In this document: in pieces, positions 1 through 64,000 of the stretch | How the letters are laid out: every line of letters starts with the position of its first letter | Numbering within the stretch: the stretch's first letter is position 1 | Assembly (NCBI RefSeq): GCF_006345805.1 | Contig: NC_043024.1 | Coordinates: forward strand, 17,112,001-17,176,000 | DNA length: 64,000 bases | Origin: Octopus sinensis | Taxonomy: Eukaryota | Reading direction: 5' to 3' | Notes under the pieces: model-generated | What the model was told of the DNA's origin: nothing | Database searches by the model: none | The model's input: the letters and a program-made list of their open reading frames with translations, nothing else | Made by a program: the position numbers and the translations under genes

Positions 1-289
1 GTTATATATATATATATATGTATATCATATATACGTTTAAATATTTGTTGTGCAAGATTTTTTATCATATATATATCATATATGTTATATATATATATTA
101 TATATATATATTATCATATATGTTATATATATATTTATATATATATATATATATCATATATGTTATGTTATATATATATATATATGTGTGTGTGTATGTG
201 TGTTATATATCATATATATGTTATATATATATATATATATACTACGTTTATTGGCTAAACTGGCAATATGACCATTCCGAAATATAACA

Positions 290-320
<31 letters not shown>

Positions 321-515
321 ATATCATATATGTTATATATATATTTATATATATATATATATCATATATGTTATGTTATATATATATATATGTGTGTGTG
401 TATGTGTGTTATATATCATATATATGTTATATATATATATATATACTACGTTTATTGGCTAAACTGGCAATATGACCATTCCGAAATATAACAATATATA
501 TATATATATATATAT
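1..515. repeat. Complex (TA)n microsatellite containing a ~204-bp tandem duplication
   Basis: The non-repetitive island ACTACGTTTATTGGCTAAACTGGCAATATGACCATTCCGAAATATAACAAT occurs at 241 and again at 445 within TA/TG repeats. Confidence 0.85.
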
Positions 516-518
516 ATA

Positions 519-1682
519 AATCAAAATCAAAACAAATCAAAATAGATGAACATCAATGAAATCTGTATCTTTGTGGTACCAGTGCCGGTGGCACACACTT
601 TGTGGTACCAGTGCCGGTGGCACACAAGAGAACCATCCGAACGTGGCCGTAGCCAGTTCCGCATCGACCGGCCTCCGTGCTGTGGGCACGTAACAAACAC
701 CATCCGATCATGGCCGTTCGCCAGCCTCATCTGGCACCTGTGTCGGTGGCACATAAAAACACCTTCCGAAGACCCGGCAAGACTAGTCAGTCCACCTGTG
801 CATACCTTCCTCTTGTGACACCTGTGAAGACCGGTTGAGGCAAGTGAAAATCAAATCAAATCAAATCAAATCAAAATAGACAAATAGATGAACATCAATG
901 GAATTTGTATCTTGTGGTACCAGTGCCTGTGGCACACAAGAAATCCATCAGTGCTGTAGTCAGTGCGGTGGGCACATGACAAACCTCATCCGATCGTGGC
1001 CGTTCGCCAGCCTCATCTAGCACCTGTGTCGGTGGCACATAAAAACACCATCCGAAGACCCGGCAAGACTAGTCAGGGCATAACCCATGGCCCCTACCTG
1101 GGACGTAGTCAGTCCACCTGTGCATACCTTCCTTCTTGTGACACTTGTGAAGACCTGTTGAGGCAAGTGAAAATCAAATCAAAACAAATCAAAATAGATG
1201 AACATCAATGGAATTTGTATCCTTGTAGTACCAGTGCCGGTGGCACGTGGCACACAAGAAAACCATCCGAACGTGGCTGTAGCCAGTACCGCATCGACTG
1301 GCCTCCGTGCTGTGGGCACGTAACAAGCACCATCCGATCGTGGCCGTTTTGCCAGCCTCATCTGGCACCTGTGTCGGTGGCACATAAAAACACCATCCGA
1401 GCGTGGCCGTCTGCCAGCCTCGTCTGGCACCTGTGTCGGTGGCACATAAAAAACACCATCCGAGCGTGGCCGTTTGCCAGCCTCGTCTGGCACCTGTGTC
1501 GGTGGCACATAAAATCACCCACTACACTCTCGGAGTGGTTGGCATTAGGAAGGGCATCCAGCTGTAGAAACACTGCCAGATCTGACTGGACTGGTGCAGC
1601 TTTCGGGCTCCCCAGACCCCAGTTGAACCGTCCAACCCATGCTAGCATGGAAAGCGGACGTTAAATGATGATGATGATGATA
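519..1682 (+). mobile_element. Modular retroposon with LINE-like 3' end and (GAT)n tail; internal modules tandemly amplified
   Basis: Three ~330-bp modules starting AAATCAAAA...ATAGATGAACATCAATG (519, ~850, ~1171), several ~60-bp CCATCCGA.CGTGGCCG...GGTGGCACATAAAA subunits, then GTGGTTGGCATTAGGAAGGGCATCCAGCTGTAGAAAC...CCAACCCATGCTAGCATGG...GGACGTTAAA(TGA)n. The same 3' end recurs near 4140-4255, 19325-19500 (-), 34430-34555, 48690-48845, 55850-56010 and 59560-59660. Confidence 0.75.
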
Positions 1683-1940
1683 TCTAATATTAGGGAGTAT
1701 ATCCAAACTTGCAGGGAAAAATTAGATTTAGGATTAAATCAAATTTCACAGTATAAATATGAATTAAATTAGAGATAAAACCACTATTATATATATATAA
1801 AATTTAGAATTTTAATAATTTAAATTTTAAATTTTATATTTTTTATATATATTATATATAATATTAATTATATTTATTTCTTGTTTTTTATATTTTGGTT
1901 TTTGAGTTGCTTAATAGTGGTTTTATCTCTAATTTAATTT
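1683..1940. repeat. AT-rich fold-back element, same family as 39598-39880
   Basis: AATTAAATTAGAGATAAAACCACTATTA (~1763-1790) is inverted at ~1912-1939. The left flank (TAATATTAGGGAGTATATCCAAAC...) is the reverse-complement homologue of 39800-39870. Confidence 0.7.
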
Positions 1941-2350
1941 ATATATGTTATATATATATATAGATATATATCAACAATCAAGGAACGGCCATGATAGGCC
2001 ATTCACCCACTAGAAATAACAGCCAAAGCTTCAACCGCAAATAAAGATTAATTCCGTAAACAGGAGAAAATTTAAAAAAACATTTACCCTGTAATTTCTT
2101 GTACGATGCACCGTTTCATCTGCTGTTTAATGGTAAACTAACCTGATTAAATTAAATCAAGCCAATCTTCCATAGGCCCTCAGATTCTTCAGCAAGAAAT
2201 AGCCAAGTCGGAGCAGATATTTTCACGAGGCATTTCAGACCCTGCCAAGGTAATATCTGACCTAAAATTTTCAAATCGTCGCACTCGCGCCAAATTTATC
2301 GGCAGCAAATAAATATAAGCCGTCGATTCCATTACGGAATTAACCAGAAA

Positions 2351-2439
2351 ATTCATAATTAATCAATATAGGGTGGCAAAAAAATTCTACAAGAATTCTA
2401 CAAAATTTTTTTGCCACCCTATATTGATTAATTATGAAT
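2351..2439. repeat. Perfect 36-bp-arm inverted repeat
   Basis: ATTCATAATTAATCAATATAGGGTGGCAAAAAAATT (2351-2386) is inverted exactly at 2404-2439, with a 17-nt loop CTACAAGAATTCTACAA. Confidence 0.95.
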
Positions 2440-3087
2440 ATATAGATATATATATATATATGTTTTCTTCATCTCTTAACTATAGAACTGTAGTAGTAGT
2501 TCTTGTTGTGTATCCCCAAGTCATCTCTGATTGAATTGACTTGAGAGTCACATTCGCTTGTTAGTGACATTTATACTTTTACATGAAATATTAATGAACG
2601 ACAAGAGATTAAAATTGTTAATAAATAGATAATTAGGCAATCTTTCGGTATAAGTTCACACGTAGATTTGTTTACATTTCTGAAGATAACAGAAACCCTT
2701 TTCTCTCACCCCTAACCCTAACACAAACCCTAACCCTTACCCCTTCCCCATATATAATAAAAAACACTTTACGGAGAGTGATGATCTTCTTTTTGAAATG
2801 TATCCGGTACTTCCGGAAGAACGCTGATAATTATTATTGCTTATTCTGTTGTAAAAGGCAGAAACGTGGCAGAGCTGTAAACATGGCAAAGAACAATGCT
2901 TAGCAGTATTTTATCCATCTTTATGTTCTGAGTTCAGATTCTGCCAAAGTCGACTTTACCTTTCATCCTTTTGCAGTTGCTAAAATGAGAACCAGTTAAA
3001 TACTGGGGTCAATGTAATTGACTTACCCCCTGCCCTGAAGTTGCTGGCCTTGTGCCAAAACATGAAACAGTTATTTTGGTTTTTATA

Positions 3088-3620
3088 GGTGCAGGCATGA
3101 CTGTGTGGTAAGAAGCTTGCTTCCCAACCACATGGTTCTGCTTTACATGCAGTAAACCTGTAAACTTATGATTCAAGGCATCATTTTTGAACCCTTTATA
3201 ATCTATTATATTAAATGTTTAATTTAATATGATCTATTATACTAAATATGAAAACACCAAAGTTCTGGGTTCAGTCCCGCTGCGTAGCACCTTGGGCAAG
3301 TGTCTTATACTATAGTCCCAGGTTGACCAAAGCCTTGTGAGTGGATTTTGCAGAGGGAAACTGAAAGAAGCCTGTCATATATATGTATATATATATATGT
3401 TTGTATGTATTTGTGTGTGTCTGTGTTTGTGCCCCCACCATCACTTGACAACAATGTTGGTGTGTTTACATCCCTGTAGCTTAGCAGTTTGGCAAAAGAG
3501 ATCAATAGAATAAATACTTGTCTTACAAAGAATATGTCCTAGGGTTGATTTGTTCAACCAAAGTTGGTGCTCCAGCATGGCCACAGTCAAATGACTGAAA
3601 CAAGTGAAAGAAGAAAAGAA
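3088..3620 (+). mobile_element. tRNA-derived CORE-like SINE (family S1), interrupted by a 122-bp insertion
   Basis: A-box-like GGCATGACTGTGTGG, B-box-like GGTTCAGTCCC, CORE-like CACCTTGGGCAAGTGTC, tail AAATGACTGAAACAAG. The insertion at 3141-3262 is flanked by TTCTG direct repeats. Confidence 0.8.
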
Positions 3621-4961
3621 TATCATGAAGCAATAAAAACTATTACTGTGTTGTATCAATGTTTAGCAGTATTTGGTCTGTCTTTACATTCTGAGTTCAA
3701 ATTCCACCGTGGTCGACTTTGCCATTCATCCTTTCAGGCTTGATAAATTAAGTACCAGTTGCATACTGGATCGATCTTATTGACTGGCCCCCTCCCTAAA
3801 AATTTCGGGCCTTGTACCTTGAGTAGAAAAGAATACTTTACTGACTTAGCTAATGATGTACCCTAAAAATTACGATAAACATTTAAATAAGATGAGAGAG
3901 CAAGGAAAAAGCTTTGGAAATTATGTTTGTGTCCTGCAATGAAATGAAAAGTCAGTTCTGATCTCTTTTTCTTTTTTTTTGTGTGTGTGTTTGTGGACAA
4001 GTGATTCACCAAGACTGATAAATGCCCAAAGCATTTGGCAAAATACTGTGCTTGAGAAGACCTGTCTAACCGAGTGAGTTTGTAGTCATGACTAATGCCA
4101 GTGTTTCATAACTGATACCCATGATGATGGCATGTAAAAAAACCACTCACCAGACTCTTGGAGTGGTTGGCATTAGGAAGGGCATCCAGCTTCAGAAACC
4201 GTGTGAAATCAGACTGGAACCGGGTGCAGTTAAACAATGATGATGATGATGATGTTTGTGTGCGTGTGTTTGTTTCTCTGTCTCCCTGCCCTTCCAACTC
4301 ATCCACAACCCAAAATGGTCATTGCTAAAGAATCCACACCAAAATATCCGTACCCAATCATCTTGTTCCATAACTGCATTAAACCCCAGACAAATGAAAA
4401 ACTAAGTTGACACTGATTGGATTTGAACTGTGAATGTTGCAAGGCAAATCTAAATATAAAAAAGAAAAAAGTTTGGTCTCACAGATTGACTTGTTCTACC
4501 TTGTATTTCAGTTTCCACTTTCAACCAATTCTCAAATATTGATTTCTAGTGTCTGCTAAAATGGTAAAGGACCTTTATCAATAAAAAATATAGTAATATT
4601 TGTTATGATACTGAAGGAATTCTTTAGAATTCTTTAATGTCTGAATTTGTTTTTGATTTTTCATGGTTTTCTAATATCTTTTACACCTTTTAACACTATT
4701 TCTTTTATCTGGAATGCTGTTAAAACAAATTACTGCTATGAAATCAAAAGGAGAGCATTTTACTGATAAATATTAAGAAAGCAGTTAAAAATAGTTTGGA
4801 CCATTTTATAAAAAGATGGAAAGTTGGTCAAGCATCAGACAAGATGTCATGCAGTGACCATTCTGGTTCTTGGCATTTTGAGTTCAAATTGTACCTGATT
4901 CAGGGTTAACTGGCTGACCACAATAGTGCTCCTTTGTTCCAACAGTGGAGAAGCCTCTTTT

Positions 4962-5358
4962 ACTTGTTTCAGTCATTTGACTGTAGCCATGCTGGAGCAC
5001 CGCCTTTAGTTGAGCAAATCAACCCCAGGACTTATTCTTTTTAAGCATAGTACTTATTCTATCATTTTCTTTTTGCCGAACCGCTAAGTTACGCAGACGT
5101 AAACACACCAGCATTGCTTGTCAAGTGATGTTGGTGGGACAAACACAGACACACAAACATATACATACACATACAAATATATATACATATATACAACTGG
5201 CTTCTTTCAGTTTCCATCTACCAAATCCACTCACAAGTCTTTGGTTGGCCTGAGGATATAGTAGAAGACACTTGCCCAAGGTGTCACGCAGTGGGACTGA
5301 ACTCAGAACCATGTGGTTCATAAGCGAGCTACTTACCATGCAGCCACTCCTGTGCCTG
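4962..5358 (-). mobile_element. SINE family S1, full length
   Basis: Reverse complement of the S1 consensus (GGCACAGGAGTGGCTGCATGGTAAG...AAACAAGTAAAAGAG). Confidence 0.8.
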
Positions 5359-5609
5359 CAAACAGATTAAATATATCTACAATAGCGTATTGTGATAATA
5401 TGCAATAGGGGATGAAAAATGGTTAAAGGGAATAGATAAGTAACTTTTAGAATATATCTCAATGCATGGAGAGATACATTGCTTCCCAACCACATGGTTT
5501 TGGGTTCAGTCCCACTGTATGACCCCTAGGGCAAATGTCTTTTACTCTTGCTTTGTGCTGACCAAAGCCTTGTGAGTGGATTTGGTACACAGAAACTGAA
5601 AGAACTTGA

Positions 5610-5845
5610 TGGTGGCAAGCTGGCAGAAACATTAAAATGCTAGGCAAAATGCTTAGCGGAATTTCATGTCATTACATTCTGAGTTCAAATTCTGCCGAGA
5701 TAGACTTTGCCTTTCATCCTTTCGGGGTTGATAAATTAAGTACCAGTTGCACACTGGAGTCGATGTAATCAACTTAATCCCCTTTCTCTGTCCTTGTTTG
5801 TCCCCTCTATGTTTAGCCCCTTGTGGGCAACAAAGAAATAAGAAC
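5610..5845 (+). mobile_element. tRNA-derived SINE family S2 (about 20 copies in window)
   Basis: Head GCAAGCTGGCAGAAACATTA...CTGAGTTCAAATTC, central GACTTTGCCTTTCATCCTTTCGGGGTTGATAAATTAAGTACCAG, tail CCCCTTGTGGGCAACAAAGAAATAAG. Further copies near 2850, 3660, 8085, 9790-10660, 30675, 41570(-), 42570(-), 44125, 47110-47755(-), 57645(-) and 62318-63045. Confidence 0.8.
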
Positions 5846-6230
5846 CTGAAAGAAGCCTGTTATGTGTGTGTGGGTGGGTGTGGGTCTTAGTGTTTGTTTG
5901 TCCCCTTCAAGTACTTGATAACCAGTGTTAGTGTGTTTACATCCCTGTAACACACGAACCATTCAGAAAAAGTGACTAAAAGAACAAATAACAAGCTTTG
6001 AAAAAAAAAAAAGGTCATGAGGTCAATCAGTTTGACTAAAATTCCTCAAAGCAATGCTGTAATAAATTGCATGGCTGCCTTCCAATGACTGAAACAAGTA
6101 AGAGATAAAAAATTGGGATTACTTCCTTTCGTTTATTTTTAATTATGCTAATTGTACTGACAAAATTACTTCTGAATCTTTCTCAATTTGTAAAAAACTG
6201 CATCACATGATCAGTAGAACTGGTTAGACT

Positions 6231-6277
6231 GTATTGTACTGATGAGGCCTGATAAACTGAAACAGGTCTATTGTTGC
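6231..6277 (+). ncRNA. Degenerate type I hammerhead ribozyme motif
   Basis: CUGAUGA (6239-6245), weak stem II, GAAA (6259-6262), AC-AG-GU, GUC site (6266-6268). Stems I and II are partly mismatched. Confidence 0.5.
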
Positions 6278-6859
6278 TTCCCTTGGCTTTGAGTAAATAA
6301 GTAAATTATGTTCATAAATTTAATTCTTAATTACTTGAAATTATTTCCCCATTTCTCTGAGAATTTCCTAACAGTTATTGATGGGTTTTAGGTTGTACCA
6401 ATCTTTACCCAGTGGGGTGGAGGAGAGAAGGGGCTCTGCATGGTCACAAAACATTGCTAGAAACAGAAGTCATATGAAGTGAAGTAACACATAAAATAAT
6501 ATAGTTTTTGGTAGACAATGTCTCTCATAATTGATTTTCTTATACAAATAATGGAATGAATGATTAACTTCCTCGTCTTTGTGCAAATGTAGTATCAACT
6601 TGGATTGTGTAGGGAAAGAGGATATGCACACATATAACTATATATATATATAACACAAATATACATATATATATACTCACACACACACATACACACATAT
6701 ATATATACTCACACATACACACACACACACGCATACAAATAGGTAGAATAGAGAGCTATGTATGCTTTTGTTCAACCCCTCAAAGGTCTCATCATCCCCT
6801 CAAGGAATATTTTTTACTGTTTGGAATATAATTGTCAATAGTTCTTATGAACTTACTGA

Positions 6860-7149
6860 TATCACCTCATCTATCTATCTGTTTGTCTGCCAGTCTGTCT
6901 GTCTATGTATATTTGTATGTATGTATGTATGGATGGATGGATGGATGGATGGATTGTTGTTTGTTTGTTTGTATGTATGCACATATGTATGTCTGTATCT
7001 ATCTACCTATATATCTATATATGTGTCTAACTATCTATCTATCTCTCTTTGTATATATATGATGCATATATGTATCTATCTATCTATCTATTTGTCTTTC
7101 TATATGTCTGTCTCTCTGTCTCTCTGTCTATCTCTTCCTATCTATTTAT

Positions 7150-7221
<72 letters not shown>

Positions 7222-7293
7222 TTATATATCTATCTTTTGTCTGTCTGTCTCTCTCTATCTATTTGTCTGTCTCTCTCCCTGTCCATTTGCCTA

Positions 7294-7347
<54 letters not shown>

Positions 7348-7460
7348 CATTTATTTATATGTCTGTCTGTATATTTATCTATCTATCTGTCTGTTTGTCT
7401 AATCTATCAATAAATTTATTTATCTGTCTGTCTGTCTATCTAGCTATCTGTCCGTCTATC
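6860..7460. repeat. (TCTA)n/(TCTG)n tetranucleotide microsatellite
   Basis: Direct reading; source of the artefactual 292-aa ORF. Confidence 0.95.
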
Positions 7461-10400
7461 CACACACACACACTAACACCCACATACAAATATAAATGTA
7501 TCTGTGTGTATATGTGCATACACACATACAGTATTTACATGAACATTTGTATGTCTTTGTATATGTACACACACAAACTCACACAAACACAGAAACACAT
7601 TTCCAAAACGGCAGATACATATACTCACGGACACATATGATTAATATTTAAACAGGGATAAAATACACTTCATTGTCTCATTGTATCTCTGTCAAAATTC
7701 TTCACTTGACTCCATTGATAAATGATTTCTTGTCATTGCTTCTTGTTGTTTCGCTAAGAAACTTTCCGCTTTTCATAAATTTGTTGCTGTTGTTTGTGAT
7801 GATGCTGGTGGCAGTAGTGGTTGTGGTATTGCTGTTGTTGTTGTGGTATTGCTGTTGTTGTTGTAGGTGTTGATTGTGTTGTAGTTGATGTTGACTTTTG
7901 TCAGACTTTGATTTATCATTCAGCCTCAAGCAGGTATAGCTGTGTGGCAAAGTAGTTCCTTTCTGAACTTCTTGGTGTTGAGTTCAATCTGATTGTGTGG
8001 CACCTTGGGCCATGCATGTGTCTTCTATTATAAGCCCCAGGATGACCAATGCTTTGTGAGTGAATTTGCTTAACAGAAACTGAAGGCAGCAAGCTGGTAG
8101 AAACGTTAGCACACCGAGCGAAATGCTTAGCAGTATTTCATCTGTTTTTACGTTCTGAGTTCAAATTCTGCTGAGGTTGACTTTGCCTTTCATCCTTTTG
8201 GATTAAGAACCAGTTATGTACTGGGATCGATGTAATTGACTTAATCCCTTTGTCTGTCCTTGTTTGTCCCCTCTATGTTTAGCCCCTTGTGGGCAATAAA
8301 GAAATAAGAAACTGTAAGAAGCTTGTTAGATATGTTCCAGTGGCAATATTGTCCAAACCGTCATCGCCACTGATATGTCCCATGATGACGATGTATTTCG
8401 TCATCTCTACAGGACTGGTCCCAACAGCATACCTTCGCTCACCGACTCTACTGATTATATCAGTCCACTGTTTATTAGTAGTAGACCAACTCACTTCTTG
8501 CCAGGGGGCATCTGCCACAGCAGTTACAATCTGCATTGAGGTGCAACCAGAAATGGTGACACCAGCTTCTGTAGTTCAACCCAAAACAGTAATCTATCAT
8601 TTGTGAGTTGGTAGCATTGGCATCTGTACACATTTCCTGTTAACAGATCATCCACTAGCTCTACTAGTTCCTCTGGAATAAAAAAAAGTCTCTCTTACTC
8701 GATAAGCAACAGGAAAGGTTCAACAATAGGGAGAGCATCCACCTGTAAAAGTCCTGCTTCGGATAAAAGAAAATGTTCCAAATACTCAAATAAGTCTTTT
8801 GGAAAACAGTGGCAACAATAACAACAACAGTTCTTACATGATTCCAAATACTCAGATCTGTTGATTGGATGCTGTGGGAAGACAAATCTTCTTTCAGCAC
8901 TAAATGGAAAGATAGTAATTTGGGGCTCTGTCACAGTTCCAAGTATAAAAATGTTGAAGGGAAAGTATTGGACAATCCAACAGTATTTCTTTGGCGCAAG
9001 AAAAATTTGATGGAAAGATGAAGAGAAAAATTACATCTCTCTGCTTATGAGAAGATGGTAGCAAATAAATAAGTGCAATAGACCATACAACTTTCCTCTG
9101 TAATTATTATTCCTTCTTCAACACACAATGGAAGTCTGCTACTACAGGTTGGTACTCTTTGAGGATAAAGTATTTACTAATCTGTTTGTAATACTGGGCC
9201 TTAAAATACTTCCTTCGCTCTTTCCTCCCTAAAGTTTTGGCAGATGTTGCCTTGGAAACTGGTGCTTGTTGTTCTTTTTGCTGTTTTTATTTTTGTTGTC
9301 CTCTTCTTCAGGACATTCACTTCTCAACCCTGCATCATCAAACCTACCCCCTTTGTCTCCACACTTCTACTGGATGCATTTCTGGTATCGCTCCATGACC
9401 TCTGGGTGTCATTAGGATCTGCACTTCCATTTTGATGTCCCCTGACCATATGTTACTTTTCCTTAAACCCCACTTTGACCATTTTCCCATGCTGCAACAC
9501 AGAACTCACCACTAACCATGGGTCTACATCATGTCTAAAATCTCTTCATAAATAAGTACTGGGGTCAATTCTTTTGACAAAACATTCTCCAAAGCAGTGC
9601 TCCAGCATGGCTGCAATATCTTTCACCCACACCTTTTGTAATTTGTAAAGTTTTTCGTTTACTTTCCATGTTATCTTTTTCCTTTCTTTGTAACCTCAGG
9701 TGAACGTTTCAGATCTTTTCAAACTCATTTGGTTAATAAAGACAAGATTGTTAATCGTTATAACTGTTATTATTATTATTATTGTTGTTATGGTGGTGAT
9801 CTGGTGAATTTCTTGACACAATGGACTACTTAGTAGCATTTCATCTGTCTTCACGTTCAGAGCCCAAATTCTGCCAAGGGTGGCTTTGCCTTTCGTCCTT
9901 TTAGGGTTAAGACAATAAAGCTTGCCACCTTAACACACAAGTTTCTTACCACACAGCTATGCCTGCACCTTACAGCCACACCTGCACCTCAAGTAGAAAG
10001 GATTATTATTATTATTACTATTGTTATGAAAAAGGTTGTGAGTTGGTTGTCTCATTAGCATTCTGGAAAAATATTTAGTGGTATTTCTTCAGTCTTCACA
10101 TTCTGAGCCCAAATTCTGCTGAGGTCGTCCTTTTGATTGCCCCTCCCTCTCGTAAAATTTCCGGCGTTGTGCCTTTAGTAGAAAGGATTAAGTTCTCATC
10201 TCACAGCAGCAAGCTGGTGGAACCATTAGCATGCTGGGCAAAATACCTAGTGGTATTTCATCCTTCTTTATGTTCTGAGTTCAAATTCTGTGAAGGTTGA
10301 CTTTGCCTTTCATCCTTTTGAGGGTCAATGAAATAAGTACCATCTGAGCACTGGGGTCAGTGTAATCGACTTAACCCTACCCCGGAATTGCTGGCCTTGT

Positions 10401-11001
10401 GCCAAAATTTGAAATCATAATTATTATTATGAGAAAATCAGTGAGTTGGCAGAATTGGTAGCATGCTTGATAAAATACTTGATAGCTTTTCATCAGGCTT
10501 TACATTCTGAGTTCAAATTCCGCCGAGGTTGACTTTGCCTTTTATCTTTTTGGAGTTAATACTATAAAGCACTCATTGACCACAGGAATTGCGGTGGTCA
10601 ACGAACCCCTCTCTCAAAATTTCAGGCCTTGTGCTTACCACAGAAAGGATTATTATTATTAATCTTTGTAAACTGTGTCTACATCTTGTTAATCTCCTCA
10701 ACCAATGCTTGTCTGTTTATTTAGATTTATTTACTAAGTTTCTACCAAACACAGATTAATTATCATCTCACATCAATAGTTTTGGTTTATTTTATCTTCC
10801 CTTTATTTACATTTGGTATGTAGTGTGGGTAGGTGGGTGGGTATTTCTTCCAATATATTCCCCAGAAATCTTATCAAATACCAACAAATCCAAACACGCC
10901 CTCTTCCCCTTGCAAATATTAATGACTCCAACAATAACATCAGCGACAATAAAACAAAAATAATGGAACGATAAAAATATCGATGACAACAACAGTCACC
11001 A

Positions 11002-11053
<52 letters not shown>

Positions 11054-11477
11054 CAAATAATAAGAAGAATGATATCTCTAATTTAAAAAAAAAAAAATAC
11101 AAAATACATTGAACAACAACAGCAACAACAATCTGAATCAATAGAAGGCTATATTTGATACCTGCAAGGAGAAATTTATAACAAACACAGAATTTTGCTC
11201 AAAACTGAAAAAAAAAAAAAAATTGAATGTGAAAATATGAATTTATAAAAAGAAATTACAAATTTTAGAAATAAAATAACAAAAGATAAAAGGGAAAGAA
11301 AGAAGGAAAGAAATAATAGAAAGAAAGAAGGGAGGGAGGGAGGGAAGTAAGAAAAGGAGTAGGGAAGGCAGGAAGGAAGTTGCGAATGTTTGTCTTATGT
11401 GTTCTTTCTTTTCTATTCTCAACAATTTATATCCATGGGAATATGTCAAGTGGTGATTTGTAAAATATATAGAACAG

Positions 11478-11760
11478 TGATGATGATGATGATGATGACG
11501 GTGATGATGATGACGGTGATGATGAAGATGGTGATGGTGATGGTGATGATGAGGATGAGGATGATGGTGATGATGATGATGATGATGGTGATGACTATGA
11601 TGGTGATGGTAATGGTGGTGGTGGTGGTGATGATGATGAAAATAGTGATGATGATTATGATGATAATGGTGTTCAGTTCTGCTAGTGATGATGGCTATGG
11701 GTGACTGATAATGTTAATAATGACACTGATGATGATGATGATAATGATGATGACTGCTGA
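11478..11760. repeat. (GAT/GGT)n trinucleotide microsatellite
   Basis: Direct reading. Confidence 0.95.
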
Positions 11761-12594
11761 GGGTGTTTCTATCTCCTTTATCCCAATTTCTGTAATTTTT
11801 AAATTTTCCTTGTGGGGCAGACAAAATTGAAAGGACTGAAGGCAGACACTTTCCTCTTTGGCCAAGCCCTGATCGATTTTTTAAAATCCCATTTCAAAAG
11901 GAATATGAAAGTTAAGAGGGAGATGCTATCCCCACCACCACCACCACCACCACCACCACCAGTAAATTTGTTGAAAGGTGGAAGAATGTGGCGAGGATGT
12001 CCTTAGTGAATGGGTCTGATTTAAGTTGATGCCTTTAGACCTAGAAGTAGGGAGGAGAGGGGAGCACTTGTCATGGTATTCCTGATGAGTTGAGAGACTC
12101 AAGATCTGTGGGGTTCTTTGATTGCCCCTGGGTGGAGATTCTTTGCGTTTTTAGGGAATTTATTAAAAAATTTTGTTAAATTGTTTTTGTTCCAATTTTT
12201 AAAGTTGTTTTATGTAAACCCCCACTGTTGTTTGTCTTTGTATTGTCATAAATATTATTTGCAGCCCTTGTGGCCAATAAAGAAACAAAAGTTCTATATA
12301 CTAAACTACTACTACTACTACTACTACATTGCCACTAATAAGAACAAACTACTGCTAGAAATAGAAGACAAGTTACCTTGAAATCATACTCCACTAACTA
12401 AAAGAAGGAAGGCTACTATGTATAATGTAAATGATGGTATGGCCATGGCTGGAATCATCTTTACTCACAAATCTGTTGGATCAGGGCTGAGTTGGGGCTA
12501 AGCGACAATGACAACAACAATATGAGCCAATCAAAATATGCTAGATATAGTAACTGATTCTACCTCATTAAAGGAACGACATATAAGACAAGAT

Positions 12595-13060
12595 GAGCCC
12601 TGATTTACAAACCTTCCTTCTCCATCACACCACCTTAACTCTCTTTACTCCTACTATCACCACTATTAATACCACTATTACCTCTACTACTACCACTATT
12701 ACCACCACCATCACAACTATACTACTACTGCTACAAACACTACATCATCATCACTACCACCACCACCATCAGCATAAACACCACTATTACTATCACTATC
12801 TCCAGCTCTACCACCACCATTACCACTACCACTATTACTAGCACTAATACTACTACTACCACCACCACCACTAACACTATTATAACTACCACCATCATCA
12901 CTAAAAATGCCACCACTATTATTATTATAAATGCCACCATCACCATCATCGCTATAAATGCCACCACCATCATCGCTATAAATGCCACTACCTCTACCAC
13001 CATCTCCAGTACTCCACCACCACAGCCATTACCTCTACCAATCTACCCCCCCCCCACTAC
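12595..13060. repeat. (CAC/CAT/ACT)n trinucleotide low-complexity tract
   Basis: Direct reading. Confidence 0.9.
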
Positions 13061-15749
13061 TGTGACACATGCTATTAATTCAATCTGTTACATTTTTATT
13101 TTTGTGAAACCATTTTTGTTTTGAAAAACAAAAGTTAAAAAGAAAAAAAAGAGAACATTTTTGGTGATATAAATTTATATTTCTTTACTTGGCTGGTTTT
13201 TATTGAAGTTGTTCAATATTTTCATTGATTTCTGTTTTTATTTTCGTTTTTTTTTTGTTGACTGGAAACAGTTCCCTAACCCTGCTCCGCTCTCCCTTGA
13301 CTGTTTCCCCAACCCTCCCTACACCCTTACTCCCATCCCCACCATCTGCCTAATCTATATTCATTATTGATTTGTTATGAAAATAGAAAATAAGCATAAT
13401 CGATCTGGTTCGATCTGATTCGATCTGATTGCATGTGATCAGATTTGTCATGAAGGTCTTGGTTAACATCGGCACTTCTCTCAGCTAATTTCAGATGATG
13501 GTCAGAGGCAGGTGCGAGGGAGTGCAGGTGTGGGGGAACGGTAGCGTGGGGTGCCAGTGTTTGTGTCCAGCCATGTCCTTTGTTTCATTAGTGAAACTAA
13601 TTGCTTCTCACATCTCTCAGGAGGTCATACCCCTTTGGATTATGGACTTAATCTGCCACAAGGCTTTAATCTTCCCACCTGGCTTTAATCGCCATAGTAC
13701 CTTAGGTCTCTCAAATGGACACCACCCTGGTGCAGATATTCTGACCTGGTCTCCATGTTTGACAATACCTTCCTCCCCACTTCCCTCCTCCACCATTCTT
13801 CTACGGCGTAATAAAGGGTTTAAGAGCACTGCCCTTCCTTCCTGACTAAAAGATTAAAGAAAAAAGTTGTGGACAGAGAGGTGGGGGTCGTAAAATGGCC
13901 CAAATTGTTGCTATGGTTGTAGCTTAACCCCAGATTAGTTCTTGTCCATGATCAAAGATTCTCCAGCTGTGACCACCCTCTCTCTTTTCCTTTCTTTTCT
14001 TTTTTCATTAGGGATTGTCTGACATAGTGTATATACAGCTGGGCTATATTATGCATTGGGTTCTTTTCAGATGGTAGGGTGTGATTTGAGGGAGATTTTG
14101 TTGTTATTTCTAGAAAGAAGAATGAACACACAGCTGCCCTATGTTGGTTTGTTCAGGTAGGAGTTTGTGGTTGGGGTATTACAGAAGCAGGGGTGAAGAG
14201 GTGAAATTAGTTTCAGAGAGAGTTAAAGCACAAAACTTCAATGTAGTAATTTAAGAGAAATTTGATTGCTATTTTTAGCAGTTTCATGTGACCCCTTCCC
14301 CCATAGAGGCTCCTTTGATCTTTGAGAAACCTTTAACCCCATTGACCTTCGAGAATCCCTCTCTACTCTAGCCACCCTGAGAAAGTCAAGGCAATAATGT
14401 TACAACATGATCCTTTGTGTGAAAGTTCCTGAAGGAAGCAGTCGTGGGGGCGGGTGAAGGATAGAGTACAGTGGAGAAATGGATTCAGTGACAGTTTGGG
14501 GAAGATCCTGGGTCGAGGTTGTTTTGGAAATTCATTGGAAACAAGGTTGCATTGAATTTAATTAATAAGAAACCATGGACCTCCCTTCTCCCTTTCTGTC
14601 TCAGTCATTTATAAATCCTCACTTCTAGATCTACACTTATGCTCTCTCTCTCTCTCCCCTGCTTTCTTTCACTCTCTCTATCCCCCTTAACAATGAGGTT
14701 GACACAAAAAGTAAAACAAAAAAAAAGTGAAAGAGTAAAACTAAAACTAAAGCAAAAAAGCAAAAAAATAAATGAATGAAAACGTTTCATTTACATTATT
14801 TCATAAAAACTATCCAACAACTAGTCATATAAAATTGACATACAGTGTCATCTCTACATCACACTGATGATGATGACCACCACCACCAGATTTGTCACCA
14901 CCTCCACCACCATCACAACAGTCACCAACATCACCACTGTCACCAACATCCACCACCTCCACCACCACTATCACCACCACCACCCACCACAACCATCACC
15001 ACCCACCACCACCATCACCACCACCACCGCCACCATCACCAGTATATTATCAATATATCCCTCTACACTCTCACATATCAAATATAGGTTGTATTGATTA
15101 CTTCTTAGTGTTCCTGTCTCTTAATTGTAATCCCTCCAATATCTCCTCATATCTTTCGATATCTTTTCATATCTTTCGATATCACAACATATCAATAGTG
15201 ATGTAATCAGTGTGATAAACCTTAAACCTGCTCCGTTGGATAATTTCTGGTGTTTTTGCGATGTCCAGAATGTGGTGGCGTGTTGAGAAAGATAAAGTGT
15301 GTGTGGTGATGGCGATGATGGTGATGGCTGGTTTTCATCACTATTATCATCACAATCATCATTCTCATTGTTTCCTTCATCATAACTAATCACCCAACAC
15401 CAACATCCTTCTTCCTCTTCTCTCTCCTCTTCTGCTTTCCCTTCTTCCTCCTCCACTTCTCTCTCCTTCCCTTCTTCCTCCTCCTCTTCTCTCTCTTCTA
15501 TTCCCCATCCCTCCTCCTCTTCTATCCCTTCCCTCATCTTCTTCCTCCACTTCTCTCTCCCCTCCTCTTCATAACCACCACCACCACCACCACCATCATT
15601 ATTATCATCATTGACACACCATCATCATCATCATCATCATTATCATTGCAATCTTCATCAACTTGCTTAAAATAGTAGCCAAATGTCCCTCAGATCACAG
15701 TTACCATCTTAATTACAAAAGGACTGATTGAATTATATAGTCCTACACA

Positions 15750-16180
15750 GCTTTAAGCCTTTTACATTTAAGCTGGCCATACCCAGCCCAAATACTTTGT
15801 TTCATGTTCAAATTAACCAGATCTAGCCTCTCACACCTACCTTACAATGCCATTCTATTAATTAACAATCACATAATTGAAATCTTGAAGCCCCAGGATA
15901 ATACATGATTAATTCAAAACAATGTGAATAAATAAGAATTATATTTGACAGAATAATTTGAACACCGAGGGATTAAAACAGCCTGGCTGAAATAATCTAC
16001 TTGTTTTATGTTCAGACAAGCCAGATCCAGCCTCTCACACCAACCCTATAATGCCATTCTATTAATTAACAATCACATCATTGAAATCTTGAAGCTCCAA
16101 GATAATGCATGATTAATTCAAGACAATGGGAATAAATAAGCATTGGATTTGACAGGGTAATCTAAATGCTGGGTTAAAAA
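15750..16180 (+). mobile_element. Two tandem ~200-bp non-autonomous DNA elements, piggyBac-like ends
   Basis: The block CCAGATC(T/C)AGCCTCTCACACC...ATTCTATTAATTAACAATCACAT...GATTAATTCAA occurs twice. Ends are degenerate versions of GGGTTAA (GGGATTAA ~15970, GGGTTAA ~16170). Confidence 0.55.
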
Positions 16181-16331
16181 GACAGAATGGTCATAGCTGG
16201 AATGTCTGAGATCAGTTATATCTAGCCTCCTCTTTGCTACCCATGTGCTTCATATGGTCCACAGATATGCCATGAGTTTTCTGAGGTCAGTTACCAAAGG
16301 AGAGGCTATTGCAGTGTTTATATTGCATTAT

Positions 16332-16636
16332 GTGGAGGCGCAATGGGCCAGTGGTTAAGGCAACGGACTCACGGTTGTAGGATCGCGGTTTCGATTCCCA
16401 GACCGGGCGTTGTGAGTGTTTATTGAGCGAAAACACCTAAAAGCTCCACGAGGCTCCGGCAGGGGGTGGTGATCCCTGCTGTACTCTTTCGCCACTCTTT
16501 CTCACGCTCTTTTCTCTGTTGGCCTGCTTGCTTAGCCAGCAGGGTGGCGTCATTCAAAGGCTAAAACAATGCAAACACATTGTGACCAGCGATGTGTAAC
16601 TACATCTGACGGACTGGTCGGTCACGTGATCACGTG
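16332..16636 (+). mobile_element. tRNA-derived SINE family S3 with 12-bp TSD
   Basis: tRNA-like head GGAGGCGCAATGGGCCAGTGGTTAAGG...GGTTTCGATTCCC; tail GGTCACGTGATCACGTG; ATATTGCATTAT duplicated at 16320-16331 and 16637-16648. Confidence 0.9.
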
Positions 16637-16669
16637 ATATTGCATTATATCAGTGCATGTGTTTTCTTG

Positions 16670-16850
16670 CTGCAACAGATGTCACAGATGCAACAGATGT
16701 CACAAATGCTACAGATACAGCAGATGTCACAGATGCAATAGATGTCACAGATACCACAGCTGCAACAGATGTCACAAATGCCACAGCTGCAACAGATGCC
16801 ACAAATATCACAAATGTAACAGATGTCACAGGTGCAACAGATGCACCCAT
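16670..16850. repeat. 9/18-bp minisatellite (GATGTCACA GATGCAACA)
   Basis: About 20 nine-base units read directly. Confidence 0.9.
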
Positions 16851-17810
16851 TTCAGCTTTGAAAATAGTTTTAACTACTATTCTTTTCCTTGTTTCAGTCA
16901 TTAGACTGCAATGATGCTGGTGCACTGCCTGGAAGAATTTTTAATTGAACAAGCCTGGTACTTCATCTATTGGTCTCTTTTTGCTACGAACCACTAAGTT
17001 ACAGGGATGTAAACAAACCAGCACCAGCTGTCAAGTGGTGGTGGGGGATAAACACAAAGACACACACACATATATCAGGCACGTGCCACCAGTAATTACT
17101 CAGGGTAGGCATCTGGTGACCTTTATGTAGTAAAATACACAAAAAAATATGACTCTGTTGAAGGCAGATTTATTTCTGCCTTTATAGCATGTAAAGAAAT
17201 GATGCTGTAGAAATATACGCAGCACATGTACTGCAGCAGTCCTGTGTATAGCTTAAATACTGAGATTGAAAGGCAGGGGTGAATTATGCCTACCTAATCT
17301 ACAAAAAAATTAGGTATTTTGTATTTTATGCATAATAATCAGACTAACCTTCATAATTTTATTGAATGTGGAGCATATTTTGCCATAAAAGGAAAATGTT
17401 GCTATCAGTCTATTTTGTTCAAGGTAGGCACTGCCAGCCTTGCCTACCCAGGCAGTATGTCCCTGATATATACGATGGACTTCTTTCAGTTTCTGTCTAC
17501 CAAATCCACTCACAAGGCTTTGGTCGGCTTAAGGCTACAGTAGAAGACACTTGCCCAAGGTGTCACACAGGCTGAACCCAGAACTATGTGGTCAGGAAGC
17601 AAGCTTCTTATCACACAGCCTTGGTGTTTTAATATTTAATATTTAGTGTTGTATTCTGGATGCAATAGATCATGAAGGGTTGAAAAGTGCTGCCTTGATT
17701 CATAAGTTTACAGGTTTACAGGATGAAAGCTGACCTAGGGTTAAATATCAAAGATAGCAACAACAACAAGATAACTCTGTATATAAGTGAATTTGACAAA
17801 GGCTTGTTAA

Positions 17811-18030
17811 CCCTTTTGTTACTGTATTTATTTTGAGATGCTCTGTGTTTCTTTCAGTTACTTTAAATATAACAAAGAATTTAGTAAAATAACTTGGTTG
17901 TCATTCAGTTAGTTTTAGGAACATAAATTGTGACTAAGGTTTGGTGGAAGATTTTAATTCAAAACTTTTGAAAACAACACATTTGTTCTCACAGTCAGAG
18001 CCAGTTTCAGTCGGGTTGGTAACGAAAGGG
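17811..18030. mobile_element. piggyBac-type MITE
   Basis: TTAA at 17807-17810 and 18031-18034; terminal inverted repeats CCCTTTTGTTACT / GGTAACGAAAGGG. Confidence 0.85.
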
Positions 18031-19161
18031 TTAAAATTGATGGAAATTGTTTTTAGTCTTTATCACTTATATTTCTTGTTAATCCAACTTTAACCATCCC
18101 ATCTTTTATACAGATAAAATGCATCTCAAATCATTTATCCAAAGTCCTATCCAGGCTATTTTGTTTTTATTTAAATAAACAAAAAATTGGAGTGTAATTT
18201 GAGGAAGATTTGGCTGTTGTTTCTTGCACCTTGGGTGACCTTGTAGAAACCCTTCTCATTGGTTCATAGTCAAAGATGTTTATTTCAGTATTGGCTATCC
18301 TATATTTTATTCAGACATGGTGAATTTTAGATTGTATTATCCAATGTCACATACTGCTTTCTTTATAAAAACACAGTAGGTGCCTGATTTGAGAAAGATT
18401 TCACTGCTATTACTAGCATGCTAAATAACTATGTACAAAGCCCGATATTGTTGTTTTGTCAATAGACCAGTTTTATTGAGCAGTAAAACCTCGCTAATTA
18501 CAGAGATTCAATCATTTATGACTGATTAAGATCTGTTTTACTACGGTTCAATACACTCTGTTATGGCCTTGTGGTTTGTGCCAACTCTTATATTTCCCCC
18601 TCCCCCCCTGCCCATGTCTTGTTTACCTGGTTCTCACATCCTCTCCTTCAGCTACTAATGTACCCCCACCACGTCTGAAACACTACCCCCCATTGCTTTT
18701 TAAATTTCTTCTAGTAAACAAACATTACATTATATATATATACATGTGTGTATGTATGTGTGTATATATATGCATCTGTTTGTATGTGTGTGTGTTTGCG
18801 TGTGTATATGGGTATGTATCTCTGTTTGTCATATGTCTGCGTATGTGTGTGGTTGTCCACACATATATATGTTTGTACATATATAATTCTATTTTCTTTT
18901 ATGATCAGTCTTCTGTGAAGAGAGCTATAACATTTCCATGTCATAGCATCTTCTGCACAAAATAGTATCAGCTGTTCACAAGTCCTCACTAAGTGGTGAG
19001 CACCATCTACACTTTACCATATCGGATGGCTGTTGACTCTCCTCAGTTCTTCAGCCTTTGATGAGACTTCCCAACTGGGTTACATATTAGCAGTAGCATA
19101 AGACAGACCTGACATATTTAAATAGATGTATGCATATATATATATAATATATATATATATA

Positions 19162-19234
<73 letters not shown>

Positions 19235-19324
19235 AATATTTATGTGTTTTCATGTTTGGATTAACTATATATATGCACACACACATATATATATATATGT
19301 GTGTGTGTATGTATATCATCATCA

Positions 19325-19850
19325 TCATCATCATCATTTAACGTCCGTTTTCCATGCTAGCATGGGTTGGACGATTTGACTGAGGTCTAGCAAACCAGAT
19401 GGCTGCACCAGGCTCCAGTCTTGATCTGGCAGATTTCTACAGCTGGATGCCTTTCCTAACGCCAACCACTCCGAGAGTGTAGTGGGTGCTTTTGACGTGC
19501 CACCTGCACGGGGGCCAGTCAGGTGGTATTGGCAATGACCTCACTCAAATCTTTTTACAGGTGCCACCGACACAGGTGCCAGTGAAGCGATGTTGGTAAC
19601 GATCATGCTCGAATGGTGCCCTTTTATGTGCCACGGGTACGGAAGCCAGTTGGCTGCTCTGGCAACGATCATAACGATCACACTCGGATGGTGCTCTTGA
19701 CACCCTACTAGCACAGGCATAAGTGCCAGTAAGGTGATGCTGGTAACGATCATACTCGAATAGCCGCTCTGTCAACGATCACACTCGTATGGTGCTCTTT
19801 GCACCCTGCTAGCACGGATGCCAGTCATCGAAATGATTTTGATTTTGATC
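19325..19850 (-). mobile_element. (GAT)n-tailed retroposon with internal ~55-bp tandem modules
   Basis: Reverse complement of the 3' end seen at 1520-1680; repeated GGTAACGATCAT.CTCGAAT modules. Confidence 0.7.
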
Positions 19851-19904
<54 letters not shown>

Positions 19905-19907
19905 CAA

Positions 19908-19962
<55 letters not shown>

Positions 19963-20589
19963 CATATACATATGAGTACCAGTTGAATACTGGGGTCAGT
20001 ATACTTGACTAGTGACCTCCCAACAAATTTCAGGCCTTGTGCCTATAATAAAAAGGATTATTGTTGTTGAGTCTGCATTGCTCTGGGTGTATTTCTTTTC
20101 CTTCCTTTCTGCCTTCTGTATGTGCATACATTTGCATGCATATGTGCATGGTTCTGAGTGTGTACAAATGTATGGCTATGTCTACGTAAACATGTTTGAG
20201 AGGGTGTCACATCCGACACCTTCTTTGCATGTACCATTTCTATCTCCTATTTACTCCATCTTATGGCTTAGCACTCTGTCACCATTCATATTGTGGTTAA
20301 TTTGCATAACAGGGATTATATTAGCACAAACTTAACACTGTATTTCATATTTTTTAATGAGAACACTGATGAGGTGAATTGACGAGATTATGCAATTTGG
20401 CCGAATGCTTGTGTAATTTTGTCAGTCGATTTACTGAAAGACGTATATGTTTTATAAAGCATGGAACACCAGTTATGTTTGCTGTAGATTTATATTAATA
20501 CTATATATCTGTGTACATACATGTATGTATATCTAGTTGATTTAAGTTAATTGCATACACATATTCACTTTTACATATGGTAGATTTCA

Positions 20590-20970
20590 GATAATTATAC
20601 ACACACACACACACATGCACACACACACATGCACATACACACACATACACATATGCATGCACACATACACACATGCATGCACATACACACACATGTGCAA
20701 CACATGTATGCATATACATACACACATACACGTGCACACACATTCATGCACACACACAAACACATGCACATACATATGCACATAGACACACACATGCAAA
20801 TACACACACATGTGCAACACATGCATGTACATGCATGCACACATACACATGCATGCACACACATTCATGCACATGCATGCACACACAAACACACACATGC
20901 ACATACATATGCACAAACACACACATACATGCACATACACACACATGCATGCACATGCACACACATCCAC
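20590..20970. repeat. (CA)/(CATG) degenerate microsatellite
   Basis: Direct reading. Confidence 0.9.
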
Positions 20971-21971
20971 TGTTCATCTCATTTAATTGTATACCCGGCT
21001 ACTGTATAATTTGGATAATTGCAAGACTTTCCAAAACACCATTTAACATCAAATTTATACAAAATTGATTGGTTAATTGTTTATGCAAATATATTAAATT
21101 TCAGTTAAGTGCAGATTTCTTTTTCTTTTTTGTTTTGTTCCGATTCCAATTAAAAAAAAATTGTACAGTGGAGCATAAAATTTGACATGTATTTGATTTG
21201 ATATCAAATAAACTGAAGAACCTTCTGTTTTCGGATGAGTTAAAATGACAGTAGGCAGTAATATTTTATGTTTACAAACAACCAATATCAAAAGAATCAA
21301 ATGTATTCATGTTATTCTTACCATTTCAAAGCATTAAAGATTATCTAAAACTCAGGTTCCAGTCTGGTTTTGTCTTTTATTACTTTCATTTGTTCAATGA
21401 AATTCCTCAACAAATAAAATTTCATAGCAGCTAGAATTTCTAAAAAGTCAGTTTTCAATTATATGGTGAATGAATACTATTTTCTTGTATATATATTAGT
21501 GACAGGAAGTATTAATACAAAAGGTAATATTTATTCCCACTTAAAAATAGTTGTTCTGTTAGAACAAACTATACTGCTGTGGTTTCCACAAGAGAAACTC
21601 TCATACTGGCTTTTGATGCAAAATGCATTCTTGTTTGTATTGCTAGCAGGGAGATAAATCCTCGCCACCTCCAGCACCAAGACCACCAGGTCACATGATT
21701 TCAACCTTCTTTGGTCCTGTCAATGATGGACACTCAGTTGCTTGGGATAGCAGCAATTCTTCACCCCACCAGCAATGTATAGATTGACAGTGCCTGTTCT
21801 GGCACTGCCAATCTATATCATTAGCTTTATTCAACTTTTATATTATTCTATACACATTTACACAAATTTGAAACAAAATGTACATATATATACACAAATA
21901 TACATACATATAAATATATATATATTTATATACATACATACATACATACATGCATAATTATATTATGTATG

Positions 21972-22044
<73 letters not shown>

Positions 22045-22171
22045 AGTTGCTAGAACTCTTCCAGGTGGGAGACTTTGCATTTTGATATTTTGTTGAGACA
22101 TTGCAAAACTAATAACTTTATGTAAAACTTGATATACACATGCTTCAGAATGAAGTGTTAGTCGAGTACAG

Positions 22172-22500
22172 ATTGGTAATAAGGAAATAACATGACAAAA
22201 GCATAAACAATCATCTTATGAACTTCAGTAGCTTACAACTGTTTCTACTATAAGATGTAGTGCACTGATAGTTGAGTGCTTGAGTAATGCCTTATTGCTT
22301 CATCAGAGCCTTGAATATGAAATCCAGTTTATTTGGGATAAGAATTGCATGATGAAGCTATAAAGTGTTACTTAGTCACTCAACAATGTGTCCACTGCAT
22401 CTGATAGCAGAAACGGCTGTGAGCCAATGAAGTTCATAAGATAATCGTTTATACATTTGCCATATCATTTGCCATATATATATATGATACCTTATTACAA
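22172..22500. mobile_element. Fold-back element carrying a divergent pair of long-stem-II hammerheads
   Basis: Imperfect ~140-bp inverted arms. Minus arm 22229-22310: GGCU CUGAUGA A GCAAUAAG...CUUAUAGU A GAAA C AGUU G UA AGCU. Plus arm 22345-22425 is the decayed mirror. Confidence 0.7.
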
Positions 22501-23424
22501 ACATTCAGAATCTGCATAAAAGCTTCAGTTAACTGCTGTCATACAAAGAAGTTTAATTAACTTAATTAATTCCACACACCTCTATGTTGGTGTAGTTAAT
22601 GTATATATATGTACATGCACATGTGTGTGTGTGTCTGTGTGTGTATACATACACACATGTATACAGATACACACATTATGTCTAACTAAGTAACTAATTA
22701 TGCCAGGAACTTACTCAGTCAGTCCATCAGATGAGCAAGCCATTAGACAAGTCTTCAGGTACCAGTCAAATATTATTCTACAATAAATATGACTCTACCA
22801 TTACCATTGAGTACTGTTGCCCAACCCAACTTCATTAGTAAATGTTCTGTTGTTATCCATAAAGTTCATGAAAAAAATAACAGACCCAAACCAGCAACGA
22901 CACACACATACATACACACACTCCCATGCACTAAAGTGTGTGGGAGTGTCTGCCTTCATTTTACTGAACTTACAACCATGTTTTCATGCTTCCTTGGTTG
23001 TAATAATTTATTTATTACAACAATTATTTTTACACTTGACTGAATTTTCTTTTGCTTACCATGGAAGCATGAATCAAGGTGTGGTGACTATTTTTGTCCT
23101 GAAGTCAGGTAAACTGAAGCAGACAGATGATTATGTTTCTTCTTCTAGGACCAAATACTTTGTTTGTTTTAGCAAGGCTTGGACACTTTAGACATCACAC
23201 ATGTAGAATTATTTATATGACATAGTCAATGGGTAGGTGGAAAGGCTTGTGTTGTGACCATGTCTCCGGAAGAATGTAAGAAGAGAAGATATTTTCAGTT
23301 TAGAGATCAAACCTGACAGACACAATGGTCTCTGCTAAAGGCATCAACGTTGCAGATCCATTGGCTGACAAAGCTCACCAACTATAGCTCAGTACAGTTT
23401 CATGTGAAATACACAGAGTGTAAA

Positions 23425-23476
<52 letters not shown>

Positions 23477-23669
23477 GTCTCTTACGATTCCATTCTACCA
23501 AATCTCATTAGTTGGGCCAAAGTTATAGAGAAGGACAATTTCACAAGATGGAATGGAGAACGTGAAGTAGATGTCTTAACCACAAACCCATACCTGCACC
23601 TGTATGTGTATATATATGTGTGTGAGTTTGTGTATATATTCGTGTGTGCATGCATGCGTGTGTGTGTGT

Positions 23670-24080
23670 TATTCTTTTACTTGTTTCAGTTATTTAACTG
23701 CGGCCATGCTGGAGCACTACCTTTAGTCAAGGAAATTGACCCCTGGACTTATTCTTTGTAAGCCTAGTACTTATTCTATTGGTCTCTTTTGCCAAACCAT
23801 TAAGTTACGGGGATGTAAACGCACCAGCATTGGTTGTCAAGCAAGGGGGGAGACAAACACAGACATACAAACATATATATATGCACATACATACATATAT
23901 ACATATACATTCATACATATGTATATATATATATATATATACGACAGTTTCTGTCTAACAAATCTACCCAAGGCTTTGGTCGGCTCAAGGCTATAGAAGA
24001 AGAAACTCGCCCAAGTTGCCATGCAGTGGGACTGAATCCAGAACCATGTGGTTGGTAAGCAAGCTACTTACCACACAGCC
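23670..24080 (-). mobile_element. SINE family S1, full length
   Basis: Matches the S1 consensus on the minus strand. Confidence 0.8.
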
Positions 24081-24330
24081 ACAATAGTCTGTGTACCATT
24101 TTTTCACAAAATATTATTGACAGTAACTTTGAAGTTTTGATCAGCTAAGCCATTGTTAGATTGTCCAATGACAGCTTAGTTGGTCAAAACCTCACCTCCA
24201 ACATCACTATAATTTATATTTACTTTCCATGCTGGTTGCATGAATGGACAAGTTTTGTCACAATCCAAGTCAGTTCTTAAATAACTAATGAGAACATAAC
24301 CAACACCAATCATACAATGGTAGAATTTGT

Positions 24331-24735
24331 AAAACTTGTTCATTAGATAGGATTTGTTTGACAAAGGTGATAGTGTTTAATGCTAGATTAGAAACCAATA
24401 GTTTCAGTAAACCAAAATTATATATTGGGGCAACTGAATTGTCATTCAAAACTCGATATTATAAGCATAAACATCCATTTGACATCCCTGATAAAAATGT
24501 GCTACAGCTTTGTCAAAATTTATATGGTTCTTATATGAAACAAATTCGAAATTATTTGATTTGTTATGTAGAAAGTACAATCCTAAGGGAATGATAATTT
24601 CAAATTTAAAATACAGACAAATACTTGTTCAAGGGAAAAATAAAAATTTAGTTCTATGACAGAAATGGTTTGAATGAAAGAATAGAATTATTAACACCTT
24701 GCCTTCATGAAACTAGATGTCTTTTGTATAGGTAC
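24331..24735 (+). pseudogene. Penelope-like retroelement GIY-YIG endonuclease C-terminal relic
   Basis: KTCSLDRICLTKVIVFNARLETNSFSKPKLYIGATELSFKTRYYKHKHPF, frameshift, KCATALSKFIW..., then LNERIELLTPCLHETRCLL. Matches the PLE pattern CPLDGKCL..VIYKA..YIG.T...FK.RY..H..SF...TALSKFIW...LNKR.EL...CRH. Confidence 0.85.
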
Positions 24736-25202
24736 TTGCCTCTTTGATTGTTGATCTGGTTTAGGGAAAAGGCATTTCTTTTAAAGCTGCAATTATCTAT
24801 AAACACTTGTTCAAGCACCAGAATTTCCTTTTTTTAAGAATAGTTTTAGAGTGATCTCCTTTGTATGGGGTTAGACTCTGCATGAAACAAATAAAAATGT
24901 AAAGACTTAGATAATGCTCACATTCCCACAAAACACAGATGGATATGGAATACAGGATTGTGAAACAGCCATTTTAATAAAACCTAAATCACATGATTTA
25001 CCTTAACGAATACTTTCTAAAAAAGTATGCTAGTTCCCTGCCAGGGGGAGCATCAACAAATATGACACTGGTATTATTTGTTGTCCTACCATGAGTTGAC
25101 CTCAGCTATCTTTTTCCTGCTCCTTTCTGTACTGTTCCAGGATTGACTCCTATCGCCTCTAAACACCCCACTCACATGACTTTTTATAAAAGTATTAAGA
25201 TA

Positions 25203-25586
25203 GGCGCAGGAGTGGCTGTGTGGTAAGTAACTTGCTAACCAACCACATGATTCCGGGTTCAGTCCCACTGCGTGGCATCTTGGGCAAGTGTCTTCTGCTA
25301 TAGCCCCGGGCCGACCAATGCCTTGTGAGTGGATTTGGTAGACGGAAACTGAAAGAAGCCTGTCGTATATATGTATATGTGTGTCTGTCTTTGTCCCCCT
25401 AGCATTGCTTGACAACCGATGCTGATGTGTTTATGTCCCCGTTACTTAGCGGTTCGGCAAAAGAGACCGATAGAATAAGTACTGGGCTTACAAAAGAATA
25501 AGTCCCGGGGTCGAGTTTCTCGATTAAAGGCGGTGCTCCAGCATGGTCACAGTCAAATGACTGAAACAAGTAAAAGAGTAAAAGAG
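25203..25586 (+). mobile_element. SINE family S1, young full-length copy
   Basis: CpG-rich, intact A/B-box-like motifs, CORE-like CATCTTGGGCAAGTGTC, tail AAAAGAGTAAAAGAG. Other copies near 26350(-), 43755, 46462(-), 51530, 58692 and 61390(-). Confidence 0.9.
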
Positions 25587-26296
25587 TATATATTCAACTG
25601 GTCTCATTTGTCTCCAGCAGTCTGTGTTGCCATGTCCAGGCTTTTTATTTTTCACATCAATACACCGCTTAATTCCAGATCTGAAATTTTTAGCAGGTGT
25701 AAACACATGAACAGGTTTCTCTTATTGAATTGGGGGGTACCAACTGCTCTGGATTGAGTTGTTGTCTCATAGACTTTGACATTTATTTTGTTCTATACCA
25801 TTTCAATTCAATGAGTTTTCTGCAATCATGGAACGGGGAGGAGGATCTTAGTTTTCTTCATTTCATTTCCATTTTTTGTTGTCCCATTTTTTGCACCAAC
25901 TTTCTTCATGTTTTTCCCACATCTTTTCTTATTTTCTTTTTGCCCAACTTCCTTGTTTTTAAAATACATAAACAAAGCCTGAAAGATTGCTTTAAGCTAC
26001 ATGGCATATTTTATAAATATATCTGCCCAAGTATCATAAAAGCATGAAACTATTAGTAGCTCTATTTGTTGTGTATTTAAATTGATATATATGTTTGTGT
26101 GTGTTCAACCGTTAATCTCTACATATTTTTTTCTCTCTCCATTTTTATTCATTCTCTTGCCACTTTTTTTTCTTCTTAATCCTTTCTATTGAAGAGCAGA
26201 AGATCAAAACATAAAAGACTTTTCTATTCTTCCCTGCTCATTGTTCCTATACCTGTCTTTGTCTTTTATTTTTTGTAAATTTGAACTATGTATATG

Positions 26297-26337
<41 letters not shown>

Positions 26338-27479
26338 GTACATATACTCTTTTACTTGTTTCAGTCATTTGACTATGGCCATGCTGGATCACCGCCTTTT
26401 AGTCGAGAAAAATCGATTCTTTGTAATCCTAGTACCTATTCTATTGGCTGCTTTTGCCGAACCGCTAAGTTACAGGGACGTAAACACACCAGCATCGGTT
26501 GTCAAGCGATGTTGGTGGGGGTCAAACATAGACAGACAAACATATACACAGGCATACATATATACATACATATATACAACAGGCTTCTTTCAATATCCGT
26601 CTACCAAATCCACTCACAAGGCTTTGGTCAGCTCAAGGCTATAGTAGAAGACACTTGCCCAAGGTGCCATGCAGTGGGACTGAACCTATGTATATATTAT
26701 ATGTGTGTGCGTGTACATATGTTTTTGTGCATGTTCCATAGAGGATGACTCCATACTATCAGTTTACCAAATTTCCTTTACAAAGAATGATTCCATACCA
26801 AGTTATGGTAGAGTACAGACCTACCCATCGTATTCCCACAGAGATATCACACACAGACAATCAGGGTGCTGTACAGGGATATCTCACACAGAAGATCATG
26901 GTATTGTACAGAGATATCAGGTTCCGGATCAAGAGGCTGCAGACATCTTAAACATGCAGTCATGTGATGTTGTTGTTGTTGTTGTTCACTGTTTGATTTA
27001 GCTTTAAACATGTTATAAATATCATTGCAACTTGACAGCAATGAGATCCCATCGCATTCCACAGTTTTATTAAGTTGCCAATTGAATTCTGACCAACCAA
27101 TCAGACACCACTGGTCTCTCTATTGTCTGCCATTCCTAACCACTAACCGTTTCCTTTGGCTGATTTTCCTACAAGTTTGAAACCATCTTCTATGCAACTT
27201 CCCCAGCACTTCACCAAACCAGCACGTTAAATTACTTTAGTGATTCCACAATCACTGAACTTTGCTCAAATTCAGTAAATAAAGTCCATTTTGCAACTGG
27301 TTACTGCACAAGTGGTTTTCTTTATTTGTGTCTTGTGTCAATGGACCAAACATTATGGGATGTACACAGCAGAAAGAGGCAATGGCTATAGCTTAATCAG
27401 CTTATTGCATTATACACACACTCGTGTTTGTGTATGTGTGATGAATATGTGATTTTTCCCTACGTTTATGAATGCATGT

Positions 27480-27714
27480 TTGAGACTATGTATGTATGTA
27501 TATATATGTATGCATACACACACATGGATAAGTATGTTTTCATACCTTTATGAATGTATGTGTGGTTGTGCGTATATGTATAAGAATGAATAACTTTATG
27601 TATAGGAATATATCTATATATATATCTGTCTGTCTGTGTCACTGTCTATCTATCTCTCAGTCTATCTGTCTCTCTATCACTGTATACACATATACGTGCA
27701 CACACACACACATT

Positions 27715-27746
<32 letters not shown>

Positions 27747-27765
27747 CATATACATATATATATAT

Positions 27766-27812
<47 letters not shown>

Positions 27813-28282
27813 TATATATATATATATATACATATACATACATATATACGTATATACATACATGTTCATGTCTACTTACATGTATGCACAAACACACACA
27901 CACACATTCTAATGCTTATTCATTCATACACTTTCATGTACAAATACAAATTGTCACGTACACACACATACACACATAACTAGTATACAAACATAATTTA
28001 CTTAGAAATGTGTGAATCCATTTAATCAACCTCTTTTGTGTAATTGGCAATATAGACATAAGAGTATGTGAATGTATACATGCCCATATAGATATATGTA
28101 TATAGGTTATTGCACACACTACATACACACACATGTAAACAAATCCACACACACATACATACATGCATTCATATATATACAAAAACATGCATATGTTCAG
28201 ATGTATATATAAACAAATATACATGTATGCTTATATATATATATATATATGTATATGTATGTATTTATTTATTTATATATAT

Positions 28283-28314
<32 letters not shown>

Positions 28315-28588
28315 GGTGTGTGTGTGTATGTATATATGTATCTATATATATGTGTGTGTGTATGCATATATGTATCTATATATATGTGTGTGTGTGTATG
28401 TATATATGTATCTATATATGTGTGTGTGTATGTATATATGTATCTATATATATGTGTGTGTGTGTATGTATATATGTATATAATATATATATGTATGTAT
28501 ATGTATGATATATATACACACATATACATGTATACATATATATACGTATGTATGTATATACATATATGCATATATATATATGTATGTG

Positions 28589-28620
<32 letters not shown>

Positions 28621-28739
28621 CACACACATATGTATGTATGTATATAAAAACCAACTTAGAGAAGAAGGAGAAACGAAACGAAACGAATCATACATACACA
28701 TATGTATGTATGTGCATATATATACACACACATATGTAT

Positions 28740-28808
<69 letters not shown>

Positions 28809-29123
28809 AAGCTGAAATGAATCTTGCACCCTGAGTTTCACAGCATCGAAATTGTAGATACATAAGTACATATAAACACACATAAATACATATTTACATA
28901 TATGCATGTGTATGTATGCACGTATGTAAGCATATATATCTAAATGTTGTATGCAGGTTGTGTGTTTAGTTATTTGGCCTAAAGCATTTGAAGAACTGGT
29001 CTAATGCTGTTGATGAAAATATCAACATAAACAGAGAAAAGTTAACAGGAAACACGGAGAGAATGTTTGTCACCTTCACAATACCTGCATAATTGCATTG
29101 CAACTTTGTTTTGCATTTAAATA

Positions 29124-29157
<34 letters not shown>

Positions 29158-29364
29158 AACAGTAAAAGTATAACATCTACTTTGTCAATAAACAAGTAAA
29201 TATATGTGTGTGTGTATATATATGTATATATATATATATGTATATGTGTGTTCATATATATATATATGCGTATGTGTGTTCATATATATATATACATATA
29301 TATATATATATGCATATATGTGTGTCCATATATATATATATATATACACTATATATTATGTATG

Positions 29365-29400
<36 letters not shown>

Positions 29401-29668
29401 GTGTGTGTATATATATATTATATACACACACACTTATATATATAAATCTATCTGTCTGTATATATGTGTTTATATATGTTTGTATCTGTGTCTGTGTACA
29501 AACACACACACACCCACCACACACACACATATATATATATAAGTGTATATACACACATTATATCAAGAAGGATATTGCTAACAAACAACTTTAAAAAATA
29601 TATCGTTACACTTTGTATAAACATCAATTACATTATGTATATATGTCACTGTGTGTGTGTGTGTGTAC

Positions 29669-29709
<41 letters not shown>

Positions 29710-29900
29710 TATGCTTTTGATTGTTTACTTATATATATGTGTGAGTACATATACATGCCTATGTACATGCACATACATATATACATACATACATACATAC
29801 ATACATACACACACACACCTATATATATATGTGTGTGTGTGTATGTGTGTGTGTGTGTGTGTATACACACATACATATTATTTACTGATTAATTTGTATA
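27480..29900. repeat. Extended (TA)/(CA)/(TG) microsatellite field
   Basis: Direct reading; source of many artefactual YI/CV/HT ORFs. Confidence 0.9.
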
Positions 29901-30119
29901 TCTTGTTACGTCCATTGTTGCCTACTCTAAACCCCCCCCCCTACATGCATCCCCACCCACATGTTCCCTGATATTCATGAATTCCACATGCAGTCCCATG
30001 ATGTTGTTTGCACAGACTTTGTCAATAATGTGGTGCCTCCAATAAGCCTCCATGGTACTCCACAGTTACTGTTGGGTAATATTTAACCATCCTAATTAAC
30101 ATCACTGTTAGTGGTGGCG

Positions 30120-30550
30120 CCACCATCTCTGCCACCACCACCACCATTGTAATCATTTTCCTCATCTTCATTATCGTAACTGTCATCATTATTATTGTCA
30201 TTCTGACTCACTCTCATCAGCCTCAACAGAATGATCAGCACCGCTCTTAGCTCCATTATCATCATCATCATTTTCATCGTCATCATGATCATCATCACCG
30301 TCATCTGCACAATCTTTCATCACCAACATCATTATCATCATCATCACCACAATCTTGATCAACAACATCATCATCATCAGAATGATCGTCATCATCATCA
30401 TCATCCCAATCACAATCATCAGGATCATGATCATGATGATCATTATTATCATCACAATCATCATCATCTTCATCATTCTCATCATCCTCATCATCACAAT
30501 CATCATCATCATCATCAATCTAGTTCACCATTATGGCCTCATCTACCACC
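30120..30550. repeat. (CAT)n trinucleotide microsatellite
   Basis: Direct reading. Confidence 0.95.
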
Positions 30551-31049
30551 ATGACAATCAGTCCCGTTATCTTTACCATTAATCTTCACCCACATCAGTC
30601 AAGGCACAGGTCCTGGTCGTCACAGTTTCAGTTCCTGAGCAGGGGGATATATTGTTCCACTCTTTACCAACTGCCTTGCCAGGCAAAATTCTTAGCGGCA
30701 TTTTGCCTGTTATTATGTTCTAAGTTCAAATTCCACCGAAGTCAATTTTACCTTTCATCTTTTCAGGGTTGATAAATTAAGTACCAGTTGAACACTGGGG
30801 TCAATGTAATCCACGCATCCTCTCCCCCAAAATGGCTGCCCAAGTGGCAAAATTTGAAACCATTATTATTATTGTTAATTGTTGTTATTATTATTATTAT
30901 TATTATGTTTTTTCCTTCTTTCTTCAAATTTTCTTCCGTTTCTCGCCGAGTGTTTTCCATACACCTAGGGCAGAGAAGCTCATTGTATGCATTCCCAGAT
31001 TACACACGCAAATTCACAGATAAAATATGTATTTAGAAATTATTATTAT

Positions 31050-31870
31050 CATTATTATTATTATTATCATTTAAGGCATCACATAGTATCCAATATCATG
31101 ATGTTGTTGAATGAAGATATTGCGTCGACTGGGGGTTTGTAGTGTCAAGTGACAAGGGCCCTCAGACAGTACTTTATGCAGTATGTGTGTTATTCCAAGT
31201 AAAGCTGATTTTTGTAGTACACCTAGACTGTAGGGTATGTCAAAGGTTTCCAGATGTTTCTTCATATTGGGTGGTATTGAGCCCATTGCTCTGATAACAA
31301 CAGGGACAGCCTTTATGTTTGACTCTCGTAGCTGCCACATGTTGGCAATCTCAATTCTCAGGTCTCTATATTTATTAATCTTCCTCTTTCTTTCATGATA
31401 TGTTGCTCTCCTAGCATTGCCACGTCAGTTATTAGGCATCCTTGTTTGTCCCTTGTTTGCGGTAGCACGTCCACCTCCCAGTCGTTTCGGCCCACATGGT
31501 TCCTCCGAAGGTGCTCTTCGCCGAGTGTCCGAGGCAGCTGGTATGTTCACTGTGAAAAAATTAGAATGCTCAGAATGAGCCCCACTCTAACCTTCAATGC
31601 TCTAACACCTTGTCTGTCTGGAAGTCAAAGTCCCAGAGGATTTTTACCTTCCCATTTTCATCCATTAACATTTTCCAGTGTATGTTGGTACCAAGCACCT
31701 GTTACCTCATATCCATACTTCCGGCATAGTAGCCATTGAAGCTTTTGGGCTACTTAGTCATGTCTGTGCTTGGACTCTTTCTGCGCAAGACTTTCACAAA
31801 CTCTAACAATGTGAGTCATGCTTTCAACCCATTTCCCACACATTCTGCAGAGGTTCATAGCACTTGTGTA
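31050..31870 (-). pseudogene. R4/Dong-type non-LTR retrotransposon 3' relic (CCHC finger plus restriction-like endonuclease)
   Basis: CRMCGKWVESMTHIVRVC...RHD*VAQKLQWLLCRKYG...KILWDFDFQTDKVLEH*R [insertion] DKQGCLITDVA...KYRDLRIEIANMWQL...VPVVI...LQKSALLGITHILHKVL, followed by a (TAA)n tail; stops and frameshifts present. Confidence 0.9.
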
Positions 31871-32298
31871 GTGTATATCCCTTTGCACTGAGTGCTCAAT
31901 CCAGTGACAGGTAAATATTAATTTAATACACAACCGAAACAGTTACTAATAGTTTAATGCTTTTAGGATACTTAAAAGAGACATATTTATAAAGTACTCC
32001 ATGTATCTCCAAGCAATCTTTTGGCCTCTGTTTATGCATTAAACAGCGAGAAAATTAGAAAGATTGTGGAAAAAACATAAAGAAGGTTGGTGCAAAAAAT
32101 CGAACAAGATAAAAGAAACGAAAGCAAGAAACCTAAGATCCTCCTCTTCGTCCTCCCTGATTTCAGAAACTTCATTAAATACAACTGGTTTAGAACAGAA
32201 TAACAGGAAGTCAGAGATAGCAGTTCAGTTCAGAGCAGGTGATGTCTACCAATTCAAGATTTACTTTTATTTCCTGTAACATACATGTTTGAGTATGC

Positions 32299-32338
<40 letters not shown>

Positions 32339-32402
32339 TAAAGAAATGGTAAAGCAACAAAAGAATGAAGGAGCCCTTGATATTATGTAAATAGAGGAAT
32401 TT

Positions 32403-32699
32403 ATCTGTGAAATATGTGACAATTATTCAGTAGCCACGATAAAACTCCGAGTTTCGGATGTCAGGATGGAAATCCACACCGCCACCTTTTCAGTTATCCG
32501 GCCATCAGAAAAAATGCTATGAAAAATCTACTGGCAACTGTTTTTTACTATCTTCAATGAACGTTTACACAGTTTTCTAAGCATTTTTCCCAATGGCCAG
32601 ATGAATTAAGCGATGGCAGCGTGGATTTCCACGCCGACATCCGAAACTCAGAGTTTTATCACGGCTACCAAATAATTGTCACATATTACAATTACAGAT
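32403..32699. mobile_element. Fold-back element with a divergent pair of decayed hammerheads (long stem II)
   Basis: ~125-bp imperfect inverted arms. Minus arm: GGCCGGAUAA CUGAAAA GGUGGCGGUGUGG AUUU CCAUCCUGACAUCC GAAA CU CGG AG UU UUAUCGUGGC. Confidence 0.7.
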
Positions 32700-32778
32700 A
32701 TATATATATATATATATATCGTTTTGGGATTTGGTTTGCAAGATTCTTTATATGAGTTCATGTGTTGAAGCATATTCT

Positions 32779-33042
32779 ATTGTGTCTGGGGAGAGACATT
32801 TTCTTTTTGTGCCTTATTATTTAACACAATCACCGGTAAAATTCCCCCGTTTTTCCTATTTTTTATTGTCCTAAAATTTTTGTTGCATCTTGCAACCTTT
32901 TCAATAGTCTTGACTATTGAAAAGGTTGCAAGATGCAACGAAAATTTTAGGACAATAAAAAATAAGAAAAATGTGGAAATTTTACCGGTGATTGTGTTAA
33001 ATTATAAGGCACAAAAAGAAAATGACTCTCCCCAGACACAAT
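32779..33042. mobile_element. Near-perfect 131-bp-arm palindrome with U3-A8 hammerhead motif
   Basis: Arms meet at a 2-nt loop (32910-32911). Right arm: CUA UUGAAAA G GUUGCA AGA UGCAAC GAAA AUU U UAG. Confidence 0.75.
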
Positions 33043-33116
<74 letters not shown>

Positions 33117-33628
33117 GTCCACAGATAAGGTCCGAAGATTCTCTGTATCAAATGATTCAAGCTTAGATTCCATTGTTTTTGAAGGGGATCAATTCCACAG
33201 GGTAAAGAATGGCTATAAGAGGAATCAAGTTGAGCATATACAGAAGCAATTATGTGGATAAAAAAATTAGATATATTAAATATAACAGTTTGGGTATAAT
33301 CCAACTTGTTTCATTTAATATATCTAATTTGTGTACCCACATTATTGCCTTTCTCTCTCTATATATATATATGTGTGTATTGTTTATAAAAATGTTGTCA
33401 TTCCAAAAGCTATTATTTAGTGTTATAACAGATGTCAATTCTTGTCAGGGACTGTTTAGCTTAATAGTACAGAGTGCTCGACGGGTACCTGAGAGATACA
33501 GTGTTCAATTCTCTGTAGCTACCTACTGGCAACTTTTTTTCCTATCTTCAATGGGTGTTTACCCAGTTTTGTAAACTGTTTTCTCAGCTATCCTGCGTTT
33601 GAAATTTATTTCATTTTCTGTAACGTCC

Positions 33629-33664
<36 letters not shown>

Positions 33665-33679
33665 CCCCTTCGATAATGA

Positions 33680-33975
33680 ATGACCATAAGATTGCACCTA
33701 AAATGTTCTCCAAGTCACAAATCTGGGCAAGTTTGTTTATGGAAGACCAGCAGTCGGCTATGCATACCAGCCTCCCCACTCCATGCCACCAGTGTTGTCC
33801 AAGGAAAGGGCAAAGGGGCTGATAAAGCTTGGCACCACTCATGTCACAACTCCTTTTCACAGCTGAGTGAACTGGAGCAACATGAAATAAAGTGTCTTGC
33901 TCAAGCACTCAACACACAGCCCAGTCCGTGAATTGAACTCACTACCTCATGATTGTGAGTCCAATGCTCTAACCA
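33680..33975 (-). mobile_element. SINE with RTE-like body; plus-strand sister at ~45995-46265
   Basis: Shared CTGGTGCCAAGC(TT/TG)TATCAGCC...GAGGCTGGTATGCAT...CTGCTGGT.TTCCATAAA block and tRNA-like head. Confidence 0.6.
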
Positions 33976-34953
33976 CTGAGCTGTCCACCTTCACTTTCAT
34001 TACCATCACCAACATGGTCTTGAAGTCCACATCTCCATGCTCTTGTGGTTCAGAAGGAAATTGGTGGAGCAGACTTTCCACTGTCAGATGCTCTCCCTCC
34101 CACCATTCCTCACCTGTATCCAAGCAAAGTAAGATTTCACCATTTGCAAGGAAGATTGTAAAAGTCATTTAGCCACCACATGTTATGCTGCAGTGGGGTA
34201 TATTCCAGGAGTGGACATACAGGTGGAACTCCTCTTTGCATAAGATTAATACAAGAATAATATAGCACAAGATTATGAGTTACTTGGTGACCCTGCAGGT
34301 GCTGGTGCCATGTAAAAAGCAACCAGTCCACACAGTAAAGTGGTTGGCATTTGGAAGTGCATCCAACTGTAAAAATCATGCCAAAACTAACCTCACCTGT
34401 GCTAGTGCCACGTAAAAATACATTGAGTCCACTCTGCAGACTGGTTGGTGTTAGGAAGGGCATCCAGCCATAAAAACCCTGCCAAAACAGACAGTAGTTT
34501 GGGGTAGTCTTCTACCTGGCTGACTCCTGCATGCATGGAAGATGGACGTTAAAAAAATGACGAGGCAGAAGAGATTCGAGAATAAGAGGCTTTAATGGCA
34601 GATCACAACATTTGTTCCTGCACTGCACATCAGCTTTCACTTGCTAAATTTATATTCAAATACCATTATAGAAAATCATTCTTTATAATTATTATACAGT
34701 TTGAATATTTTTCAGCAACAGCCATGTGTAGGTGATTCATCGGGTGGAATATGACTAATTGCTGTTTGATCATTCCAAAAGGAATTAATTGTAATATATA
34801 AATGTAAACTCAGTAACTCAAAACTGCAATACAGTGCAGAAACAAATGTTGCGATCTACAATTAAAGACTGATATTCCTATGTATACATATATTCATACA
34901 CACACACACGCATGCACACACACACACTCACACACACACACACGCCACACACA

Positions 34954-34984
<31 letters not shown>

Positions 34985-35424
34985 CACAGGACTATATTTA
35001 TGTATATATATAGATATACACACGTATACATATGGTGTGATTATGTTTCTGTAACTTACTGTAAAAAGAAAGCAATAGAATAAGTACTAGGCTTACAAAG
35101 AATAAGGCCTGGGATCAATTTATTCAACTAAAGGCAGTGCTCCAGCATGACCACATCCAAATAACTGAAACAAAAGAATAGAATAATAAACTTAGTAACT
35201 GAAAACTGCAGTACAGTGCAGAAACAAATATTGCAATATATGTTGCATATATGTTGCAACCTACTATATACATACATACATATATATATACATATATACA
35301 TATCTACTATATACATATATCTATACTCATACACACACACACATATATTTGGAGAGAGATTGATAGATGATACACACATAGAATTGTATATTTATGTGTG
35401 CGTATATATATATATATATATGTA

Positions 35425-35700
35425 TTATGGCGATGTACTTGCATAGCAAGTGATTAGATCTGAGATCGTGTGCTGAAACGAAAACAAACAATTGCAGTGT
35501 GGAAGGTGTTTGTAAGCCATTTGAGAAACACACAAAAGCCGTTCGATTCTCAGAGATGCAGCATGGATTTTTGTCAGTGAACAGGTCTCAGTCTTAAAGC
35601 AATGAAAATATTTTGACAAATTAAACTTAAATGTTGAAGTGAATCTAATGGATTTTGTGTGTTTCTTAAATGGCTTATAACACCTTCCATGCTGCAATTA
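35425..35700. mobile_element. Partial fold-back element, same family as 37888-38163, with decayed G3-C8 hammerhead
   Basis: 35570-35620 (+): UUUGUCA GUGAACA G GUCUC...GCAAU GAAA AUAU UU UGACAAA; stem II decayed. Confidence 0.75.
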
Positions 35701-35754
<54 letters not shown>

Positions 35755-35810
35755 CATATGCATATACATATAAATAGTGGTTGTTTGTGTGTATGTCGCC
35801 CTCCCTCTTC

Positions 35811-35867
<57 letters not shown>

Positions 35868-36954
35868 TGCATGTGTCCTCAATATAAAAGTGCATATATG
35901 CAAATGTGTGTGTGTGTGTGTTTGCATAGAAGTCAGTATGAAACGTGATGTTAATGGTGATGATGATGATGGAATCTGTTGAAGTGCTTAAGGTGATGGT
36001 AGATGTGGTGGCGGCGGAGGTGCTGGTAGTAGTGGTGGACTAGGGTGGGGATGGAGGATGGTTGGCCTCTGTTTTCAGACAAAGAAGGGAAAACATTCAT
36101 TTCTGAAATGTGATCAACGTATCAGACAATTATCAGGTGATTAAATTTGATTTTATAGCCTGTCACATGACCAACATTATGATGGTGATGGTGATGATGG
36201 TCCATGGGAGATGGTGCAGGGCGGTGGTGGCTGAATTTACATCGAACCGATTGTATATGTGGTTAACATAAGGGAACGATGGCCACGTGTAGTGTGGAGA
36301 CGTGGAGAGAGTGGAAGGTGAAGAGTTTGAATTTAACGTCTGACCAAAATAAATTCATTTTCTCAGTAATCAAAACATTTAAAATCTCTGTCAATCGGTA
36401 CCCTCCACCTACCACCCACCCCCACACAAACACACACAACCTATTATCTTACAACTCTCGACAAGTGATATATTAAAGTCTCTTAAATGTTTGTAATATC
36501 CATTGAGACAATTTAATTTGCACGGAACTGAAAAATTTTACCTGGAGTGTACAAGGGCTATCTTCATTGTCATCACCATCATCACTATTGTGGTCTTCAT
36601 CACCATCACCATTATCACAATCATAATTATTATCTGCATTTTTATCACCACCACCACCATCATTCTTCTCACTAATATATTTACCGTCTTCATCTCCAGT
36701 CTACTGCTATTTTCATCTCCGGTCTGCCAGTGTTTCCTTCATCAAATGCAATTTCCTTCAACATTAATCCTAAACCTCTCTTATCTTCTTTCAGTATCCA
36801 GTGGAAGTGATCATCAGTATTTTCTCTCATACACACACACACACACACACATGCAGATATATATATATATATATGTATTTTAATATTTTGCTTAGGTATA
36901 GCAATGTTTAGCAATTCAAACCTGCTGTTTGAATTTTAGAATAATATATTTAGA

Positions 36955-37035
36955 GGCTCTGAAGAAGCTAAAAGGTGATGCACAAGAACTCATCTGTGGG
37001 TGCATTGCATCTTCTAGCAGAAACAGCTGTAAGCT
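36955..37035 (+). ncRNA. Type I hammerhead ribozyme motif, canonical core, long stem II
   Basis: Stem I GGCU/AGCU; CUGAAGA 36959-36965; stem II GCUAAAAG-G-UGAUGCA...UGCAUUGCA-U-CUUCUAGC; GAAA 37020-37023; palindrome ACAGCUGU; GUA site 37029-37031. Confidence 0.75.
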
Positions 37036-37760
37036 AATGAAGTTGATTAAGTAATTTCTGTTCACTTCCTATTTCTTAAATTTCGTATACATATGTGTAT
37101 GTGTGTGTGTATGTGTATATATGGAGAGAGAAAGAGTAAATGGCTTCAGTCAGGTTGAGTGTGAAGTTGGGGTATTTTCAGAGAAACACTCAACCCGAAT
37201 ACTGGGCTATCAAGACTGTCAGGATCCACATCAAAGCCAGAATACTTCAGGTGTAGAAAATCCAAGTTTCATGACGATTATATCATCAACTGGGTTTGGT
37301 GAATAGTAATTAATCCAATGCAACTTCATTAGCTTACTGGAGGGAGAGGAAAATGAATAGAAGACAAAAGTGAAGTAGGAGGAGAGGAAGAGAAAGAATT
37401 AAATAGTGGTCAGGAGGATTTTAAGCTATATATGTTATACATGTATAACCAAAATAAAAATTAAAATAAAATAATAAAAATAGAATGAGATGCATGGGTA
37501 GTGTGATATATAGTTACTGGTTCATGGGTATATATATGCATATACATATGCACACACATGCATACACATACATGCACAAGGGTATGTACACATAGATACA
37601 CACACACATATATATATTCAAGGAGACACAGACATATACTCAAGGAGATACACATGTACACACAGACACACATACACACACAACCATGGACACATACACA
37701 CACACACACACACACTCCCATGTGCATGCACACAGACACACACTAACACGCACACACATA

Positions 37761-38288
37761 TAAAGTAATTCCTCAACTATCGTGGGTATTACGTTCCACA
37801 ACCTCCCCGCAATAGGTGAAAATCTGTGAAGTAGAAACTGTACTGTACTGTATATTTTTTTATTATCTTTATAATTTGTATATATTTACGGAGATGTACT
37901 CGCATAGCAAGTGATTTGATCTGAGATCGTGTGCTGGAACGTAAACAATTGCAGCGTGGAAGGTGTTTGTAAGCTATTTAAGAAACACACAAAAGCCGTT
38001 CGATTCACTTCAACATTTAAGTTTATTTTGTCAAAATATTTTCGTCGCTTTGAGACCGCGACCTGTTCACTGACAAAAATCCGTGCTGCTGAGATGCAGC
38101 ACGGATTTTTGTCAGTGAACAGGTCGCGGTCTTAAAGCGACGAACCTTCCACGCTGCAATTGTTTGTATATATTTATTTTATTATAAATTCAAAACAATG
38201 CCACGGAAGAATCAACATAATCTTAAATAATAAACTGTGATAGGTGAACCGCAAAAGGGGAACTGCAATATGGCGAGGGATTACTGAA
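37761..38288. mobile_element. Tigger/pogo-type MITE hosting a nested fold-back element
   Basis: Ends TAAAGTAATTCCTCAACTATCG... and ...GGCGAGGGATTACTG resemble CAGTAATCCCTCG terminal inverted repeats. TGTATATATTTA occurs on both sides of the nested insert. Confidence 0.7.
38026..38078 (-). ncRNA. Type I hammerhead ribozyme motif with G3-C8 core
   Basis: 8-bp stem I UUUUGUCA/UGACAAAA; core GUGAACA plus extra G; 5-bp stem II GUCGC/GCGAC; GAAA; palindrome AAUAUU; site UUU. Confidence 0.75.
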
Positions 38289-38800
38289 TATATATGTGTG
38301 TGTATGTATATGTATGTGTATGTATATATATATATATGCATACACATACGGACACCCACATATACTAACTTCTTTTTCTTCTTTCTTTCCTTCTCCTTCC
38401 GATTCTTCTCCTCCTTTTTCTTCCCCTCCTCCTACTTCACTTTCATCTTCTCTTATTCATTTTCCTCCCTTCCTCCCCTTTCTCCCTCAAATCATTATAC
38501 GTATCCACCCTCTTGATTCTACCCCTACCCACCCACCCACATAATATCTTCTCCACAGACGCATCCCGCATACACACTTTGTTCTTTTTTTTTTTAAATT
38601 ATTTCCATTTAGTATTTTCCTAACAACAACGTCTGAAAAAGACGCACAATATAATAGCACACCGTTGATGCAAGTCTGAGAAAGTGCTTCTCCAATGCCT
38701 AAAACTGCAAATATTGCACGACTTTTCTTCTCGAATTTTTGCGTAGACTGGCATTGCAAATGGAGATGGTAGAGGAACATTTATAACTTATATCACTTCA

Positions 38801-38955
38801 ATTAAATCAATGGTTCTAAAAAATCAAATGAAATGGTCTGGCCATATTGTTCAAATGGTGGAGGAATGCGAACCCAAACAGCTGTTTTATGGTGACTTTG
38901 CAGAGGGGAAACAATCAGTGTAAACCTACAAAGAGGTTTAATGATGCTCTTCAAT
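38801..38955 (+). pseudogene. RTE-clade LINE C-terminal fragment
   Basis: IKSMVLKNQMKWSGHIVQMVEECEPKQLFYGDFAEGKQ.../KPTKRFNDAL resembles the RTE motif LRW.GHV.RM..ERIPKQ.FYGEL..GKR...P.KRFKD.L. Confidence 0.8.
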
Positions 38956-39280
38956 ATTTTTCTTCCCATAAACATATTTAATCATGATGAGGTGGTCTGT
39001 GTGTGTGTAAGCAACATCAAAACAAAACATTTGTAATTTCAATTTTTAACCCTCCCCACCCTGCATCAAACAAGTTCATGTGTGTGTGTGTGTGTGTGTG
39101 CACGTACACGCATTGTGTGTGTAAGAAATAACATAGTTACAAACAGAAAATTATGCTATTAAAATGAATGATCCTTTACAGGTGCAGGCGTGGCTGTGTG
39201 GTAAGAAGCTTGCTTCCCTACCACATGGTTCTGGGTTCAGTCCCACTGCATGGCACTTTGGGCAAGTGTCTTCTAATATA

Positions 39281-39513
39281 TATTTCTTTACTACCCACAA
39301 GGGGCTAAACACCGAGGGGACAAACAAGGACAGACAAAGGGATTAAGTCGATTACATTGACCCCCAGTGCGTAACTGGTACTTAATTTATCGACCCCGAA
39401 AGGATGAAAGACAAAGTCGACCTCGGCGGAATTTGAACTCGGAACGTAACGACAGACGGAATACGGCTACGCATTTCATCCGGCGTGCTAACGGTTCTGC
39501 CAGCTCGCCGCCT
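39281..39513 (-). mobile_element. Young S2 SINE inserted into an S1 SINE, 16-bp TSD
   Basis: AGTGTCTTCTAATATA at 39265-39280 and 39514-39529. Confidence 0.92.
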
Positions 39514-39597
39514 AGTGTCTTCTAATATAGCCTCGAGCCAACCAAAGATTTGGTAGATAGAAACTGAAAGAAGCCCATCATATATATATATATATAT

Positions 39598-39793
39598 ATA
39601 TAATATTATTAGAGACAAAACCACTATTATGCAAATCAAACAAAGAAAGACTTAATCCAATACATAAAAAATTTTATATAAATTAAATATAATTATAATT
39701 ATATTTAATTTATATAAAAATTTTTATGTATTGGATTAAGTCTTTCTTTGTTTGATTTGCATAATAGTGGTTTTGTCTCTAATAATATTATAT
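39598..39793. repeat. Spacer-less AT-rich palindrome, ~98-bp arms
   Basis: Symmetry centre 39695/39696 (AATTAT|AATT region); one mismatch noticed; sits in the TA tract of an S1 SINE. Confidence 0.95.
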
Positions 39794-39871
39794 TATATTT
39801 TACTATAAAATTGGATTCAATCCTAAATCTGATTTTTCCCTGTAAATTTGGATTTATTCCCTAATATTTAT

Positions 39872-39919
<48 letters not shown>

Positions 39920-40868
39920 ATGTTTGTGTGTCTCTGTTTGTCCCCCCACCATCGCTTGACAACCAATGTTGGTGTGTTTATGTTCTTGTAACCTAGTGGT
40001 TCTTGCAACTTAGTACTAGGTTTACAGATAATAAGTCCTGGGGTCGATTTGTTCGACTAAAGGCAGTGCTCCAGCATGGCCACAGTCAAATGACTGAAAC
40101 CAATAAAAGAATACTTATACTCATGCAGACACACACACTGATAAACTCAGTGGTAGCGATATACTTCTATAGAGTGTGAGAATGAGTGTGGTAAAAATGT
40201 ATAGAGATTGAGAAAGTTTACCATGAGAAAACGAAAAAGATAGACGAATAGAAAGGGAGAGAAAAGATTTTTTCTGTTGCTGACGCAAATTTTGAAATTT
40301 TAAAATTAATTGAAAATTTTAAAATTTAGTATGTTGATGTACTTTTTCAATGCCATCATTTTTCATCCAGTCAGAAAAGAGGATTTGTGCATAATGGCTG
40401 TCATAAAATGAAAGTAAACAAGATAAGATGAGGTTTTAAACAAACTGAAAGCAATACATAGGAGATAATACACATGCAAACAGAGTGAGTGTCAAAGAGT
40501 ATGTTAAAGATATATACAGAGAGAGAGAGATACATTGGTGTTGAAAGACTGTGAGTGGGAGAGTTGTTGATATGAAAGTTAAATTATTTCTTATAGAGAA
40601 TTATATTTTTTACTATTATTTATGGACAACCTTATCTTTGAGATGCAGATTTTGAAAATCAAAATCATTTTACATGAGGATGCACCATTTCCAAGCCATT
40701 TTTGGCTAGATACACATACATAACTACATACAGTCACATTTATTTAGTGTATATACATATAATCATACATACATATATATATATATATGATCTGTGATCT
40801 CTTGAGCACCACCAGCAAATATATTTTTCTCCTCTGTCTTCCCTTCTCGGGATCTTTCCTTCTCCTTT

Positions 40869-40903
40869 GTTTCCGACGAAGAGCTCCGCTCGAAACGTTA
40901 AAC
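40869..40903 (+). ncRNA. Minimal hammerhead-like motif with U4C deviation
   Basis: GUUU CCGACGA A GAGC UCC GCUC GAAA CG U U AAAC: 4-bp stem I, 4-bp stem II, palindrome ACGU, GUU site. Confidence 0.6.
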
Positions 40904-40996
40904 CCTCCTTCCCTTCTTTCCTGAGCGTCAAATAATACTTTAATTGTTCCACGTCCTCGCGTTGCTGTGTTTTTTTCTGTGTTTTCTTGTTTAGAT

Positions 40997-41029
<33 letters not shown>

Positions 41030-41031
<2 letters not shown>

Positions 41032-41455
41032 TTGTTGTTGGCATCCTTTTGTCTCGGGAGACAATGGAGTTGCGCATAAACTGGTTTTTACATTTCATGT
41101 CCTCTCCAATTTCCTCTCCAGTTTTGTGCAGGCCTGGGCTAGATGTAAGAAACTCCTGGGTAACCCAATTGTCAGGATTCCTCTCTTGACCTTGCTGACA
41201 AAGTCCAAAGGAGTGCAGAGCATTACGTTTGGCACCAGCTTGGTTGAAGAAGCTGCCAGAAGGGATTTGAGTTGAACATTAAACTGCCGATGGGGCTCCA
41301 CTCCTGATTTCTTTGAAGGTTGTCTCCTTTCTGTAACCCTGGATAGGGGATGGGGCCATACCGGGTACTGTCAGCCGAAGCCAGCTGAGCCCAGGACTCG
41401 TGTCAGGCAGGGTCGTCAGTCCCTGAAGTAGTGAAGAAAATCGCTACCCACTACC
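41030..41455 (-). mobile_element. RTE-derived short retroposon with (CAA)n tail
   Basis: Minus strand ends ...CTCCCGAGACAAAAGGATGCCAACAACAAC, resembling RTE 3' ends; the body shares CTGGTGCCAA with the 33680 and 46000 elements. Confidence 0.55.
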
Positions 41456-41504
41456 TAATATATATATATATATATATATATATGAGATCCCTTATTCACT
41501 ACGG

Positions 41505-41540
<36 letters not shown>

Positions 41541-41741
41541 GCAACAACAACAATAACAATAATAATGGTTTAAAATTCGGGTACAGAGCCATCAGTTTTT
41601 GAAGGGAGGGGTTTACTCAATGGTTTACCAGAGCTCAACAGGTACTTATTTTATTTTGCCTGAAAGGAGGACAAAGTCGACCTTCGTGGAATTTGAACTC
41701 AGAACGTAAGGATGGACGAAATGTCACCATGCATGTTGATG

Positions 41742-41772
<31 letters not shown>

Positions 41773-44700
41773 TGATAATAATAATAGTAATAATAATAAT
41801 AATAATGTTAATAAGAGTAATAATAATAATAATAATGGTAATAAGAGTAATAGCAACAGTAGTAGTAAATGAAAGACTTTATGAAATACTTTTACCTTCT
41901 CCTCCAAGTCGACAATTTTTAATATCCTGATTAATCTGAATATTTTTCCAATAAGCAAAATTAATTTAGAAATCTTATTAACAAAATTAATTTTACTTTC
42001 TCATCTTTTTTTTCTTTTTCTATTTATTTTTCTTTCTCTCTTTTTTTTTCATTTTTTGCAGAGGGAGGAAGAATGGGATGTAAATTTAATTTTTTTTTAT
42101 ATATATATATTTTTTATTTTTCTATTTTGGGTTTTATTTTCTTTGCTCGGTCACCAAGTTTTGAGCCGATAATCACATATTAACTAACACAATGTATGGC
42201 TGTCTGCTAATGAACTTTGGTTAACGCAATCTATTATATGCTTGCTGAAGTCATCGCTACCACCACCTTCATAATAATCATCATCATCATTTACATCATC
42301 ATCATCTACATCATCATCATCTACATCATCATCACCACCATTGTCTTCATGTTCATCATCATCATTATCGTCATTATCATCTTCATCATCATCATCATCA
42401 TCATCATCACCACCAGCATCACCATATTAATCACTACAACATCTTTAATGTTGTTCCTATCATCGATTTTCCTCTCTCTCACTCCCCCCTTTTCTCAGCT
42501 TTCCACTTTTCCTTCTCCTCTTCCTCCTCCTCCTCCTCATCATCATCATCACTACTACCTCCACCATCACCACCAGCATTGTAATAATGCTCGTTTCAAA
42601 TTTTGGTACAAGGCCAGCAATTTCAGGGCAGGTGGTGGGGTAAGTCAATTACATCAACCCCAGTATTCAACTGGTACTTACCTTATTGATCCCAAAAGGA
42701 CGAAAGGTAAAGTCAACCTCAGCAGAACCACCACAAATACAACCACCTTCACTATCATCACACTGTTGAAGAATGTACCCAATGGGATGTGAATGTATGC
42801 AGGTGTGTGTGTTTGATTATCGCATTGAAATGAGGATGTTGACAATGATGATAACAACGAGAGCAATGAAAATGGCAACAGGAATGATGATGATGATGAT
42901 GGGAAGGACAAAGATGTCACAATGACAACCTCCATTATGGCGATGACAATGAAATGATGAAATGATGACAGCAACAACAACTACAACGATGATGATGATC
43001 ATCATCATCATGCCAACAAGTGGAAATGGAGGTGGAGATGAGTGTGATAGTGGTGGTGCACAAGAAGAAGAAGAGGGGGAGGAGGAGGAGGCAGAAGAGG
43101 ATTATGATGAGGATAATGATGAAGGCGAACCAGTTAAATTAACTTTTCAAAGCCAGAAGCTTCTAAAAATTAATTTAGCAGTTTCACTTGTAGATTTACA
43201 TTTAGTTGTCTATTGGTGGGTAGGTGACAGGGTCCAGGAGTATGGAGAGGGAACCCCTGCAGGGGGTTGGAATGTTTTTCTGTCTACATTTCTTGTATTT
43301 TCATAACATCTCCCCCTCTACTCTTTTATTCCGTTTCTATTCTGTTGTTCTGTTATTCTTGTTCATCAATTTCTTCATTCATTTCTCATTTGTCCTTTCA
43401 TATATTCTTTTATTCATTTTTCTTTAGCCTTTCATCTCAGCAGTGAATTGGCTGAGTGGTTAGAGTATGGGACCAAATGCCTTGTGGCGTTTGTTTTGGT
43501 TCTCTACACCCTAGGTTCATGTCCAGCTGAGGTCACATTTTCTTGTCTTCCATTCTGGGTTAATATAGAATAACAGCCCGAAATGGTGGAATTGTAGAAT
43601 TCGTGGAGTAATAGATAAGGTGCTTTGCTATGCTTGTTCCAGCAGAGGTTTCTAGCCTAAGATCAAACCCTACCAGGGTCAACTTTGCCTTTCATCCCTT
43701 TATTTGTGTTGGGGGTAGGGACCTTAAAACATATTCTTAGAAGATGGAATGGCCTCTGGCTGACCAAAGCCTTGTGAGTGGATTTGGTAGAAAGAAACTG
43801 AAAGAAGCCTGTCATCTCTCTATATATATATATGTGTGTGTGTGTGTATGTATATGTTTGTGTGTCTGAGTTTGTCCCCCTGACATTGCTTGACAACCAA
43901 TGCTGGTATGTTTATGTCCTTGTCACTTAGTGGTTCAGCAAGAGAGACCGATAAAATAAGTACTAGGCTTACAAAGAATAAGTCCTGGAGTCGATTTGCG
44001 TGACTAAAGGTAGTACTCCAGCATGGCCACAGTCAAATGACTGAAACAAATAAAAGAATAAAAAAACATTTAAAATTAATTGAAAGAAACACAGAGCATC
44101 TTAAAATAAATACAGTAACGAAAGGGGTAAGTGGTGAGCTGGCAGAATCGTTAGCATGCTGGGCAAAACGCTTAGCAGCATTTCATCTATCATCGTGTTC
44201 TGAGTTCAAATTCCATCGAGGTCAAATTTGCCTCTTGAGGTCAATAAAATGGGTACCAGGTATCACAGGGGTCAATGTAATTGACTTATTCCTTCCCTTA
44301 AAACTGCAGGCTTTGTACCAAAATCTATATTTTACTCATTCTTTTTTTTTCTTGTCATCTCTTTCCTTTTCTTTTATTTTTCCATAGAATTTCACCTACG
44401 TCTTTATTCACCTTTGTCTATTCTGTTATTCTTTCTCACCTATTCCTTTTTTTTCATTCTTTTCCTTCTATTCTGTAATTCCTCACTTTGCTCTTTTTTT
44501 TCATTCTACCATTTCACTTTTAGCCTCATTTATTAATTGCCACCATTTATGAGTGTGTGTGTGTAGGTTTGATGTTACAACAAGAGAAAAAGAACTCAAT
44601 ATGAAATTGCAGCACGTGTGTGTGTGTGTGTATCTTTATAATTTAACTGTAACACTATATACTAAATGCTCATTTCAATCATGTAGTTTTACAGCTGCAC

Positions 44701-45189
44701 ACACACACACACACACACATTCTATATTCACTTCCAAAGTTCATTTGACATTTTTTTCCCCTTCTTGAATCTCAAAAACCAATTTTATTTTTTCCCTTTA
44801 CAAGACACGGGGATCTGTCTTCATCACCAAAAGTTTGAAATTGGATCTGCTATTTATTCCTTGATTATTCATTTACTATCATTATTGGTTTTTCTTTCAC
44901 TTATTTTCCTTCATCATTTGCCATTCTAGATTTCCCCTGTACTCTTGGTTTTTTACTCTAAGTCCCACTCTATGTCTTCCCATCCAAGTATCAGCACCAA
45001 ATGCACTGTGTATGCTCATATATACAAGCATCCATGTGTGTGTGTGTGTGTACAAGTATCTATCTATCTGTCTGTCTGTCTGTCTGGCTGTCTGTCTGTC
45101 TGGCTGTCTGTCTGTCTATCAATATATATTTATATATATAATCCCTTACTATATACACACACACATATACATACACCTACATAATACAG

Positions 45190-45540
45190 ACACATACATA
45201 TGTACATGCACTCACACACACATACATACATGCATACACACACGGACATACATATATACATACATACACTCACACAGATATACATACATATGTAAACACA
45301 TGCATACATACATACACACACATACATACATGCACTCACATATACACATATACATACACATACATACACATACATACTTACATACATACATGCACTCACA
45401 CACATATACGTACACACACATACATACATACATACATACATACACGTACACACACATGCATACATGCACACACATACATATATATATACATGCATACATA
45501 CATACATACATACAGACATACATACATTTATTCATGTATA
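45190..45540. repeat. (CATA)/(CA) microsatellite
   Basis: Direct reading. Confidence 0.9.
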
Positions 45541-46664
45541 TATAAATTTTTTTGTCCGCATTAGTAAGAAAATGGTAAAAACTCTCCCAGTTCTGTGTCT
45601 TAAACCTTTCTTTTCTTTTTATCTCACATGATGGAACCCAATTTCATTCTGGTCTTCAATGTCTTTATTACAAAATGTCTCTGTTATAAAAACCTGTTTA
45701 TTCATAGAAAAATTCCAACTTAGAATTGAAAAATATAATTACTCCACATTTTGCTCAGACCCCAAATGGTTTTCTGCCCTTCCTTGTATTCTCCACTCAC
45801 CCTGCTTCATTTCACCATTCATTGACGTTTATTTTTCTCTACAAGCATGTACTAGAAGAGAGAAAGGGTTTTTATGGCTTGACACTTCTTATTGTCAACC
45901 CTTGTATCTGGTATTTTTAACTGGTTCCTGAATTTATGGTCCTTCTGTGCATTGTTAACCAGGAAGTGTTTCCCCTTATTGTTTTTGTAACATACTGTTG
46001 GTTTAAGTGGAGGTGTATGCCTCTGTGGTTGAGCATCGGGCTCAAAATCATGAGGTAGTGAGTTCAATTCCCAGACTGTAATGTTCTTGAACAAGACACT
46101 TTATTCCACATTGCTCCAGTTCACTCATCTGTAGAAATGTATTGCAACATCACTGGTGCCAAGCTGTATCAGCCTTTGCCTTTCCTTTGGGTAACATCGA
46201 TGGTGAGGAGGCTGGTATGCATGAGCGGCTGCTGGTTTTCCATAAAACAACTTTGCATAGGAGGGGTGCAATTCCATGTTTATTCAGGATCAAAGGGGGT
46301 CTTTACCCTTTTATTAGTGTCAATCTATTATTTGGTGTGTCACAGTTTTCGTTACGTGTTCATTTGTTCTATATATGGCACACATTCAATTATTTCAGTA
46401 GATCTTGCGTGTAATTTTTTGGGTTTTACTGGGGAGCACAATAACAATATTCTACTCTCTTTTTTACTCTTTTACTTGTTTCAGTCATTTGACTGCGACC
46501 ATCCTGGAGCACTTCCTTTAGTCTAGCAAATCGATCCCAGGACTTATTCTTTGAAAGCCTAGTACTTATTCTATTGGTCTCTTTTGCCGAACTGCTAAGT
46601 TACGGGGATGTAAACATACCAGCATTGGTTGTCAAGCGATGTTGGGGGGGGACAACCCCCCCAC

Positions 46665-46731
<67 letters not shown>

Positions 46732-49061
46732 ATATATTATATATATATAATATATATATACGATGGGCTTCTTTCAGTTTCCGTCTACCAAATCCACTCA
46801 CAAGGCTTTGGTCAACCCGAAGCTATAGTAGGAGACACTTGCCCAAGGTACCATGCAGTGGAACTGAACCCGGAACCATGTGGTTGGCAAGCAAGCTACT
46901 TACCACACAGCCACTCCTACGCCTATATTCCAATATAACCGATATTCTTTTATAAATTTTATTGTAAAAGTGAAGGTTGCAAATTTAATGATTCCAACTG
47001 TTACATCGGCCAAGCAAGTACAACATAACACTCTCTTGTAGGCTGCTCATGAATTTAAAACGAAGAGCAATTGAAATACTCTGCCATGGAACAAAGCTAG
47101 ATAGGGAAATATTGACTTCAAATTTTGGCACAGGGCCATCAAATTTGGGTGAGAGGGTGCAAGATGATTACATTGACCCAAGTTCTCAGCAGGTACTTCT
47201 TTTGACAACCCACAAAAGGATGAAAGGCAAAGTCAACCTTGGGAGAATTTGAACCCAGAACATAAAGATGGATTAAATACTGCTAAGCATTCTGTCAGCT
47301 TGCTGCCTTTAGATAGAGAAATATTCTTTTCTACTCTAGGCACAAGACCCAAGATTTTGGGGGAGGGGGCCAGTCAATTAGATTGACCCCCAGTATGCAA
47401 CTGGTACTTAATTTATTGAACCCAAAAGGATGAAAGGGAAAGTCAACCTTGGTGGAATTTGTACTCAGAATGTAAAGGCAAACAAAATACCACTAAGTAT
47501 TTCGCCCAGTGTGCTAACGTTTCTTATTTCTTTATTGCCCACAAGGAGCTCCACACGTAGGGGACAAACAAGGACAGACAAACAGATTAAGTTGATTATA
47601 TCGACCTCAGTGCATAACTGGTACTTATTTAATCGACCCCGAAAGGATGAAAAGCAAAGTCGACCTCGGTGGAATTTGAACTCAGAACATAGCTGCAGAC
47701 GAAATACTGCTAAGCATTTCATCTGGCGTGCTAACGTTTCTTCCAGCTCATCACCTCTAGATAGGAAAATATTGACAGAAAAACTTCTATACTTTATGGA
47801 ATTCCCCACAGAATTAGACAATATATTATGGAAGCAATATCCATCACAAAGCAGTGCTACGATTAAAACACAACTTACGTATGTAACAAATGCAAATCGA
47901 ACAATGTTGACCTTTAATACTTCAATGGTCAAGTTCTGACCATTAGAAATCTATATAAACATAATGTTCTCTCTATAAAAAGGGGACAACATAGATGTCA
48001 AAATTACTCCATTTCCTAAATATTGCTTGGAAATGTTAATAAAGATGGATTTGGATACTCTATGGTTCCAAACAAACAACAAGGATCTGATATAAAAATA
48101 TGAGAATACTCTAAGGAGAAGAGGCTCAACTGGAATACAGTTTCTTTTGATATGTTTATTATCCAGTCGTGCTGCTTTCATGGATTTCACCGATTCTGTC
48201 ACCAATCAGTTCTATTGGAGTTGGGAGCCTGAGTCAGGATAAATCTCGCATTAGCTGATTACACAACCATTGATGCTACCCCTAAGGATGCATTGTAGGT
48301 ATTATTTTGATAGAGTTTATTGATCCTGACCGTTGATCTTTTAGAATCCTCCACTCAGCATCAAAGTTACAAACTCCATTGGCTCAGTTGAGCTCTACTA
48401 CTGCCTCCTTAAAATCCACCACACCACAGATCCATAACTTTGCCATATCCCTGGCAGGGTGGTTGAACAGGTGCTATGCCTTGCCAAAGGGCAACCCATA
48501 AATATGAAGGGTACAGCTGTTACTCTGTGGGTGGTTTCAAGATGTCTGCAGACCTGCATTTTGATATCTAATCTGTAAATATTGATGGTATGGTAGGGTG
48601 GTTCTGTTGGTAAGAGTTGCATTTTGGTCGGTATTACAGAACTTTCATACCTTGTTTGTGAGTGGTTTTAACTATGAAACTACTTAAAGGTGGTTGGCGT
48701 TATAAAAGGCATCCAGCTGTAGAAACACTGCCAAATCAGACTAGAGCCTGGTGTAGCCTCCATGGCTTCCAGACCCCGGTTGAACCGTCTCCAACCCATG
48801 CTAGCCGGGAATACGGACATTAAATGATGATGATGATGATGATATGTAACAGACTTTCTGATGTTCTATGAAGTAATTCATGGTTGGATGGCTTATGCTA
48901 ACATGTCTGAAATTTACATTAGTGAGAAATGAGGAGCTATTTTATGGGTGAAGGAGTTTGGTTCATTTTACCGAAATTTTCTATTAAACTAATTAAAGAT
49001 TTTTGTTTATTCTGTCATTGGAAACCATATCTTTTATTTACTCAAAGTTTTTGAGTATGGT

Positions 49062-49131
<70 letters not shown>

Positions 49132-50745
49132 TCCTATGCCTTCAAGTTAATAAATACCTGGTAACTTCCATATCAAGCATCTTATCCTTGTAATGGAATT
49201 TTTATGGAAAAATACATAAAAAGTTTCCTACTGTCTTTGAATATAATTTGTCTGCTAGATACAGAAAAGTTTATCACACCTGTCTGGACACACAATATGT
49301 AAATTACCGGAACAAATATCAAAATACTGTGTCTAAATGTCTAAAAATTCTGACAGTTCATTCTCTTCAGTTGGACTAAGGACTAAAGTCAAAGTGACTT
49401 TCAGAACAGAAAGACCTAGAACAAACAGTGCGAAAGACACCATTTACAAATACTGTGATGGTTTGTTAATGAATATAAGAATGAGTGTGTGATGAGGAAT
49501 TAATTAATGCACCACAGCGATAGAACTGCAATGTGTGCGAGGAAATATAAGAGAGAGAATGTCTGAAAATAAATTTAGTTTGGAGAGGGGTTAACTCTAA
49601 AATGATTCTCACATCCAAGAATAAATACATGTTCTTCGAGACAATTAAATAACTCACTCTCTTCATCTCACTCGATCTCTCACTCGCTTTCATTTTCAAT
49701 CCCATTCTCCCTCACATCCACTCATACGTCTACCTACCCAGAATCTATCATTAAATTTGACAGTAAGTGAATGACAAGACATTAAACAACACACCACACA
49801 GCATATGACTGTATTACTTTCTGTGTAAGAATATGTATTTAGACAAGATTTAAAAATAATTTCGGTGAAATGATGATGACGGTGGTTTAACTCCAAAATT
49901 AGTCTTAGGTGTAACACTAAATACTGATTCTCACAGAGCATTAGTACACACACACACACTCTCTCTCTCTCTCTTGGCAATTGGTCCGAAAGGAAGTGCC
50001 GTTCTTCATAAAGATGTTATTAGTTGATGTATTACTCTAATCCACACACTTGGGCAAGACATGTGAACAGTTACACCAAGCACAATCTACTCATCAATTT
50101 TATTCTTAAACAGATAATCAATATTTTCATGTAATCCTCTCTATTTCTTATCTGGAAATATCACGGGGAGCCGGCAGAGGAAGGGGCAGTGGCAGGAGGA
50201 GGGAATAGACGTCTGTGCTTGTGCGAATATATGTATGTATATTTTCTGTGTGTCTCTTTATATATACAAATGTGTGTGTGTGTCTGTGCATGTATGTATG
50301 TACACATATGTGCACATTTTTGTACATTGCTACTATTTCTGTCTTTCACTCTCTTCCACCTTTTACTGTCATCTTGTTACTTTATTTCTTCTCTTCTCTC
50401 ATTAACTCACTGTCTCTCTCTCTCTCTCTTCTTATACATATATATGTATTCATGCATGTGTGTGTATACATTCATACATACATATATCAATTTCTATATA
50501 TACATATATATTATGAAGAGAAATAACTTAGTGGCATATATTTGAACAGCAAAAATGAATAAGGTGTGTGTGTGTGTCCTTGTGTATCAATGATTTTCAG
50601 TCTGTCTTCCGGTTAGTTTCCAGGCAATTTATAAAAACTTCAAAATAAAATAGTACGTAAAACATTGTAAAAATATGTAAATTTAAATATTACTGTATGT
50701 AAAACTAAACATAAATCTATATAAATTAAAATAAAACTATATATA

Positions 50746-51290
50746 TAGTCATAAAATACAGCATACATTTAAACATGTGAGGAATCTACTCGTGGGATTC
50801 AACACGCTAGAAAGAACAGCTAGGTTCTATAACCACAAAATTAAGGATAAAATTCGACAGGAACGAAATGAAAAATAAAAACATTTTACCATCTAGAATC
50901 CTGAACCAATTGGTTTCTGATTTTAGTTTAGCAAGTAAATAACATATACTTACCAGGTGAAGTTGTCCTCAGCAGGAACACCTTCAGTTAAATATATAAA
51001 CACGAGGCGATCAAACTATGTGCCTCTTGTTTATACATCCTAATGTAACCCAAGGTGTTCCTGCTGAGGACGATTTCACCTAGCGAGTATATGTTATTTA
51101 CTTGCTAAACTAAAATCAGAAACCAATTGGTTCAGGAAACTAGATGGTAAAATGTTTTTATTTTTCATTTCGTTCCTGTCGAATTTTATTCCTAATTTTG
51201 TGGTTATAGAACCTAGCTGTTCTTTCTAGTGTGTTGAATCCCACAAGTGGATTCCTTATGTATTTAAATGTATGCTGTATTTTATGACTA
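50746..51290. mobile_element. ~545-bp fold-back element with a divergent pair of hammerheads
   Basis: ~270-bp imperfect arms meeting near 51018. Both arms keep CUGAGGA, GAAA, ACCAAUUGGU and GUU. Confidence 0.85.
51057..51140 (+). ncRNA. Type I hammerhead ribozyme motif, canonical core, long stem II
   Basis: Stem I UUCCUG/CAGGAA; CUGAGGA 51064-51070; stem II GAUUU..UAGCGAGUA/UACUUGCUA..AAAUC; GAAA 51119-51122; stem III ACC-AAUU-GGU; GUU site 51130-51132. Confidence 0.8.
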
Positions 51291-51379
51291 ATACATAGTC
51301 TTTGGACTAAATTTTTACACGTTAGGCCACTGGAAATGGAAATTTTGATTAATTTCCATTTCCCTTTGATATGATTAAG

Positions 51380-51416
<37 letters not shown>

Positions 51417-51971
51417 CACATACCTACATACATACATACATATATAATATATATATACATATATATATGTACACTCACACATACACACAGATATATATAC
51501 ACACACAGATAGATGGATATGTAGATGTGAGTGTGGCTGTGTGGTAAGAAGTTTGATTCCTTGCCACATGGTTCTGGGTTCAGTTCTACTGCATGGTATC
51601 TTGAGCAAGTCTTTTTTACTATAGTCTCAGGATGACCAAAGTCTTGTAAGTGGATTTGGTAGATGGTAACTGAAAGAAGACCATTGTATGTGAGTGTGTG
51701 TGTGTCTGTGTTTGTCCCCACTTCCACTTGGCAATTGGTGTTGGTGTGTTTATGTCCCTGTAACTTAGTGGTTCAGCAAAAGAAATCAATGGAATTACTA
51801 TCAGAATTAAAAACTTAAGTTCTAGGCTTGATTTGTGTGACTGATACTTTTCTAGGCAGTGCCCCAGCATGGCCACAGTCTAATGACAGATGCAAGATAA
51901 GAAATACAGTAAAATTAAAGTGTACAACATTATAAAGCAATTTATAAACTCATTAATTTGATATTAATCAA

Positions 51972-52312
51972 TATGAAGGGCATTCGAAAAGTATCCGACC
52001 TTTGGACTTTAAAAAAAAACAAAACAATTTTGTACTTTTCACAAATTTTATTTAATCACCTTCAGAATGCTCCCCTTGCGGGGTTTACTCTCTTCTTGCA
52101 GCTGTTCTGCCACTGCTGGTAACATCTCTTAAATGCCCTCCCTGGAATGCTATGAAGCTTTGCTACCACTTTTCTCATAATATTCTTAAATGGCTTCTCT
52201 TTCAGTGTGGTTTCAGTTTGGGAAAGAGCCAGAAGTCCGATGGGGCCAAGTCAGGAGGGTAAAGAGTCTGTCAAACAAATGATGTATTGTTCTTGACCTG
52301 GACAGCTTGGAT
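51972..52312 (-). pseudogene. Mariner transposase 3' relic with terminal inverted repeat
   Basis: LYPPDLAPSDFWLFPKLK (YSPDLAP motif), CYQQWQNSCKKRVN, GEHSEGD*, then TIR-like TA-TGAAGGGCATTCGAAAAGTATCCGACC. A second TIR-like TA-CAAGGTGCATTCAAAAAAGATATCTGAC starts at 52313. Confidence 0.85.
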
Positions 52313-52740
52313 TACAAGGTGCATTCAAAAAAGATATCTGACTTTATTTTTTAACTGACACTCTCCGTATGTACAAATTCTCCGTTAAAATGGAATACAC
52401 TGATCCTGTTTTTATTTCCATTTTGTGAGTAATTTCCTGGATTTCTAAGAATTCTGCCAATTCATTCTCTTTGGTTGGTTATTTATTTTATCAACACCCC
52501 AGAAGGACTAAAAATCAAAGTGACTTTCAGAACAGAAAGACCTAGAACAAACAGTACAAAAGATACCATTTACAAATACTGTAATGAATTTAAGAATGAG
52601 TGTGTGGTGAGGAATTAATTAATGCACCACAGCGATAGAACTGTGATGTGTGTGAGGAAATATAAGAGAGAGAATGTCTGAAAATAAATTTAGTTTGGAG
52701 AGGGGTTAACCCTAGAATGATTCTCACATCCAAGAATAAA

Positions 52741-53040
52741 TGTTCTCCATCACTTTTCACCAAACCTTCTCCATCAGCTCCTTGTTTTAGATTGTGCATG
52801 GTCTGTGTGAGCATGCTTTGATCTCAACTGAGGTGTGGCAATGTTTGAAGCAGTTATACCTCATCTTGGTCTGAGTTTTGCCCATGACATCATCACAAAA
52901 GGCCTGTTGAGTCTTCTGGATGGTTTGATCTTGAGTATCAACAAGCTTTTGGCAAAACTTCATGTAATATTTCTGCTTAATGTATCAGGTCATCTTGTGT
53001 GAAAATGAAAAATCTGACGAGAGTCCACTAAACATCTATA
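52741..53040 (-). pseudogene. Mariner transposase N-terminal (HTH) relic
   Basis: MT*YIKQKYYMKFCQKLVDTQDQTIQKTQQAFCDDVMGKTQTKMRYNCFKHCHTSVE... resembles mariner EQR..IKFC.KLG....ETI..IQ.AFGD.AM...Q...W..RFK.G.TSVE. Confidence 0.85.
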
Positions 53041-53289
53041 TTCTCGACATGACAGACAGGAACTAATGTGGCTGGTGGTGGTGGGGTTTCATGAGCCAGT
53101 TTGGTTCCTTAGAGCAGAGGCTATTATTGAACAGTTGAAAAGGCAGTGAGAGGACACAATGTAGCTGTGGATCAGAGGCTGGAGTGTGTCTGAGAGTGCT
53201 AATCAGTTGGGTGGCTCTTTTTCTCGATGGGATCTTGGACGTTTGTATGTATAACAGTGGCACCATCTCAGATGTGAGAGCTCCACTGT

Positions 53290-53460
53290 GGGCCAAACTT
53301 GTACATTCTAGAGTATCGATAATTGTTGGGGTCTAAAGCATCTTCTGTCCCTTACAAGAAGGCCAGTGATTGGGATGTGGTACTAGTTATGTCAAAGATG
53401 TACTTTCACCAGGGCAGTTTCTCATCAGGCCTTGACATGTCATTGAGTTAAAAAACCTTG
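53290..53460 (-). pseudogene. Possible highly decayed non-LTR reverse transcriptase fragment
   Basis: *GTEDALDPNNYR resembles the KGKGD.LD..NYR motif of RTE/CR1-type reverse transcriptases; otherwise degraded. Confidence 0.35.
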
Positions 53461-53622
53461 GACGACTAAGGTTTGAGCATTACTGATCTGTGAAGTTATG
53501 CACATACATTTGTAGGTCTTGTAAACACAAGTGGAGGAAAGCATCTTTAAAACTAACCTGGGGTCTCTGGGAATTCTTCTGTATTTGGCCCCACATAGGT
53601 ATCTCCCTTTATTGGAATGCAT

Positions 53623-53990
53623 TTTTACCTCCACCTTAGCGAAGGTGGAGGTATTGTTTTCAATTGCGTTTGTTTGGTTGTTCGTCTGTGGACAAGATAT
53701 CTCAAGAGCTGCTGGATGGATTCACATGAAACTTTTAGGGCTGTTTGACCTTGTGACTGGCATGAACTGATTAGATTTTGGGATTGATCCAATACCAGAC
53801 AAGGATTCTGGATTATTTTTCCTGTTTTTTAACTTAATTTTTGAGAGTGGTGGGGTTCAGTTATAGTATTCTCGTTTGTGAGATGAGTTTATTTCAGTTA
53901 TTCTCATTTTAAAAATCATCTCTGGCTAATCATTGAAAAGATGTTCGTGTTGCCTTGATGGAGGTTTGCGCTCTCTCAGTGCTCTTGCTT
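53623..53990 (+). mobile_element. Helentron-associated non-autonomous element (HINE-like)
   Basis: 5' TTTTACCTCCACCTTAGCGAAGGTGGAGGT hairpin, subterminal inverted GATGGAGGT (53957-53965), 3' stem-loop GCGCTCTCTCAGTGC, T-rich ends, internal GGATGGATTCACATGAAAC...GATTAGATTTTGG. Confidence 0.7.
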
Positions 53991-54614
53991 TTTCTTTTTT
54001 TTGCTTTTTTTCTGTTTTCATTTCTTTTCTTTGTGTTTACAGAATTGTTTCTCAAGATTGTTTTCTCATATCTGCTTCACCATCTTTATAAAATATCCTT
54101 TTAATGTCTTCCTCATCCATTATATTCATGGAAATAATAAAGAACTTATCATCATCATCACCATCATCATCATTGTCATCATCATTAAATGGAAACATCT
54201 TTTGATGGAGATAAAATATAAGTATTTCTGTCTCACTTTGTTTACATTAGATTCGGAGTGTAAATAAAGCTGGGTGTTGGTTAATTTACTAAATATTTGT
54301 CTAGTTTTTCCTGCTGGATTAGGACTTGTCAAAGAAAGGTGTTGGTTTTCCCATTGTTGTTTGAATATTGAAGAAATACAGAATTCTAGAGAGGGGGAGG
54401 TAGAGGCAGTGAAGTTTGGTTCTTGTAGGTCATTGAGAAGAGGAATGGAATTTCTTGACCATATATTTTGTGGAGGGATGGGCTAACTTTCCCTGTGTAG
54501 ACCCATGATCTAATAAGACTTAATGGAACCCCAGATTATTGTCCCTTAAACTCTTCTCTTTTGTGTAGGCCACATTATTGTTGAAACTATGTTCTTTTCT
54601 TTCTCTCTCATTCT

Positions 54615-54950
54615 GTTGATGTTTTATGGCTATGTCTATCTATCTATCTGTCTGTCTGTCTGTCTATTTATCTGTCTGTCTGTCCGTCCGTCCGTCCGTC
54701 CGTCTGTCTGTCTATCTATCTTTCTATTTGTCTATCTATCTTTCTATTTGTCTATCTATGTATCTATCTATCTATCTATCTACCTCTATCTATCTATCTA
54801 TCTAGCTCTACCAATCTATCTATCAATCTATCTATCTATCAATCAATCTATCTGTCTATCTGTCTGTCTGTCTATTTACCTGGCTATTTATCTACCTATC
54901 TTTCTATCTATCTATCTATCTATTTATCATCTATCTGTCTGTCTGCCTTA
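54615..54950. repeat. (TCTA)/(TCTG)/(TCCG) tetranucleotide microsatellite
   Basis: Direct reading. Confidence 0.95.
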
Positions 54951-56767
54951 GTCTCTGCAAAAACAAAGAAATATATATATATAAACAGCTACCTATAGTC
55001 ACCACTCTTTCTCTTTCATATATATATGTGTGTGTGTATCTGTATGTGTGTTTGTGTATACACCTCTGAACTGCTCTACCTACTTACCTACCTCACTTTC
55101 TTTACTCTAACTTCCCCCCCTCTCTCTCTGTCTCCATCTCCATCCATTACCCCCACCTCCCAATCATATTACATCAAAAATGCTATCAGAGTTTAGACTC
55201 CAGCAAAGCGAAAGATTGAAGATGTAAGACGACAGATTGATGTAACAGCAGCACCAGCAGCAATAGCAGCAGCAGTAGCGCTAGAGCTTGAAATATCGAT
55301 ACTTCAGAAAGATATCACTTAGTGTGATAAGTTTAATGGTGTATCATTTACATAAAGATAGTGATTAGAATAATGGCACAAATGGATCTTTTGAAGTTAG
55401 AGTTTGGCAATAACAGTCAATTGTTGGTAAAGGATATCTTCCTGATAATATCTGTGTCGTGGTGTTATCCAGTTGCATCATGATGATAATCAACTCCACC
55501 TTGATGTTATCCTGTTTGTTCGATTATAATATCAATGTCTGTCACAAGGATATTGAAGACTTTGTGATAATATCTATGCATTTTCTGATCACTATCCATT
55601 TAACTGTATTGATATCCATGTCTGTTGTGATGATATCTATGTCCAGTGCGATGATATCCAACTTTGTTTGGGATAACATCCACATTTATCAAGGTGAAAT
55701 CCATATCTACTGTGATGATATGCAAGTTTGTTGTGCTGTTATTGTCTGTATATTTATGTTTGTGTCATGTAAAAAGCATTATTGTGGGTGGTGGTGCCAC
55801 TTGAAAAGCACTGATGCTGGTGCCACGTAAAAACCACCCAGTTCACTCTGTAAAGTGGTTGGCATTAGGAAGGGCATCCAGCTGTAGAATCCCAACCAAA
55901 AACAGACTATGGAACCTGATGTGGTCCATGACCTTACCAGTGCCTGGCAAGCCATCAGCTCATGCCAGCATGGAAGGTAGATGTTAAATGTTGTTGATGA
56001 TGACGATGATAATGATGATGGGGATATCAATATCTGATATTCACACGTTCCTCACCATTTTACATTCATTATCCATATTGACATGGGTTGGATGGATCAT
56101 CGCAGTCCATGTCAGTTCTTATTCAAAGTCACTATCCACCATCTTGATTGAAAGATCTTATCTTGCGCCTACATTTCATTTTCGGCTTGATTTTTATGAC
56201 CGGATGCCTTTCTTAACTCCAACCCCTTTACATCCTGTACTGGTTGTATTTTATCAGGGCACCAACATTAAAGACGTTGTAATGTTCTCATCATTGCTAA
56301 TGTCTTTTGTTGATTCAGTATTCTCTCCACTCATTTGCTAACCACTATGTACTGTTGTATTGGCTTTTGTTTTTGTTTTTTCTTTACCATAGCATGGACA
56401 TTGGTGACATGGCTAACCTAAAGCTTGAAGAACATCTGAGAAAGACTGTTGATAAGTGAATAAAAGGAACAAGAATATAATGGTAGAAACAGTGTATTGG
56501 GGGTGAGACAGTGGTCAAGGTGGGTGGAGGGAGAGAATGATGGACAGGGAAGAGGTGGGCAGTGGTCAGAGTTAGTGATGTGTATCAATAAATAAGATGT
56601 CCAAAGAGAAGGAATGCTGACCAGCTATACAGAGTGGACAACAATATTGGGTAGACATAGGTTTAATGAAGTTTTTTATGCATAGACTTTATGATGAGTG
56701 AGTGAGGTAAAGTTGTAAGAAAGATGGTGGAGGGGATGGGATGTAGGTTGGTTCAATACCATCCCTT

Positions 56768-57165
56768 GTTATCATGGTAACAGGGTATCATGGTAACAGG
56801 GTATCATGGTAACGGGGTATCATAGTAACAGAGTATCATAGTAACAGAGTAACAAGGTATCATGGTAACAAGGTATCATAGTAACAGGGTATCATAGTAA
56901 CAGGGTATCATGGTAACAGGCTATCTTAGTAACAGGGTATCATGGTAACTAGGTATCATGGTAACAGGGTATTGTGATAACAGGGTACCATGGTAACAGG
57001 GTATCTTAGTAACAGGGTATCATGGTAACAGGGTATCATGGTAACAGGGCATCATGATAACAGGGTACCATGGTAACAGGGTATCGTGATAACAGGGTAC
57101 CATGGTAACAGGGTATCTTAGTTACAGGGTACCATGGTAACAGGGTATCATGTTAACAGGGTATT
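56768..57165. repeat. 16-bp minisatellite ATCATGGTAACAGGGT, about 24 units
   Basis: Direct reading with minor unit variants. Confidence 0.95.
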
Positions 57166-57457
57166 GTTGAGTGATAGAGAGGGTGTTAGAGAGATGAGAG
57201 ACTCAGATAGGTTCAGTGTGATTTCTAGATACACAGGAAGTGTGTTACAGTGAAAAGGGCAAAGAGTGGGAGATAGACAGGGATGAGTGGAAGGAGAGGT
57301 GAGTGATAGAGAAGACGAGAGAATAAAAAAAATGGGACAGGGCAGGTAACATACCAGGTGAGGGACTTAAATACATCCTAGTTTCCATCACTTCTGTCAT
57401 TTCAATGTATATCTGCTATACTTGCATGGTTTGGCAAGCTTTCTCTGGCACTGCATG

Positions 57458-57629
57458 CAGAGCTGGATTTACCATTGCGCTTAGGTGTACTCAAGCACAG
57501 GGTCCCTAAGTAAGGGGCCTTATAACAGGGCCCTGTCCAAGTAAAGGCCCTCATAATGGGGCTCTATCCAAGTAAGGGGCATTATTGCTTAACTAGCACA
57601 GGGCCACATTTGTCGTAAATGCAGCACTG
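57458..57629. mobile_element. hAT-type MITE
   Basis: Terminal inverted repeats CAGAGCTGGATTTAC / GTAAATGCAGCACTG; 8-bp near-TSD ACTGCATG / AGTGCATG; three internal ~31-bp repeats. Confidence 0.75.
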
Positions 57630-58870
57630 AGTGCATGGCACTAATATTCTTTTCTACCCTAGGTACAAGGCCCGAAATTTTGGGGGACGGGGCCAGTCAA
57701 TTAGATCAACACCAGTATGTAACTGGTACTTAATTTATTGACCCTGAAAGGATGAAAGACAAAGTTGACCTCGGTGGTAAAGACTGACGAAATACTGCTG
57801 AGCATTTTGCCCAGCGTGTGCATGGTGCTAATATTAGTCTTTTGTTATCTCCTTTGTGGGGTTCATCATCCAGAGATCCACCTTCTCAGGTTATCAATTT
57901 CTGCTTTTGGGATATTTCAGTGAATTAAGGAAACATCTGTTGCTGTTGGTGATGTGTCTTTCTATTGTTGTGATATTTTGCCTAAGGGTTAGGGTTAACG
58001 TGTCCAGTACTCTGTATTCTGTGCCATTTTCAAATAGTGTGAGGTACTGTGGATGTCTCACATCCTTCTTAAATGTCTGCTGCAGATATTTTAAAATGTA
58101 ATTTAATTCTTACATTGCAGAATTCAGATATAACTACTCGAAATTTCATTACTCTTAACCAAAGAAAGTATTTCTATAGAGCAGTCTGTCTTTTGTTGAT
58201 GAATGTCATGCTTGAAACTATTTTCAGTTGAGATATGTCAAGTTTATTGAGGCAATATGACTAACAGAAAATACCAATTCTGCTTTTTGGCAGATATTTA
58301 ACATCATTACTGAAATAACAAATTTATCAAATTTATTTAATTTTGCGATTAAAAGGTTAAGAGTTAAGATATAATCTATACCAATTCTTGACCATCAGAA
58401 CCTTCATAATTGTCCATAGTTTACCAATTTACAATTAGGATAAATAAATTCAATGCTTTTTTTCATGTGACTGACCAGACTATCAGATGTTGTTACACAT
58501 CGCTTGTCACAATGCGCTTTTGCATTGTTTAACCTTCAAATGATGCCACCGTTGCTGACAAGGCGAGCAGGCCAACAATTCTGCATGACTGAAGGGAGAG
58601 TGGAACAATTTGAAATGAAGTGCTTTGCTTAAGAACTCAATATGCCACCGAGTCAGGGAATTGAACCCTCAGTCCAGTGCTCATGAGTGTATAGGTGCAG
58701 GCGTGGCTGTGTGGTGAGAAGCTTGCTTCCCAGTCAGATGGTTCTGGTTTCAGTCCCACTGCGTGGCACCTTGCTTGAGTGTCTTTTACTATTGCGTCAG
58801 GCTGACCAAAACTTTGTGAGTGGGTTTGGTAGACAGAAACTGAAAGAAGTCAGTCATATATTTATATATA

Positions 58871-59077
58871 AATATTCTATAATTATATACATAATTATAA
58901 TAAAGGGTTAGCTAATTGTTTCACCACATACTGAATTTTAAAAAAATGCTAATGTCTTTTCAACTACCATGAAATTTTATGGTATTTGAAAAGGCATTAG
59001 CATCTATTTCTAATTCAGTACGTGGTGAGACAATTAGTAACCCTTTATTATAATTATGTATATAACTATAGAATATT
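58871..59077. repeat. AT-rich fold-back (~100-bp arms) with possible decayed U3-A8 hammerheads
   Basis: Arms meet at GAAATTTT (58971-58978); each arm reads GGTA(G/T) TTGAAAA G ... GA(A/G)A CAATTAG outward. Confidence 0.75.
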
Positions 59078-59849
59078 TTGTTTAAAAGGTTTTTTAATGT
59101 ACTGACTATTTGGTGAAATTGTTATTATTAATAATCTTACCCTATATATATATGTGTGTTTCTATTTGGATATATTTGGGGTACTTAAATGTATTCATGA
59201 CTTTGCATCTACTTTTCCATAGGTATGTCTAAGTATTTCATTTATTTTCATTTTGTGTTCCTCGCTGATGAAGGAAGAATCCTTTTTAATACAGAAATCA
59301 GAACTGATTCAAGGATGACTATATTTTGATGAATTTCTGTTAGCTTGCTTTCTTTGTTTTAACACATGGTGTAATAATACAAGTGAAAATATTTTATGTT
59401 GTCAGACGATTTAGCATCTGATTTACAACATATTGGAAGAGAAAAATTTTTTTCTCTTGCCCTTATTTATAATTATATTTATAATTTTCATCTTAAATGG
59501 TATTTTTCATATCCTGGCCACTGATAACATTTTTTAAGAAAATTTTATCCTTATATTACCGGAGCCTGGTGCAGCCTTCTGGCTTCCCAGATCCCCGGTC
59601 GAACCGTCCAACCCATGCTAGCATGGAGAACGGACGTTAAACGATGATGATGATGATGATGATTAGAAGTGTATATATATATATTGTTATCGCCATATTA
59701 ATATGGCAGTCTTATAGATATAAGACTAAAAGCTGTCGCTGATTAGCTCCGTGAGGCCATCGCCTTAAGATAGCTATTTGACACACAAACTGTGTCCATT
59801 ATAACCTTTGAACAAGGGAGGTCAGCCGTTTCACACTGCTAGTCAGACA

Positions 59850-59892
59850 GCTTCAGACGCGTTTCAGGGTATTTGCCCCTTGTCAATGTAGC
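59850..59892 (-). ncRNA. Minimal type I hammerhead ribozyme motif with U3-A8 core
   Basis: GCUACA UUGACAA GGGG CAAAUA CCCU GAAA C GC G UC UGAAGC: stem I 5 of 6 bp, 4-bp stem II, palindrome ACGCGU, GUC site. Confidence 0.8.
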
Positions 59893-59987
59893 GTAGTCGA
59901 CCCAGCAGGTGTCGCCACTGATCGTCTCTGTTCGAAGGTTTTATTTACCTAGTTTCGGTGGAATACATCCACTTGTTTTCAATAATA

Positions 59988-60189
59988 GAAATATTAAAAT
60001 TACTAAGTCTCTCTAAGAAGACAGACAAGCAGGAAGGAAAGGTCAAGTTAAGAGTGCGCGTCATAATTATTGAAATAAAACTTACTTGGAAGAGGACACG
60101 TGGCGTTATGTATGCATGTTTTATTTATTAAATTGTTATTATATGATTGAATGTCACACGTCCTCTTTCAAGAGAGACTTAGTAATTTT

Positions 60190-60280
<91 letters not shown>

Positions 60281-60705
60281 TGTGTGTCTGTGTTTGACCC
60301 CACCAGTCATTTGACTGCATCCATGCTGGAGCACCGCTTTTAGTCGAGCAAATGGACCCCAGGACTTATTCTTTGTAAGCCTAGTACTTATTCTATTGGC
60401 TCTTTTGCCAAACCGTTAATTTACGGAGACGCAAAAACACCAACACCGGTTGTCAAGTGATGTTGAGAGAACAAATACAAACATACAAACATATAGACAC
60501 TCACACACACACACATATATATATATATATAAAACTTACTTGAAAGAGGACGTGTGGCATTCAATCATATAATAACAATTTAATAAATAAAACATGCATA
60601 CATAATACCACGTGTCCTCTTCCAAGTAAGTTTTATTTCAATAATTATGACGCGCACTCTTAACTCTTTACTTGACCTTTCCTTCCTGCTTGTCTGTCTT
60701 CCTCT
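59988..60705. repeat. Nested inverted-repeat complex interrupted by an S1 SINE fragment
   Basis: 60017-60170 is inverted at ~60540-60705; 59988-60015 is inverted at ~60170-60197; each arm contains its own TTG(G/A)AAGAGGAC..GTGG hairpin. Confidence 0.8.
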
Positions 60706-62785
60706 CTATCTGCCTCTCTCCCTCTCTTATTATTCATCCATTCTGGTTTCTTCTCCTCTCCCTTTCACCGTTCCCTCTCTCTCTCACTCCTCCTCCTCCC
60801 TCCCGTCACTGACCAGAGGGCTACTAACTTTCTTTCTGACTACTGCCTTCAACAAGTCAACAACGGTTTCTCCTGTCTTTGTAAGCCGTTTTCTCAATGC
60901 GTTCAAATGAATTCCTCCACCATCTAGGCTTAAAAAGCCCTTATCGTTTGTTTCTCCTGGTCCTGTCTTTTACTGTTTTTATCTTTATTTGTACTGTTTT
61001 TATCTTTATTTGCATTGCTTTTACTGTCCTGTTCTTGTCACTTTTTTTACCCCTCTGCAAAAAAATCCCAAATTTTATTTAATTTGCTTTACGGGAAGGA
61101 CTGTTTCAACGGAGTTGTGTCCTGCCCTTACCTTCGAAACATACAATCAGTCGAAACAGGGGTAGCTGAAGAAGAGGAATGTTCCTGTTTTTTTGTTGTT
61201 AAAAAAAGTCCGTTTTCATGTTTTGTTTTTATATTTTTGTTTCTCGTATTCTACGTTTTTTTGTAGTGTCCTGTACCCATATATGCATGTATATATACAT
61301 ATAGATGTAGGTATGTACATATATGTATGCATGCATATGTTTTATTTATTAAATTGTTATTATATATATATATGTGTATATATATATATACACAATGGGC
61401 TCCTTTTCAGTTTCCGTCTACCAAATCCACTCACAAGTCTTTGGTCGGCCTGAGGCTATAGTAGAAGACGTTTGCCTAAGGTGCTATGCAGTGGGATTGA
61501 ACCCAAAACCAAGTGGTTATTAAGCAAGCTACTTACCACACAGCCACTTCATTGCCTATGTATATATCGCCAGTGTGTTACCATGGTACATAAGACTGAG
61601 AACCATAGTCTTTTAGTCTGCTACAACAGTGGTATATTGAAGAGCAGATCAAGTTTGTTTACTATCTTGAATGTAAAACTGGAAGTAAGAACAAAAAAGA
61701 AAATTTCCCTGAAAAATGTTGACATTACCCAGAGTTCCCTTTAAAAATGCGGAATGTCTTTCACTGCTGACACACATCTCCATGAAAGACTTTAGTTTCA
61801 TTAGTTTAATTCTGGCAATATTTTTCTTTCTTTTCCCAGTTTTTTCTTTTTTGTTTTTAGTCCCCTAACTCTTTAATCTGCTGCCAATATAGTGCCAACA
61901 TTCAGTTAATAATTAACTGAGAAGAGAAAATTCTTCATTCTAACTTGATAAAACTTTCTAGAGATAATTGCAGAAACAATATTATGTTAGTACAAAATTT
62001 GCAATTGGATAAACCTCCAGAGTATCATGAAATATCTTACCGTGCTGAAAATACAAATTATCTTCTTTCTTTATTGCGATTATTAGCGTTATCATCACCA
62101 TGATTATTTTCAATTTTTTTTACTTATTATTATCATTATTACCTTTATTATTAATTTTATTATTATTATTGTTATTATTATTATTGTTATTACAATCACT
62201 AACGTCATAATTATTATCATCATAATCATCATTATCATCATGATCGTCATTATTGTTCTTATCAGCATCATCATCATCATCCTCATTCACATCATCATCA
62301 TCGTCATTATTATTATTAAGGTGGTGAGCTGGCAGAAACATTAGCGTGCCGGGTGAAATGCTTAGCAGTATTTCGTCTGCCACTACGTTCTGAGTTTAAA
62401 TTTGGCGAGGTTGACTTTGCCTTTCATCCTTTCGGGGTTGATTAAATATGTACCAGTTATGCACTGGAGTCGATGTAATCCACTTAATCCATTTGTCTGT
62501 CCTTGTTTGTCCTCTCTGTGTGTAGCCCCTTGTGGGCAGTAAAGAAATAAGAATCGTTAGCATGCTAGCTGAAATGCTTAGCGGTATTTTATCTTTCTTC
62601 ATGTTCTGAGTTCAAATGCCACTGGGTCCGACTTTGCCTTTCATCAATAAATTAAGTACCAGTTACACACTGGGGTCAATGTAATCGATTTAATCCCTTC
62701 CCCCAAGTTTCAGGCCTTGTGCTTTCAGTAGAAACAATTATTATTATTATCATCATTATCATTATTATCATCATTATCATTATTA

Positions 62786-62831
<46 letters not shown>

Positions 62832-63629
62832 TGTGGTGAGCTGGCAGAATTGTTAGCACATTGGATGAAATGCTTAGTGGTGTTTCACCAATCACTACAT
62901 TCTAAGTTCAAATTCCACTAAGGTCAACTTTGCCTTTCATCCCTTTGGGGTCGATAAATTAAGTACCAGCGAAAACACTGGGGTTGATGTAATCGACTAG
63001 TCCCCCTCCCCTTGTACCTATAGTAGAAGGGATTATTATTATTATTTTTATTATTTTTATTATTATTATCATTATCATCATCATCATCATCATTATTATT
63101 TGTTGTTGTATCACTACTGTAGTCATTGCAGTTCTTTGTTTTTGCAACTGTTGTTGTTGTTGTTGTATGCCTCAGCTTCTGTCAAATATTGTTGTTGCTA
63201 GTATTGTTATTAATATTGCTGCCGTCATTGTTGCTGTCGCTGTTATCAGTGTTACAATTGCTGGTGTTAACTTTACTGATGTCGTCACTTCAACTTTTTG
63301 CTTTTCAATTTAATCTTTGCCTCCTTGTTGTCGTCATCATCACCATCATCATCACCATCATCACCTCTGTTATCATTGACATCCCCATCCCCACCACCAT
63401 CAACGCCCCCATATGGCTGTTGATGTTACTTTTGCTGTTTCTGTATTCAAATTATTTTTTTCTCCTTTGTTAATTTGTATTTCCATATCTCTATTTTTTT
63501 TTTTATCTGATTAGAATTTAGAATTTTCAATAAATTTTGAGAATTACGTTTCCTTTTCAAGTATGGAATAAGAAAATAATAATAATAATAATAACAATAA
63601 CAATAATAATAATAATAATAATAATAATA

Positions 63630-64000
63630 AACTGCCCTGATGCAGTACCAGTCAGTGGCTCTCATGGCTTCTGATCTTAACTGATTGGAAGTGTTATCAT
63701 GTACATTGTTTTGTCTTGGTATAAAAGATGGGCTACAGCAAATATTCTGCTCAATACCACAGATTTGCTTGTCAGTTGTTTGACCTTAACCTGTTGAGCA
63801 TGTCCTTATGTGGCTGACGATATGTGCATCTCTGATGAGCAGAAGTAGTCGGAGAGCATCATAGCCGTGTGTTGAGAGGGATTCTTTGGAGTTTGAATAA
63901 TTCACCTCTGGAAGCATTGGTGTTTCGTTCAACATCCTTAAGCAACCCTTATTCAGGGACCTTTTGAGCGGGATGCGCTACTAGACCAGAAGAAAATTCT
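63630..64000 (+). mobile_element. Complex-sequence element beginning directly after a (TAA)n tract, running off the window end
   Basis: Abrupt switch from (AAT)n to higher-GC sequence CTGCCCTGATGCAGTACC...; no ORF or terminal repeat visible. Confidence 0.45.

Follow-up and report, generated by a model that had tools for sequence, protein, structure and literature searches.

Do the fold-back elements in this stretch of octopus DNA (64,000 nucleotides, hereafter the window) carry genuine hammerhead ribozymes (HHRs), and what kind of mobile element left them there? An earlier note had proposed several families of HHR-bearing fold-backs with three different 3-8 core pairs, mobilised by Penelope machinery. 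Elements are named below by their position in kb.

Hammerhead motifs and their enrichment

Each of the cores quoted in the earlier note was located where it had been placed, namely CUGAAGA at 36959(+) and 2192(-), CUGAUGA at 6239(+), 20366(+) and 22306(-), CUGAGGA at 51064(+) and 50972(-), GUGAACA at 38070(-), 38115(+) and 35577(+), UUGACAA at 59886(-) and UUGAAAA at 32917(+). The motifs discussed here are:

2094..2200, minus strand: best HHR of the window (2.1 kb), a descriptor match with core CUGAAGA
50898..50978, minus strand: left-arm HHR at 51.0 kb, core and helices I and III intact, helix II base mutated
51058..51138, plus strand: right-arm HHR at 51.0 kb, core CUGAGGA
22229..22310, minus strand: left-arm HHR at 22.2 kb, outward-reading, core CUGAUGA
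22345..22425, plus strand: right-arm copy at 22.2 kb, inactivated (AUGAUGA, C3 to A; loop GGCU; H17 = G)
36955..37035, plus strand: solo fragment of the 22.2/37.0 kb family, core CUGAAGA
35568..35621, plus strand: right-arm motif of copy 1 of the G3-C8 family, GUGAACA, helix II broken by CpG-type changes
38026..38078, minus strand: intact G3-C8 motif of the same family, GUGAACA with a bulged G
38106..38144, plus strand: right-arm motif of copy 2, cut by a deletion after GAA
59851..59892, minus strand: solo U3-A8 motif, core UUGACAA
20360..20453, plus strand: solo CUGAUGA motif, helix II 11 bp, helix I 6 bp, non-palindromic loop 3
32438..32499, minus strand: decayed left-arm motif at 32.4 kb, CUGAAAA (G8 to A)
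6239..6268, plus strand: weak or decayed motif, CUGAUGA..GAAAC-AG-GUC

The descriptor used demands that the core be surrounded by three helices, arranged I-II-III-I'. In its strict form it gave 4 matches in the window; 60 dinucleotide shuffles gave 0.17, and each of 23 scrambled cores put in its place gave 0-1. With relaxed pairing, 10 matches were obtained, against 2.09 in shuffles (maximum 7 in 200) and 1.52 for decoys with scrambled cores; run on the real sequence, scrambled cores yielded 0-5. The C3-G8 class counts 4 matches (0.24 expected), and a sequence-only pattern, CTGANGA..GAAAC..GTH, occurs 6 times (0.7 expected). A palindromic helix III/loop 3, described in the literature as characteristic of minimal HHRs (PMC4209133) and not a requirement of the descriptor, was found in 5 matches against 0.105 expected, and all 5 best matches have one (ACGG-UGCA-UCGU, ACCA-AU-UGGU, AC-AGCU-GU, AA-UA-UU and AC-GC-GU). 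Over 1000 shuffles, palindromic matches were expected at 0.011 for C-G, 0.027 for G-C (0.002 for those of at least 15 bp) and 0.032 for U-A, while the chance figure for at least two non-C-G palindromic matches was 0.003. The shuffle comparison that the earlier note had called for was run in this way, and motif counts exceeded shuffles on four measures. When the palindrome criterion is dropped, counts in the non-C-G classes lie close to expectation. The A-U class matches at 15905, 54054 and 59315, as well as the match at 63450, look chance-like.

The exact HHR core (C3-U-G-A-N-G8-A9, G12-A-A, A15.1/U16.1, non-G H17) is present at 2094-2200(-), 36955-37035(+) and 51058-51138(+), with exact core boxes likewise at 50898-50978(-), 22229-22310(-) and 20360-20453(+); the 3-8 pair is swapped to G-C at 38026-38078(-) and to U-A at 59851-59892(-). 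In the best motif, helix I pairs AUUUCUUG with CAAGAAAU over 8 bp, helix II (AUCUG..CAGAU) bears a 58-nt rod and is followed by GAAA, helix III reads ACGG-UGCA-UCGU and H17 is A; helices I and II are found in its minimum-energy fold (z = -4.07). The right arm at 51.0 kb (UUCCUG CUGAGGA C GAUUU..(36 nt)..AAAUC A GAAA CCA-AU-UGG U U CAGGAA) gives the complete three-way junction (z = -2.26). The 22.2 kb left arm reads GGCU CUGAUGA A GCAAUA..UAUAGU A GAAAC AGUU GUA AGCU and the 37.0 kb fragment GGCU CUGAAGA A GCUA..(44 nt)..UAGC A GAAAC AGCU GUA AGCU, the latter with helices I and II recovered by the minimum-energy fold. At 38026-38078(-), helix I (UUUUGUCA/UGACAAAA, 8 bp) and helix II (GUCGC-9 nt-GCGAC, G10.1-C11.1, with GAAA after it) are both present in the minimum-energy and centroid folds (z = -2.81), and the motif has a palindromic AAUAUU with H17 = U; the right arm of copy 1 reads UUUUUGUCA GUGAACA G GUCUC..GCAAU GAAA AUAUU U UGACAAAU. 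The 59.87 kb motif, GCUACA UUGACAA GGGG-CAAAUA-CCCU GAAAC-GC-GUC UGAAGC, lies ~95-130 nt outward of a 28-nt inverted repeat (59987-60014 / 60171-60198).

An HHR junction is obtained as the minimum-energy fold for the right arm at 51.0 kb, the left arm at 38.0 kb, 2.1 kb and 37.0 kb, and is not obtained for 20.4 kb (which folds otherwise), 6231 or the left arm at 32.4 kb. An unpaired nucleotide follows A9 at 38.0 kb (G), 51.0 kb (C) and 22.2/37.0 kb (A) and is missing at 2.1, 20.4 and 59.87 kb. The 10.1-11.1 pair is G-C at 38.0 kb; at 51.0 and 37.0 kb it is G-C only when one more A is tolerated ahead of G12; it is A-U at 2.1 kb and G.U at 59.87 and 20.4 kb. Rfam hammerhead models returned 0 matches at gathering score or E <= 10 (100-nt slices), and core positions, with only 1-3 copies per family, are not measurably more conserved than flanks.

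Several candidates fared less well. At 6239-6268(+), helix II and the GAAA box are alternatives that exclude each other. The 32.4 kb family claimed earlier is traceable as a fold-back with a motif, but a decayed one: the left arm reads GGAUAA CUGAAAA .. GAAAC UCGGAG UU UUAUC and in the right arm the 5' core box can no longer be recognised. The 32.9 kb palindrome was not borne out as an HHR, since UUGAAAA-G-GUUGCA..UGCAAC-GAAA occurs in the right arm alone (32912-32955) and helix I, of 3 bp only, cannot form; with it, the UUGAAAA examples of U3-A8 HHRs fail, and this motif could be related to the 38.0 kb one and have lost its 5' part. Of the two sites named earlier as possible carriers, that at 58.9 kb has no closable helix III and lacks GAAA in one arm, and the 60.0 kb fold-back holds no HHR. 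Seven further fold-backs are without an HHR (1.85, 5.4, 33.3, 34.7, 39.7, 58.9 and 60.0-60.7 kb). The best motif, 2094-2200(-), and that at 20360-20453 had been overlooked.

On sequence evidence, the window motifs are real minimal type-I HHRs with a palindromic helix III, their cleavage being predicted. The solid cases are 2.1 kb, 51.0 kb (both arms), 22.2/37.0 kb, 35.5/38.0 kb and the solo motif at 59.87 kb.

Insertions and fold-backs

The elements that carry or border these motifs are as follows, with strand given where one applies:

1972..2439, minus strand (sense): 2.1 kb element, a 468-bp insertion with a perfect 14-nt direct repeat at both ends
1958..1971 and 2440-2453: its target-site duplication, ATATAGATATATAT, with only two occurrences in the window
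2351..2439: its 5'-terminal hairpin, an inverted copy (~35-45 nt) of its own 5' end, 91% complementary
22176..22500: old fold-back of the 22.2/37.0 kb family, arms 73-79% complementary
32384..32714: old 32.4 kb fold-back with decayed motif, arms ~75% complementary
32779..33042: 32.9 kb palindrome, 95%, not accepted as HHR
35426..35699: copy 1 of the G3-C8 family, internal deletion in the left arm
35416-25 and 35700-09: flanking 10-nt repeat of copy 1, ATATATGTAT, a target-site duplication
37889..38162: copy 2 of the G3-C8 family, fold centre ~38093, internal deletion in the right arm
37875..37888 and 38163-38176: 14-nt target-site duplication of copy 2, TTTGTATATATTTA, with only two occurrences in the window
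50733..51302: 51.0 kb fold-back, 570 bp, arms ~270-280 nt and 88-92% complementary, loop ~13 nt

The families had been described as unrelated in sequence, which holds only in part: a common 3' tail of ~125 nt (~70% identity, z = 10.7) links the elements at 2.1 and 51.0 kb. Between them the helices differ and pairing is kept: depending on the element, pair 3 of helix I is U-A or C-G and pair 15.3-16.3 of helix III is G-C or C-G, and helix II is built from wholly different paired sequences.

Three insertions in TA-rich microsatellite DNA (2.1, 38.0 and 35.5 kb) have target-site duplications, which measure 14, 14 and 10 nt respectively, 2/3 of them with sequences unique in the window; duplications were looked for and not found at 51.0, 22.2 and 32.4 kb. 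Such duplications of 10-14 bp are compatible with LINE-mediated SINE insertion too. Copies 1 and 2 of the G3-C8 family have independent duplications and a fold centre in common, and a one-sided extension of ~57-65 nt at the left end of copy 2 is present in copy 1 as well. All fold-back-associated motifs (6/6) read outward from the fold centre, an arrangement described earlier and upheld at 22.2, 35.5/38.0 and 51.0 kb. Asymmetric versions of the fold-back occur at 2.1 and 59.87 kb; the inverted arm always starts at the fold centre and is at most as long as the main arm. Being asymmetric, the elements at 35.5/38.0 and 2.1 kb lack the symmetric TIRs and fixed duplications of a MITE or fold-back DNA transposon. 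The variable duplications, inverted 5' portions, one-sided extension and TA-rich flanks expected of Penelope-type (PLE) insertions are all present. Tandem Repeats Finder detected, in the window, no head-to-tail array of 170-400 bp repeats with an HHR in each, as expected of a retrozyme. Modelled as a single read-through transcript, a fold-back forms a long hairpin (-398 kcal/mol); on this modelling, the fold-back is therefore more likely to have arisen as a by-product when the element inserted than to work as a ribozyme unit. SINEs saturate the window and are 85-90% identical to SINEs of an Octopus vulgaris chromosome.

Origin of the elements

We consider it probable (about 0.6) that the window elements are relics of short non-coding PLE-type retroelements, each with a minimal type-I HHR. 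These relics would be either PLE copies with severe 5' truncation or non-autonomous elements derived from the terminal repeats of PLEs, probably inserted via target-primed reverse transcription. The enzyme may have turned back at the 5' end of its template, or a second, inverted 5'-truncated copy may have been laid down, either outcome being a head-to-head duplication of variable length (28 nt, ~35-45 nt, ~150 nt or the full arm). The source element would have used the HHR in its RNA life cycle, to process a longer precursor and probably in dimeric form. The copies in the window are decaying neutrally and most of them are probably inactive, and a read-through transcript of a fold-back would give a long double-stranded hairpin, not a ribozyme. 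As for the proposed mobilisation by Penelope machinery, it is favoured by the HHRs, the short non-coding insertions, the retro-type duplications and a head-to-head geometry as in PMC8557442, whereas no RT/GIY-YIG ORF or remnant was found in the window, nor upstream of the solo motifs. No autonomous PLE with a matching tail was retrieved, and the putative link is drawn by resemblance. More tentatively, the G3-C8 HHR of the 35.5/38.0 kb family may have been functional in its master copy, and the fold-backs, instead of consisting of two independent copies, may be regenerated at each insertion by reverse-transcriptase snap-back at a fixed RNA 5' end.

Among other explanations, it is rather unlikely that these are HHR-bearing SINE-like elements (cf. 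the Schistosoma Sm-alpha repeat), mobilised by LINEs and folded back by twin-priming-like 5' inversion. They are indeed short and non-coding with 10-14 bp duplications, no PLE ORF lies nearby and SINEs abound, but the motifs are minimal with a palindromic helix III as in PLEs, not of the canonical loop-loop type; a poly(A) or simple-repeat 3' tail and a tRNA-like head are absent, and the one-sided tail and inverted 5' copy are PLE hallmarks. Slightly less probable still are relics of non-LTR retrozymes, that is, tandem HHR repeats spread through small circular RNAs. Arms of 150-280 nt fall within the retrozyme monomer range, type-I HHRs and low GC agree (PMC7229834), and retrozymes are themselves argued to stem from PLE terminal repeats; yet the units are inverted or solo, with no tandem direct HHR array in the window, and their ends do not coincide with the cleavage site.

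That ordinary fold-back/MITE DNA transposons carry HHR-like strings by coincidence is improbable: near-perfect palindromes and HHR-free fold-backs (39.7, 1.85, 33.3 and 58.9 kb) and symmetric fold-backs without detected duplications would fit, but motifs far exceed shuffle and decoy expectation, loop 3 is palindromic in 5/5 best, orientation is invariably outward, and variable 10-14 bp duplications bound the asymmetric elements at 35.5/38.0 and 2.1 kb. Least credible of all is pure chance, a permissive descriptor on AT-rich, hairpin-rich sequence with no HHR ancestry. It could draw on the chance-like A-U class and 63450 matches, the near-expected non-C-G counts without the palindrome criterion and the empty Rfam search, and it is opposed by the C-G class (4 vs 0.24), the palindromic matches (5 vs 0.1), the 0-5 yield of scrambled cores in real sequence and the helix-preserving changes between the 2.1 and 51.0 kb elements, which are homologous. 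Chance may account for single weak motifs (at 6231, and at 20.4 and 32.9 kb); for the whole set it is disfavoured.

If confirmed genome-wide, PLE-type relics such as these would extend the catalogue of Penelope-type minimal HHRs to cephalopods, and CUGANGA-restricted searches would be seen to undercount minimal HHRs. G3-C8, if true, would add a new naturally occurring form of the 3-8 tertiary pair, U3-A8 being already known. The small fold-backs with clean duplications are compact examples of the Penelope inverted-copy-plus-tail structure and, should the snap-back reading be true, a readable record of Penelope-type integration being resolved. Such fold-backs also account for many spurious 'microRNA precursor' matches and hairpins in octopus genome annotation.

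Comparison with known systems

Minimal HHRs occur by the thousands in metazoan genomes (Cervera & de la Pena 2014, PMC4209133), where an unpaired nucleotide after A9, a long helix II (6-8 bp), a palindromic helix III, dimer action, dual HHRs spaced 100-700 bp from each other on opposite strands, the U3-A8 core and poor cleavage in vitro have been described; U3-A8 was likewise reported by Perreault 2011 (PMC3088659). The novelty suggested earlier was hence overstated, as minimal HHRs, the A9 bulge, U3-A8 and opposite-strand pairs were all on record. Like these PLE motifs, those of the window are type I with an open helix I of 4-8 bp, and helix III is short and palindromic, which implies action as a dimer. 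The A9-10.1 unpaired nucleotide and G10.1-C11.1 occur in three families, G10.1-C11.1 in two of these only with the extra A ahead of G12, and are missing at 2.1, 20.4 and 59.87 kb. Heterogeneous families likewise share one genome, mostly solo with some opposite-strand pairs 100-700 bp apart, and U3-A8 recurs. Unlike them, helix II extends into rods of 36-58 nt in four families (vs 6-8 bp), two families have an extra A between 11.1 and G12, one has G3-C8, two motifs have A-U or G.U at 10.1-11.1, and no RT + GIY-YIG element whose terminal repeat (pLTR) would hold the motifs was seen in the window. The literature searched on minimal HHRs did not cover cephalopods.

In PLE insertions a 5'-truncated copy lies alongside in inverted orientation, a tail of 30-40 bp is found on one side only, duplications vary in length and targets are biased to (TA)n (Craig et al. 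2021, PMC8557442). Here too an inverted 5'-truncated copy abuts the 5' end, producing inverted repeats, with single-end extension, variable duplications and (TA)n-type microsatellite sites; the units differ in being just 270-570 bp and non-coding, the extension is ~57-65 nt rather than 30-40, and in two elements the inverted part (28-45 nt) is snap-back-like, not a second copy. With metazoan non-LTR retrozymes, which are small, AT-rich, non-autonomous and equipped with a type-I HHR (Cervera & de la Pena 2020, PMC7229834; Li et al. 2026 preprint), the window elements share size, AT-richness and type-I HHR, but they form no head-to-tail arrays in the window; in retrozymes such arrays are delimited by the cleavage site and expressed as circles. 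The motifs have the catalytic core boxes of Rfam Hammerhead_1 (RF00163) without the closed helix I, loop-loop contacts and stable helix III of this and related models. Fold-back/MITE DNA transposons are similarly small with long inverted arms, and are set apart by the asymmetric ends and variable 10-14 bp duplications of the 35.5/38.0 and 2.1 kb elements and by the oriented ribozyme motif per arm seen here.

Only G3-C8 (one family) and the fold-back details go beyond the published record, G3-C8 being the sole candidate novelty of the window; no report of it as a natural HHR variant was found in the literature searched. The original C3G/G8C hammerhead work reportedly concerned laboratory mutants with the 3-8 pair swapped to G-C. 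Whereas such engineered hammerheads (mentioned in PMC3884650) are products of the laboratory, the 38.0 kb G3-C8 motif is a natural sequence and a putative ribozyme.

Hammerhead motifs and chance expectation

Taken together, the hammerhead motifs of the window are not due to chance. A type-I descriptor (helix I, >=4 bp; N3-UGA-N-N8-A, positions 3 and 8 forming a Watson-Crick pair; 0 or 1 additional nucleotide; helix II, >=4 bp, its loop no longer than 70-80 nt; GAAA; helix III, 1-5 bp; U followed by H) gave 4 mismatch-free matches versus 0.17 in dinucleotide shuffles, and 23 decoys with scrambled cores, applied to the unshuffled window, gave 0-1 matches each. When one mismatch per helix was allowed, 10 matches were obtained versus 2.09 in shuffles (maximum 7; n=200) and 1.52 in decoys (maximum 5), the canonical C3-G8 class (named by the bases at positions 3 and 8) accounting for 4 versus 0.24 expected. 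Motif frequency was likewise above expectation for the sequence-only pattern CTGANGA-N8-95-GAAAC-N0-8-GTH (6 occurrences versus 0.7). A palindromic loop 3, described as a hallmark of minimal hammerheads of the Penelope type (PMC4209133) and not required by the descriptor, was present in 5 matches versus 0.105 expected; in 1000 shuffles, the expectation for palindromic matches was 0.011 for C-G, 0.027 for G-C and 0.032 for U-A, falling to 0.002 for a G-C match of the quality of the real one, and the chance of two non-C-G palindromic matches was 0.003. The A-U class matches at 15905, 54054 and 59315 and the match at 63450 look like background.

The loci are listed below, kb labels giving the position of an element or family and L or R its left or right arm.

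2094-2200, minus strand: good hammerhead, helix I of 8 bp, core CUGAAGA, helix III ACGG-UGCA-UCGU
51058-51138, plus strand, and 50898-50978, minus strand: good hammerheads, one in each arm of the 51.0 kb fold-back, core CUGAGGA, helix III a 10-nt palindrome, ACCAAUUGGU
36955-37035, plus strand (CUGAAGA), and 22229-22310, minus strand (CUGAUGA): good hammerheads of the 22.2/37.0 family, 3' box GAAAC-AGCU-GUA
38026-38078, minus strand: good G3-C8 hammerhead, GUGAACA, bulged G, helix II GUCGC/GCGAC, helix III AAUAUU, helix I of 8 bp
38106-38144 and 35568-35621, both plus strand: partial or decayed G3-C8 copies
59851-59892, minus strand: good U3-A8 hammerhead, UUGACAA, GGGG/CCCU, GAAAC-GC-GUC
20360-20453: weak motif, 11-bp helix II, non-palindromic loop 3, minimum-energy fold not a hammerhead
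6239-6268: weak motif, helix II and GAAA box mutually exclusive
32438-32499, minus strand: decayed motif, CUGAAAA (G8 to A), core of the partner arm lost
Right arm of 22.2 kb: decayed motif, C3 to A, H17 = G

The minimum-energy fold computed with ViennaRNA is a three-way junction for 51.0R, 38.0L, 2.1 and 37.0, with z-scores of -2.3, -2.8, -4.1 and -0.8, respectively. An earlier note, made from the sequence by a model, had placed hammerheads in several inverted-repeat (fold-back) families, and every core string it quoted occurs in the window. Its hammerheads at 22.2/37.0, 35.5/38.0 and 51.0 kb stand and that at 32.4 kb is decayed; those it gave as possible at 58.9 kb and in the 60.0-60.7 kb inverted repeat are unsupported, as is the one at 32.9 kb, where helix I has only 3 bp and G12 is replaced by A in one arm. 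The hammerhead at 2094-2200 had been overlooked. Seven other fold-backs, including a 99% palindrome at 39.7 kb, carry no hammerhead motif.

Rfam searches (gathering score and E <= 10) of the whole window and of two 100-nt slices returned no hammerhead match, the top matches being microRNA models on microsatellites and palindromes. Sub-threshold microRNA-precursor matches occur at 32787-33032, 38049-38137, 29781-29864 and many other places (MIR8007, 91 bits; MIR7486, 64 bits; mir-297, mir-3149 and mir-466 by dozens); since each coincides with a fold-back element or a (TG/TA)n microsatellite, they are artefacts and not microRNA genes.

Neighbouring repeats and searches for further copies

The window is AT-rich (35-40% GC), with abundant microsatellites and SINE copies and without a convincing protein-coding ORF or tRNA. 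An abundant SINE of ~160 nt occurs at 5202-5604 and in no fewer than 12 further places (for example 25202-25369, 46757-46924, 61389-61557 and 58698-58860), and its consensus has an open frame without protein match. The 5.4 kb fold-back, considered as a hammerhead element, was rejected, being two inverted SINE copies. The inverted repeat at 34.7 kb (34580-34662 / 34795-34877, 76% complementary, arms 133 nt apart) was also discarded: its arms, CUGAUGU..GAACA and ..GCAGAAAC-AAAU-GUU, are hammerhead-like halves from which a complete core cannot be assembled. The 39.7 kb palindrome (39592-39798, 207 bp, 98-99% perfect, without hammerhead core) has a diverged relative at 1757-1944 (~70% identity), and the two look like a young MITE-like fold-back family separate from the hammerhead elements. 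Adjoining the 59.87 kb hammerhead element is a nested inverted structure (59987-60701), in which a 28-nt inverted repeat (59987-60014 / 60171-60198) surrounds a 156-nt segment that recurs inverted at 60539-60701 with 94-98% identity, microsatellites and a SINE lying in between. Tandem repeats include a 63-nt unit (3.3 copies, 92% matches, 1315-1519) and the 16-nt minisatellite TATCATGGTAACAGGG (25 copies, 56770-57164).

Used as protein queries, neither the 38.0 kb element (one frame translated) nor the translated SINE consensus found a match, and an exact-product look-up of one window ORF was likewise negative. A SINE-derived window ORF led to one Octopus vulgaris 'hypothetical predicted protein' and to one 20-kb locus of that species (L034, OX597819.1), which contains the SINEs of the window at 85-90% identity and no copy of the hammerhead families. 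A second repeat family (47523-47756, 39276-39513 and 62326-62551; 10001-10351 in L034) has an ORF (motif SEFKFHRGRLC) that carries the annotation 'hypothetical predicted protein' in Octopus vulgaris, probably a repeat-derived artefact. L034 also holds an inverted duplication of ~900 nt (1556-2458 / 4681-5581, 87-97% identity) around a microsatellite block, whose arms carry, reading outward, CUGAAGA-12 nt-GAAAC-A-GUA (1593-1620 minus, 5517-5544 plus) with poor helices. A metagenome scan with an 18-mer taken from the G3-C8 motif returned 33 matches, all of them unrelated and due to chance.

Relatedness, insertion structure and proposed origin

The families had been described as unrelated in sequence, and by BLAST most are; the exception is the 2.1 and 51.0 kb elements, whose 3' tails are homologous. 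Over ~125 nt, starting at the cleavage site and reaching into the 3' tail, they are ~70% identical (z = 10.7; 0/300 shuffles), and their helices have changed yet still pair: between the two elements, pair 3 of helix I differs as U-A versus C-G, pair 15.3-16.3 of helix III as G-C versus C-G, and the helix II base as AUCUG/CAGAU versus GAUUU/AAAUC. These changes are the sole covariation evidence in the window, and they bear on the canonical core only. Core and flank conservation was compared over 2-3 copies per family, without statistical power. The 32.9 kb arm (32912-32955, UUGAAAA-G-GUUGCA..UGCAAC-GAAAAUUUUAGGACAAUAAA) resembles 38026-38078 (GUGAACA-G-GUCGC..GCGAC-GAAAAUAUUUUGACAAAAUAAA) and, were the two homologous, positions 3-8 would covary, U-A versus G-C. 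Whole-arm alignment of the 32.9 kb palindrome with the 38.0 family gave z = 4.5, the signal lying wholly inside the motif region (downstream-only z = 0.6). Because the resemblance is limited to the motif and vanishes downstream, we did not use it as covariation evidence.

Clean target-site duplications flank three insertions.

ATATAGATATATAT, around 1972-2439: exactly two occurrences in the window
TTTGTATATATTTA, around 37889-38162: exactly two occurrences in the window
ATATATGTAT, around 35426-35699

None convincing was found at 51.0, 22.2, 32.4, 32.9, 39.7 and 58.9 kb. The length and variability of the duplications, together with the TA-rich targets, favour target-primed reverse transcription over cut-and-paste transposition. 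The 35.5/38.0 family is represented by two independent insertions with an identical fold centre (the midpoint between arms), both with a unique extension of ~57-65 nt at one end only; afterwards, one arm of each copy lost a segment, not the same one in the two copies. In 6/6 fold-back-associated cases the hammerheads read outward from the fold centre, so that both arms have their 5' side there. At no locus is the inverted arm longer than the main one: it has the full length at 51.0, 22.2 and 32.4 kb and is partial elsewhere (28 nt at 59.9 kb, ~35-45 nt at 2.1 kb, ~150/~215 nt at 35.5/38.0).

These elements are a miniature of the published insertion architecture of Penelope-like elements (PLEs), in which an inverted 5'-truncated copy abuts the 5' end, a tail of 30-40 bp is present at one end, duplications are variable and targets are biased to microsatellites (PMC8557442). 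The window contains no RT/GIY-YIG remnant, and when the ~1 kb preceding the 20.4 and 6.2 kb solo motifs was translated, no Penelope coding remnant was recognisable; the Penelope assignment therefore rests on motif type and architecture. Most likely, the source would be a transcribed PLE, or a non-autonomous derivative of a PLE terminal repeat, with the minimal hammerhead aiding precursor processing, probably as a dimer via palindromic helix III. Target-primed reverse transcription would insert a copy of this RNA in TA-rich DNA. On reaching the template's 5' end, the enzyme may turn back and copy the new cDNA, or a further, inverted copy may be made, and resolution of this intermediate at a variable point would yield a fold-back, in some cases with a tail on one side. 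Decay of the genomic copies would follow. It is unlikely that the fold-back itself works as a ribozyme unit, since a read-through transcript of the 51.0 kb element is predicted to form a ~270 bp hairpin of -398 kcal/mol, versus -19 kcal/mol for the hammerhead fold alone.

Comparison with known hammerheads

The earlier observation is partly confirmed and its interpretation, Penelope-type ribozyme retroelements, partly supported, by hammerhead type and insertion architecture. Minimal hammerheads, both in PLE terminal repeats and scattered in thousands across metazoan genomes, were described by Cervera & de la Pena in 2014, with short helix I, long helix II, palindromic helix III, an unpaired nucleotide after A9, G10.1-C11.1, and paired motifs lying 100-700 bp from each other on opposite strands (PMC4209133). 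The U3-A8 core is already published, with about 1300 matches in Schistosoma mansoni (PMC4209133) and natural examples in Perreault et al. 2011 (PMC3088659). The sole cephalopod report found concerns the giant squid, with 235 Rfam Hammerhead_1 matches (PMC6962438). G3-C8 was found in the literature solely as an engineered variant (PMC3884650); the candidate natural family described here, a single one with three arms, is, taken individually, unlikely to be a chance match (E about 0.002).

In a 2026 preprint, the retrozymes of animals are argued to descend from the terminal repeats of PLEs. Retrozymes are tandemly organised, whereas the window has no tandem arrays of hammerhead units, which are thus not organised like retrozymes. 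Compared with the published minimal hammerheads, those of the window differ, in four families, by helix II rods of 36-58 nt and, in two families, by an extra A before G12, two features absent from that description (PMC4209133).
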